A stretch of DNA of 64,000 nucleotides from Neoechinorhynchus agilis (Eukaryota; Animalia; Acanthocephala), in assembly GCA_051530055.1 (NCBI GenBank), contig CM121342.1, forward strand, positions 7,448,691 to 7,512,690, written 5' to 3'. Under the pieces are notes generated by a model that worked only from the letters and a program-made list of their open reading frames with translations, was not told where the DNA came from and searched no databases. Below, in pieces: positions 1 to 64,000 of the stretch; the stretch's first letter is position 1; each line of letters opens with the position of its first letter. The position numbers and the translations under genes are program-made.

Positions 1-544
1 ATTCAGCATTTTATAAGTCGTTCAATCTCAAGAATGACTCAATTTTAGTAATTGAGCGATTAAAAACGCCTCCGTTGAGCGATGTGGAATGTAACGACAG
101 ACTTGTTCAGCAGCGAGAATGTTTCGCCCACGTAACTATTTATAAATGCTTCATGTCGAAAGGAATGAGAGGAACTCGAGGATGGTTTCGTTTGCGTTTC
201 CTGCTTTTTTTTCAGCTTGAGCAGATTCATATCGACACTGTGGTCGGCGTCTTTCCTTATCGAACAAAACAAATCTTAAAATATCGAAATGAATATCACG
301 ATAAATCCTTACACAGAGGATAAACATTACTATCCAGTGAGGGACACGGCTAGTTTTATGGACACGACCTCAACCCGCGACGAACTGGGTCGCCATTGAT
401 TCATTAAGTATATTATTTAGCATATTACTAAACATTGTTGGATTAAAAACATTCATGCACTGAATTTAAAAAGATCGGATAATTCCGACATTTCCTCAAG
501 GTTTGTCATCGAAAACATGAACATTAGAGCGTTATCCTACGGAC

Positions 545-760
545 CGGCAAATCATTGGACCAAACAGGGACTCGGCAAAAGTATCTCACAGAAATCATTC
601 GGTGAATCGTGGATATCAAATTGATTTTGATGGCGCTAACGTGTGACTAGCGTACAGCCATATTTACGAAATCGTTTGATAATGGAAGCCATCGAAATAG
701 GCTGCTCAGTTCAACCGATGGAAGGTAATAAAGCCAACACATCGGTTTGAAATCGCCAAT
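545..760 (+). mobile_element. Degenerate Penelope-like GIY-YIG C-terminal remnant
   Basis: Hand translation gives ..GYQIDFDGANV.. and ..RNRLIMEAIEIG.., like the GH.IDF..A.VL / R.I.EA..I end of PLE endonucleases; broken by stops. Confidence 0.4.
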
Positions 761-1104
761 GAAAAGGCAGTGGTACCATTTTTGCTGGAGTTTCACATGG
801 ACTTTGAGTCTAGGAACACGAGTTTGGCTCAAATATTGCCCGATAATATCTAGTCTACAGGATAACGCTATAATGTTCATGTTTTAAATGGCAAACCTTG
901 AAGAAATATATAAAATAAATCAGTGAATTTTAATCCATGATGTGGTATAACTACCAGAACAAAGTACATTTTCCCCAGAAGATAATAACCCAAGACATAA
1001 AGTAATCAACTCACTCGTTCGCTATCCTGGCAACTTTCGACTTTTCACAGGTCAGCATTTTGAATTGCTAAGGAAGCATTCAGTCAATATATTTTTTATC
1101 AACT

Positions 1105-1415
1105 ATAAAGCAAATTTAGAATATTGTAATGGATATTTAATGCTTTTATAATCACGCTTTAAACCTATACTTTATACAAAAGACAGAATAAATCATAATT
1201 AACCTGTAAAACCTTTGAGATTTGCATAAAAGCATTCCGCTGAGATTTTTACGTTCAAATTACCATTTGACTGGAATTACGATTATGTCAATGCGCTTTA
1301 GCTGGACAGTTTTGGGCTTTGTTGTCTCGACTTAACCTTCGTAAACAATATTTTACTCTAAAATTTCATAAAATCTGACATTTGTTACGAATACCAAAAA
1401 AAAAGGTTTCAAAGT
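1105..1415 (+). repeat. Dispersed block A, upstream of mucin genes
   Basis: Similar to about 21955-22300 and 28290-28560 (e.g. aagcattccgctgagatttttacgttcaaattaccatttgac). Confidence 0.85.
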
Positions 1416-1434
1416 CTACCATCTTCATTTCGGC

Positions 1435-2075
1435 TTATTTTGTTCGTCCAATTAATATTTTGCGAATCACATAAACATTTCATTGGAATCGGTTCGCAAT
1501 ATGTACTATTAGCGCTCGACTATCTCACGAATACCTTTTTGAAGTGTTTTGGACACAGAACTTTAGCTTCAATTCTCAATAACACTAACTAACTTGCAAC
1601 CTGATAAATGATTAATAAAGTTAAAAACAATTATAACTTAATACCGCCGTGCCCACACATTTGATATTTTTCAAATATTGGAACGTTTTACCAGAAGTAA
1701 AATAAAAACGAGCTTCAATTGCACTTCTTTAAATCTCGAATGAATTCGAAAGTTAATGCATTTAAGAGAACAAAGAATATATCTTCGAATAAAAGTTCTA
1801 TGACAATCGCAATTCATAAATTAATGGAAACGTACTTAAAAGATTAACGAAACCTTTTGTGCGCTGATTCCGTTTCGGTAGTATTTAAACAATCGACAGC
1901 CGTAAACTAGTTATAATTATTCGCATAACTCCCTAAATTTAGGCATGATTCAAATTCGATTTGCACTTGAAGAGAAAAGTGTTATTTAAAATGATAAATA
2001 GCTATTATTCCTTTTTAATTTTGTATTGGAAATGCACTTGTCATACAAGTAACTCAAAATTCGAGTTACAACTTA
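1435..2075 (+). repeat. Segmental duplicate block B
   Basis: Near-identical to about 20170-20805, from ttgttcgtccaattaat to aaattcgagttac. Confidence 0.9.
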
Positions 2076-2479
2076 AACAAATGCCGGGTTTTTATACAAC
2101 TCCTCAGTGATTAAACATTCTCGGAGCGCTCTTGAATAAGAGATTTATTGAAAATAGACCCATATTTCGAGCGCTGTTGACATCAGAATTTCCTAATGCG
2201 TACTGATGATCATCGTTGGTCTTCATTATCATTTAAATTGTTTTCTAGCTGTTTCAACAAATAATTAAAGCGTATTGAGGGGCATACGGAAATCACAGCG
2301 GAAAATCTCGCATGTTTCTTAGGACAAAGAGAAGACTTTTCAGAGAGCTAAAAGATAAAAGTTGTAATCTTAATGTAATCGCGTCCTCACATGGTTTTAG
2401 TTTCTGCATTGTAGTCGAAAAGTAAGACGGTGACTAGTTAAGATGGTACAGGTTATACCCACTTTTCCGATGAATTCTT

Positions 2480-2915
2480 TACGAAGTTCCTCCCGGGATT
2501 TCTACTTTAACTTGAAGATGAAAACTAAAGTGAATCAGCAATGAGCTCTTACACAGTGAGTTAATCTTAATCATTTTCTTTGATAATCCTACAAAACGAA
2601 AGGATCGACAAACTCCTTGTCAGACAGCATGAAATGCTTTTTCCACAAAGTCCATATTTTGTACGTTTTCAAAACGATGATAAATTAGGACTACATCGAA
2701 GGAAATCGATGTTTTAAATATTAACTTAGGCATACCGAGAGCACAAAAACCGAGGGCATAACCGATAGATTCAGGGTCAACAACCGAGAGCACCGAAGAG
2801 ACAGTAACCGAATGCACAATCTACAGATTACCAGAATCAAAAACCGAGAGCACCGAAGAGGCAGCAACCGAATGCACAATCTACAGATTCACAGAATCAA
2901 CAATCGAGAGCATCA
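2480..2915 (+). pseudogene. Mucin-family pseudogene: upstream region, exon 1 and short degenerate T/S/E repeats
   Basis: Exon 1 MLFPQSPYFVRFQNDDKLGLHR from ATG 2634 matches 22575; the intron donor is deleted (catcgaag-gaaatcgat), followed directly by degenerate accgagagcacc repeats. Confidence 0.8.
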
Positions 2916-3193
2916 ATGCATTCCTACTGATGAAGCAAAATAAAATTGAGGGTGCTGATTACTGGGCAGTTAGGTCCGTGAACTCTGGGACACCCATAAT
3001 GTACATGCTGGCCAAGGTACACAAATGTCCGAATTGGTTTGGCTTTATGCCTAAAAAATAAGCCGGACAAGAAAGGGATTGACTAAAATTGAATGATCAT
3101 AACATACCGGCTTGCCAGTAAAAAACTTAAAAAATAGAACACGGCACTATCCCTGAGTCGATGAACTGGCTGAGTTTGACATTTCGTAGTTGT

Positions 3194-3265
3194 GTCGAGG
3201 TGGTCAAATGGACTAATGCCCGGGATCCCGATTAGGGGTCAAGTGGTTCGAATGCGTTGCGGCCA
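3194..3265 (+). mobile_element. tRNA-derived head (SINE-like or pseudo-tRNA) within an insert flanked by about 50-bp direct repeats
   Basis: A box TGGTCAAATGG (3201-3211), D stem GTC/GAC, B box GGTTCGAATGC (3245-3255), ends in CCA; acceptor stem imperfect. Flanking repeats at about 3030-3090 and 3418-3475. Confidence 0.6.
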
Positions 3266-4774
3266 ATCACGCACAGCCAAAGGGGACGAAATACCGCTGA
3301 AGGTTGGAAACTCACTGATGAATCCAGCCTCCCCGGGACGTATCTGAGGATCCGGAGGAATGTACAAACTCTTAACCGTGCATTAGAGACTATGTAGTTA
3401 TATCACTTCTCTGATGTAATTGGTTTGGATTTATGCCTAAATAAATAAGCCGGACAAAGGGATAAACTAAAATTTAAAAGGTAGTATGCTCTGGAAAGGA
3501 CTTCATTGGCCGACTTAAGACATCGTGGGACTCGCGTTCCATCATGGTATCGGCTGATGTGGTTTCTTTATTCACAAATATCCCAGTAGATACTGCTATC
3601 GAACTGGCTATACCTATCCTACGGGCCTGTGATAATTGGAAGCTTTCGATCACTGATTGGAGGAAACTCTTGAGTATCTGCACCAAAATTTCGAACTTCC
3701 AATTTGAAGGAAGAGATTTTGATCAGGTGAATGGTGTAGCGATGGGCAGCCTTCTATCACCGGTGCTCGCTGAGTTATACATGCGCCAGTGGGAAGATAA
3801 ATACCTACCCACAATTCCTGGAATCTCATTATGGGTCCGATATGTGGACGACACATTTATTCTCCTTGATCGTTCTGCCTATGCCCCATGCACCTGCAGA
3901 ACTACCTCAACACTAAAGATCCACACACTCAATGGTCGACGGATGTCGAGACTGACGGTAGATTCAGTTTCCTTGATGTTGCGATAGAGCGTGCTGGTGG
4001 AGATGGATATAGGACTAAGGTTTATCGGAAAATTGATATTCCACATGGCATGGTCCCATGGATCTCCTCTCAACCACGTGAATATAAAATCTCCAGAGTT
4101 AGATCATTGGCACAACGAGCTTTTGCTTATTGCAGCTCGAGTACTGGCCTCGAACATGAACTTGATTTTATCTTGGATTTATCAGGACGGATGGGTTATC
4201 CGTTGAATCTGCATAGGAAGGTGATCAGGAGCGCTAGATTTGGGAGGCCGACAGTCGTGACATCTCGGATTAGGATCGTGTGTTTCTTTAGTTGCCGTTT
4301 ATTGACGATTCCTCCCATCAGAGTTTATCCAGAGTCCTATTGACAGGCCACCAGAGCAAACGTACGCTCGTCTATTCCAAACGAAGGAAGAATCTTCATA
4401 GCCTGATCTGTCCGAGCATTCGTGAAGGCCCAAATGGTGCGGTATATAGAATACCTTGTTCGGATTGTGATCGCTGCTATATTGGCCAGACAAATAACTT
4501 TGAGAGGAGGATGAGGGAACATCGCTATTCACTGAAGAAACAGGACACGAACTCCGCTGTGGTTTCCCACTCTCTGACTACGGGCCATAAGATCGATATT
4601 AACGACGGATATTTGTTGGTACTCAATGACCACAGGGTTGAGCGTGTTATTATCGAGGCCATGTTCATTCAGGGAGCCGATGCTTTCAAGGGAAACAAGA
4701 CAGATTATTCCCTAAAGTTGAGGATACCTCCGGATAAGAAAATGATGTTTCCAATTCCCTTTTCAGATAATTGA

Positions 4775-4808
4775 CTGAAGAAGCCCAACGTGATTGGACG
4801 AAATATTT
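4775..4808 (+). ncRNA. Hammerhead-ribozyme-like core at the PLE 3' end
   Basis: CTGAAGA, stem II (CCAA/TTGG), GAAA-TAT directly after the GIY-YIG ORF stop; stem I pairing not evident. Confidence 0.5.
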
Positions 4809-4899
4809 AGACTTCGTCGACATGTTCAGCTGGATTAAAGACTGAGTTTGCAGTTTCTTAAAGTGACTGCCCAACATAACTTGTTCTTCCTTAGTGTTC

Positions 4900-5385
4900 A
4901 TTTCATTCGTGAGTCCATATACGCAGTCAGAGTGCATTCTCTAGAGCCATCGAATCCAGAGGCACAAGGATGGAACAACATTCCTTCAGGAAGCAATACG
5001 AACCCAAAGAACCGGTTTTCGGGGTAGTTCCATTCATTAACGATCGATGGAACTCCGATGTGAATCCAATCCTGAGGTCGGATAACGGACGAACAAAAAA
5101 TGCATACCATTTTGCAGAGCCGGCAAGAAATTGTCCAGCATCGTTAATCAGTTAGCCAAGTCCATCTTGGAAGGCTGCGTCTATGAGAACTGCCCACAAG
5201 TCTACATTTGGCAGATTATCCACGACGCACGATTGGTGAGCATCGAAGCGCCTTTGAGCAAGAAACGGACCAAAGCTCGGCAGTGGTGAGTCACTCGACA
5301 TCAAATCACAAGGACACATTATAGTAAGGCACCCGGGCCTATCTTTTGGACATGAAGTCCGATGAGACGGACGAAATATTGAATT
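4900..5385 (+). mobile_element. Second Penelope-like 3' fragment in tandem
   Basis: PVFGVVPFIND linker; degenerate GCVY..C..VYI..GEH..SSAVVSH; ends with a GTCC/GGAC-GAAATAT hammerhead-like remnant (5351-5380). Confidence 0.65.
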
Positions 5386-5718
5386 AGTGAAATTAATCTC
5401 TATTTTCTCAATCACCGAAGAACACAAACCATTAAGGAATTAGACCCAAATCCAAACTTTCCATTGCTGGGATTGGTGGTCTTTAAACAATCTCTGCGAA
5501 TCGAGCACCATGTTGCTCCTGTGCCGAGCTGGATACTTAATGACATTTCAAGTTACAGGTTAAGAAACTATTCGAGTGTCACTTGTAACCTAGTAAATTA
5601 ACTGCAGCGACCGTACCCCTTCTACATTGAAACTTTTGTCTTAGTCGTACGATGTCGTGAATAAAACGGATTTACTCAAGTATGACGGATTGTTTTACTG
5701 TTGCGTTTCCGCGTACCT

Positions 5719-7740
5719 ATGATCATTTTGCTATTACTTGGAACGGTTTTGTTGTCTCTTGAACAAGGCATACAAAATCCCTTGCCGCCTCCCGGTTTAT
5801 TTCCTGATTTTGATGATACTGCATTCGAAGTGAATGCCATCAATGAAGAAGCCGAGCCTCAGATATTAAAATGTTCACTTTTGTTGCAAGACGAAAGCTA
5901 CGGAGCTGATATTTCATGTGCAAAAGGATCTCCTGGTATACCTTTGCCAATTGTATTCTCGATATTAAGGCGAAACTATCAAATTAAAAAACTCGTAGCT
6001 CATGGTTTGGGCATCTTTCAGCTTCCAGACAATTTAGGAAATTTTCTGCCTAACATAAATGATATTGTTCTGAAGAACACAGAAAAAACGGATACACCTC
6101 ACTCCTTGTCTCCTTCAATTATGGTGAAATTTAAGCATCTAAAACGTCTCACCTTGCAAGGTTTCGGTATTAGGAAGATTTTTTCAGAGGCGTTTGATGG
6201 TTTCCGAAGCTTGACTCATCTCACTCTCAGTGGAAATGAAATATCATTCTTCGGATTTGAATCGTACAAATATTTGACGGAGTTGGAGCACTTAGACCTT
6301 GCAAACAACAGTCTTAGAGACAACTGCATAAAATCGGTCGAACGGTTTCCTAAGCTAAAATACCTTGACTTGTCTCGTAATTTTTTGAAGCGCTTTGAAC
6401 CTTCAAAAGATAGCGCATTTTTGGCAAGTATAAGATATATAAAAATCGTGGATACTCCACTAGAATCTCTGAAACTAGAGACACTAAATGAAGCCTATAA
6501 CTTACAATCGCTGGAATTTTCATTTATAAACAATCCGGAGGATTTATTTCTAGGAAATTTACGTTTGCGCAAACTAGAAAAACTCGTGATGCATGGAGGA
6601 ACCGCGAAATATTTTGATCCATCCATTCTGCGGCATGTGGCGCCTGAAATCAATCATTTTGGTATAGTAGATTCTGAACTTGTAGAGGTTCCGCACCGAA
6701 CAAAGGGTACACGTGAATCGTTTCACTATTTAAACCTAAGAGGAAACAGGTTGACCTCCGTGAGTGCTTATTCTCTCTTACATTATAACTACTTGAAAGT
6801 TCTTGATTTGTCCTTCAATCGAATTGAAAGTGTTAACGAAGACACGTTTCGATTTATGAACCATTTATCTTGTCTTGATCTCAGTGGAAACGTTCTCCGA
6901 GATTTACCACATAATCTGCTACACCATAATCGATATCTGCGATCATTGTTAGTCGCTCAAAACGAACTTACGAGTATTCAAAGTGACCCCCGTTTCTGGG
7001 AATATGATGAGTTCCTCGAGGTAATCGATTTGTCTTGGAACAGAATCGTTGATTTGTACTTACCAGCGCACGGAAAAGGAAACGTATCGCAGTTTATAGT
7101 AAAAGACAATCCGCTCTCAAGGATTGTGGTCAACGCTACCCGTAGGGAGGATGCGCTTTCAATACTGACTTCATATAGACACCAAATCCCGGAGCCAACA
7201 AGAAAAGCTGCTAATCTTCTTGATCTCGATCCTCTTTCCCACAATTCAACAATTACATCCTTGGCTGCAAAGAAGATTCAAACGATCAGAGATGTTGACA
7301 AGTATCCTTATTTTGTAGAAAAAACGAATTCGCTGGATTTAAGTTTCAATGAAATCTCGTTTATATTTAGGCGAGACTTTTTGCAACTTTATGAACTTGA
7401 GTTTCTTTGTTTACGTAATAACAAGATTCAACGGATTCAGGAATATACGTTTTATTGGGCTCCTTTGATAAAAGTTCTTGATCTTGGCAACAATCGACTG
7501 GAGCAGCTCCATGTACATAACATGTTTTATAGTCTTGGGCAATTGATTTACCTTAGCCTTGAAAACAACAATCTTCGATTTGTCCATCCAAATGCTCTCG
7601 CTCCTCTGTTTAATCTTCTCGTCCTCGACATCTCTAAGAATCCCATTCGAGAATTCGATACTAAGCTTACAAGTGCAATGAAATCCATCGCAGAAGTTCG
7701 TGTTAACGGAACGGGCATTGAAGTGGTCATGGACTTTTAG
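5719..7740 (+). CDS. Secreted leucine-rich repeat protein, intronless, about 673 aa
   Basis: Uninterrupted ORF; hydrophobic N-terminus MIILLLLGTVLLSLEQG; many LxxLxLxxNxL repeats; no TM or TIR domain before the stop. Confidence 0.88.
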   Translation: MIILLLLGTVLLSLEQGIQNPLPPPGLFPDFDDTAFEVNAINEEAEPQILKCSLLLQDESYGADISCAKGSPGIPLPIVFSILRRNYQIKKLVAHGLGIFQLPDNLGNFLPNINDIVLKNTEKTDTPHSLSPSIMVKFKHLKRLTLQGFGIRKIFSEAFDGFRSLTHLTLSGNEISFFGFESYKYLTELEHLDLANNSLRDNCIKSVERFPKLKYLDLSRNFLKRFEPSKDSAFLASIRYIKIVDTPLESLKLETLNEAYNLQSLEFSFINNPEDLFLGNLRLRKLEKLVMHGGTAKYFDPSILRHVAPEINHFGIVDSELVEVPHRTKGTRESFHYLNLRGNRLTSVSAYSLLHYNYLKVLDLSFNRIESVNEDTFRFMNHLSCLDLSGNVLRDLPHNLLHHNRYLRSLLVAQNELTSIQSDPRFWEYDEFLEVIDLSWNRIVDLYLPAHGKGNVSQFIVKDNPLSRIVVNATRREDALSILTSYRHQIPEPTRKAANLLDLDPLSHNSTITSLAAKKIQTIRDVDKYPYFVEKTNSLDLSFNEISFIFRRDFLQLYELEFLCLRNNKIQRIQEYTFYWAPLIKVLDLGNNRLEQLHVHNMFYSLGQLIYLSLENNNLRFVHPNALAPLFNLLVLDISKNPIREFDTKLTSAMKSIAEVRVNGTGIEVVMDF

Positions 7741-7974
7741 AAAGAAAAGCATCTTGAACGTTTTAATATGAAGATTAAATTTTTTAACTAAATGACTTTA
7801 TATGTCTTTGAACGTACGAAAATTGGTAATCTCAATACCCATCACTTCACACAACTTTGCGTTTTAGTTGATACCATTCGATTGTGATTCTGATATCATT
7901 ATAATCGAACTTGCATATTGGCACACAATTAAGTTTCCGGCCCAAATTTTCTGCAGCGGATGCCATACTTTGCA

Positions 7975-8660
7975 TTTATGACACGACAATAATCCCTCTC
8001 ATTCTACTGGACTTATCGAAAGTTTTCGACACCACAGACCATTCACTCCTTCTCTAGGCCTGATCGGATTTTGATCTCAAATTATGGCACATCCGCTGGC
8101 TCGCCTCGTATTTTCACAATCGCAATAATACATTCACTGCCGGGCTAATTGGATTCGCATATCAAACTCCCCTCAAGCGCAATACCTTTAAAAATTACCT
8201 CCTCAAACGCCTCCGCCATTTAAGAATCCCTTCGCCCGATCTCTCCAAATTTTACTACTGCTTTATTTTACCCTCCCTCACCTACGGCTGTCCCGTCTTT
8301 TATAACCTGTCCAAATCACAAACCTGTCGCCTTGAAGAGTTTCATGGAAGATCCTATAAAATTTGCACAGTTGATTTTCAGATGCTCATAAAATAATCAA
8401 AGCACCCTTCAACCCTGACACCAATTATTTTTCCACATTTTGTTTCCCTTTTCACATGAGCACAACAGTCGTAATCCCAATTCCTTTCATCCTCCTTTAC
8501 CTCGGACCTACCTCTTCCTCCGCTCCTTTTTCCATGCCGCTCAATCTTCTCAGATATCAAGACCAAAAATGAACCTGAGGACAGCCCCAACTTAACAAAC
8601 TCTCCTTCAAAAAACCGATATTCCCACCCGACGGGGCCCGTAATCAACTCTGAAATACAC
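7975..8660 (+). mobile_element. Degenerate L2/CR1-like non-LTR RT 3' fragment
   Basis: LLDLSKVFDTTDHSLLL, IRWLASYFHNR, LTYGCPVF; related to 44540-45480. Confidence 0.7.
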
Positions 8661-8759
8661 AACAAGAATCAACAACCGTATTTTTTGAACAAATCACAAC
8701 TCGAGTTGATTAGGAGGGCCCAAAGGTATGTGGGTTCTATTCTTTGTTTATTAACATAT

Positions 8760-9250
8760 AAACGCGTGTAGAGTTTCGAGTAGTTCCTCGAAGTTTCGTA
8801 CATATGAGGTTGTCCTCTGAATTAGCGAACTGACAGCCATTGCCAAGAGCCGAGATATCCTGTATGCAGGTCCGTTAACGGCCGAAATTATCCGGCGGCA
8901 TTTTAATAAATTTGCGGCCGTTGTTGTGAACCATTGTGTACATTACTGGAATGATCAATGGTCCGCGTGTGAAGCCGCTCATACATCTCAGATTTCTAAC
9001 GGCAATCACTTCTCGAAGGGCACGATTCAGCTGCTTTCTCTTCGAATCGGTATAGTCTTTATCCTCTCGCTTGTACACACTATCATCACTCAATAGCTCG
9101 TCCATCATTGCGGATTCAACACTCCTCGGAAAACCATCCTTCGCGCCGACTAGGAAGCTCACACAAAGAGATGTTTTCCAGCTTCAAGTCGATATCGCTC
9201 GTTTGAGCTATCAGTTGCGAGTTAGTGCGTCGATAGAGAATAGCGAAAAT
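8760..9250 (-). mobile_element. Penelope-like RT N-terminal fragment
   Basis: ELLSDDSVYKR..KQLNRAL..GPLIIPVMY, then RPIISAVNGPAYRISRLLA..YVRNFEELLE. Confidence 0.7.
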
Positions 9251-9319
9251 GCGGCTTTGATGATCACGGATGATACCAGAGAATCGAATCAATTATAGAA
9301 GTCAAGACCACGTTTAGAA

Positions 9320-9713
9320 CTAGACCCATCTTTCCGGGTTCGCCTCGCTCTCCTTTGATACTCGCAGGTCTTGGTCGTCTTGGTGTCCCCGTGTTTCCTT
9401 TGTCACCTGAAACTCCCGGTGAGCCAGGATAACCTGTCTCCTGGAAATCCTTGAGCACCGGTAGGACCAGGTTGACCGTGAGGACCATTGGGTCCTGTTT
9501 ATCCTCTTTCACCTCGTTCGCCTGGAGGGCCCGAGAAACCGTCAGGTCCTGCAGGCCCAGAGACGCTTTGTTGTCCTGCTTCTCCCCGTGTGCCCTCAGG
9601 ATCGATCTGACCGGTCGGACCAGGTGGTCCAGTAGGAGCGATTGGTCCGGGTTCACCTCTTTCGTCAATAGGACCAGGTAGGCCATCCGTGCCAGTAAAA
9701 CCCATGGGACCAT
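9320..9713 (-). pseudogene. Collagen Gly-X-Y fragment, frameshifted
   Basis: GPMGFTGTDGLPGP..GEPGP..GPPGPTG..GPPGERGE and GYPGSPGVSGDKGNTG..KGERGEPGKMG spread over different frames, with some Gly substitutions. Confidence 0.8.
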
Positions 9714-12397
9714 GGAAAGCGTAATATTTTAAACATAAATGTCCAATCGGGATATTTTTTATCTTAAATGAAGTTTAGTTTATGAAGGCACCGTTTTGTC
9801 TTCATAGTTTTGTTTGTCCGCCAAATATATCCTCTTCCTCACGATTATGCACGAAAAGTCGTTATTTTTAGAACTTAGAACAATTAAAAAGCATAGTTAT
9901 AAGACTGGAAAGCGTAATATTTTAAACATAAATGTCCAATCGGGATATTTTTATCTTAAATTTAGTTTATGAAGGCACCGTTTTGTCTTCATAGTTGTCC
10001 GCCAAATATATCCTCTTCCTCACGATTATGCACGAAAAGTCGTTATTTTTAGAACTTAGAACAATTAAAAAGCATAGTTATAAGACTGGAAAGCGTAATA
10101 TTTTAAACATAAATGTCCAATCGGGATATTTTTTATCTTAAATGAAGTTTAGTTTATGAAGGCACCGTTTTGTCTTCATAGTTTTGTTTGTCCACCAAAT
10201 ATATCCTCTTCCTCACGATTATGCACGAAAAGTCGTTATTTTTAGAACTTAGAACAATTAAAAAGCATAGTTATAAGACTGGAAAGTGTAATATTTTAAA
10301 CATAAATGTCCAATCGGGATATTTTTTATCTTAAATGAAGTTTAGTTTATGAAGGCACCGTTTTGTCTTCATAGTTTTGTTTGTCCACCAAATATATCCT
10401 CTTCCTCACGATTATGCACGAAAAGTCGTTATTTTTAGAACTTAGAACAATTAAAAAGCATAGTTATAAGACTGGAAAGTGTAATATTTTAAACATAAAT
10501 GTCCAATCGGGATATTTTTTATCTTAAATGAAGTTTAGTTTATGAAGGCACCGTTTTGTCTTCATAGTTTTGTTTGTCAAATATATCCTCTTCCTCACGA
10601 TTATGCACGAAAAGTCGTTATTTTTAGAACTTAGAACAATTAAAAAGCATAGTTATAAGACTGGAAAGTGTAATATTTTAAACATAAATGTCCAATCGGG
10701 ATATTTTTTATCTTAAATGAAGTTTAGTTTATGAAGGCACCGTTTTGTCTTCATAGTTTTGTTTGTCCACCAAATATATCCTCTTCTCACGATTATGCCG
10801 AAAAGTCGTTATTTTTAGAACTTGAACAATTAAAAGCATAGTTATAAGACTGGAAAGTGTATATTTTAAACATAAATGTCCAATCGGGATATTTTTTATC
10901 TTAAATGAAGTAGTTTATGAAGGCACCGTTTCTTCATAGTTTTGTTTGTCCACCAAATATATCCTCTTCTCACGATTATGCACGAAAAGTCGTTATTTTT
11001 AGAACTTAGAACAATTAAAAAGCATAGTTATAAGACTGGAAAGTGTAATATTTAAACATAAATGTCCAATCGGGATATTTTTTTCTTAAATGAAGTTAGT
11101 TTATGAAGGCACCGTTTTGTCTTCATAGTTTTGTTTGTCCACCAAATATATCTCTTCCTCACGATTATGCACGAAAAGTCGTTATTTTTAGAACTTAGAA
11201 CAATTAAAAAGCATAGTTATAAGACTGGAAAGTGTAATATTTTAAACATAAATGTCCAATCGGGATATTTTTTATCTTAAATGAAGTTTAGTTTATGAAG
11301 GCACCGTTTTGTCTTCATAGTTTTGTTTGTCCACCAAATATATCCTCTTCCTCACGATTATGCACGAAAAGTCGTTATTTTTAGAACTTAGAACAATTAA
11401 AAAGCATAGTTATAAGACTGGAAAGTGTAATATTTTAAACATAAATGCAATCGGGATATTTTTTTCTTAAATGAAGTTTAGTTTATGAAGGCACCGTTTT
11501 GTCTTCATAGTTTTGTTTGTCCACCAAATATATCCTCTTCCTCACGATTATGCACGAAAAGTCGTTATTTTTAGAACTTAGAACAATTAAGCATAGTTAT
11601 AAGACTGGAAAGTGTAATATTTTAAACATAAATGTCCAATCGGGATATTTTTTATCTTAAATGAAGTTTAGTTTATGAAGGCACCGTTTTGTCTTCATAG
11701 TTTTGTTTGTCCACCAAATATATCCTCTTCCTCACGATTATGCACGAAAAGTCGTTATTTTTAGAACTTAGAACAATTAAAAAGCATAGTTATAAGACTG
11801 GAAAGTGTAATATTTTAAACATAAATGTCCAATCGGGATATTTTTTATCTTAAATGAAGTTTAGTTTATGAAGGCACCGTTTTGTCTTCATAGTTTTGTT
11901 TGTCCACCAAATATATCCTCTTCCTCACGATTATGCACGAAAAGTCGTTATTTTTAGAACTTAGAACAATTAAAAAGCATAGTTATAAGACTGGAAAGTG
12001 TAATATTTTAAACATAAATGTCCAATCGGGATATTTTTTATCTTAAATGAAGTTTAGTTTATGAAGGCACCGTTTTGTCTTCATAGTTTTGTTTGTCCAC
12101 CAAATATATCCTCTTCCTCACGATTATGCACGAAAAGTCGTTATTTTTAGAACTTAGAACAATTAAAAAGCATAGTTATAAGACTGGAAAGTGTAATATT
12201 TTAAACATAAATGTCCAATCGGGATATTTTTTATCTTAAATGAAGTTTAGTTTATGAAGGCACCGTTTTGTCTTCATAGTTTTGTTTGTCCACCAAATAT
12301 ATCCTCTTCCCCACGATTATGCACGAAAAGTCGTTATTTTTAGAACAATTAAAAGCATAGTTATAAGACTGGAAAGTGTAATATTTTAAACATAAAT
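9714..12397. repeat. Tandem satellite, about 190-193 bp unit, about 14 copies
   Basis: ggaaag(c/t)gtaatattttaaacataaatgtccaatcggga recurs (e.g. 10281, 10474, 10663); each unit carries a TATGAAG..CTTCATA inverted repeat. Confidence 0.97.
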
Positions 12398-12810
12398 ATC
12401 TTATGTCGATATTTTTATCCTAAATTTAGTTTTTTTGCTTTCATTTTTTCATGTGTGTGTCCAGATATTTTCATAACTACGAATGTCTTGTCTCATTTTT
12501 GGTTTAACTGTCGATTATTAAATTCCTCATGAAATCCATAATTTTTCAAGGATTTAAACTTTCTTTCTATATGACTAATCCAAACCCAGGTATTCATCAT
12601 ACACAAAATTCTGATTCAGATCATAGAAACACTTTTACAAGGGGATGGCAGTTCCCTTAAAAAGGGTGATCTCATTCGTTAACCAAAAAAGTGTTAAGCT
12701 CTTCAGCAAGAACTTCTTAAAGGATGTATCATTCTTCATTAATGTGAATCACCAATGGTATAAAAACGGCAAACGCTTAAACTCAAGAAGTAAATTTTTC
12801 AAATCTTAAG

Positions 12811-14914
12811 ATGGAGAACCCGATGGAAAGCAAACGTAAAAAGTCTTCGGCAATGTTTGTATCTCCAAAAAATCTTTTTTTCACTGCAACCAATCACATT
12901 ACAGAGTCACGCCAGTGTTGGTTACAGTCATTGGATTGATATCACTTGCTCTGGTAGTAATCATAGCGGGTGTCGGTATTGGCATTTAGAAATCGGGGAA
13001 ATAGTACTAACAATGGATTCGTAGCTCCAACACTTTTCGGTTCGTATTTTTTTCATTTAGTGATGTTTTACGAAAAAGTGCAGAAACGAGAGGAGGTGCA
13101 GTTCTTAATGCGAGGATACTTTCAGGAGATGCAAGAGTGGGGAACGCTATTAATGGAAGGATCCTGCAAGACGACGTTAGTCTTTTTCTTGTAATCAACC
13201 AAAATGTTAATTTTTAGATTAACGCGAGATTAATAAGAGGTTTACGCCAGCTGGGAAGATTTCCATTTTTTCTACGTGTGTTAGAAGTACCACCACTTCA
13301 AAGTATAAGAGGTAGAATGTTGAAGTTTGTATTCGGTAGTATAAGACTCAATAACCTTATCATATTCTTTTCAGCGTCACCATGAACTTTATAGTTTATT
13401 TTCAAAGAAGATGTTCGGATAATTGCACAATAGGGCGACAAACGCTTTTAGCGAATGCCTTTAAAAATCTGACCATCAATATTGGCACGGGTATTGTTGT
13501 AGTGGAAAATGCAACCGTTAATCTCGATGCTGGTAAGTTACTCGAATGTAGAATGAAGTTATGTATAATCGAGCTAAACAGAAACCGAATCAAGCGCTGG
13601 AACCCTGGCAAATATCACTGCGGAGAGAAATCAGCTACCACTGTCAACAAGTCTTCTACCGTTGGGTAAGTCGTTGACTGTTTAATGTTCAGGAAAATCA
13701 TGTAAAAATAGTGGCTGATTGGAAACAGGTTACAATAACGCTGGGTAACAATGTCGGTTCTTTAGCCCCGGCGGTGGTGGGAAACCAAGTGAATCAAATC
13801 ATTCACGATGTAAGTTATTTTTGAAAAGTTTAATTGAAATTCAAAATTCGACGAATAGCTGAATGCTTATGTTAGTGGTGAGACAATTTCCAATCAATCT
13901 GTAATCTTCATAAACTTTATCGGCACTGCGCCGACAATTAATACAGCTAATGGTGCAACAACATTAACAATCAAATTAAGAACCCTTCACTATCGTGGAT
14001 GTTTGAATTGCAATTCAACATTGCTTGCTGCCTTAAGACACCTACTCTCAATTTTAAGGATCTCGGTTTTATAGAGAGTCGATGTCATACGAACTTCGCT
14101 CAATGGACGGTTCGCATCTCAATTCGTTCAGGCCCAGCCCGCTGCGAATTATCAGCCCAAGCTTCTAATGAACGTTGCGGGCATGAATTTCGTCTTAGAA
14201 AACAGTAAGATTAGGTGTTAAGACCAAATAAGAATCCGCGTTGGTTTTTAGCTACGGAATTGACTGTACAGGAAGCTCAAACCATGCTAGAAGCAAAATC
14301 GTTATTAGTACGAACACGTAATGAAAAAGTGTTTCGTTCAATACTTTAATGTTGATTTAGAAATACCGTTGACGTTGACAATAACTTGCAGAGATGCTGC
14401 AAATAACAATAATGCTAATTGTCCAAGAGTCGCCCCCCTCCCAACACCAGCGGATGTCCAAAATAGCGTAAGCATTTATTTTAATTCAACATCATCGCCA
14501 AATTAATCAACTGAACAGATTATACAGATTCTAAGAGGAATAAATAAAACTAACACTCAAAACGAACCTTACGCAGTCGGAAACGTCGCATATGTGGCAC
14601 CAAATCCTGCAGCGTAGGGGAACCTGGAAAAGACTTTACCCATTGTGATTTTAGAATGACGACGACAATCACAATGAACCTCTATTATAATACTTCTCTC
14701 ACTTCGTTTACGGAAAGACGAGATGCATTACAGGCAGTTTTTAGAGGTCAACTCATAAGGATTACTAATTTAATTGCAGTAATCTCGCCTCTTCCAGAAG
14801 CGCTTGGTCCAGGTAATTTTTACTAGTGTAGTACAATTCTTCAAACGTTAAAAAATTACAGGCAGTGGACTCTATGTAACGCCAGCGGCATGGAACGCTC
14901 TGACTCCACTTTAA
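12811..14914 (+). CDS. Multi-exon predicted type II membrane protein with repeated about 100-aa (SEA-like?) modules; contains apparent disruptions
   Basis: TM VLVTVIGLISLALVVIIAVSVLAF near 12915-12990; phase-compatible GT-AG introns 13176-13217, 14318-14360, 14468-14518, 14614-14654, 14813-14861. Two apparent 1-nt frameshifts, one in-frame TAG (about 14071) and some unresolved junctions. Confidence 0.55.
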
Positions 14915-15227
14915 GTCTTCACAAGAAGATGAGAGTTTGAAGTTATTGTGAGTGAATAAATTACCATTCGTTTGAAGACTTTGAAGGCAATCATAAAGAC
15001 CGATATCGAGCAAATAAATCGATGGCTAACAATAAGCCTAGGTGATCTTTCACTATTTCATCTAACTCTATAAGCGATTTAAAAAAACAATAATTTGAAT
15101 CGTATTAAAAATGTAGATAGCGAATCGTGCAGTTTTTGTCGGGAAGGGTGGCATACGGCCACCCAATCATCCTTCGCCTGCCTTTGTTATCCCACCCGTT
15201 CCTCCGGATGATGTCGTCACGGAACCA

Positions 15228-17030
15228 ATGAATACGGATGGAGACGAAGATAGGCAATCCAACCCTGAAGTCAGTCACCAGTTCCTTCGGGGCACACAAC
15301 ATTTCTTCGGGAACATACACCAAACTCCGAATAACCCAATCTCTACTCTCTCCCGGAAACCTGTCATCAGCCTTTCGGGAATATCCAACAAAATTCACCC
15401 AATGATTTACAATATCAGGATCTCCCGATTAAAAAATGGCCATTCTCAGTCTCGCTCACAACTAATCCAACCTCGAAATCTTCTACACAACAAATATGTT
15501 ACGCCATGGCTGCGTTCTTTGAAAGATGATTATAATCGCATCAAATCCATCTCATATTATGGAGGTACCGTGAACATCTAATTCGTCTCCGATATCTTTA
15601 TGAAACAATATAAAGTCTTCCTAAACAGTTACAATGCGGACCCTTCTCTTAAAATTACTGACTCCAGCTATAAGTCAACTTTCATAGTCTCGGGTCTATC
15701 TCCGGATATAGAACTTGAGGACAGGAAAGCTTTCGAATGCAAATTCGGCTGTGAAGTGGTCTTTTTCCTGAAATCATTGAAAACCGGCAAACCAATCCCA
15801 CGCGCAGTGGGAAAAGCTCCAGTTCACATTCGAGAGAAATTGACAACATCCTCTTGTTCCTTCATGTTGATGAAAGTAAAATTCGTAAAGAACAAAATCT
15901 CACTCCAAGATGATTTTATATTTCCGAGATGTAACCTGTGTCAGAAATGGGGACACTGGGCACAAAAATGCCCCTCCAAGAAAACTGTTTGCGCCTTCTG
16001 TGCTGCAGATCATCATTCTTCAGCCTGCCCAAAGTCGTCGAGACAATGTGCTAATTGTGGATCAGTTGGTCATTGTGCCTTTGCTAAAACATACCCTACA
16101 TTTAAGGACTATATTAACTGGGCCTCTAGGGATTCGAACAAGGCGATAGCATCCAGAATGCATACTGCTCAACAGACCAGCGCAGCTCCATATTCATTCA
16201 ATCTGAGACCTACAGTCACGCTATCTGCTCAAACGAGCAATCACATTGCCTCTTCCTATTCAGTGGATACGAAGTTAGAAGAGCTTTCAGAGAACATCAT
16301 GAGTCTGGTATTAAAGAAGGATAAACTACGCAATCCAAGGGCTGGAAAAGAGACTTGCAGCACATTTTGAAGCACTTGTAAACTCTATTGACAACAGCCT
16401 CTCCGGTCTTCTTAAAACTTCATCGATGCAGTTGGATGTTCCTGCTAAAAGAGGATGTTTTCATCTCCTTCCAGACAAAACAACTTCAGTAGACAAAGAT
16501 ATCTCTGTCCTCAATAACGAGAAATTTGTGAGGCAAAAATCATCGAGGAACAAAAACTGATTATTGAGAACGGGAATCACAAAATGATTGCGAAGCCTCA
16601 TAAGCTTTACTCCAAACGTAAGAGCAGGGCGCGATGAGCCTCAGGTTAGTGCAGTGGAATGCAGGGGGGGTCGCTAGGTCTATCACAGCTAAAGGCCGAA
16701 TTTAAAGAATGCGACATACTCCTGTTACAAGAAACAAAATCGATCTACTCGATTTCAGGTCTTCCAAATAGTATGTTTCACCTTCTTAATGACTTTATTT
16801 TTTTATAACACCTCCATTCTCTGCCAACTCTCAGGGCCTTTTATCCATTTTCGCCCATACTTCTTACCTAAAAGGATCTCCGAATACGCTTCCCCGATCA
16901 TGTCCTATGCGATGCGATCGCGACACGATGGAATGCGGACTGGGATTACCTAACCTTTCCTTGTTTTAGATATCCTGACGAAAACCCTGATAATCTTAAT
17001 TTAATTTTAATAAATTCACCAATCTTTAAA
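15228..17030 (+). mobile_element. LINE 5' half: gag-like ORF1 with zinc knuckles plus the start of the APE endonuclease
   Basis: RCNLCQKWGHWAQKC..CAFCAADHHSSAC..CANCGSVGH; ORF2 start MSLRLVQWNAGG and LLQETK at about 16634; no RT follows. Confidence 0.85.
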
Positions 17031-17625
17031 TTATCTTATGTACAATATCTTTGCATTCACTAGGAAGATCTTTGGTGAATCTTACCTCGATCTCATCAAG
17101 AACATGGAGAAATTAAAGCTCAAAAACACAAGACAACATATATCAATCGATTTTCTATCGCAATGTCTATGTTATGATATAAGTCATTCCTTTATAAAAA
17201 CTCAATTCAACTGCCTTCGGATATGAAAACTCGCAATATCAAAAACAGCTCAAAACAAATGCCATGAAGAAAACGATTGGAAATTTGAAAAACTTAATCA
17301 AAAATAACAACCAAATTTATGAAACTCTACAAATCTCATTTAAGTTCATGAGTAGTTCGGAATCGAATGATATAGTTCAAAATACATTAGAGGATATCTG
17401 TAAAATCGAAGAAAATGTAATTCACAAACGGCATACTCAAAAACTACGTTAACTGACACGAGGACATTATTTTGATTCATCACATGGTGATACAATAGTC
17501 AACACATCAGGTGTTATATTTCCAAACGAGGTTATTGAACTACTGTCCTACGGTCCTGATTTTATACCCTCGAAAAATTCTAATATAATGGATATCCGGA
17601 TAAAACTCGAACAATTGTATTGTTT
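17030..17625 (+). mobile_element. Penelope-like N-terminal domain fragment
   Basis: IDFLSQCLCYDI..F and NTSGVIFPNEVIELLSYGPDFIP, resembling the NLS..L...E..LL.KG..F.P motif of PLE ORFs. Confidence 0.55.
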
Positions 17626-17960
17626 TGTATGCAACGGTACTTTCCTACGTTACACCGTAGGTATAAGCCCGTCAAATAGAATTAGACTCCGCAGGGGATC
17701 CAAAATACACGACAGCAGTCCTGTTATGCGTGCAATTCGCGTCTCTTAAAATCAGGTCATCGTATGTACGACAGTTCCCTTTGCCTTTACGATACAATGT
17801 CGTTGGCTTCCAGAAAAGGAACTGTTGCACGACCTGTGGGCAAGATGCCTCGGACCGAATTATATTGCCCGAGAACTGCTCTAATGTTTCGGCTAGATTT
17901 CTATAAAATTCTTCAACCACCTCTTCATCCGACGAGGAGGTCGGTGAGTGTACGCCAAAA
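17625..17960 (-). mobile_element. RTE 3'-end fragment, same family as 25715-27890
   Basis: Reverse complement of about 27640-27880, including the cctacg/cgtagg hairpin and tacaa tail. Confidence 0.85.
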
Positions 17961-17994
17961 GCATAGAGATTTCTTGACCGAAGCTTTATGCTGA

Positions 17995-20030
17995 CACGAA
18001 GGATTCAGTCAGTTATAGTACTGCATAGTGCTGAGTTTCGGAGGCGGGGTGATAAACAAACGCCTACACCTCCATTTCCGCGTCCGCAGATAGGTAATCC
18101 TCCTGATTTACGTCTTTATCTGATTGGCCTCTTATGCGCAATTCTTGTAAAAAAACAAGATCCATTCTGACGTCCCTTGCCAATTTGGCCAGGGTTCCCC
18201 TGCTTCATTGCGCTCGCAGACTCCTACAATTCAAGGATCCGATTTGTAGTCCTCTTCTATCTGAAATAGCTGGGCCAAAGGGCTCACGGCTGTCAGCGCC
18301 ACCTGAACAGTCCGTACCCACCACGGTGATGAGCTTCGACTGACGCTTTCGTTGCCTCCGGCGACAGTTTCGCTCATTTCAACGCTCAAGTCGTCGGCGA
18401 GAGCTACGACGCCCTCGCTTTTTCCCGTTGTACTGGTGGATTTTGTTGCTCCTGTTCGCTGCCCATCCTACCAAGAGAGCTCCTCTATAAGGAATATCTT
18501 GGCCCATGGCTTAGATCCTTTAAGGATGATATTCAAAGAGTCTCACATGTCACCTACTTCGGAGGAAAACTAAAAGTCCATTTAATGAATGAGACCTTGA
18601 GACAACACTACGAAAAATTTCTTACGAAATGCAACAAATCAAAAGTAACGGTCCATAATTAATCATACGAGACGACTTTCATTGTATATGGACTCTCTCC
18701 AGACATAGATGAGGATGATAGGATCGCTTTCGAAAACAAATTCGGTTGCAGAATATTATTCTTCCTAAAATCAAAGAAAAATGGAGGATTTATTCCCAGA
18801 GCTGTGGTGAAAGCCGGAAAAGAGACACGACATTCGCTTACAGGAAAGAGGTGTTTCTTCAACTCGATGGAAGTGAAGTTCATTGAAAACGAAATTTCCC
18901 GCATGGACGACATCATCTTCCCAAGATGCGCCGGTTGTCAAAAATGGGGACATTGGTTACAACGATGTCCTTCGAGGAAGATAATCTGCGCTTACTGTGC
19001 AGGAGATCAAATAAATTGCAATTGCCCAAAGACCTCAAGCAATGCTCCATGAGTGCATCGTTTCCTGACTGATACATTCTGCGTCCTGCCAGACAACTCA
19101 GCCATAGAGATACAAACTTTCTGTTCCTCCTGTTTGAGAGATTTAAGATATGGCGGCATCGGAGTAATCCACAACAAGGTCTTGTCCAGTCTTCAAAGCT
19201 TACGCGTCCTGTGCTCAAAACAAGGCAATGGAAACGCATCGAAGGTCATTTGCCGCAGCCACTTCGACTGTCAGTTCGAAAACTCAGCAACCAATAGCTT
19301 CGACTCTGGTCATAGACCAGCCTTCCGCTACATCATCACGTTTTGGTTCCATATCGGAACTCTCGACCAACACTTGGCTTCAACTTAATAATATTCTTAA
19401 TGACTTTTCAACGAAAATACTACAAATGGTGTACTTAAGGATAATTTCAGCCATTCAAAACCTCGAACGACGCCTAGAGAAACACTTCGAAGCCCTGACC
19501 AATTCTATCTCACTTAGTCTGAGCCGCATAAATATACCGGAAAAACTGGAAACCCGTAGGATAGAGAAAATATCTCTAGATCTATCCGAAACAGATACGG
19601 TACGGGCGTTACTATGAATATCGATGTGAATGACAATGAATCGTATGTCAGGCAAATAATTGACGAGCAACAGCAAATATGCGCAGAAGGACCAGTCGAT
19701 ATGATCAAGCGGAGGAGAGCCATTCTATGACAGAATTGAGGTTGGTGCAGTGGAATGCAGGCGGACGCCTAGAAATTCCCAGAATAATCTCGGCTGCTCA
19801 GAAGCATGAAATGACCTTCATTCAGGAAACCAAATGTATCTATGACTTCCAAGATCTTCCTGAAGGTATTAAGTGTCTAGATATGGACTCCTCCATTTTC
19901 ATCACCCCGCCGGCCAATCTTAATTCGCAGGGACTCCTCTCAATTTTTAATTCCTGCCCTTTCCCGACCGTTATCGGTCAATTCAGTACACAGTTTATAG
20001 AGCGCTTTATGCTCAAAAAGTTCAAATTTT
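17995..20030 (+). mobile_element. Second, diverged LINE 5' half (ORF1 zinc knuckle plus APE start)
   Basis: FPRCAGCQKWGHWLQRCPS..CAYCAGD; MTELRLVQWNAGG..FIQETK; colinear paralog of 15228-17030. Confidence 0.85.
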
Positions 20031-20169
20031 GTATAAATATCAATTCGAAAACAAATGAAAAGGTGCCAAATATTCTAATATTTTATCGACTTTTTGAAAG
20101 TTTTCATTAGATCACAAAAATTTTTACTTGCTTTAAAAGGTCACAAAATTATATTGTTAATGGGAAATA

Positions 20170-20805
20170 TATTTTGTTCGTCCAATTAATATTTTGCGAA
20201 TCACATAAACATTTCATTGGAGTCGGTTCGCAATATGTACTATTAGCGCTCGACTATCTCACGAATACCTTTTTGAAGTGTTTTGGACACAGAACTTTAG
20301 CTTCAATTCTCAATAACACTAACTAACTTGCAACCTGATAAATGATTAATAAAGTTAAAAACAATTATAACTTAATACCGCCGTGCCCACACATTTGATA
20401 TTTTTCACATATTGGAACGTTTTACCAGAAGTAAAATAAAAACGAGCTTCAATTGCACTTCTTTAAATCTCGAATGAATTCGAAAGTTAATGCATTTAAG
20501 AGAACAAAGAATATATCTTCGAATAAAAGTTCTATGACAATCGCAATTCATAAATTAATGGAAACGTACTTAAAAGATTAACGAAACCTTTTGTGCGCTG
20601 ATTCCGTTTCGGTAGTATTTAAACAATCGACAGCCGTAAACTAGTTATAATTATTCGCATAACTCCCTAAATTTAGGCATGATTCAAATTCGATTTGCAC
20701 TTGAAGAGAAAAGTGTTATTTAAAATGATAAATAGCTATTATTCCTTTTTAATTTTGTATTGGAAATGCACTTGTCATACAGGTAACTCAAAATTCGAGT
20801 TACCG
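20170..20805 (+). repeat. Segmental duplicate block B, copy 2
   Basis: Near-identical to 1435-2075; joins mucin repeats directly at 20800. Confidence 0.9.
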
Positions 20806-21586
20806 AGAGTACCACCGAGTCAGCAACAAAATGGACAACCGATATATTTGTAGAATTAACAACCGAGAGCACCGAAGAGTCAGCAACCGAATGCACAACC
20901 GACAGATTCATAGAATCAACAACCGAGAGCACCGCCGAGTCAAACACCGAGAGCTCAACCGATAGATTCACAGAATAAACAACCGAGAGTACCACCGAGT
21001 CAGCAACCGATTGATTCACGGAAACAACAGCCGAGAGAACCGCCGAGTCAACAATCGAAAGCACCATCCATAGATTCAAAGAATCAACAACTGAGAGAAC
21101 CGCCGAGCCAGTAACCGAAAGCACAACAGATAAATTCACAGAATCAAGAACTGATAAGACTGCCGAGTCAGCAACCGAATGGACAACCGACAGATTCATA
21201 GAATCAACAACCGAAAGCAAAACCGATATATTAGTAGAGTTAACAATCGAGAGCACCGTTGAGTCAACAACCGATAGATTCACAGAATCAACAACTGATA
21301 GCACCACGGAGTGAGCAACCGAATGGGCAACCGATAGATTCAAAGAATAAACAACTGATTACACCACCTAGTCAGCAACCGAATGCACAACCGATAGATT
21401 CACAGAATCAACAGCCGAGAGTACCACCAGGTTAGCAACCGAATGGACAACCGATAGATTAAAAGAATCAACAACCGTGAGCACCGCCGAGCAAGCAACC
21501 GAAAGCACAGCCGATAGATTCTCAGAATCAACAACTTATAGCACCACCGACTCAGCAACCGAAAGCACAACCGATAGATTCACAGT
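20800..21586 (+). pseudogene. Degenerate mucin repeat tract (TTES/TDRF-type unit) with stops
   Basis: accgagagcaccgccgagtcagcaaccgaa..gatagattc repeats; several tca codons mutated to taa/tga; same repeat type as 2720-2915. Confidence 0.75.
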
Positions 21587-21589
21587 GGG

Positions 21590-21930
21590 AGATCAGCGCG
21601 ACATTTCGACCAAGTCTCCTGGCCTTAAGTAAATCAGTTCGAAAAAAATTTAGCGGGGTCAACGAGAAGATACGAATTGGATCTCTCAACTTCGGTACGT
21701 TGAAGGGCAACACCCAAGAACTGGGGAAGATATTAAAAGGAAAACTAGAAATTTAGTGCGCTTTGCAAGAAACCAGACAGTGCGGCTCAAAGGTTTATGA
21801 CATGGAACAAGAAAACGTCCTGAGCGGTTGTAAACTTTTTATTATTGAGCTAAAGGTACACACAACGGTGTTGTAATGACGAACTCCGAACAATTATGGG
21901 ATTCGGTACAAAAAGTACACCGCTTCGATG
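21590..21930 (+). mobile_element. RTE-type APE endonuclease N-terminal fragment
   Basis: KIRIGSLNFGTLKG..CALQETR..HNGV..VHRFDD. Confidence 0.75.
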
Positions 21931-22574
21931 ACCAACCGATTTTTTTCCCACTATAAAACAAATCTTAGAATATTGAAATTGATATGCAATGATTTTAGAA
22001 TATCGCTTTAAGCTTATGCTTATGACCGTGAACTAAAGTGCGGGGCATTGTTAGTATGCAAAAGACAGAATAAGTCATAATTGACCTGTAAAACCTTTAA
22101 GATTTGCCTAGAAGCATTCCGCTGAGATTTTTACGTTCAAATTACCATTTGACTGGAATTACGATTACGTCAATGCGCTTTTGCTGGACAATTTGGGCTT
22201 TGTTGTCGCGAATTAACCTTCGTAAACTATATTTTACTCTAAAATTTCATAAAATCTGACATTTGAAACGAATACCAAAAAAAAGGTTTCAAAATCCAAG
22301 ATCGTGAACTACGAAACTGCCACTTTCATTCCGGCTCCACACAAACATGGTCCTAATTTTGGGATTCTGGACGAAAAGCCAGACGATGGCTAATAATGAT
22401 TGTTTCTTAGAGTAGCTATTTACGACGTTCCTCCCGGGATTTCTACTTTAACTTGAAGATGAAAACTAAAGTGAATCAGCAAGGAGCTCTTACACAGTGA
22501 GTTCATCTTAATCATTTTCTTTGATAATCCTACAAAACGAAAGGATCGACAAACTTTTTGTCAGGCAGCACGAA

Positions 22575-24251
22575 ATGCTTTTTCCACAAAGTCCATATTT
22601 TGTACGTTTTCAAAACGATGATAAATTAGGACTACATCGAAGGTACGCAAGATTCTAATAAAATCGATGTTTTAAATATAAACTTAGTTATGGAATTGAT
22701 CTCTTTTGGTGCATTTTATGCTTTAATGCATTATTGGTAAATGGCGCGGCACGCTTCCCAAATTCAAGAAAAAATGCTTCTACGAGCAACAACGTATCTT
22801 TTATCACGACAACAACATCTTCGGTTATGCCATCAACAATCCTAAGTTCCACAATGGGAAGTACATCCACTGAGAAGACCACAACAATATCCACTAGCCC
22901 GTCAACATCTGATAGCACCACAGAGTCAACAATCGAGAGCACCACAGAGTCAACAACTGGGAGCACAACCGATAACACAACCGAAAGCACCTCCGAGAGA
23001 CCCACCGAATCAACAACCGAGAGAATTTCAGAGTCAGCCACCGAGAGTACCACCGAGTCGAAAACCGCTAGCACAACCGAGAACATAACCGAAAGCTCCT
23101 CCGAGAGACCCACCGAATCAACAACAGAGAGAACTACAGAGCCAACAGTCGAGAGTACCACCGAGTCAACAACTGGGAACACAACAACCGAGAGTACCAC
23201 AGAGTCAACAACCGAAAGCACCAATGAATCAACAACCGAGAGTACCACCGAGTCAACAACCGAGAGTACCACCGAGTCAGAAACTGGGAGCACAACCGAG
23301 AACACAGCCGAAAGCACCACCGAGAGACCCACCGAATCAACAACCGAGAGAATTTCAGAGTCAGCCACCGAGAGTACCACCGAGTCGAAAACCGCTAGCA
23401 CAACCGAGAACATAACCGAAAGCTCCTCCGAGAGACCCACCGAATCAACAACAGAGAGAACTACAGAGCCAACAGTCGAGAGTACCACCGAGTCAACAAC
23501 TGGGAACACAACAACCGAGAGTACCACAGAGTCAACAACCGAAAGCACCAATGAATCAACAACCGAGAGTACCACCGAGTCAACAACCGAGAGTACCACC
23601 GAGTCAGAAACTGGGAGCACAACCGAGAACACAGCCGAAAGCACCACCGAGAGACCCACCGAATCAACAACCGAGAGAATTTCAGAGTCAGCCACCGAGA
23701 GTACCACCGAGTCGAAAACCGCTAGCACAACCGAGAACATAACCGAAAGCTCCTCCGAGAGACCCACCGAATCAACAACAGAGAGAACTACAGAGCCAAC
23801 AGTCGAGAGTACCACCGAGTCAACAACTGGGAACACAACAACCGAGAGTACCACAGAGTCAACAACCGAAAGCACCACCGAATCAACAACCGAGAGCATC
23901 ACAGAGTCAACAACCGAGAGTACCACCGAATCAACAACCGAGAGCACTACAGAGTCAACCACTGAGAGTACCACTGAGAGTACCACCGAGTCAGCAACCG
24001 AGAGCACCACAGAACCTGCTAAGATATGTCTGTGTGGAAAAGATCACGAACCCAATTACGAGAATAATTGCAAGTCGTTCTTTTTTTGCAAAGCAAACCC
24101 GATTACTGAATTGTACTGCCCTGCTGGCCTTCGATTCGATTTTGATAAGCAAGTATGTGATCGACCATCGAATGTTGATTGCTCTGTGAAGTGTACACCG
24201 GTTTCTTCTTTATTATGGACCTTGAATCTGGAGGAAGATACATTGAAATGA
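22575..24251 (+). CDS. Mucin-like peritrophin: T/S/E stalk plus C-terminal CBM14 chitin-binding domain (exons 22575-22642, 22688-24251)
   Basis: 45-bp GT-AG intron 22643-22687, frame conserved in paralogs; ESTT repeats with 327-bp internal units; CGKDH..CKSFFFC..YCPAG.RFD...VCD...VDC six-Cys pattern. Confidence 0.9.
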
Positions 24252-24429
24252 TGTGCAATTGATTTGCAAGGTTGAATAATTGGCTGGACATTCCGAATTA
24301 ATGAAACATGAAATGTATTGCAATGTAAATTTATAATATGCTAGTTAATTACCGCTGAGCGGTTTTGCAAGGGTTTTAAAATTAAAATGGTTGTAAAAAC
24401 GGGATTGACACGACTTTATCAACGAACAA

Positions 24430-25290
24430 AGTATTTCGCATTTTGGCTATTTTGAAGGCAACGTTGATAAAAAAAGCTGAGTTGCTATTTGTGGTCTTTG
24501 GTGAAATGGAAAAAATCAGTAGTAGATTACGATCGATTGTTCATGAATCTAAAAATTTGATAAAGGAGAAACTTTTGCTTTGTTCCCTGTTCCATCGTGT
24601 TGGCCATTTCAATATGTGTATATCGACTCTTTTTATAAGTCGATAGTATTTCCGATTTTCGGTACAGAGGACGTTTGTCTTGTCGTATGATTTAGAATAG
24701 TAAAGGCGTAGTATCGCCACATCGTACAGCGTTCTTGTGTTCACGGAGACTAGTTTCTTTGAACAGCTCAATATTTCACCCACGTAGGCCATCTCGCAGT
24801 CGTTGCAGGGAATGCGGTATACCACATCAGAACTCGTTCTTTTGCAGAGGGTTTCTTTTAAAGATACGCTCGTGATAGTCGTGGTCCTCTTGTGATCTAG
24901 GCGAACGGGGATTTTGAATTTCCGAGGGTCCTGCGTATCAGATTAGAGCGAAAATCATCAATGAATTCAGATTGGATGAATACCACTGTTTGGTTTTCAA
25001 TGGGTCGACTGGATCGCAAATACCGCTCCTTATTATAAACCTGCCGTTTCGCCCAATCCGGATTGTCCCTTATTTTCAACATGATCTTAATATCATCGAT
25101 TTCACGGTTTCTTTCATTATAAATATTACAGATTTTCATGGCTTTCCGGAATAAAGACTGCTTATTTTTAAGGCTTGAGGAGAGTTGATCTTCCATGATG
25201 TGCTTTGCCAACAGATTACAGGTTTTCGGTATATGGAAGTGTTTAAACCACGACCTGTTCTCTTCACATAAACGTCTTCTTTTCACTTAC
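24430..25290 (-). mobile_element. Penelope-like 3' fragment (thumb, linker, GIY-YIG)
   Basis: SLFRKAMKICN..EIDDIKIML; MVYRIPCNDCEMAYVGEI. Confidence 0.8.
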
Positions 25291-25299
25291 GCTTTTTCT

Positions 25300-25715
25300 C
25301 TCTTTCGAGAGGTCGCGGGTCTTAATATGGCATCTATTCGGTGATACATATTGCGTCAAATTTAACTCCGATCTTGATTTACACAATCCATCCCACGCTT
25401 CTTCGGTCTCTCTCGGCGCCGCCTTCCCAATATCTCGACCCCCTCTATGCTACGTAGTACATGTCCTCTCTCGCTATTCATATCCTTATTGAACCATCGC
25501 AATCTTCTTTGAGCTTTCATTTCAATGCATCGATGAATCCTCCCTAACATCCCTCTAATATCTTTGTTTCTTTTCATATCCTTGAGTGTGAAGCTAGCTG
25601 CCCATCTCAGCATCCGCATTTCATTCGACTCTAATCAATTGAGGTCGTCTTTCCTGGTCGTCTACGTCTCTGCGGCGTACAACATTGCTGGTTTCACTAC
25701 GTTGATGATGTGTCA
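25300..25715 (-). mobile_element. RTE (BovB-like) 3' fragment
   Basis: EMRMLRWAASFTLKDMKRNKDIR..RLRWF..VLRSIEG..RRRERPKKRGMDCV. Confidence 0.8.
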
Positions 25716-27890
25716 GTTGAGCATGAGTGACTCGTTGTTCCGTAAGCCTCAGCATCCTCCAAGTCCGTTCTATGGCGCCCTCGCTAATGAGGAGAAGAGG
25801 AAGGAGTTCGATATCGAACTAGAGAATCAACCGAGCTCGATGCCAGCTGCTGAAACGGATATTGATTTTTATTACAAGTCAATCTGCGACGCAGTGACCG
25901 AAGCGGCCGAGAAAACCCTCCGAAAAATAAGGCATATAAAAGCTGCAAAGGTTATATGGCAGGAGGACTGTGAATTTATGGCAATGGCTGAGCAGATCAA
26001 AACTCTAAGAAAAAGAGGAAAACGATCTCAGGCTCGCATTGCAAGTCTTGAACTTGCCAACCTCTATAATAAAAGGCAAAAGGCCTAGATAGAGGATGCA
26101 GCTCGCGGGATCGCACAAAAGGAAGATTTTGTTCGTACCTCCTTAGCATGGAGAGCGATAAACACCCTCAAAGGAAGATTGCAAAGACAGCCAACTTTGA
26201 TTGAAGGTCCCTCCCCGGAAATCAGAAAAAAGAGAATCGCAAATTATTTTGCGGAAATTTTCAATTCGCCATTATTGTCTTTGGAAGTGAGTCCTGCACT
26301 TCCAAAATTCACAATCGTCCCAAGCACTGAGGCATACTTCACTGGACCGATTTGCGTGAAGGAAGCGATCGCCGCGGCGAAAATGATGCGTGCGGAACGT
26401 GCATCAGGCCCAGATGGGATAATGGCAGAGGTACTGAGATTTGAATCCATTTCCAGAAAAATCATACCGATAATGAATGGCATAATGAATGGTGGCTCAG
26501 TACCTCAAATCTGACAAATGGCGCATTTAACAATGATCCCCAAGAAATGCTGCTTGACAAAGGTGGAGGACTACAAAGGTATATCCTTGATGTCCAACAC
26601 GGCAAAACTTTTCAGCAGCATTTTGAGACGCCGAATTCAGCCAATCCTCAAACCGTTTCTAAGAATTGAACGGCCGAGGCACCATAGAGCACATATTGGC
26701 TTTGAGGAGGATCCTCGAGGAGGCACGAATTCATCAAACGGATGTGACGCTGGTATTTGTTGATTTCCGTCGAGCTTTCGATTCGGTAAATCGAGCGATG
26801 ATTGGCGGTATCATAAAGGAGTATGGAGTGTCGCCGATCATTGTCACATCCGTTATGGCATTATATAAAAACACTAGGTCCGCCGTAAAGACAGCTGACG
26901 GTTTGACAGAATACTTTTCCACCACTTCAGGTGTTCTGCAGGACGACACATTGGCTCCTTTCCTCTTCATCTTGGTGCTTGATTGGGCAATGAGATGGGC
27001 ACTACCGAATGATGAAGATGGATTTCTTCTGTTGAGGAAAAGAGGTCGCAGGTATCCTGAGATACGCGCCTCCTACATGGCATATGCCGATGACATCGTA
27101 TTGATGTCCTCAACGGTCGAAGGAGCTCAACGCATGCTAAATAGACTGTGCGAGAGGGCGAGTATGATTGGTCTGACCATCAACTCGAAAATAACGCAAT
27201 TCTTGACGATTCCGCATGTCGCGCATACAGTCTCTGGCGAAGGGCCGAATGGCGTTGGGCAATTAAAACAGATAGAGCGGAATGTCTATCTGGAAGCTGT
27301 CGTTCCTGAGGTGAGTGCGGATGTCAGCCGACGGAGAGCTATAACTTGAAGAGCAATGGGGCAACTTAAACCACTGTTTGACAGTGAGTCTTTGCCAGAT
27401 GAACTCCGTTCGCAGCTGTTCAGGGCTCGAATTGAGAGCATTCTCTACTACAATGCAGAGACCTGGACACTGTCACCAGCGGCGACGAGGCAGTTGGACC
27501 AAAATCATTAATCTCTCTTACGTGCGGCGTTCAAGGTCAGATGGTCAGATAAAGTGACCAACAAAGCACTGTATAAGAGAGCCGGAGTCCAACTGCCCAG
27601 TGAATACTTGCGCCGCAGACGACTGCACTTCACGGGCAATATAATTCAGTCCGAGGCATCTTGCCCACAGGTCGTGCAACATTTCCTTTTGTGAAAACCA
27701 ACGACATTGTATCGTAAAGGCAAAGGGAACTGTCGTACATACGATGACCTGATTTTACGAGACGCGAATTGCCCGCATAACAGGACTGCTGTCGTGTATT
27801 TTAGATCCCTTGCGGAGTCTAATTCTATTTGACGGGCTTATACCTACGGTGTAACGTAGGAAAGTACCGTTGCATACAATACAATACACC
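25715..27890 (+). mobile_element. 5'-truncated RTE-clade non-LTR retrotransposon with RT
   Basis: ASGPDGIMAE, IPKK..YKGISL, FVDFRRAFDSV, GVLQDDTLAPFLF, YADDIVL; 3' end in short (tacaa)n repeats at about 27872-27887. Confidence 0.92.
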
Positions 27891-28250
27891 ACTACTCCGT
27901 CAATTTGATCATAAATTTCTTCGTTGATTTGAAAGGCATTCTTAGAGGTGTACCATGTGATGAGCTCGATCCACTCGATCCTCGTGAGACAAGGAGAGGT
28001 GTGTCTTTCAGTTAGAAGGTTCGATGCCATTTATGTCTAATTGGTAAATAAAGAATTGACATCAGAAGTCAGGAATCTATGCTCAGATCGATTATTCCTC
28101 CTGATTTCAGTAGCGAATGAAGGTCTATCTTTTATGTAGGAACGATTCTTATCACGACATTTTCGGATCCATTGGTTGATCTTCTTTGCTATGTTGTGTC
28201 AAAATGAAGTGGAACTAGCGAAAAACGGTCTCAGAGTCAGCACAGATTTG
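27890..28250 (-). mobile_element. Penelope-like RT fragment
   Basis: FLTSDVNSLFTN and NAFQINEEIYDQIDGV. Confidence 0.7.
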
Positions 28251-28840
28251 TGGATTTTTGGCAAAGTGTATAGAAAATCTGGGAATGCAAAAGCAAAGCA
28301 AATCTTAGAATATTGAAATTGATATGCAATGATTTTAGAATATCGCTTTAAACTTATACTTATGACCGTGAACTAAAGTGCGGGGCATTGTTAGTAAAGC
28401 ATTCCGCTGAGATTTTTACGTTCAAATTACCATTTGACATGCGCTTTTGCTGGACAATTTTGGGCTTTGTTGTCTCGACTTAACCTTCGTAAACTATATT
28501 TTACTCTAAAATTTCATAAAATCTGACATTTGTCACGAATACCAAAAAAAGGTTTCAAAATCCAAGATCGTGAACTACGAAACTGCCACTTTCATTCCGG
28601 CTACACACAAACATGGTCCTAGTTTCGGGATTCTGGACGAAAAGCCAGACGATGACTAATAATGATTGTTTCTTAGAGTAGCTATTTACAACGTTCCTCC
28701 CGGGATTTCTACTTTAACTTGAAGATGAAAACTAAAGTGAATCAGCAAGGAGCTCTTACACAGTGAGTTCATCTTAATCATTTTCTTTGATAATCCTACA
28801 AAGCGAAAGGATCGACAAACTTTTTGTCAGGCAGCACGAA

Positions 28841-29764
28841 ATGCTTTTTCCACAAAGTCCATATTTTGTACGTTTTCAAAACGATGATAAATTAGGACTA
28901 CATCGAAGGTACGCAAGATTCTAATAAAATCGATGTTTTAAATATAAACTTAGTTATGGAATTGATCTCTTTTGGTGCATTTTATGCTTTAATGCATTAT
29001 TGGTAAATGGCGCGGCACGCTTCCCAAATTCAAGAAAAAATGCTTCTACGAGCAACAACGTATCTTTTATCACGACCACAACATCTTCGGTTATGCCATC
29101 AACAATCCTAAGTTCCACAATGGGAAGTACATCCACTGAGAAGACCACAACAATATCCACTAGACAGTCAACATCTGATAGCACCACAGAGTCAACAATC
29201 GAGAGCACCACAGAGTCAACAACTGGGAGCACAACCGAGAACACAACCGAAAGCACCTCCGAGAGACCCATCGAATCAACAACAGAGAGAATTACAAAGT
29301 CAGCCACCGAGAGTACCACCGAGTCAACAACTGGGAGCACAACAACCGAGAGTGCCACAGAGTCAACAAGCGAAAGCACCACAGAATCAACAACCGAGAG
29401 CATCACAGAGTCAACAACCGAGAGTACCACCGAGTCAACAACTGGGAGCACAACAACCGAGAGTACCACAGAGTCAACAACCGAAAGCACCACAAGAAGA
29501 AGAATGAAACGCATGACAAAGTCAACAACCAAGCGCCCCACAGAGCTAATAACAACAGAAAACACCACCGATTCAACAACTACGAGGCCCAGAAGACGAG
29601 GAATGAAACGCAGACCAAAGTTACCAACCACGCGTCCAACAAGTTCGATCGCTGACTTAGCTCCGATGTTAGCAGTTGGGGCTATTGGGCTATTACTTCA
29701 TACGGGCAGAAAGTTTGTGGGTTTAACTCTAAAACCTAGGAAGTGGCTTAAACCGGGTATTTGA
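28841..29764 (+). CDS. Mucin paralog with a basic/hydrophobic C-terminus instead of CBM14 (exons 28841-28908, 28954-29764)
   Basis: Same exon 1, 45-bp intron and N-terminus as 22575; after the ESTT stalk come RRRMKRM, RPRRRGMKRRPK and LAPMLAVGAIGLLLH. Confidence 0.8.
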
Positions 29765-30134
29765 GCGAGTTAAATTCTGGATTTGATACTATCCTTTAGG
29801 CGGGCTTTTTTGGGGCGTGATTAAGCAAATCGCCTTGAACGAGGGTGTAAATGTAAAATCGCAAATCAACCGGATAAGATTATGCGAATGTGCAAGAATT
29901 TCGACGCAAAAGAGATTGAAGGTTTGTGAGAGGGAAAGAACAATGAAAAAAATGCATTTTCGTTCAACCTTTAGCCGGAATGAAATTTCGTTTGAGGGCA
30001 AGGAAACATTGAAGAAAGCAGGGTCAATGAATTAATATAAATGTTATTTTTATCAGCAATTTGTTTGTCTTTTCATCTTCAAGAAATAAAAACTTCACCA
30101 GTTTGTGGACAAACGCCTTAACGATTATAAATGT

Positions 30135-30407
30135 TTATTGGAATTCAGTAGGGGTCCTAGTTGACTTTTCCGATAGCCTCTTAACCAAGAACATGGATGA
30201 GTCGAGAAATCGATCAACGCAGTTCTTTAAACACGATTCGTTCTTGCCTGATAATCGATTTGGAAATGCTGCATTGTTAGAAAAGCAAGTTTCAATGCAA
30301 AGGTCAGAGAGATTTTGAATTGCTTGTTTAAAACGTTGCCGTGTTGTTTCTTCCTCAATCATTGCTGCCAAATCGCTATCGATTGATTGGGATCCATTAG
30401 ACGACAT
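30135..30407 (-). CDS. TIMM8: Mitochondrial small Tim chaperone, Tim8/DDP1-like
   Basis: 90 aa; twin CX3C (CIETC, CLKNC), then VDRFLDSSMFLVKRL. Confidence 0.92.
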   Translation of the reverse strand: MSSNGSQSIDSDLAAMIEEETTRQRFKQAIQNLSDLCIETCFSNNAAFPNRLSGKNESCLKNCVDRFLDSSMFLVKRLSEKSTRTPTEFQ

Positions 30408-30496
30408 TTTTATCCCACATCGAGTGTGAGAAATTCTTCCTAAAAAGTGCTAAGAAATCCGAAAGAATCATGAATGTGGTAGCTCATGACGAAACG

Positions 30497-30506
30497 ATGA
30501 CGTCAT
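30497..30506. promoter_or_regulatory. Perfect CRE/ATF palindrome ATGACGTCAT about 90 bp upstream of TIM8
   Basis: Exact TGACGTCA in a CpG-richer patch between divergently oriented genes. Confidence 0.4.
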
Positions 30507-30693
30507 AACGAAGGGCGTTGACTTCGCGCCCGACGCATTTTTTTACCAATTCTCGATTTTTCAGTCGTGTTCCATAATTCGCATGTTGAAATATCGACAA
30601 CATCGCGAGAAAATCTTAATTCAACAGAATACTTTCAGAAATTATTCATTATAGTTTCAGTTTCTATTAGCGATGTTTGATTCAGAGATAGAT

Positions 30694-30890
30694 TTGGAAT
30701 TATTGTTTAGAAGTCTACATCCGCGGTAAATGATTATTTCGATTAAAGACTTTTCGAACATCGTCGGGTTCATCATCAGTCCGTTTGCAATTTTTTTAAC
30801 TGTCAATACGTTGAAGAAAAAAACTTGCAAAGAAACTGATGATGAACCAGACGAGGTTCGAAACGTCTTTAATCGAAATAATCATTTTCC
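30694..30890. mobile_element. Palindromic MITE-like element, right arm truncated
   Basis: ggtaaatgattatttcgattaaagac..ttcatcatcagt is mirrored by actgatgatgaacc..tttaatcgaaataatcattttcc; related to 54668-54886. Confidence 0.8.
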
Positions 30891-31114
30891 GTTTATGATT
30901 CTGCAGTTAGCACATATTTATAATTTCATCAAAAATATTTTCGCTTCAATGTTGAACCTCAATCATAGTCAATTTTAAATAACTTCGAGATAGAAGTGAA
31001 GGTTAGAAAGCTGTTTTTCGCAAGTGTTTACGACGACTGAACGGAGAACGCCAACGAAAAGGCCGAAAATTTTGAAGATAAATCTATTTCTGAATCAAAC
31101 ATCGCTGATTGAAA

Positions 31115-32890
31115 CTGAGAATATTTTCTATCCGGGATTTTGATAACCAAACTACCAACTCCAGCATTCCGAAGGATTTTCTCTGGATGAATAATCGAAA
31201 TTTTAAGATAAATCGGAAACATTGTTTTAATAACAAAGTTTAATCATCCAGAGAAAATCTTAATTCAATAGAATATTTTCAATCTGGGATTTTGATAATT
31301 AAAATGCCAACTCTGGCATTCCGAAGAATTTTTGTCTCGATTAGTAATCGAAATGTTATGATAAATCGGAAACATTGTTTTAATAACAAACTTTAATCAC
31401 CGCAAGAAAATTTTAAAATCAATAGAATATTTTCTATCTGGGATTTTTATAACCAAACTGCCAACTTTGGCATTCCGAAGGATTTTGCCTCAGTGAATAA
31501 TCGAAGTGTTATGATAAATCGGAAACATTGTTTTAATAACAAAGTTTAATCACCGCGAGAAAATCTTAATTCAATAGAATATTTTCAATCTGGGATTTTG
31601 ATAATTAAAATGCCAACTCTGGCATTCCGAAGAATTTTTGTCTCGATTAGTAATCGAAATGTTATGATAAATCGGAAACATTGTTTTAATAACAAACTTT
31701 AATCACCGCAAGAAAATTTTAAAATCAATAGAATATTTTCTATCTGGGATTTTTATAACCAAACTGCCAACTTTGGCATTCCGAAGGATTTTGCCTCGGT
31801 GAATAATCGAAATGTTATGATAAATCGGAAACATTGTTTTAATAACAAATTTAATCACCGCATTTTAAATCAATAGAATATTTTCTTGGTTTTTTGCTCT
31901 ATATAATTTGATAAATCGACTTGTTTTAATAACAAAGTTTAATCACCGCGAGAAAATCTTAATTCAATAGAATATTTTCAATCTGGGATTTTGATAATTA
32001 AAATGCCAACTCTGGCATTCCGAAGAATTTTTGTCTCGATTAGTAATCGAAATGTTATGATAAATCGGAAACATTGTTTTAATAACAAACTTTAATCACC
32101 GCAAAATTTTTTTAAAATCAATAGAATATTTTCCATCTGAGATTTTTATAACCAAAATGCCAACTTTGGCATTCCGAAGGATTTTGTCTCGATTAGTAAT
32201 CAAAATGTTGATAAATCGGAAACATTGTTTTAATAACAAAGTTTAATCATCCAGAGAAAATCTTAATTCAATAGAATATTTTCAATCTGGGATTTTGATA
32301 ATTAAAATGCCAACTCTGGCATTCCGAAGAATTTTTGTCCCGATTAGTAATCGAAATGTTATGATAAATCGGAAACATTGTTTTAATAACAAACTTTAAT
32401 CACCGCAAAATTTTTTTAAAATCAATAGAATATTTTCCATCTGAGATTTTTATAACCAAAATGCCAACTTTGGCATTCCGAAGGATTTTGTCTCGATTAG
32501 TAATCAAAATGTTGTGATAAATCGGAAACATTGTTTCAATAACAAAGTTTAATCATCCAGAGAAAATCTTAATTCAATAGAATATTTTCAATCTGGGATT
32601 TTGATAATTAAAATGCCAACTCTGGCATTCCGAAGAATTTTTGTCCCGATTAGTAATCGAAATGTTATGATAAATCGGAAACATTGTTTTAACAACAAAG
32701 TTTAATCCTCATATTTTCTATCTGAGATTTTTATAACCAAAATGCCAACTTTGGCATTCCGAAGGATTTTGTCTCGATTAGTAATCGAAATGTTATGATA
32801 AATCGGAAACATTGTTTTAATAACAAAGTTTAATCATCGCGAGAAAATATTAATTCAATAGAATATTTTCTATCTGGGATTTTTATAACC
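31115..32890. repeat. Satellite with about 152-bp monomers arranged as an A/B dimer (about 304 bp)
   Basis: gataaatcggaaacattgttttaataac recurs; variants aatcttaattc..actctggc..gaagaattt and tttaaaatc..actttggc..gaaggattt alternate. Confidence 0.95.
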
Positions 32891-32973
32891 ATATCACCAT
32901 TTACAAGGTTTATCCCTTTACTTGAGCTTCCTTAAACAGTTTTTCTTAATTTCTAAACTCACTATAAATAAAG

Positions 32974-34759
32974 ATGAAACTAATTTCGGGACTTCGTCAA
33001 TCAATCATCCTCGAAGCCTTGAATATCTCCAGGAATGACGCTCCATTTACTCACGTAAAAGTAGAACTTGGCCGTTTATCGGACGGATTATTCTATCTTG
33101 CAAAAGACAACAGTCTTATCGTTATTGATAATGATCTCAAAATTAAACGGAACCGGCAATTCTATCACAAAATCAGTTTCCTAAGATGTATACAACTAGA
33201 TGATGACGATCAAACTTCTCTACTGATTGTTGCAACGGACAATTGCAATCTTTTTGTCTTTGACAATGTGAGAATCATGTGCACATTCGGGTTTATTTCA
33301 TTTTTATAAATTATAGCAAGCAGAAAAGCAAATCACTATGTCTTGGGTAATTGAATTGATGAATTGAGTTTCTATCGATTATCCCGGATTCAAGATTTTA
33401 TTCGCTGATCCGTCTATTTCTGCACAATATCGAGTAGCTAATCTCTCAGCGAATGACAGTCGTGTTGGTTTGTTCTGAGGTTGCTTTCATTGTGAACTCA
33501 TATTTTAGGTCATATCAATCTTGATGGCTCCAATTACGACTGACAATGGCCCATTTATTTTGAGAATTTATTTAGATGAACATGGCGATGTGAGGTCGAC
33601 GAATTCACCCGTCGAAATTTTCTTACTTCCATTGCGTTCAAAATCTCATGAAGTCGTTTCAGGATGTCCTTTGAAAGGTAAAAACACGTTCGGCGTGTCG
33701 AGATTTTTGAGAAAGATTAGACTTCTTTTCCGCCATTATTTTCGACTCCCAAGCTTGACTTTTTCGTTTTGGTCGATTCTAATCTTAGAAGAAAGTTTAG
33801 CTAACTCTCGGCAGCCAAAAAGAATAAATTTCAAAAACGAAATCATTTCCTATTGTCTCAAATCCATCAAACAGTTTGACTCAAGAAATTTTACTTTTTC
33901 TTTTTAATACTCTTAGAAAAAGTTTAGCGCGTATCGGTATGTTAAACTTTAAATCTCTAAGAGCTCAAAAATAACGATTTATTTCGTTTTAAATAAAAGC
34001 TCGAAATTGAAAGATACTCTTAATTTCGAAAAAATTCAGACATGGAGATGACAACTTTTGATATGATGGTCGAGAGCAATTCGACTCGGTATTACGGCGA
34101 TCCAGTGATTCGAAGATGTGTATTGATTGGACGAGATCCTGGTCTTTCCGTTTATACTAGTTTTCAGGTGCGAATCTTTATTTTTCAATCAACAGCTTTA
34201 AATGTTCAATTACTTACCAGAATAGGCGAGTGCAAGGTCTGATCAGTTCTATAGCATCCTACAAAACAGCATCGAAATATATTCAAAAGGTCGAAAAACA
34301 GCATTTTATCTCGTGAGGACATGTTCGGAACTTTTAAGGCCAAGGTAAGTCGTTTGTAGTGTTAGGTTTTTTTATCTTAAAGACAAATTCAGTTATTGGT
34401 TTCAATCATGCCCAGAACAGAAAGTGATTTGTATTGCCAGCGATAATGATTCGCTTTTGGCTCTAAACGATACCCACGGTCGAATATTTATTTTCGATCA
34501 CCAACGAAACGTGATTGTTCGATTGCTTAAGGGTTACAGAGAAGTTGGATTGGTCTGGGAAAACTCACTGTTGCATATATATGCACCACTGAAAAACTTA
34601 ATTGAAGTATGAAAAAATTGACGTCGATTTAAATCCACGAATTCATAGGTGTGGCCAATTAGTGAACAACTAGCAAGGTTAAAAGTATTTAAGCTTAATC
34701 AAATTAATCGAGGTCACTTGCTTAAATCTTTGGACGGTGAAGTTCTCATTGTGATTTGA
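32974..34759 (+). CDS. RAB3GAP2: Rab3 GTPase-activating protein non-catalytic subunit, N-terminal domain only; multi-exon, possibly disrupted
   Basis: TTFDMM..VLIGRDP; ICIASDNDSLLALNDTHGRIFIFD..IVRLLKGYREVGLVW..LHIYAP..IEVW, matching the recalled RAB3GAP2 pattern D..GR....D...IRMWKGYR.A...W..IYAP.RG.LEVW. In-frame TGA at 33365 in my exon model. Confidence 0.7.
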
Positions 34760-35329
34760 AGCTTTTTCTAAAAAAACTCGTGCTGTGATTGAAATCATTT
34801 GGATGTTTTTCAATTATCCGGGATAAAACATTTGTATTCATTGAGCTCTAGCGTATTAAACACTTGCAAACAATGCTTGATAAGGAGGTAGAGGCCTCGA
34901 AAATTTGCATGTAAATAAATCTCGAGCAGGGAAAAACTCGCCACACTTGCAAACAATTTTATATGGAACGTAATGTATACTTCGTATTGATTTCAACGAC
35001 AATCTTAATCATCCCTCAAAATTCTGGTCTCCGGTTTCAATCAAATCTGAAATAAGACTCGCACATTACAGTTTCCATCAGTTCATACGACCCTTGACGA
35101 ATTTTAAATAAACTGTTTAATCAAAGTGAATGAGCATTATCTCTAAAATAGATTCAAAAACGCATTAGCCGGAAATCTTCTCCCAAAGCTTCCTCACGAA
35201 GTTAAAGTATTGCCTCTTCTTAATGCTCAAGTTTCATTTCTTCAAAAATAAAAATATCAACTCAATAAAATAAGTTCGCATCATAAAATTATGCAGACCC
35301 GCGAAATAATTATTGCAAACAATTAACTT

Positions 35330-37050
35330 ACAAGCAATCGGCATGTTAACGATTCCACTGCCGTCCCCTCGCTCCACTCGAGACTTAGCCATCCCAGCAA
35401 AACCACGATTCGCCGCATGTCGCACCGTCCACGCCCGACGCTGCGGACACAGACGCCCTCAACGCACCAATTGTTAATCACGCGGATCACGAGAGGACCG
35501 ACGCTGCAAATTCACAAAATCGACTTTGATCCGAAGAACCCGTAGATAAGAAGCAACAAACAGAAATTCCAGGTACTCTGGGAGGTGAGGCCAATGCTGC
35601 CCGATATCCGAATGTCTCGACACTTACGAAAGAGGGAGAATTTTGGACTCACGGCCCAAGGGATTCCCGATGTGTTGGTTCCGGCCTTCTGCTAGCAAAC
35701 TCTGCTCCTCAGCTCAGTGAACCTCTTCAGAGCATCCAAAACATCGTCCATTGCACCCCTTCGTTGCTGCAGATCGTGCGCTGCCCAGAAACATCCTGAA
35801 GCCGATCCCGAAGGGCGCTCGATTTCAGGTAGCGAAGAAGCCCTGATGAGCGACTGTCTCGAGATAAATACCGAAATATCTTGGACACGTCTTTTCGCTT
35901 TCCCGAGACTGGTGTGCTGGAGTACCATCTGACGAGTCCCTTGTTACCCTCATCAAAAACCGGGTGTCCTCCTTCGACAATTCGTTTGGAGAGGTTCTAC
36001 GCAAAGCTCGCGTTTTTAGGGGAGATTTCTCAAAGCCACCGAATCCGAGCCGAGTTTCAACCCGTTCAATGATCCAGAGAGTGCCTTTTAAATTCGCCGA
36101 TGGTGAGGCGCAGTTCGCATTCTATCATCCACCAACGAATTCGCAAGAGATGATACGAAAACTCACGAACTTCTCAGATTCGGAGATGATCCCCTCGTGC
36201 ACCCCGTTGAAGTTTTCGGTTGATGTTGCTAAAAAAGCCGTTTCTTCGTTCGCAAATGGGTCAGCCAATGGGCTAGGCGGGCTTCGGCCTCAGCACCTAA
36301 AGGACATGATGTCCTTCTCCGTAGGTGATCCATCCCATGTTCTCCTGAAAGCCTTGACTCGGTTAGTCGGCGTTTTCTCTCGAGACAACCTGTTCTCTAA
36401 AGCGATCGAATTCTTTTTTGGCGCTTCCCTCTGCGCTTTAGAAAAGAAGGACGGTGGAATTCGTCCCATCGGGATTGGTTCTACATTGAGACGACCAGCA
36501 GGGAAAGCGATTTCTAGGTGAGTCTCAGAAGGTGTCGCCTAAATTCTTCGTCCAGTTCAACTAGGTTTCTGCATACCTTGCGGAGCGGAAGCCAAGGTCG
36601 ACGCACTCCGTACATTTGTTATTGAGAACGTCAAACCGTGTTTGATCCTGAAATTAGATTTCCGGAACGCCTTCAATTCCGTTAATCGTAACTCGCTCTT
36701 AAAGGCTCTGAGCTGCGACACGATCACATCATTCCTTCCGAACGAGGCGTTCAGCAGGGAGACTCCTTAGGTCCCATTGGTTTCGCGCTCACAATAAACG
36801 AATTAGCGCATTCTCCTGATGCCGAATTCAATGCTTGGTACCTGGACGATGCTACGCAGGGAGGCGATCCCCAGGTAGTTGTCCGTGACCTGGAGAAAAT
36901 CAAGATGGGGGAAGCAAGCTAGGCATTGAATTGAACACAGAAAAGTTCGAAATTCTATTCTGTAACATAGAGACGGGCCCTGCAAAAGACGTACTTGCGG
37001 GGCGGAAGCCATAGTCCACACACTCCGTACATTTGTTATTGAGAACGTTA
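35330..37050 (+). mobile_element. CRE-like (RLE-class) non-LTR retrotransposon, N-terminal and RT parts, degenerate
   Basis: W.RLFAF; GSANGLGGLRPQHLKD; LEKKDGGIRPIGIG; LKLDFRNAFNSV; VQQGDSLGP; WYLDD. Confidence 0.85.
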
Positions 37051-37052
37051 AA

Positions 37053-37418
37053 CGCATACGGATATTGCCGATCCCTCCCCCGCCGCTCGTCGATTAGATT
37101 CTGACATTGAATAGTGCAAAATTGCTTCGAAGAATCTCTCCGATTTTGCCACCGTCGTTATTCGTCCGGATCCTTTATTTATCCCGTGTTTTTCGGTCAA
37201 TTAATTCATTCTTCAAAATATTCATCATTCCACGTCGTTGAATGCATTAATTACACAACCGGGAAATGCTAAACTTTTCATGGTACTTTTTAATTCAATG
37301 TCTTATCAATCATTATCCTTTGCTTTTTTCGAAGATGTCCGAAGTGCTTTCGAATGAAACATAAAGTTGTGTTTAATTTTTTGTCTAATCTAGTTACTCG
37401 GTTCGTCGTTTTTATCAT
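37053..37418 (+). repeat. Dispersed repeat of about 365 bp, copy 1
   Basis: Near-identical to about 40731-41096 (ggatattgccgatccc..ttagttactcggttcgtcgttttt). Confidence 0.9.
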
Positions 37419-37493
37419 ATTTTTAAAATTATCCTTTATCGCCAAAAAGTTCGATGAGTTTTCTTTTATAAAAAAATAACGTTGCTTCTTTGT

Positions 37494-37690
37494 CATTCAA
37501 GACTCATTGGCGAAACGGACAAGATCAATTATCGCGTCTTTTCAGTGTGAAGTTTGCGCCGTTTTCATCGAACAATAAACCCCTTAAAACTTAAAACACT
37601 GTCACATCTATTTAACTGGGGAATTTTTGGACCATTTGACTGGAACGACGAAAATACCTTTAAGCATTCAAGACTCATTGGCGAAACCAA
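37494..37690. repeat. Isolated monomer of the 172-bp satellite
   Basis: cattcaagactcattggcgaaacgg..gcattcaagactcattggcgaaac; matches 46629-47343. Confidence 0.85.
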
Positions 37691-39228
37691 CAAAATGGTT
37701 TTTTTACGAAGAAGCAACCTCCGTATTATTGTTCCGATTTCTATGGGTTATTCAAGTAACTGAGATCGCTGACGATCGTCGCAAAATTACATTTCCTTGG
37801 ACATTAATAAAGCGGAATCCATGAGAGCTATTTATAGGCAAAAAGACTAACCGCCCTTTTCGCTGTTAAAACCTTTCTTGATCTGCGAGATAACTTTTAG
37901 ACGAGAGCTGTACTCGTGATTCCGGAAAAAAGATTGATATTTCGCATAGAGCAAGACGGTGCTGATAGAGTAGGACAAATTCTGGGATATTGTTCAAGAG
38001 ATCCTGCGACTCAATGCGACTATGAAAAAAGAGTGCGAGGTGCAATAATTTCAATAGATATTTTGTTCCACATTCTCCAGTAAAAAACACAATTCCAAAT
38101 CACTAATCAAATCGCGAATGCACCACGCAAATCTCAACTCTCGATATTTGTTGATTGTTTATAGTATTCTTGTTAACTCAGTAATAATTAGGACGTTAGT
38201 TCTTTGAAGATAGGACCCGGTCGATTTTACGTGCCTTTCGAAGAACTATCATTAACGTTCAGAACTTTATATAGTAAATTTCAAGAAAAGTGAACACTAC
38301 TTGAGTTGTAGACTTTAACTCATGAACATCTTCAGGCGCAATTCCGTGATTTAAGATCAATTCTGCTTGTCACTCGAAACAAAGGCGAGCATAAATTGAA
38401 GCCTGAAACAATTTCTCACCGTGCCACCCAAATTCAAGATAGATTTTTTTGGGAGACTATCATTCTGATTAATTTTTTCTTAAGTGTTTAGAACGTTCCT
38501 TACTTGGCGTTTTCCTAACCGAAATCTTGGATAAAGGATTGTGTGATTAAAGCACCCTTCCGGATAGTCAGGTACCTTTCCAGGATTAGAGACCTCCTCC
38601 CTTCAGCGAGGTATTTCATCCCCTTTGCTTCTGAGTAATCGGCGATCGTGGATTTAAACTTTCTTTTTTGAAAGAACATAGTTTTTTATGTATTGTTCAG
38701 TGAGCCCATTTGAAATTTCATATTATATAATCCTTGGTATGAGTGAGTCTTTTTTGAAAATTAAGAAACTCTGACGGTAATCCTTCATCCAACTGAGGGT
38801 TAAAAGGCTTCAAATCCTAATTTGTAGTTTCTTGGAAAACTGGTTGGCCCAGTTTTTCTTCGGGAAAGTGCGAAAAGTAGTAAACGATGAGATTGGGCCC
38901 TCAAAGATGTGATCCAGAATCAGCGGAAGCTTTAAAACGGTGAAACTCGATACAATAATCCTCTCCATTTTTATTAATTTCCAATTTTACTTCGATTGCT
39001 GATTTCCAAGGAGCACACGGGAAGTTAATGATTAAAATCGAATTGTTCCGCTTCTCCATATCGACCGAAAAGAAGACAAATTTTATACGTTGAGGTATTT
39101 AAGCGATCACTTGTTTTCCAAAAAGATTCTTGTTGATTATTATTCTGTTTTGGAGTTTGTCATCGATTGTTGTAATCGATTCATCGTTCAAAAGTCAAAT
39201 TTTTTCCTTCTCTCCGTCCAAAGACAAA

Positions 39229-39783
39229 ATGATCGCTCTTCTCTGTTTGATCGCTTTCATTTCAGTTGGATTCAGCAAAGGAAATGAAAGACGCCAAAGC
39301 CGAGACTTGACATCGGCTGATTGCGAGGAAATATTCGAAAAGATCAAAGAAACCATTCGCTATGAGGATAAATTTATAGATTTTCTGAAAAGGTTATGCG
39401 GCATCGGAGATCGAAAAATCATGGATTATAAAGAAGAAATATCGAACAAATCTATTTTGGTGATGTACTACAAAGACCCTAATGGAGATCAAGAGGAAAC
39501 ACTTAACGAAATAAAGAATATCGCCAATGACCCAAAATACAACGGTACTATTGGAGTTTGTGCATACAACACTGAATTTGAGCCGAATCTAATTTCGATC
39601 GCGGCTTTGAAATCGAAAGACCGCACGCTGGAAAAAAGTCCTTTGAAGCCATATAATCAGACGGAATTTGTGAACGATCTTCATGATTTCTACGATCTTT
39701 ATCGTCGAGGACTTCTTTCTAATGAAACGGAGGAATTGAAGAATATTTTACAGAACTTTAGACGGCATTCAATAGCCAAATAG
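39229..39783 (+). CDS. Secreted orphan protein, about 184 aa, intronless
   Basis: Signal-like MIALLCLIAFISVGFSKG; open ORF; AATAAA about 30 nt after the stop. Confidence 0.65.
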   Translation: MIALLCLIAFISVGFSKGNERRQSRDLTSADCEEIFEKIKETIRYEDKFIDFLKRLCGIGDRKIMDYKEEISNKSILVMYYKDPNGDQEETLNEIKNIANDPKYNGTIGVCAYNTEFEPNLISIAALKSKDRTLEKSPLKPYNQTEFVNDLHDFYDLYRRGLLSNETEELKNILQNFRRHSIAK

Positions 39784-40019
39784 TTTCGATGGCTGTTTCC
39801 ATCGATAGTAAAAAATAAATAGTTTGGCATTCATTTTGTTTTTAATGGTAATTTGAAAATGATAACGAACACATTAAAAGTTCCCAAAGAAGCAGAAATT
39901 TTTACTGTTCTCAATTTAAATTCAATCAGCGCTTTTTATATATGGAAAATTATCGACAATGGACCATAAGGAACAATTTGTTAAATTTTTTTGTATTTTT
40001 ATGGGGTTTTTAGGATGAA

Positions 40020-40430
40020 CGCTAAATTCTAAAATACCAATAATTTATTTCTACACATAAAAAAGCACCTAAAAGGCGACCCGGTAAATCGCATTGATTA
40101 CAAAATTTATCTTTATAACTTCGATACGAATTTTAGAAATAAAAAACTCGAAATAATGTCTAAGTAACCGAAATCTTTTCTATTATCTCATTGAAAGAAG
40201 GTTTTATTTTCTACTACAGATATTTTTTCATAAAACATCAAAGAGATTGCAACTTTGATAAATCTCAAACATCGATAAATCCGATTTTTTTTAGGTTGAA
40301 CGCAAAGTAGCAAAATTCTAAAATACCAATAATTTATTCCTACACATAAAAAAGCACCTAAAAAACGACCCGGTAAATCGCATTGATTACCAAATTCATC
40401 TTTATAACTTCGATACGAATTTTTGAACGC
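40020..40430 (-). repeat. Inverted copy (about 1.5 units) of the 288-bp satellite at 57957-58690
   Basis: aaattctaaaataccaataatttatt recurs about 289 bp apart and is the reverse complement of the 58-kb unit. Confidence 0.88.
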
Positions 40431-40730
40431 TAAAATTAAAAGCGTTCATATATTGTTTTTAGGTAATTCTTTAATTTTTTACCTGGTAAAGATAGCATGA
40501 TAAAATCGTTATTTAAAACCATCAAATTCATAAATTGGGCAGGAAATGCATTATTCGACTATTTCCTCTTGAGTCAAATGGAAACATTAGTAAATTATGA
40601 AATATCGCGACTAACAAGTTCGTTGACGGTACTGAAACGTTAAGCTGCTTTCTTTTTTAAAGGTCCGAGGAAAGGATGTTCTATAAACACAGGATCAATA
40701 GAACCGGATTGCCAGTAAAAACTAAAGTTC

Positions 40731-41096
40731 GCATAAGGATATTGCCGATCCCTCCCCCGCCGCTCGTCGATTAGATTCTGACATTGAATGATGCAAAATT
40801 TCTTCGAAGAATCTCTCCGATTTTGCCACCGTCGTTATTCGTCCGGATCCTTTATTTATCCCGTGTTTTTCGGTCAATTAATTCATTCTTCAAAATATTC
40901 ATCATTCCACGTCGTTGAATGCATTAATTACACAACCGGGAAATGCTAAACTTTTCATGGTACTTTTTAATTCAATGTCTTATCAATCATTATCCTTTGC
41001 TTTTTTCGAAGATGTCCGAAGTGCTTTCGAATGAAACATAAAGTTGTGTTTAATTTTTTGTCTAATCTAGTTACTCGGTTCGTCGTTTTTTATCAT
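40731..41096 (+). repeat. Dispersed repeat of about 365 bp, copy 2
   Basis: Near-identical to 37053-37418. Confidence 0.9.
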
Positions 41097-41399
41097 CTAG
41101 TTACTCGGTTCGTCGCTTTTTATCAGTCTTACTTAGGTTTAGGTCTAACCCCACAAATACTAAGTTCATTTTAAACTCTCGTTATTTGAGGTTGGTGGTG
41201 ACAAAAATGATCAGCTGAAATAGAAGATATTCATTTGTGAAACACGATGTCAACTTGGAAATCCACTTGTTAAAGAAGATTTGTTAACGCTTCTCAAGGG
41301 TTAATTTTAATATAACTATTTTCAAGAGTACTTTTTGAACGAACCAAAACGCTATATAAATTTTTAAGACATTTTACAATTTTGATTGTTAATCGACAT

Positions 41400-42940
41400 G
41401 GAAAACTCAATGTCGCGTAATTTTTTTGTTAAAAAAATGGCGTTCCGAACAATGATCAAAATAATCAAGATTCTATTGATCGGTGGCCTCCGGATGACCG
41501 TGGAGGGGAATAGATGGATGAGGATTATAAAGTTAGCGACCGGGAAGGTAATAGGGAAGTTATGTTGAAGGATAACGTCGTGGTGGAGGTTGTTTTAGAG
41601 AGTAATGGGTTGTCGGCTCCCTCCCACCACGGTGAATGTTTAGTAGATTCAGTATTTAAAGGTGTTTTTCGGTTGCCGAGAAGGAGAGATGATTTTGTTT
41701 TGAAGATCAATAGAGGATTTAGGAGACTTGACGACAAGTGGTTTGACGAAGATATATTTTTCGGAAGGTTTGAAACCTAATAACTTTAGTGGTGACAGAA
41801 GATATCAAATTAAAAAATGTTTTACTACTAAGTGGGCGGTGCTAATGATTTTCCTGGAAGTTGAAGGAATGAAACTATTTGAGGAGCTCCTTCGCAGTAA
41901 AAATATTAGGTATAAAAATATATCAAGGAGAGTATCAGTTTTGGTGTTAAACCCTCCGCCAAACATGTCGAAAGATGAGTTTATATTATTCCAAAACACT
42001 TTTGGTCTTGTGCCAATTAAATATTTGAAAAGGAGTCCTTCTTCGAAGCCTTATGCTTTACTTGTATCGGGCTCGCAGGATGAGGTAGACAAGGTCCAGG
42101 GGAGATATTTTGGGTTTATGGCATATTGGATTAATTTCGTATCCCGCCAATCGGAGCCGAGTGGTGACCCTCACAACACAATTAATTCCAGTACTTTGTG
42201 TTCAGTTAAACGTGCAAATTGTTTAGGAAATCATGGGGCATATCGACGCACTTGTATGGCAGCGCTGAGTTATTGGAAGATGGCGAAGCCGGGTAATTAT
42301 ATGAAGGGTTATAGTTGGTTTAAACGGAAAGTGGAAAAGGAGTTGGGGAAAAATGGTCTTCAAGGAGAGGATAAGGTTATGAAAAATAATTTTCAGGTAG
42401 AAGATAAGGTTAAGGAGGGGTTGGAAATGCTTAAAGAGAGGGCTGGTAGTTTAAATAAGAAATTTGAGAAGGATAAAATAATTTGTGATTTATTGAATCA
42501 AGAATGCGGAAAATAATAAGGAGGTTTATGAGGTAATTAAAAAGGTTTAGGAGAAATTGATGATGGGTAAGCGGTGTGCTTCAGGTGAAAAAGAGGATGA
42601 ACCTGGTAATAAGGAGGATGGGTTGTCATCGCATGGCCCGATTAGAAAGATGGATAGGCATGTTAATGGTCGGCATAAAGGCCGTTTTCGCTAAATATCT
42701 TAAAATGCTTAATGTTAATTTACTTACTTGTATGATGAATAATTTATATTAATTTCTTATAATGTGTCTAGAGCCTTGGGTTTGTAGGAGAATATTTGTT
42801 TAGCGGGTCGACTAGATGATGCGGACGTTATTTGCTTTCAAGAAACGGGAAATATGAATCTTGTTAATAGAGGTGATTTGATATCCATTGTGTATTGTTT
42901 GTATGCATCTTATAAAATGAATGAGGATAAAGCGGCAGCG
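41400..42940 (+). mobile_element. Third LINE 5' half (gag-like ORF1 plus APE start), different family
   Basis: CSVKRANCLGNHGAYRRTC degenerate knuckle in ORF 41728-42516; YNVSRALG..DADVICFQETG at about 42760-42850. Confidence 0.6.
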
Positions 42941-43544
42941 ATAATCCTGACTTCAATTCCAAGTTTTATTATCTTTTGGATCGCTGATTTCAATTTCAAA
43001 AATATTCTTACAAGGATTGACTATGGGCATTAAGTACGGAAGGGAACCTTTAGCTTTCATTGCGATGTGCAAGGCGCAAGTTGGGACTATAAATCTATAT
43101 CTGACGTTATTTCTATGATTGAAGTACCCAACCCTCATTCAAGGAGGTTGGATTCGGAAAGTTTACTACTGGGATTCGCATTGAACTGCAAAATTATTCG
43201 TTGCGGTATCGAAATGTCGATACAGTTCGAAAGATGATGTGCGTGAAGGCGTTATTAAATACAGATTTGTTCCCAAAGGCGGTTGAATTTATTGCACAAT
43301 TTGACCCGAACATCCTGTACTTTATTGGTTAACGATTACTGCGGAAACACAATTAACGAAGAATTTTCTTTGAAACAGTATCGAACCAATGCAGATGGAA
43401 TCTGATTTCTGGCCGATAAACGGGCTTAGAGAATGGCTGGCCAGTGCGATGATGTTGTCATGTTTTTATCGGTCGTGATCGAGTTGCATAGTAAACTCGA
43501 CCGCCATTAGGCACAAATCCGTATTTAATCACATTATCAAACAT

Positions 43545-44030
43545 ATTCAAAATCATTTGTCTGACGGCATCGTTCATTCCGCAACGCACCCCGTTGAACC
43601 ATCGGGATCCCATGGTCTCGTCTGTCGGCAATCAGGCGGAAGGTACTCGCGACACGTCGAAGTGAACGCAATTCTTAGCCGCACCTTGAATACTGGTCAA
43701 TGCGTCCAACATCCTAGAGCCGAGCAATCGCTGTATTCCAGTGGCGAGGAAAGGTAAATGCATTCTCTGGGACGTCACGCTCACAGCAGTCGAGATCATT
43801 ATTTTGTTCGGTTTGGCGTCGAGACACTCGGGTCGTTTAGTACCACGGCACAGGATCTGGTCAATCAATTGTCCAAGAGATTGAGACGAATCACTGGCGA
43901 TAAGAGATCAGGAGCATTCCTCCCACAAAACATAAGCATGGCTGTGCAACGGGGGGGGGACGCTTCATCCGCCTTTTCGACTGTTACACCAGGACGACTC
44001 CGGAGTGATCCAGAGCGGTGGTGTCAATGA
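43545..44030 (+). mobile_element. CRE-like C-terminal RLE fragment
   Basis: GSHGLVCRQSGGRYSRHVEVNAIL; FGVETLGSF..FLPQNISMAVQRG. Confidence 0.85.
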
Positions 44031-44539
44031 TTTTTGGCTCCGATATTCTGAAGGTTATGTTAATAAGCGTCCGTATATTTTACTTTAATTTCTTTAAGTA
44101 TTCTCACAAAGAGTTCCATGCCCCTTCTGAACTTGTAAAAAATATTAAACAAGCCCATCGAGTACTTATTTGTTTCAGAATCTGAAACTATCTGTGTTTG
44201 TTTTAGTTTCTAGGAACCATGAAATCCCGAAAAAATCTCTTGACCAAATCATAACAGGAATTATTCATCATATTATCTCTTTTTTTTGCGAATGAAAAAA
44301 TTCTCTTTTAATCATGGGATTCTCGGAATTACATCCTTCGACAAACGATCTTTTAACAACTGAGTACTCGGGTAGAGGACAGGCAACGCGTTAACATCTA
44401 TAACCTTCCTAGTTGTTAAAAAATCGTTTATCGAGGATTTAATTTCGAGACTCCCAAGATTAAAAGAGAATTTTGGTATTCGCATAAAAAGCGAGAATAT
44501 GATGAATAATTCCAGTTACTTTTTCGGCCGAATCATTCC

Positions 44540-45480
44540 GTCCAATTTCCATTCTGCCCCCTCTTTCATAAATCATCGAAAAATGTTTTTAATCTCGCCT
44601 TCGTTCACTTCTTAACGACAATTTATCGCCTCTACAATTCGGCTTCCGGCCTAAATTTTCTACAAGCGACGCCGTACGTTGCATTTATGACATGCTACTC
44701 CGTTACCTCGACAATAATCCCTCCTACTTCACCCCCCTCATTCAACTTGATTTATCTAAAGCCTTCGACTTAGTTGACCATTCACTCCTTCTTCGGGCCT
44801 GCTCCGATTTTTGTCTCAACTTGTGGCAGATCCGCTGGCTAGAATCTTATCTTTACAATCGCAAACAATACATTCACTGCCGTTCTACCTCCGCTATCAG
44901 CCTAGCCCTCAACAAAGGCCCTCTCACTCTAAACTCTTCTTATACGCCGACGATCTCATCCTCATCACCCATTCACCACCCCAGCTCTCCATCTCCTTAA
45001 GCTCTAACGAAATCAAACGCATAAAAGATTTCTGCACCAATCACAAACTTTACCTTAATTTCTCTAAATGCTTCGAAATGATTCCTTCACTCTCCCACAA
45101 CCCCACATCTTCCCCCGAGATTCTGAATGACATCCTACGAGTAAACTTCCTAAGAATTCTGGGTATCCAATTTCAATAAAATTTGGAATGGGACTCGCAA
45201 ATCACTCTCGCCGTCAAGAACAACGCCTTTAAAATTTATCTCTTCAAACGCCTCCGACATGTAGGAATCCCTTCAATCGATCTCTACAAATTTTACTTCT
45301 ACTTTATTTTACCTTCCCTCACCTACGGTAATCCTGTCTTTTACAACCTTTCCAAATCGCCAATCCGTCGTCTTGAAATTCTTCACAAAGGAGCATCTAA
45401 AATTTGCACAACTGACTTTCCCCTAACACACCCCCTGCGGTCCAATGCGAGTCACAGTAGTAGATTTCCCGGAACCTTCC
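44540..45480 (+). mobile_element. L2/CR1-like RT 3' fragment
   Basis: IQLDLSKAFDLVDHSLLL, LYADDLIL, LRILGIQF, FILPSLTYG. Confidence 0.85.
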
Positions 45481-46007
45481 TCAGGAAATGAGGTTTTGGT
45501 ATTACATTTTGTAGAAGTGACGTCCGATTTAAATTTAGGTTCTTAATTTACTTCCTGCATAACATTTTCCACTATTAATTGAGGTGATGAGCAAAATGTT
45601 GGTACTTGCCATAATCATTTACCGGGTGTAGACTAAAACAATAATTCCCATTATATAATTGCGTTCAATATCATCGGAGATAATTCCGAGAGCCTAATTA
45701 CACCTCTTCTAAGCAATGGGAAATTGACTAAATTATGTCATAAGAAAAATTATTACAAATCGCGTTTGTCATCTTCGTACTGAGCTCACGAATATTTTAA
45801 AATAATTCGAATCGCTATAGATAACGAAGCGTAAACATTATTGCGATATATTTTAAACTTGTTCATATTTTAGAAACAATAAAGCGAGCTTTAAATCTTA
45901 CTTTTCAAACTGGCGAATGCAAGGTTGCGTTTGAGTTGTTCATTTTTTCGGAAAGATTTTTATTCACAAAATAAAGGCTTATTTAATTTTTGTGGTGAAC
46001 AAATATT

Positions 46008-46487
46008 TCAGAAAATTCGACAAGGATGCATTCGTCCCATTAAAATCGACTGTCTAACTTTATGTTCTAAGATGTATTTCCAATGAGGTTGAAGTTTCCG
46101 CTGCAGTTCATAAAGGTCCGCATCCCAAAAAGAGGGAGCATAAGAACTAGCAACATTAAACGAAGAAGCATCAAGCTTTTGATTTGGATCGACTGAATAG
46201 AAGATATGATCACTGCATGCAGTTGTAATTATGTAATCTACCATAACGCAGAAAATCGTAGGTTCCAGGTCTTGTCCAATCTTCATGTTAATACACGACC
46301 TACGTTTAATCCTTAGCTTATTACCACATTGGTCCACATTACGGGATGAATCATATAAATTTTCCTTGAGGACGTCGTAATCAAAACAATCATTGTTCAT
46401 CGTTGTAGAAGACGAAGATCTTCGATGTGTATTTAGAATGGCTAAATCTACGATCGATATGAATCCAAGAAGAAGTAGGAGAATCAT
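46008..46487 (-). CDS. Secreted Cys-rich orphan protein, about 159 aa (copy 1)
   Basis: MILLLLLGFISIVDLA signal; 6 Cys; translation identical to 50845-51324. Confidence 0.7.
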   Translation of the reverse strand: MILLLLLGFISIVDLAILNTHRRSSSSTTMNNDCFDYDVLKENLYDSSRNVDQCGNKLRIKRRSCINMKIGQDLEPTIFCVMVDYIITTACSDHIFYSVDPNQKLDASSFNVASSYAPSFWDADLYELQRKLQPHWKYILEHKVRQSILMGRMHPCRIF

Positions 46488-46628
46488 TGTTGTTTTGTGC
46501 ACCTTTTTACTATGCGATGCGCCATCTTAAATATAAAATTCGTGCTCATTTAACCACAAAAGACTGTCAAGGTTTTTTGGATAATGCACATTTGGGTTTA
46601 TGGACTGAAGCGACGAAAATAGCTTGAA

Positions 46629-47343
46629 GCATTCAAGACTCATTGACGAAACGGACAAGGTGACTTATCGCATTTTTTCAGTGTGAAGTTTGCGTCTTTT
46701 TCATCGAACAATAAAACTCTTTAAAACTTAAAATACTGTCGCATCTATTTAACTGGGGAATTTTTGGACCATTTGACTGAAACGACGAAAATGCCTTAAA
46801 GCATTCAAGACTCATTGACGAAACGGACAAGGTGACTTATCGCATTTTTTCAGTGTGAAGTTTGCGTCTTTTTCATCGAACAATAAAACCCTTTAAAACT
46901 TAAAATACTGTCACGTCTATTTAACTGGGGAATTTTTGGACCATTTGACTGAAACGACGAAAATGCCTTAAAGCATTCAAGACTCATTGACGAAACGGAC
47001 AAGGTGACTTATCGCATTTTTTCAGTGTGAAGTTTGCGTCTTTTTCATCGAACAATAAAACTCTTTAAAACTTAAAATACTGTCACGTCTATTTAACTGG
47101 GGAATTTTTGGACCATTTGACTGAAACGACGAAAATACCTTGAAACATTCAAGACTCATTGACGAAACGGACAAGGTGACTTATCGCATTTTCGGTATGA
47201 AGTTTGCACTTTTTCATCGAACAATAAACCCATTAAAACTTAAAATACTGTCACGTCTATTTAACTGGGGCATTTTTGGACCATTTGACTGAAACGACGA
47301 AAATACCTTTAAGCATTCAAGACTCATTGGCGAAACGGACAAG
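46629..47343. repeat. Tandem satellite, 172-bp unit, about 4.2 copies
   Basis: gcattcaagactcattgacgaaacgg at 46629, 46801, 46973 and onward. Confidence 0.95.
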
Positions 47344-47344
47344 G

Positions 47345-47700
47345 TGTCGAAATTCCTCGATAGTTTCAACATATGGATCTATCTTCCTTTTGAATATTGA
47401 TATGATGACTGCATTCAGTAAGAGTGGTATCTTCAGAGTCCCATATTTTGAGAATGATCAGGTGGAGCTTTGTTCGGACTTCATTTCCTCCTTACTTGAA
47501 CAGTAGAGCGGGTATGTCGTCTCTTCAGAAAGGATTTATTGTTCTTGAGTTGTCTGATGGCTCGTCTCAATTTATCAAGAGTAGGCGTGGAATTTCATTC
47601 GAAATTGCTGGAGGAGACTCAAAGAATCTGGGTATGCTGCTGGTGATGAGTCGAGGAGAGTGCAGAAGTGGTTCCTCTAGCGGTCGCGGATTCCTGTGGA
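47345..47700 (-). mobile_element. Degenerate LINE RT fragment
   Basis: LHLIILKIWDSE..INIQKEDRSIC*NYRGIS, resembling the IFKKGD..C.NYRGIS motif. Confidence 0.55.
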
Positions 47701-49492
47701 GTATGGCCAAAAATGGCATGAGCACCAGCGAAGAAATTCCTAATCTGGTGGCGGTCAGCATGTTGTAGTAGTTTATTGGACTTAACGACTTACCAGTGAT
47801 TTTGAATTTGGCGAATGTGATTTTGAGTGAGTGCTTTCGTTTAAAACAAAAATTAAGACCACCAGAGAACGAACAGACATTGCGCGCATACAACGTCGAG
47901 TTTTTATTCGAGAATGACGTCACTTTTAATTATTACGCGCGCGAAATTTTTTTTATGTCGGTGTCCACTTCGAACGTTGGTTTGGAACGTAATAAAGAAA
48001 ACCAATTAATGGAAAACTAACAGCTTCACAAGTCCGTGTCACGATCCTTCTAAGCTGCACAACTTGAATGCTTTGAGGGCCCGGTCGATTTTACGTGCCC
48101 AGAACTGATGCAGTTTGCTCAGAGATCTGAGAAAGCTTTATATAAAATCAAGACGTTGTTCCGCTGGACGGCCTCTGAAGTAAAAACCAGGCCGGATATA
48201 GCCCACGTATTCCAGATTAATTTAACATCTTTAGTATTTATTGCTTTAGCCTGTGTCACTTTTAAAAGCTTCTTGGGTTTATTCACATCGTCTTAAGAGC
48301 TACAATTTTTGATAAACGTGTACCCAAGAATTTCTACTTTATTTTGAACGATCACCGCATCAAGCGTTTAATATTCTTTCCAAAATTTTATTATCTTGCG
48401 TTCCCCTAAAGTGAAACGAGAGTTTAAAACTTACTTAGTCTTTGATGTTATGGTCTAACCTTATTTGAGGTTGGTATTTATGTAAAAAAATAAGCAACGA
48501 CGATGAAATAGCTATTGTCATGTTTCTGCCTTACTAAACTAATTATTTTTCTGCCCTTTCCCTCGATCAGCTTTCTTTTAAATTTTGTCATATCGATTTT
48601 GGAACTAAACTGAATAATTTACTGTTCATGTAGCTTCTTATGCATTTTCAAAGTGTAATCTTGCAAAACCATCTATAATAATTGTACATATTAAAGGAAT
48701 GATTTCATTGTGGCCAAAACCCCAACGAAAATTCTAGAAATATCACATGTAAATAATTCGGTCTAAAAAGTCATTATAGCTATCATTTTCGAAAAGGTGC
48801 TGCCGCCTCCAACTAGAAATGTAGTTTGCATTACCAAAAGTGGGTTTCAAGGTAATCACAACGGGTTTGCGCATGTCTAGCTTTAATCTATTGGCTTCGC
48901 ATCGATTGCAATGCCATTCACTACTCAGAAATGTAGTGATCATAATCCCGGGTAGAAGATATTAAATTGAGATACTCCGCGAAAGCCTGTAAAGAAGACT
49001 TAAATAACGACTGATAATACGAAACTTCCTCGCGAAATATCTCATTTAAATGAAATAGTTTTTATCCAAGATTATGATCACCACATCTCAAACTCTATCA
49101 TCCCGAAGGATTTTCTCTCGGTGACAATTTCCACTATTCTTTGCATATTTACAAATTTTCGACTGTACAGGTTTTTCGAAAGAGCGCGCTGCTTTATCAG
49201 TGGAATCGCATTGGCCGAATGGACGCGATCATTTGCAATAAGGTATGAGTTTCATAGTAATCTAATTTGCATTCACTCTTCGATCATATTATTTGTTCGC
49301 CGATAAATTCGTGTCAATCTCGTAATCGGAACAGATCTTGACATATATAAAAACGATTTTAATTTTAAAACCCTTGCAAAACCGCTCAGCGGTGATTAAC
49401 TAGCATATTATAAATTTACACTGCAATACATTTCATGTTTCATTAATTCGGAATGTCCAGCCATTTTTTCAACCTTGCAAATCAATTGCACA

Positions 49493-50314
49493 TCATTTCA
49501 ATGTATCTTCCTCCAGATTCAAGGTCCATAATAAAGAAGAAACCGGTGTACACTTCACAGAGCAATCAACATTCGATGGTCGATCACATACTTGCTTATC
49601 AAAATCGAATCGATTACCAGCAGGGCAGTACAATTCAGTAATCGGGTTTGCTTTGCAAAAAAAGAACGACTTGCAATTATTCTCGTAATTGGGTTCGTGA
49701 TCTTTTCCACACAGACATATCTTAGCAGGTTCTGTGGTGCTCTCGGTTGCTGACTCGGTGGTACTCTCAGTGGTTGACATTGTAGTGCTCTCGGTTGTTG
49801 ATTCGGTGGTACTCTCGGTTGTTGACTCTGCTGTGCTTTCGGTCGCTGACTCTGTGATGCTCTCGGTTGTTGACTCAGTGGTGCTATCAGTGGTTGACTC
49901 TGTAGTGCTCTCGGTTGTTGGATCTGTGGTGCTCTCGATTGTTGACTCTGTGGTGCTATCAGATGTGGACTGGCTAGTGGATATTGTTGTGGTCTTCTCA
50001 GTGGATGTACTTCCCGTTATGGAACTTAGGATTGTTGATTGCGTGACTGAAGGTGTTGTGGTCGTGATAAAAGATACGTTGTTGCTCGTAGAAGCATTTA
50101 TTCTTGAATTTGTGAAAGCAACGGATAGTACGGAGGCTACCACAGCAATTGCTAATAAAGCATTGCAGCATAAAATGAAACAGAAAAGACCCATTCGATT
50201 TCTAGATTAGGATTTCAAACATCGATTTTATTAGAACCTTGCGTACCTTCGTTTCTGTTTTACTTCATCTTCGTTTCGAAAGCGTACAAAATATGGACTT
50301 TGTGGAAAAAGCAT
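49493..50314 (-). CDS. Mucin-like peritrophin with N-terminal TM anchor and C-terminal CBM14 (exons 50314-50247, 50201-49493)
   Basis: 45-bp GT-AG intron 50246-50202; MLFPQSPYFVRFRNEDEVKQKRRNR, then LFCFILCCNALLAIAVVASVLSVAF; short ESTT stalk; CBM14 differs from the 22.6-kb copy by one residue. Confidence 0.9.
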
Positions 50315-50844
50315 TTCAGGCCGTCTGACAAGGAGTTTGTCGATCCTTTCGTTTTGTAGGATTATCAAAGAAAATGATTAAGATGAACTCACTGTATAAG
50401 AGCTCATTGCTGATTCACTTTAGTTTTCATCTTCAAGTTAAAGTAGAAATTCCGGGAGGAACGTCGTAAATAGCTTTGTAAGCTTAGTCATAGAAGTGGG
50501 TGTAAGCTTAATCTAGTCATCGTATTACTTTAAGTCTGGAATCCAGAAACTAAAACCAAGTGAGAACGCGATTACATTAAGATTGCGATCGATTTAGCCC
50601 ATGAGTACCATATTAATTTAACATTTTTAATTATTATGCCGAGTTGGTATGTGCGACTTTTAGAAAGTTTGCTTAAAGTTGTTCAGGTGAACGGTCTCCG
50701 GAGTCCAAGGTATTTTCGTCGCTTCAGTCCATAAACCCAAATGTGCATTATCCAAAAAACCTTGACAGTCGTTTGTGGTTAAATGAGCACGAATTTTATA
50801 TTTAAGATGGCGCATCGCATAGTAAAAAGGTGCACAAAACAACA

Positions 50845-51324
50845 ATGATTCTCCTACTTCTTCTTGGATTCATATCGATCGTAGATTTAGCCATTCTAAA
50901 TACACATCGAAGATCTTCGTCTTCTACAACGATGAACAATGATTGTTTTGATTACGACGTCCTCAAGGAAAATTTATATGATTCATCCCGTAATGTGGAC
51001 CAATGTGGTAATAAGCTAAGGATTAAACGTAGGTCGTGTATTAACATGAAGATTGGACAAGACCTGGAACCTACGATTTTCTGCGTTATGGTAGATTACA
51101 TAATTACAACTGCATGCAGTGATCATATCTTCTATTCAGTCGATCCAAATCAAAAGCTTGATGCTTCTTCGTTTAATGTTGCTAGTTCTTATGCTCCCTC
51201 TTTTTGGGATGCGGACCTTTATGAACTGCAGCGGAAACTTCAACCTCATTGGAAATACATCTTAGAACATAAAGTTAGACAGTCGATTTTAATGGGACGA
51301 ATGCATCCTTGTCGAATTTTCTGA
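50845..51324 (+). CDS. Secreted Cys-rich orphan protein (copy 2, inverted)
   Basis: About 50710-51640 is the reverse complement of about 45690-46620. Confidence 0.7.
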   Translation: MILLLLLGFISIVDLAILNTHRRSSSSTTMNNDCFDYDVLKENLYDSSRNVDQCGNKLRIKRRSCINMKIGQDLEPTIFCVMVDYIITTACSDHIFYSVDPNQKLDASSFNVASSYAPSFWDADLYELQRKLQPHWKYILEHKVRQSILMGRMHPCRIF

Positions 51325-51849
51325 AATATTTGTTCACCACAAAAATTAAATAAGCCTTTATTTTGTGAATAAAAATCTTTCCGAAAAAATGAACAACTCA
51401 AACGCAACCTTGCATTCGCCAGTTTGAAAAGTAAGATTTAAAGCTCGCTTTATTGTTTCTAAAATATGAACAAGTTTAAAATATATCGCAATAATGTTTA
51501 CGCTTCGTTATCTATAGCGATTCGAATTATTTTAAAATATTCGTGAGCTCAGTACGAAGATGACAAACGCGATTTGTAATAATTTTTCTTATGGCATAAT
51601 TTAGTCCATTTCCCATTGCTTAGAAGAGGTGAAATTAGGCTCCACAAAAAATCCTTGCTACAAACTGAGTGCCAGAAATAACAACATTGGCTACAAAAAC
51701 CCTTCGAATAAGCAGTCTCTTTTCCAAAAGAAGAAGGGAAAATCAGGCGAAGAGTTCGGCGATTCTTTACTTTATTGTTTGAAGATTTTATTTTTTAAAC
51801 AATAATTTAACTTTTCTAGGTTTTACAATAATAAAGCACAAAACGTCCA

Positions 51850-52650
51850 ATCACCACCTCCCGCCGAATTCCAGCTTTTGTCCTTCCTCGACTGTCGCTA
51901 TCACGCTAGCAGCATTGCCTCGTTGTACTGCGAGCGAGATATTTTGTCGAAGGAATACACCTGCTCGTGCGTCGCCGGTCGTTTCTCTCAATTTTTTCGA
52001 GAGATCCTGGAGCAGAGAGAGTACCAAGCTGCCAAGCGCTCCATGCGTCTCTACTCCGAAGGGGACAAAATAGTGAGCCCTCGATAAGTGAAGATATTTC
52101 CGTATTTTCCTCCCTTTCGCTGCACTGGCGGCACCACCGGCGATTTCGAGGGAGTAGGGAATGTTGCTTACTGCGAGGGACGTGGCGTCCCAGAGAAGGC
52201 ATTTGCTCCCGCCCCGGAAAGATCGAAATTCCATCGGGGCTACGGCCGTCTAGTCGACAAAGGTGGGCGAGTTCCAGGATGTTCGGGAAGTTCGCCGTTC
52301 TCAACGCCCGAGAAATTGCGTTATTGATTTCAGAATGGCGTGAGAACCTTCCTACTGACCTTCTGCAGACGAGACCGTGTCGCCCGAAGGCATCAACCAA
52401 AGACCCACATCGACAGCGATGGGGCGTGCATATCGGGAGACCAAGTCTTTAGGACACTGCGATCATCGTTACCTCATCAGTAAGAAGAGTTCCCACTGAT
52501 GCCAGAGGAACAGCCTCCAACCACGCCCCAGATTCTCGTGTCGAAACTGCCAACAATATAGCTCGGACGACCCCATCGCGAGAACCGGAAAGTAGAGAGC
52601 TGTGAGCTCTCGCGACAAGAGGTCCGTCCCAGATCGATGGCTGAGGCCAT
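51850..52650 (-). mobile_element. CRE-like C-terminal fragment (zinc-binding region plus RLE)
   Basis: GAWLEAVPLASVGTLL; GRHGLVCRRSVGRFSRHSEIN; DGRSPDGISIFP; WDAT; FVPFGVETHG; NISLAVQRGNAASV. Confidence 0.9.
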
Positions 52651-53740
52651 TCACGGGAACGTGGTTGGCGCAAGTTTCACCGGGATAAATACATAAATAT
52701 TTTTTAAGGACGTAAAATGAGTTATTTGCTTCCTGCATAACATTTTCCACTATTGATTGAGGTGACGAGCGAAATGTTGACACTTGCCATCCTCAATCTT
52801 TACAATCTGGATTCTAATGCCCCTGCAATCGATCCCAGGCATTTGGTATATTCCACTTCTACAGTCCAATTAATTACAATGTCGGTTTATCAATGGAAAA
52901 AAAGTCCATCATTAACTTCAAATCGTTTCAAGATCCTTCGCAATTCGTCTTCGGTCAAACGAAAGGTTCTGATCAAACAGTGGAAGCAATACACGGCTAC
53001 AATTATGAAGGAGATACAATGCAAAATGCTATTTTGTTGAATTTGCAAAATCTCCTAGAATTCAATATGAAGATCTTGAAACGGATGATGCCGTGTTGCT
53101 TTGTTAGAAGGACATAACAATGTCCAATAATTTCGCAAAAGTGAATCCATCAGAATTGACGATTTTGTGTGAATCTCTGTGGTGCTGCATAACATCTTTC
53201 CAATTAAAATGTGCGTACAAAACGGAGCATTTTGCCTGATTTTCCCTTCTTTTCTTGGAAAAGAGACTGCTTACTGGGAGACAGTCATCACAGATTGGAA
53301 TCTTCGCTTTCCCTTTAGTTCTTCACTGCTAAATCTTATTACGGTTTCTGGAAATGACTCCGGGTTCTTGTAAAGCGATCTCTGCAATGCGTTAGACAGC
53401 CGAGAAGCGCACTTTCATGATTGAATGACACACCAGTAGAGAACGAGAGTTGGTAATTTTGGCACTCAGTTTGTAGCATTAACAGTGCATGAGAGGGATA
53501 TCTCGACTGTTCTTTGTGCCGTAGTGCAATAAATAATCCTGGTCCCCCTGAGCGACACTGTCATCGTAGTAGTCGATTATTCATTTAAACTCTTTACCAT
53601 AAGAAAAAGCGGAGAAAGCCCAAGAAGTAAAAAACGCAAATTTCCATATCACGCATTCACAATATCAGGGAATCTCGACGAAGAGATACGCAAGCACAAC
53701 GCCTATTTCAATCGAGTGATAACAATGGGCGATAAGTATT

Positions 53741-55721
53741 ATGAGTATCAAAACCGTACACAAATCAATCACTCGATCTGGATTAGTAATATTAGCCTTC
53801 GTCTATCTCCTCCTGGGTGCAACAATGTTTAATCGCATTGAGATGAAAAACAATACCGAACTTGAAAAACGAGTCCGTCTACAGTGCAAACAAATGCAAC
53901 TAAAGTTCAATTTTTCGATTAGAAGCCTAAAAGACACAGAGAGGGCAATCAATGGGTTGTCCGAATTAAACAACGAATCGTGGAATTATGCGTCCGCACT
54001 TTACTTCACGGTTGCAGTTGTGACCACAATCGGTGAGTACGAAGGCGGTATTTAATCTTCTTTTATTAATTACAAAACTAAATAACTTCTTTACAGGTTA
54101 CGGAAATCTCACGCCTCTAACAAAGTCAGGAAAAACGCTTTGTATGCTTTAAAATATCGATTCTCGACAAAATGCCAGTCAACGACGCATTCCTAAAAAA
54201 TTAAGTTTACTAACGAACTCGAAAACAAGGGCTTCTTCTAAGAACCCTATTCGCTGAAACCCGAGAAACGTAAAATTAAATTAGCTTAAAAGTTTTTACT
54301 TCGAGTAAGAGTTGTAATTTCTACACGAAATGGAATACACATTGTGCTGTTCTTTAAAAAAAATCTAGACTATGTTACTAATAAACAAATGTTGTAATCT
54401 TGAATGAGAGAATTTAGGCAATCCCATTTATCTAAATCATTGTTTTTAATCTTTTTTTAGTGAATCGGAAAATAGGTGTCCGTACCGCAATCAAAAGTGT
54501 CTCGATTTTTGACATGTGAAACAGAAAATACATTTTATTTTTGCATATTTGTTGTTTATGCGTAAGTTATTCACGTATTTTTTAAGTTTATTGTTAGTTT
54601 TGTTGCAAATAACGCTAATTTCTGCAAAAATTTCTATATGTGCGAGGAGGTATCGGGGGAAATGTGATTGGAATTATTGTTTAGAAGTCTTCACTCGCGG
54701 TAAATGATTATTTCGATTAAAAACGTTATGTGAACCTCGAAAGCGGTTCATCATCAGTTCTAAAATACCTCACCCACTTGTATTTTAGAACTGATGATGG
54801 TGAACCGATTTCGAGGTTCGCAGAAATGTTTTTAATGGAAAAGAAATCATTTACCGCGAGTGAAGACTTCTAAACAATAACTCCAACTTTCCAAAAAGAT
54901 CTTCACCTTCCAATGAAGAGTTCGAAATTGAGGTCAGGTTTCAAAGATTATTTTGATGTTTCATTCCAAATTGCCAAGAATCGATAAAGTACGCGATTTG
55001 GGGAATTCCGTTGTGCATTGTGATGTTCCAAGCACTCAGTGAGAATATAAAAGAGCTAATTCAGCGGTTAGTGAGCTTTATTCACAGGAGGCTTCCGCTG
55101 TACTCACTAAAGCACAAACCATCGGCAAAGACTTGTTTACGCTTGATAAGCGGTGTACTAACGCTCATCGTTGTATCCGTAGGTATGTTAGTGTTCCATC
55201 AGTTTGAACAATGGTCATATCTTGATTGCGTCTATTATTGTTTTGTAACGTTAACAACTATTGGTTTCGGAGACTATGTCGCCTTTCGTGAGGCTCGTTT
55301 CGTTGAACGTAACAAAATCTACTTTCTCATGGTACTTGGCTTCATCATGTTTGGATTGGCAGCGGTTGCACTAAATGCCGATCTTCTAGTAATCGGATTT
55401 CTGAAGAACACAACATCCGACTCATATTACTCGGTTGTTTCGAGACCCAGTATAAGAGGATCAGTGGACATTTCGAAGACCAATGGAAAGTCGTTGAAAG
55501 AAAAGCTGATTATGGGTAAAAAAAGAAAACCGAAAAGATGGAAACTGATTGGAATTCGAAAAAGGAAACGATTACCACGGTACACAGTCCAACCAAGGCC
55601 AGTATCCATCTCACATCTTGTACAGAATGAACATGATAGGTGCACTGACAGCGACTGTATATATTGTAACGGACCTCACATCGATCGATGTGCCATGGAC
55701 CGTGAATTTTGTACTTTGTGA
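53741..55721 (+). CDS. Two-pore-domain potassium channel (TASK/KCNK3-9-like); exons 53741-54032, 54097-54149, 54990-55721
   Basis: YLLLGATMFNRIE; P1 ALYFTVAVVTTIG|YGNLTP; LCML|YAIWGIPL; P2 YCFVTLTTIGFGDYVA. The second junction lacks a GT donor. Confidence 0.88.
54152..54989. mobile_element. TIR-bounded non-autonomous element flanked by TA, inside the K2P coding sequence
   Basis: Left TATCGATTCTCGACAA, right TTGCCAAGAATCGATA; TA at 54150-54151 and 54990-54991; removing one TA plus the element restores CTT-TAC (L-Y). Confidence 0.65.
54668..54886. mobile_element. Near-perfect palindromic MITE of about 220 bp nested in the K2P insert
   Basis: ttggaattattgtttagaagtcttcactcgcggtaaatgatt ... aatcatttaccgcgagtgaagacttctaaacaataactccaa. 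Confidence 0.88.
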
Positions 55722-56476
55722 TAAGACAAAATATTCTTGTATAAAGTTTTTTCAGTTGTTTATTGAGTAAACATGAATCCAAATGGCCCCACAATGAAGA
55801 TAGTTTTTGAGACAAAAAAGATTAGAGGAAACAATTTGCAGAGAAAAAGTGTACTCAACAAGATTATGGTTTCGTTTGTACGAATGGCTGATTCATTAGT
55901 GGTGAATTGTCTAACATAACAACAAATCAAAGGTAAAAAATCTTTGGAGATGTAGTGATCAAAATTGCGGGTTGAAAATATTTTATTGAGATATTTCCAA
56001 TCAGTGATTCTTTAAGTGTTGTTCAATATATATAAAACCTCTCGGACGAATTTTATCCTAATTTAGTAAAAAAAGCTTGTTTTAGGGGCGAGAAAAGTGA
56101 GATTAAAAGTTTAGGCACTAAGCGAATGGTTTAAGGAAATTTTGATTTTTCCTTTTGTGGAAAAGATCGAACACGTTGATTAGGAAGACGTTAAACGTCT
56201 AAATGAAGCAACGATGTATTCCACCACGAAAACTCGAAGTTGACGGACATATCTTCGCGGCGTGTCCAACCAAAATTACCAGCCATATTCTTGTTTTTTC
56301 TTTCTAAAAAGTTAAATTTTTATCGTTTCTATACAATGGAGAACCATTTGAAATAGCATGTCCGAAAAGAAAAAGACCGATGCGGAAATCAAAGTTTGAA
56401 CTTTGTAGCTTAACCGGAATATTCACTCTCCGAAAAATAAGCGGTTTATTGAGATGTTTCATTGTATTTTTGAGGG

Positions 56477-57241
56477 TTAATCGTAATAAATACCAGTCCC
56501 ATAAATAAAATTTAGAACACGTTCGTCCACTAACCATTTGCAGCTTTTGCCGCTTTTCAACGAATCACGAATAATGGTTGAACGAACGTCTAAGCGAATT
56601 TGGTCTTCGATGAAAATTAGATTAGAGGAATCGTTAATTTGGAACTTTTCAATAAATTCGCCCAAACGTTTTTGAACGTTTTCGTTGATTGGAGCATAGA
56701 CAACAATACCGAAATTCTGTACGGCAGCGTTTTACCTTGCTAAGATCGCCACCTAAGTGAAACGCCGCAATCTAAAATAGATTTAACGTCCAACACAGGC
56801 CAAGCATTCGTATCAATCATAGAATATAATGTATCATATCCAATAAGAAGTTTAATAAGAGCATTCGGATTCTTAGAATGGAATCGTTGTAGCACTGTCA
56901 ATGTGTTAGTCCAGCACTTCTGTCCTTTGCATTCCCAATCTGATACGGAAATTTTCGGATGCGACTCTGCTACAAGACGAAGCATTGCAAGACGATTATC
57001 AGCTTGGGCTAAACCCGGTTTACCATAACAATCATGAACCGGTGACATCACGCAATGAACATTTCCAGGATGTAGTGAAATGGATAGAATCTCAATAAGA
57101 AAACCAAATATGACTATCCAAATCAATTTATACCTTCTTCATTTCGTCTAATGCAAAATCAACCATTCTTAGATGACCAATTGTTACTGGGTTAAAAGAA
57201 CCACAACAGATGATTAATAGGTCTTTTAAGTCGGAATTCAT
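56477..57241 (-). CDS. NMNAT: Nicotinamide/nicotinate mononucleotide adenylyltransferase (2 short introns)
   Basis: CGSFNPVTIGHLRM; MSPVHDCYGKPGL..RLAM; SDWE; KLLIGYD; DVRSTIIRDSLKSGKSCKWLV. Confidence 0.92.
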
Positions 57242-57395
57242 TGTCTTCTTTTCTACCGGCAAAGAGGATGGGAGGAATAAGTTAAATCAGTTTGAAGAAT
57301 GTAGTCGACAAACAATCGCTTCTCAATCAATACTCTTTGTGTTCCACAAACGTATTTCAATATTTAATAAAAAAATAAAAAGTTTTGACTCTACA

Positions 57396-57555
57396 ATGGG
57401 GTGTACAAATGCTTCAAGGAGTCAAAATAAACTTCAAACTAACAAGAGGAAATCGCTTTATCAATCGTCACCATCTATTTCCGATAAAAGCACACCATTA
57501 GAGTTTGAGAATAAAAGAGACTATTCGGCGGAAAATTCGGCAATAGAAAAACTGT
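57396..57555 (+). CDS. Possible first exon of an unidentified gene with an MGC acylation-type N-terminus
   Basis: MGCTNASRSQ..; divergent from NMNAT; possible donor CT|GTAACG; downstream exons not resolved. Confidence 0.3.
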
Positions 57556-57639
57556 AACGCGAAACTTTATAAAGGTCAATTTTGAAATTACCAGAATTCC
57601 GATCAATCTAATTAGTGAAAAGGAGCTTTATCTTTGAAT

Positions 57640-57950
57640 TCCGGGAGATGCCTTATAAGATATCATTTGATTGGCGTCATAATCGATAAAATCGATAGGG
57701 ATCTACTCAAAATTGAGTTCAATTCTGAGTGTCTTGGAAACCTCCCTCTGGACATTTTACAACAGAGGCCGTGTCTGCCATTAGCGTCAACTATAAAGCC
57801 GCAGCGACAGCGATGCGGGATACAAATATCCTGGCCCAATCTTAAAGAAACTGCGACCCTCAACGTAGAATCCTCTAGAAGAGTTCCGATTGTCGGGGTG
57901 GGGAGAGCATTTAGCCAGGCTCCGATTCCTTTGTAGAGCACGTAGCAAGA
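57640..57950 (-). mobile_element. CRE-like zinc-finger-region fragment
   Basis: GAWLNALP..GTLL..LRLGQDICIPHRCRCG..GRHGLCCK..RHSELN. Confidence 0.88.
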
Positions 57951-57956
57951 CGAACT

Positions 57957-58690
57957 TTATTGGTATTTTAGAATTTTGCTACTTTGCGTTCAACCTAAAA
58001 AAATCGGATTTATCGATGTTTGAGATTTATCAAAGTTGCAATCTCTTTGATGTTTTATGAAAAAATATCTGTAGTAGAAAATAAAACCTTCTTTCAATGA
58101 GATAATAGAAAAGATTTCGGTTACTTAGACATTATTTCGAGTTTTTTATTTCTAAAATTCGTATCGAAGTTATAAAGATAAATTTTGTAATCAATGCGAT
58201 TTACCGGGTCGCCTTTTAGGTGCTTTTTTATGTGTAGGAATAAATTATTGGTATTTTAGAATTTTGCTACTTTGCGTTCAACCTAAAAAAATCGGATTTA
58301 TCGATGTTTGAGATTTATCAAAGTTGCAATCTCTTTGATGTTTTATGAAAAAATATCTATGAGAGAAAATAAAATCTTCTTTCAATGAGATAATAGAAAA
58401 GATTTCGGTTACTTAGACATTATTTCGAGTTTTTTATTTCTAAAATTCGTATCGAAGTTATAAAAATAAATTTGGTAATCAATGCGATTTACCGGGTCGT
58501 TTTTTAGGTGCTTTTTTATGTGTAGAAATAAATTATTGGTATTTTAGAATTTTGCTACTTTGCCTTCAACCTAAAAATCGGATTTATCGATGTTTAAGAT
58601 TTATCAAAGTTGCAATCTCTTTGATGTTTTATGAAAAAATATCTGTAATAGAAAATAAAACCTTCTTTCAATGCGATAATGGAAAAGATA
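57957..58690. repeat. Tandem repeat, 288-bp unit, about 2.5 copies
   Basis: tggtattttagaattttgctactttg at 57961, 58249 and 58537. Confidence 0.93.
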
Positions 58691-58809
58691 GTTTTTTATT
58701 TCTAAAATTTGTAACGAAATTATGAACGCTTTTAATTTTAAGTATTTTTGATTAATAGTCGTTTAATCAATGTCCTCGGCTTTACAAACGTTGCCCTTTT
58801 GTCTATCGT

Positions 58810-59305
58810 TCCGAGAAATGTCACCGATCCTTTTTCGAATTATAAACCAAAAATTTTGGATTTACCAATATGCCTTTTTTTTAAATTTTTAGACGTTAAA
58901 AACATTTGAGAAATTCTTGTTTTTTTGAGAAAAAGCGAATTTTTCATGCCGAAAAATGAAACTGATTTCTTTTTTGAGCAACGAACAAAAACTTGGATTT
59001 ACCAAAACTTCTTATAATTTGAGACCGTAAGAATAACGTAGAAAATTCTCGTTTTTGAAAATAAACGAATCTTTCATGCCGAAAAATGTAAATGATTCCT
59101 TTTTTGAACAATGAACAAAATCTTGAATTTGTGAAAACGCCTTTCTTTTAATTTTTAGACCGTAAAAATATTTTGGAAATTATTGTTTTTTTGAGAAAAG
59201 CGAATCTTTCGTTCTGAAAAATGTCACCGATCTTTTTTGAATCGTAAACAAAAAATTTGGATTCACCTAGACTTCTTATAATTTGAGACCGTAAGAATAA
59301 TTTTT
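58810..59305. repeat. Degenerate AT-rich tandem array of about 130 bp, resuming at about 60735-60890
   Basis: ccgaaaaatg and gagaccgtaagaataa motifs recur on both sides of the Penelope insertion. Confidence 0.65.
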
Positions 59306-60713
59306 TTTGTTGATAGGAGAAAATAAATGAAATTAAGATTTTATTGGATATTTCGATCCACTATCTCGGATCTTCTTCAGCGATCTAAAACACAGGGATT
59401 CTCAATTCACGCGTCACAAAACATCCGGTGGGAGTCGCATCCTTAATTTGAAATTATTGCCCTCGAACGTTTCGAACCTATTTATAAGGATTCGATGATA
59501 ATACGTTCGAAACGCCGACCATTGCGAACTAGTGTTGTAGCGGCACTAAAATCAACAGTGTGCCCTGTGTTTTTTGCACGGGCCACCACTGCGGAACTAA
59601 TATCCGTGTTGCGAACACCAGATTCTGCAACTTCCAGTTCAACGGCATCGACTATGACCAGAAAGATGGAGTAGCCATGAGCAGCCCGGGCAGGATGGGG
59701 TGAATATCTGATTCAGATATGTGGACGACACGTTCCTGTTGATCGACCCTTCAGAGACTAATATGAATCGCCTTAAACATGAACTGAATGGAAGGGACGA
59801 CAATATTCAGTGGACGATCGAGGAGGAGGAGGACCATGGTAAGTTTCCGTTCCTGGATGTGTGGATATACCGATTAGCCAGTGGAAACTACACGACCAGC
59901 GTGTACCGAAAGAGAGGTATACCAGTGGGCCTTGTGCCATGGACATCTGCCCAACCTCGCAAATACAAAATTTCGAGGATTAGGTCACTCATCCACCGTG
60001 CTCTTACACATTGTAGCAACGCTAAGTTGTGTAACGAGGAGATTGATTACCTAAAGTACATATCAGGTCGATATGGTTATCCTCTCCATCTTGTCGAACG
60101 GTGCATTCGGAATGTGCGTCATACCTTCAATGGGGAGACAAAGTCTAAAAAGGAAGAGATCTACGTTGAACGGTCGTTCCCTGATGATCATTCTTGCTAT
60201 GGAGCGCATCATAAAATCAGGATGTGAGGCCAAGAGAGTGGGACGCAATCTACACGGATTGATATGTCCCAAGAATGGCCAACAGTCATCTGGTGCGGTC
60301 TACAAAATTCCGTGCTCCGGTTGCGAACAGGTCTATGTGGGGCAGACCAACAATTTCACCCGACGGATGAAGGAGCACGAATCATCAGTTGTTCGCAACA
60401 CGGATATTAGTTCCGCGGTGGTGGCCCATGCAAAAAACACAGGGCACACTATTGATTTTAGTGCCGCTACAACACTAGTTTGCAATGGTCGGCGTTTCGA
60501 ACGTATTATCATCGAATCCTTATAAATAGGTTCGAAACGTTCGAGGGCAATAAACCTGATTTCAAATTAAGGATGCGACTCCCACCGGATGTTATGTGAC
60601 GCGTGAATTGAGAATCCCTGTTATATGTGTTTTAGATCACTGAAGAAGATCCGAGATAGTGGATCGAAATATCCAATAAAATCTTAATTTCATTTATCTC
60701 TCCTATCAACAAA
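59306..60713 (+). mobile_element. Penelope-like element, 5'-truncated, with an inverted 5' copy of its 3' end
   Basis: 59306-59617 is the reverse complement of 60390-60713; DGVAMSSP, RYVDDTF, FPFLDV, GAVYKIPCSGCEQVYVGQT..RMKEH. Confidence 0.93.
60640..60673 (+). ncRNA. Minimal hammerhead-ribozyme-like motif; an antisense copy lies at about 59346-59380
   Basis: CTGAAGA-A-GATCC-gagatagt-GGATC-GAAA-TATC; perfect 5-bp stem II and palindromic ATAT after GAAA. Confidence 0.65.
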
Positions 60714-60979
60714 TAACAATGAATTATCTTTTCAACGTAAGAATAATGTAGGAAATTCTTGTATTTGAAAATAAACGATTCGTTCATTCCGAAAAATGTC
60801 ACTGATTCGCTTTTGAGCAATGATCTAAGCTTTGGATTTTCAATACTCTTTTTTTTAATTTTTTTTAACTGTAAAAACATTCAGGAAATTATCGATAGAA
60901 AACCATTCTAGTTAATCGAGTTAGAATCTTGGTGAACATTATTTTATTTCGTTATAAATATTTCACAAGGTAATTTCGC

Positions 60980-62250
60980 CTAACCAGTCATCTACGGGAT
61001 CGCCATTCCGAAGTTCGTGGACCGCATGTCCGCCCCCTGCGTTTATCATTGATTTTTAAAACGTCGCTGGACGGTAGTTTTAAGCTAAAATATTGTTTCG
61101 TTCTATTGTGTTGGATGCAGCGATACGTGAGGCGTCTCTTAAAGCTTCGATCCCTCTCGCCAAAAAATAAGTACCACCAAAATCAGAGCGGTGTTGAAAA
61201 ATCTCTTGGTGATCGAAAATGGCAGGCGAATACTCAAATCAGCTGTAAGCCTCCTTGTGTTAGGCGACCTTCTTCTTAATTCCCTGCATCGTTTGCTCAA
61301 TATACAGCAAATCACATTGTTCACATTGCATTATGTAGACCCCGTGAGTCGGCTCAGTTTTTACCTTTTTTCTCGAATGTGCTACTGAGAGTGATTTATT
61401 TGTCATTGTAGAGGGCGAATTCCATTCTTCGTCCTCATTTTGGAATATATAATTTGATTGGTCTCATCCTGCGCGATTTGGAGACACTCGTGAAGGAGAC
61501 GGCTTAATTGGCATTGAATTGAATGCTGCGAAATGCGAGATTTTAGTGATGAACGTGGAAGATGAGGCGTCCAGGCGAACTACCGGGAAAGATTTTCAGA
61601 ACATGGCCCCGGGATAGAATTGATAACTCTAGACCGGTTGAGTCTTCTAGGAAGTTGCATCTTTGGTTCTAATGTCGATGCAGAGATTGCCAATCTTAAA
61701 TCGCAACTTTCGGTGCCGTGCGAATGAGTTGATGAATTATCTTTAGACATAAGAATAAGCTGGCAAAATTGGACGAGACGGTGAAAGCCTCTCTCGTAAA
61801 TGCGTCCAACATCCTAGAGCCGAGCAATCTTTGCCGACTCGATGGCCATAGGCCGGGCGGTGTCACAGTATTCCAGTGGCGAGAGGAGGCAATTGCCTCC
61901 TTGGATCGCTCGCAGCCATTAACATAAAATTCGCCACTATTAAAGCGAAAGGGGAGCAGCAGTAGCCGCCGAGGAACGCAAAAAGACAAAATACCACGAC
62001 CTGAGTCGAAATCATTATTTTGTTCGGTTTGGCGTCGAGACACTCGGGTCGTTTGGTACCGCGGCGCAAGACCAGGTCAATAGATTGTCCAAGAGATTGA
62101 GACGAATCACTGGCGATCCGAGATCAGGAGCATTCCTCCTACAAAACATAAGTCTGACTTTGCAACACGGAGGGAACGCTTCATCCGTCCTTTCGACTGT
62201 TACACCAGGACGACTCCGGAGTGATCAAGACCGATGTCTTCAATGTTTTT
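60980..62250 (+). mobile_element. Fragmented CRE-like element (RT to RLE)
   Basis: ASNILEPSNLCRLDGHRPGGVTVFQW; FGVETLG..FLLQNISLTLQHGGNASSV; closely related to 43545-44030. Confidence 0.75.
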
Positions 62251-62365
62251 CACGGCAGTTTGACTAAAAGAAGTTCCTCTTATAATAAATCCCATCACCT
62301 TGACACAAAACTTCAATTCTGATCACCACAATATCGCCCATTAAGATTATTTCCTTTTTTAATAG

Positions 62366-63360
62366 ATGCGAACAAGATCCCAAACGGCAAAAAACTTAGC
62401 TAAACTAGCTGAAAGCACCATTACAAGGACAAAAATGCTGATTGAAAGCGATGATAAAATCTGGACTGGTGCTCACGTGTCTAATTCTGGGGGCGATATA
62501 TGTACAGTATTCACGAGAGCGCTTGAGATGGATTGCAGGAGTTTCGCCTTCTTTTTCGGGACGGGTAGAACTTGGAATACCAAGTTTCCAAATGACGATC
62601 AATGTGCGAATTTTCGAACAAATCTCTATAAGGTTGGACCACAAGCGATTATTCCACATGGAAACTATTTGATAAACCTCGGATCAGCCGATAAATCGAT
62701 ATTTGAGAAAAGTTACGAGTTATTTGAGCGAGAAGTGACTCGTGCTATCCTGCAATCGGCTTTATGGTAACAGGAGAGTACCTGAAAGCTTGCTGTGCAA
62801 AACTTGGATTATCTCTCTACAATTTCCACCCTGGATCAACAGTTGGAATGTGCACTATTGACAAATCGATAAAACAAATCGCCGCATCGATAAACCGAGT
62901 TCATCAAGCAGTTCCTCAAGTTTCTGTAGTCATTGAGAATTCGTCTGGGCGCGGAAACACAATTGGGGGAGATTTGGCACAAATCGGAGCGATTATTGAA
63001 AATGTACAAAACAAGGAAAGAGTTGGAGTCTGCATCGATACTTGCCATGCGTTTGGTTATGGTTTCGATTTAAGTACCAACGTAGGATTCGATAAGCTAA
63101 TCAAAGAGTTTCATTCAAATATAGGAATTCAATATCTTAAAGCATTTCACTTAAACGATTCAAAGGCACCTTGTGGGAGCTTTAAGGACAATCACGAATG
63201 TATTGGTTTGGGTCTAATTGGGAAAAAAGGATTCGAAAACATGATTAATTCCAAGTACCTTTTGGAAAAACCATTGATTCTTGAAACTCCAAATTTACCA
63301 ATTACTATCGATGAGCAAATACAAAACTTAAGGAAAATGATAAAAAACAAAATTGAATAA
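62366..63360 (+). CDS. apn1: Endonuclease IV-family AP endonuclease (APN1-like), with one intron of about 47 bp (62742-62788)
   Basis: GAHVS; PHGNYLINLGS; YNFHPGS; VIENSSGRGNTIG; VCIDTCHAF; FHLNDSK; HECIGLG; LILETP. Confidence 0.93.
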
Positions 63361-63690
63361 ATCGCGATTATGTGTCAAATCCGAGAAATTTTAGTCGTCA
63401 ATGATACAAAAAAACAAAAACAATGTGGAATTTTGTTGTAAATGGACATCTAGAAGAAATGATTTTCAGTCGGATACAAAAGCCAAAGGAAAATGATAGA
63501 AAAATAAAATTTAATAAATCGCGATTATGTGTCAAATCCGAGAAATTTTAGTCGTCAATGATACAAAAATTAAAAGGAAATCAAACAGCGTGACATTTTG
63601 TAAATAAACATCTAGAAAACCGATTTTCGGTCGGATACAAAAACTTAAGGAAAATGAAAGAGAAAGAAAATTTAAAAAATGGCGATTGTT
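63357..63690. repeat. Degenerate duplication of about 157 bp in the APN1 3' flank
   Basis: ataaatcgcgattatgtgtcaaatccgagaaattttagtcgtcaatgatac at about 63357 and 63514. Confidence 0.8.
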
Positions 63691-64000
63691 AAAAATCCAA
63701 AAAAAAGTGTAATTCCAATCACAAAAATCAAAGATTGTTGTGAATGACTTTTTAGAAGAAAAAACTGATTCTATCAAATTGTAACACACTCGAGTTTTAT
63801 TGAACTGTTCATTGCGAATTTTTAAGGCCTCCGCCTCCTTTTCAGGCATTGTTTGTAAGTTTATTTCTCTCACGCTTTCACAGTTGGAAAAACTTGCAAG
63901 CAATTGGAAAAATCAAAGCGAAACCGCGCGAGCTTTTTGAATGAACGCAATACTAAATTCTTTCTTGTTAATAGCGCTAGTACAAAACTTGCGAGCAGGA

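Follow-up and report, generated by a model that had tools for sequence, protein, structure and literature searches.

Proteins with a glycosylated stalk tipped by a chitin-binding module are already well known. In C. elegans, the chondroitin proteoglycans CPG-1 and CPG-2 and the protein CBD-1 are glycosylated low-complexity CBM14 proteins of the egg shell, where they organise the chitin layer or attach to it, and insect group III chitinases (Cht7 type) are anchored in the membrane at the N-terminus and carry CBM14 at the C-terminus. Mucin-type peritrophins, invertebrate intestinal mucins, and Drosophila mucins combine Ser/Thr-rich tandem repeats with CBM14 and use the secretory pathway, as the family described here appears to do. 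Among the 23 mucins or mucin-related proteins characterised in Drosophila, 9 contain peritrophin-A domains (PMC2515642). The window analysed in this study is a 64,000-nt part of chromosome CM121342.1 of the fish parasite Neoechinorhynchus agilis (GCA_051530055.1; Acanthocephala), to which it was assigned by an exact match of a gene and by 17,740 aligned nt without a mismatch. Its related loci are, taken as a whole, best explained as a lineage-specific and partly decayed cluster encoding acidic, proline-poor, Thr/Ser/Glu-rich mucin-like glycoproteins, which we regard as the probable reading.

Loci, stalks, and state of the copies

A BLASTN search of the window using the 50-kb copy as the query detected similarity at all five places where the initial annotation had put related loci (Table 1). 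The 22.6-kb gene, the 28.8-kb copy, and the 50-kb gene are denoted B22, C28, and D50, respectively. The start motif of exon 1 occurs exactly four times (2634, 22575, and 28841 on the forward strand and 50314 on the reverse), and B22, C28, and D50 each contain a 45-nt GTACGC...TAG intron, which agrees with the sharing by four and three loci annotated before. Removal of this intron brings the 68-nt exon 1 in frame with the mucin frame in all three copies. The three copies had been called intact, which holds for their open exon 1/intron frame but not for C28 as a whole, since it is truncated; the intact genes are two, B22 (543 aa) and D50 (258 aa), both of which end in CBM14.

The N-terminus of C28 is identical to that of B22, and its stalk passes into basic degenerate repeats and then a unique tail, on which CBM14 is absent. 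The best 19-mer of this tail gave a dG of about +5, which is not that of a membrane segment, and neither AATAAA nor ATTAAA was found within 320 nt of the stop. Having lost its CBM14, C28 is probably dead or dying. Its C-terminus was also considered as an alternative module and rejected, because the tail is truncated, decayed, not membrane-like, and without a nearby poly(A) signal; the formerly proposed switching of C-termini is thereby reduced to the lack of CBM14 in a single truncated copy. The loci at 2.6 and 20.8 kb are fragments of pseudogenes, and no gene is called at either of them in GenBank. The former contains short degenerate TECTxxRFTES-type repeats with in-frame stops. The latter is adjoined by a 634-bp duplicated element on its 5' side and a LINE on its 3' side. 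The copies are not haplotype duplicates, a doubt that accompanied the initial annotation, since they lie on a single chromosome-level scaffold and differ in structure.

The stalk comprises 370, 107, and 79 aa in B22, C28, and D50, respectively, so that the roughly four-fold variation noted earlier becomes 4.7-fold (370 vs 79 aa). It consists of 39–43% Thr, 21–25% Ser, 19–22% Glu, and 1–2% Pro. On the antisense strand of the B22 repeat array, too, 440 codons can be read without a stop, and an open frame in the array therefore carries little weight.

Table 1. Coordinates of the loci and gene features in the window.
Feature	Position	Strand	Description
BLASTN locus matches	2478–2912, 20802–21585, 22414–24392, 28680–29641; 50584–49352 (−)		50-kb copy as query
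2.6-kb fragment	2478–2912	+	5' block, intact exon 1 (2634–2701), 17-nt deletion including splice donor
20.8-kb fragment	20802–21585	+	repeats only, 60-nt TESTTESATEWTTDRF-type unit, several in-frame stops
B22 conserved 5' block	22414–22574	+	TATA-like CTATTTA, short upstream ORF, possible 47-nt 5'UTR intron
B22 exon 1	22575–22642	+	68 nt, MLFPQSPYFVRFQNDDKLGLHR; GenBank start 22575
B22 intron	22643–22687	+	45 nt, GTACGC...CTTAG, CTAAT branch-point-like motif
B22 exon 2	22688–24251	+	short core 22701–22739, unique Ser/Thr part, stalk, CBM14, stop
B22 stalk	22902–24013	+	24-nt TTESTTES units; 327-nt higher-order repeat × 3.4, 95% identity
B22 CBM14	24027–24194	+	8-Cys variant, CxCG...EPN...C...CxxC; Pfam 32.7 bits
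B22 3'UTR	24252–24392	+	ATTAAA at 24381; D50 homology stops about 10 nt later
C28 conserved 5' block	28680–28840	+	similarity to other copies
C28	28841–29764	+	exon 1 28841–28908, intron 28909–28953, exon 2 28954–29764
D50 conserved 5' block	50315–50475	−	upstream ORF stops at TGA after 8 codons
D50 exon 1	50247–50314	−	MLFPQSPYFVRFRNEDEVKQKR, basic N-terminal flank
D50 intron	50202–50246	−	45 nt; 38/45 nt identical to B22
D50 exon 2	49493–50201	−	Met26 50194–50192, hydrophobic segment about 50191–50114, Ser/Thr part, stalk, CBM14, stop
D50 stalk	49731–49971	−	24 nt × 10
D50 CBM14	49550–49717	−	Pfam match, alignment to B22
D50 3'UTR	49352–49492	−	ATTAAA at 49363

CBM14 and the conserved gene ends

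The assignment of CBM14 was borne out, as both intact copies exceed the Pfam gathering cut-off of 22.1 bits (32.7 and 27.3 bits), and so was the single-residue difference between them, which is N vs L caused by three adjacent nucleotides. The AF2 model of this domain exhibited a core pLDDT above 90, and its top 14 Foldseek matches in the PDB were all CBM14; a sequence match in the PDB was obtained for the chitinase module of Trichuris suis (6G9C). The best single-domain matches among 1.84 billion representative proteins include GH18 chitinases of N. agilis with 52% identity, whose CBM14s carry the same CxCG..EPN..CxxC signature. An inverted partial copy of the chitinase linker plus CBM14 is annotated beside that chitinase. 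We infer that the family CBM14 is paralogous to the tail, made up of linker and CBM14, of the worm's GH18 chitinases. A tail of this kind was probably its source, to which a new pair of 5' exons was added, an origin whose sole basis is the nearest-paralogue relationship at 52% identity.

The identity between B22 and D50 is mosaic. It amounts to about 90% in the 5' block, and more away from its gapped 5' edge, but only 41% in the upstream sequence beyond that block. The values are 95% for nt 1–41 of exon 1, 67% for nt 42–68, 84% for the intron, 63% for the hydrophobic segment, 93% for the unique Ser/Thr part, 99% for CBM14, and 96% for the 3'UTR. The high-identity stretch runs from the TATA-like motif to about 10 nt beyond ATTAAA; if this block marks what is transcribed, exon 1 would be part of the mRNA. 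The near-identity of CBM14 and the 3'UTR is ascribed to recent exchange, and pN/pS is about 0.7 for the N-terminal 104–110 codons. In the favoured reading, the repeat arrays grow and shrink, homogenisation has acted on both gene ends, and copies have become truncated within a transposon-rich region.

Exon 1 and the N-terminal segments

The exon 1 and 45-nt intron models annotated before are in accord with the GenBank calls in coordinates and length for B22, and also for D50. The call at 22575–24251 starts at the B22 exon-1 ATG and gives 543 aa, which requires removal of the 45 nt, and the 258-aa product ending at 49493 has the length of the D50 model. As BRAKER2 models, these calls may have been made ab initio at the family loci. 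For C28, only 29093–29764 (223 aa, without exon 1) is called, so the same exon 1 and intron are not used there. The introns of N. agilis chitinases are 40–55 nt long and end with TAG in 5 of 6 cases, which the 45-nt intron matches in size and acceptor.

The D50 product begins with MLFPQSPYFVRFRNEDEVKQKRRNRM, followed by the 25-residue hydrophobic LFCFILCCNALLAIAVVASVLSVAF, with a net positive N-flank (about +3 to +4 vs +1). Its best 19-mer scored approximately −2.0 kcal/mol, and the Kyte-Doolittle mean was 2.63. The B22 and C28 products contain LFWCILCFNALLVNG, which arises from an in-frame 18-nt deletion in the hydrophobic segment and leaves a core of 13 residues; the corresponding scores are +3.7 and 1.72, near the +1.8 and +1.9 of the chitinase signal peptides. 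The claimed difference between the N-terminal segments is thus real, being membrane-length in D50 and short in the other two. The 15 residues before the B22/C28 core carry a net charge of −1 and the 15 after it +3, so the flank charges are the wrong way round for C-terminal export. The shortened segment had been taken as cleavable, but these charges look more like a degraded signal, and it reads best as drift or partial signal decay rather than a designed secreted form. Among the copies, D50 alone has a convincing targeting signal, and this segment could physically remain in the membrane as a type II anchor. It closes with a good −3/−1 cleavage motif, SVA|F, and is immediately preceded by Met26 in frame, so an ordinary cleaved signal peptide is possible. 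Cleavage at SVA|F is thought somewhat more likely than retention as a type II anchor.

The alternative that survives best, though we think it rather unlikely, is that D50 alone is functional, and that B22 and C28 are young pseudogenes, in which the targeting signal has suffered from a 6-codon deletion and has been deprived of the Met26 codon and of basic residues. Their long open frames would then survive only because TTES repeats lack stops in several frames, as the antisense strand illustrates, and because D50 was recently the source of the 3' end. At the position of the D50 Met26, B22 and C28 have ATT in an alignment free of indels, so both copies need the exon-1 ATG. This change, the 18-nt deletion, the poor flank charges, and the weak hydrophobic score agree with such damage; CBM14 and the poly(A) signal are clearly lost in C28, and the 98–99% identity of CBM14 plus 3'UTR fits gene conversion, not long-term constraint. 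However, the exon-1 ATG, splice sites, and frame of B22 are all intact within a 543-aa GenBank gene, its deletion keeps the frame, and its core resembles chitinase signal peptides in hydrophobicity. The B22 array was also recently amplified (327-nt units, 95%), though selection is not required for that.

The design originally proposed, a functional tunable system in which D50 is a type II-tethered stalk and the others are secreted to form a chitin coat or host interface, is improbable. The favourable insertion score and positive N-flank of the D50 segment against the 13-residue core of B22/C28, the inclusion of exon 1 in the GenBank models of B22 and D50, and the 4.7-fold stalk-length spread via recent repeat amplification speak for it. 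So does the unrelated database protein P0241 (UniParc UPI00079FB2EA; 55% CBM14 identity), in which a basic flank precedes an N-terminal 29–30-residue hydrophobic, putatively membrane-spanning segment and a Thr-rich mucin-like region is also present. Yet SVA|F together with Met26 would give D50 an ordinary 26-residue signal peptide, the B22/C28 flank charges are inverted, the alternative C-terminus is the decayed C28 tail, and 2 of the 5 loci are pseudogene fragments.

A similarly low chance is given to exon 1 being non-coding (promoter or 5'UTR), in which case translation of D50 would start at Met26 and yield an ordinary secreted CBM14 protein of mucin-like type, whose classical signal peptide would measure about 26 residues. 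Only 7 nt separate the proposed acceptor from Met26, directly after which come the hydrophobic stretch and SVA|F, nt 1–41 are conserved like the upstream non-coding block, and all copies have a further ATG, that of a short ORF, upstream of exon 1. The 10 nonsynonymous vs 1 synonymous changes in nt 42–68 likewise give no sign of protein-level constraint on the second half of exon 1. Against this, the exon-1 ATG has A at −3, is in frame via an intron of species-typical size in two diverged lineages, is used by the GenBank models of B22 and D50, and would precede Met26 in the mRNA.

Proposed function and relation to known systems

For the mucin-like glycoproteins of the favoured reading, the N-terminal hydrophobic segment would lead to ER entry with the N-terminus kept cytosolic, N- and O-glycosylation would turn the stalk into an extended acidic rod, and the disulfide-bonded CBM14 at the far end would bind chitin. 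Acanthocephalans have no gut, so the gut-matrix frame of peritrophins, in which the family was first placed, is unsuitable. Chitin is known in these animals from the egg envelope, as described in the older literature. Given both points, the likeliest guess, by analogy with the CBM14 proteoglycans of the nematode eggshell, is that the proteins bind to the egg shell at its chitin layer. In monogonont rotifers, which are relatives within Syndermata, egg shells contain chitin, and strains that are capable of sexual reproduction and of producing resting eggs show an enrichment of GO terms for chitin binding (PMC3701536).

Unlike mucin-type peritrophins, the present proteins carry one C-terminal CBM14 with 8 cysteines and a long N-terminal extension ahead of the hydrophobic segment, and they occur in an animal without a gut or peritrophic matrix. 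Their acidic repeats with 1–2% Pro make them "mucin-related" rather than mucins by the criteria of PMC2515642. P0241 has the same 8-Cys signature, and its CBM14 is about as close as those of the chitinases; the similarity is confined to this domain, the order of its parts differs (membrane segment, repeated unknown domains, CBM14, mucin region), and its sequence is partial at the N-terminus. Cht7-type chitinases offer a precedent for an N-terminally anchored protein with CBM14 at the far end, but these enzymes carry two GH18 domains and lack a mucin stalk. The N. agilis GH18 chitinases KAL7670419 and KAL7671029 have a Thr-rich linker directly before CBM14, as in the family, which differs in its N-terminus, in lacking the GH18 catalytic domain, and in having a TTES-type array of 79–370 residues where the chitinase linker is of PTTQ type. 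CPG-1, CPG-2, and CBD-1 contain several CBM14 domains, their glycan attachment differs, and orthology is not detectable; these nematode eggshell proteins nevertheless provide the favoured functional analogy for the family.

Loci, gene models and mosaic identity

A BLASTN search with the 50-kb copy, together with a self-comparison of the window, recovered the same five related loci that the initial annotation had listed, as shown in the table below. Exon 1 was indeed common to four of them, and three carried the 45-nt intron (GTACGC...TAG), whose excision brings the 68-nt exon 1 in frame with the long Thr/Ser/Glu frame. The spliced products comprise 543 aa for B22 (the 22.6-kb gene), 292 aa for C28 (the 28.8-kb copy, which lacks CBM14), and 258 aa for D50 (the 50-kb gene). 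A deletion of 17 nt removed the splice donor from the 2.6-kb copy, and the 20.8-kb locus consists of repeats alone, with several stops in the sense frame. Introns of an N. agilis comparison locus, which lies 4 Mb off on the same chromosome and has the GC content of the window (38.8%), were mostly 40–55 nt in length, with TAG at the 3' end of five out of six. By this standard the 45-nt intron is typical for N. agilis in both size and acceptor, which supports the gene models; the CTAAT branch-point-like motif inside it was also counted as support. N. agilis is an eoacanthocephalan fish parasite; annotation of its repeat-masked genome assembly relied on BRAKER2 and on RNA-seq from 74 specimens (PMC12690905). 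An exact match of the LRR gene put the window on chromosome CM121342.1 of GCA_051530055.1, with 0 mismatches over 17,740 nt. The precomputed gene table gave no Pfam assignment for the family genes, and an exact-protein look-up gave no match for the D50 ORF from Met26 (the in-frame Met just before its hydrophobic segment), the Tim10 ORF, a 164-aa ORF, a gag-like ORF, or a 143-aa ORF.

Family loci and surrounding features in window positions w (position on CM121342.1 = 7,448,690 + w), except for the two rows marked as comparison locus
Feature	Position	Strand	Exon 1 start motif	GenBank call or description
2.6-kb fragment	2478–2912	plus	2634	no gene called
20.8-kb fragment	20802–21585	plus		no gene called
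B22	22414–24392	plus	22575	22575–24251, 543 aa; requires the exon-1 ATG and removal of 45 nt
C28	28680–29641	plus	28841	29093–29764, 223 aa; internal Met start, exon 1 unused
D50	50584–49352	minus	50314	call ending at 49493, 258 aa; length equals the spliced model
Upstream ATG region	22459–22543			B22 coordinates; the three remaining copies have equivalents
Basic repeat units of C28	29495–29641			
634-bp element	1436–2069 and 20170–20803			two copies, 99.5% identical
937-bp inverted repeat	45690–46626 and 50706–51642			99.5% identical, arms 4,079 nt apart
Penelope-like and LINE remnants	3100–4800, 24541–24825 (minus), 59700–60525; also 25500–27400 and about 21600–22300			GIY-YIG endonuclease motifs (Penelope-like); reverse-transcriptase and endonuclease fragments (LINE)
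Segment with a relative 4 Mb off	3032–3477			77–94% identical to DNA within a P-type ATPase gene range of the comparison locus
LRR protein gene	5719–7740			673 aa, secreted
193-bp satellite	9713–12432			14.3 copies, 96% identity; directly adjoins an annotated collagen gene (8875–9705)
Tim10/DDP small-Tim ORF	30135–30407	minus		intact, 90 aa, Pfam 56.5 bits; absent from the GenBank calls of the region
153-bp satellite	31118–32891			about 12 monomers, arranged as 304–306-bp dimers
K+ channel fragment	55011–55721			two-pore type
Endonuclease IV gene	62366–63360			Apn1-type; best database relatives reach only about 50% identity and scatter over the taxa
KAL7670420 (comparison locus)	5377–5910	minus		104 aa
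GH18 chitinase (comparison locus)	6001–7797	plus		adjoins KAL7670420

At the sequence level, identity between B22 and D50 is a mosaic: 41% far upstream, 90% in the conserved 5' block, 95% over nt 1–41 of exon 1 and 67% over nt 42–68, 84% in the intron, 63% in the hydrophobic segment, 93% in the unique Ser/Thr part, 99% in CBM14, and 96% in the 3'UTR. The high-identity stretch runs from a TATA-like CTATTTA to about 10 nt past ATTAAA, and it looks like one transcription unit of which both ends were homogenised; on that reading, exon 1 would be part of the mRNA. Codons 13–23 showed 10 nonsynonymous against 1 synonymous difference and codons 24–53 showed 15 against 9, from which we claim no selection, given such low counts and so mosaic a history. 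B22 and C28 were 93.5% identical over 1.1 kb, with retroelement insertions lying between them. The upstream ATG region contains a conserved ATG (MKTKVNQQ...), after which come a GTGAGT donor that fits the consensus and what may be a 47-nt intron with AAAG at its end. The resulting short ORF occurs in all copies and is brought in frame with exon 1 through this intron in B22 and C28; an exon model starting from the upstream ATG was rejected, since a TGA closes the frame in D50 and in the 2.6-kb copy. We treat the region as an upstream ORF or a 5'UTR intron. A spliced-leader-like RNA gene in the conserved 5' block was dropped, as Rfam gave no family match in the window.

The roughly four-fold variation in stalk length agrees with our models, which have stalks of 370 (B22), 107 (C28), and 79 residues (D50). 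The stalk occupies 68% of B22 and 31% of D50, and its tandem repeats are 60–68% Thr and Ser, as expected of a mucin. Its proline content of 0.9–2.4% falls short of a mucin's, and Glu amounts to 19–22%; proline-free repeat proteins have been named “mucin-related” (PMC2515642). Dense O-glycosylation of the stalk is predicted. A 327-nt higher-order repeat, present in 3.4 copies that are 95% identical, indicates the unit by which the B22 stalk grew.

A distinct TECTxxRFTES-type repeat is common to the 2.6-kb and 20.8-kb fragments, the latter of which is devoid of the 5' block and exon 1. One copy of the 634-bp element lies upstream of the 2.6-kb fragment, and the other borders the 20.8-kb fragment directly at its first repeat. 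By this arrangement, the two fragments may be pieces of one broken gene. The 937-bp arms enclose D50, the only minus-strand member, and about 120 nt separate its 5' block from the right arm; recombination between the arms may have inverted this segment, or the arrangement may be an assembly artefact. Both arms contain one and the same 164-aa ORF; its N-terminus is signal-like, and Pfam gave no match for it. The Tim10/DDP ORF is probably a missed gene.

The CBM14 domain and its origin

The C-terminal domain of B22 and D50 is a CBM14, on the combined evidence of Pfam score, PDB sequence match, AlphaFold2 model, and Foldseek. The PF01607 profile scored 32.7 bits on the isolated C-terminus and 27.3 bits on full-length D50, above the gathering cut-off of 22.1. 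The cysteine register C-x9-24-C-x5-C-x8-14-C-x11-16-C-x6-8-C, with aromatics before Cys3 and after the PxG motif, was found in CGKDHEPNYENNC-KSFFFC-KANPITELYC-PAGLRFDFDKQVC-DRPSNVDC, and the six cysteine columns were invariant in an alignment of 19 sequences. An extra cysteine pair (CxCG...CxxC) is common to this domain and the N. agilis chitinases. The AlphaFold2 model adopted a tachycitin-like fold with a mean pLDDT of 78.9 (91–95 in the core blocks). All of the top 14 Foldseek matches in the PDB were CBM14 structures (Avr4, CHIT1 CBM14, tachycitin, Der p 23, and Blo t 12), with weak E-values of 0.0085 or worse, owing to the small size of the domain. The PDB sequence match was the CBM14 of Trichuris suis chitinase (6G9C), followed by weaker matches to a squid beak chitin-binding protein, Ostrinia chitinase, and tachycitin. 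B22 and D50 differ here at three adjacent nucleotides and, as had been stated before, at one residue. Chitin binding by this tip is predicted.

Proteins of the same genome are among the nearest relatives of the domain. In an exhaustive HMMER search, the best single-domain CBM14 matches were N. agilis proteins and P0241 (UniParc UPI00079FB2EA), a database protein with an eight-cysteine CBM14. Among the 150 matches listed, the full CxCG-then-EPN signature occurred only in N. agilis GH18 chitinases, KAL7670420, and P0241. The family CBM14 is 52% identical to the module of the N. agilis chitinases, in which it is preceded by a Thr/Pro-rich linker. In the comparison locus, KAL7670420 is an inverted partial copy of the linker and CBM14 of the adjoining GH18 chitinase, and its last 80 residues are 100% identical to that neighbor; hence the linker plus CBM14 module gets duplicated on its own. 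We infer that the mucin family probably arose by the joining of such a chitinase tail to a new 5' exon pair and by expansion of its linker. The full 50-kb protein used as a homology query returned low-complexity matches only. A profile of the repeat-free N-terminus plus CBM14 found no match in a word-indexed search and only CBM14-level matches in an exhaustive one. The N-terminal module looks lineage-specific, because none of the 150 matches listed in the exhaustive search was best within profile positions 1–48.

Hydrophobic segments and predicted topology

D50 begins with MLFPQSPYFVRFRNEDEVKQKRRNRM followed by the 25 residues LFCFILCCNALLAIAVVASVLSVAF, and an in-frame 18-nt deletion leaves LFWCILCFNALLVNG in B22 and C28. 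Hydrophobicity was evaluated as a simple 19-residue sum on the Hessa biological scale and as the Kyte-Doolittle mean over the same window; these gave about −2.0 kcal/mol and 2.63 for D50, +3.7 kcal/mol and 1.72 for B22/C28, and +1.8 and +1.9 kcal/mol with 2.16 and 1.84 for the signal peptides of N. agilis chitinases. Taking a membrane span as about 19 residues or more with a favorable insertion energy, the 25-residue segment of D50 is of this kind, and the 13-residue core of B22/C28 is not. The 15 residues before the D50 segment carry a net charge of +3 and the 15 after it +1, which fits an N-in orientation. The corresponding charges in B22/C28 (−1 before and +3 after) do not have the type II pattern, and on this count are unfavorable for exporting the C-terminal part.

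The contrast in anchors proposed by the initial annotation is therefore physically real, since D50 has a segment of membrane length and the 22.6- and 28.8-kb copies have a short one, but it can be read in two ways for either group: D50 may stay anchored or undergo cleavage, and B22/C28 may be secreted or simply impaired. After the D50 segment comes SVA|F, which makes a good −3/−1 cleavage site, and initiation at Met26 would create an ordinary 26-residue signal peptide. Retention of D50 as a type II protein is accordingly a possibility to which we give somewhat below even chances on these sequence features. Where D50 has Met26, an indel-free alignment shows ATT in B22 and C28, so these two need the exon-1 ATG for any signal sequence.

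The switched C-termini are the one weak point in the observations of the initial annotation, which are otherwise confirmed; they are seen only in C28, which reads as a truncated copy. Its stalk passes into basic degenerate repeats and then into unique sequence, in which the best 19-mer has a Hessa sum of about +5, and no poly(A) signal occurs within 320 nt of the stop. This C-terminus was rejected as a membrane or GPI anchor on its hydrophobic core of 11–14 residues, a dG of about +5, and the 24 mostly basic residues that follow. The last repeat units are strongly basic (TTRRRMKRMTKSTTKRPTE..., TTRPRRRGMKRRPK), their ancestor being the acidic TTES; a simple G-to-A bias behind them was not found.

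Possible roles and comparison with known CBM14 mucins

Acanthocephalans have no digestive tract, so the earlier peritrophin frame, which presupposes a gut peritrophic matrix, does not apply to N. agilis; the family and peritrophins have only the domain family in common. Chitin in acanthocephalans is placed in the egg envelope by the older histochemical literature, and our search found no literature source for chitin in acanthocephalan egg shells. CBM14 proteoglycans are used in nematode eggshells. Among the syndermatan relatives, monogonont rotifers have chitin in their egg shells, and strains capable of sexual reproduction and resting-egg production show an enrichment of chitin-binding GO terms (PMC3701536). 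Because of the egg-envelope chitin, the rotifer egg shells, and the nematode proteoglycans, we favor by analogy an egg-shell role, in which the stalk would be a hydrated, acidic, glycosylated spacer or linker with its tip attached to the chitin layer. The N. agilis chitinases with the same module type are candidates for hatching. A more elaborate scheme, which we think improbable, makes D50 a true type II tethered, chitin-tipped glyco-stalk and B22 its released long-stalk form, which would jointly link the embryonic membrane to the egg-envelope chitin layer or let the hatched acanthor grip the chitinous gut lining of the arthropod intermediate host. In this scheme, one D50 transcript might also give a second, cleavable form by leaky scanning between Met1 and Met26.

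To our knowledge, acanthocephalan molecular biology is almost unexplored. Neither chitin nor mucins are mentioned in the N. agilis genome paper (PMC12690905). The family genes and the two chitinases with the eight-cysteine module provide concrete candidates for the assembly of the egg envelope and for hatching, and intervention against a fish-farm pest might be aimed at these stages. In compact form, the locus also illustrates how an enzyme's linker and binding module can turn into a stalk protein that stands alone, and how rapidly targeting signals drift following duplication.

The CBM14 mucin-like architecture itself is already known, and the present result is a modest one at the annotation level and does not amount to a new type of system. 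A CBM14 mucin anchored in the membrane would be uncommon, and the tethered form would be such a case if it is real. Mucin-like CBM14 proteins are common beyond insects, too. Compared with those of insects, among which mucin-like proteins with CBM14 domains are common (PMC2515642), the N. agilis family differs in its single C-terminal eight-cysteine module paralogous to chitinase tails, its proline-poor and acidic repeat, its long N-terminal extension, and its gutless organism.
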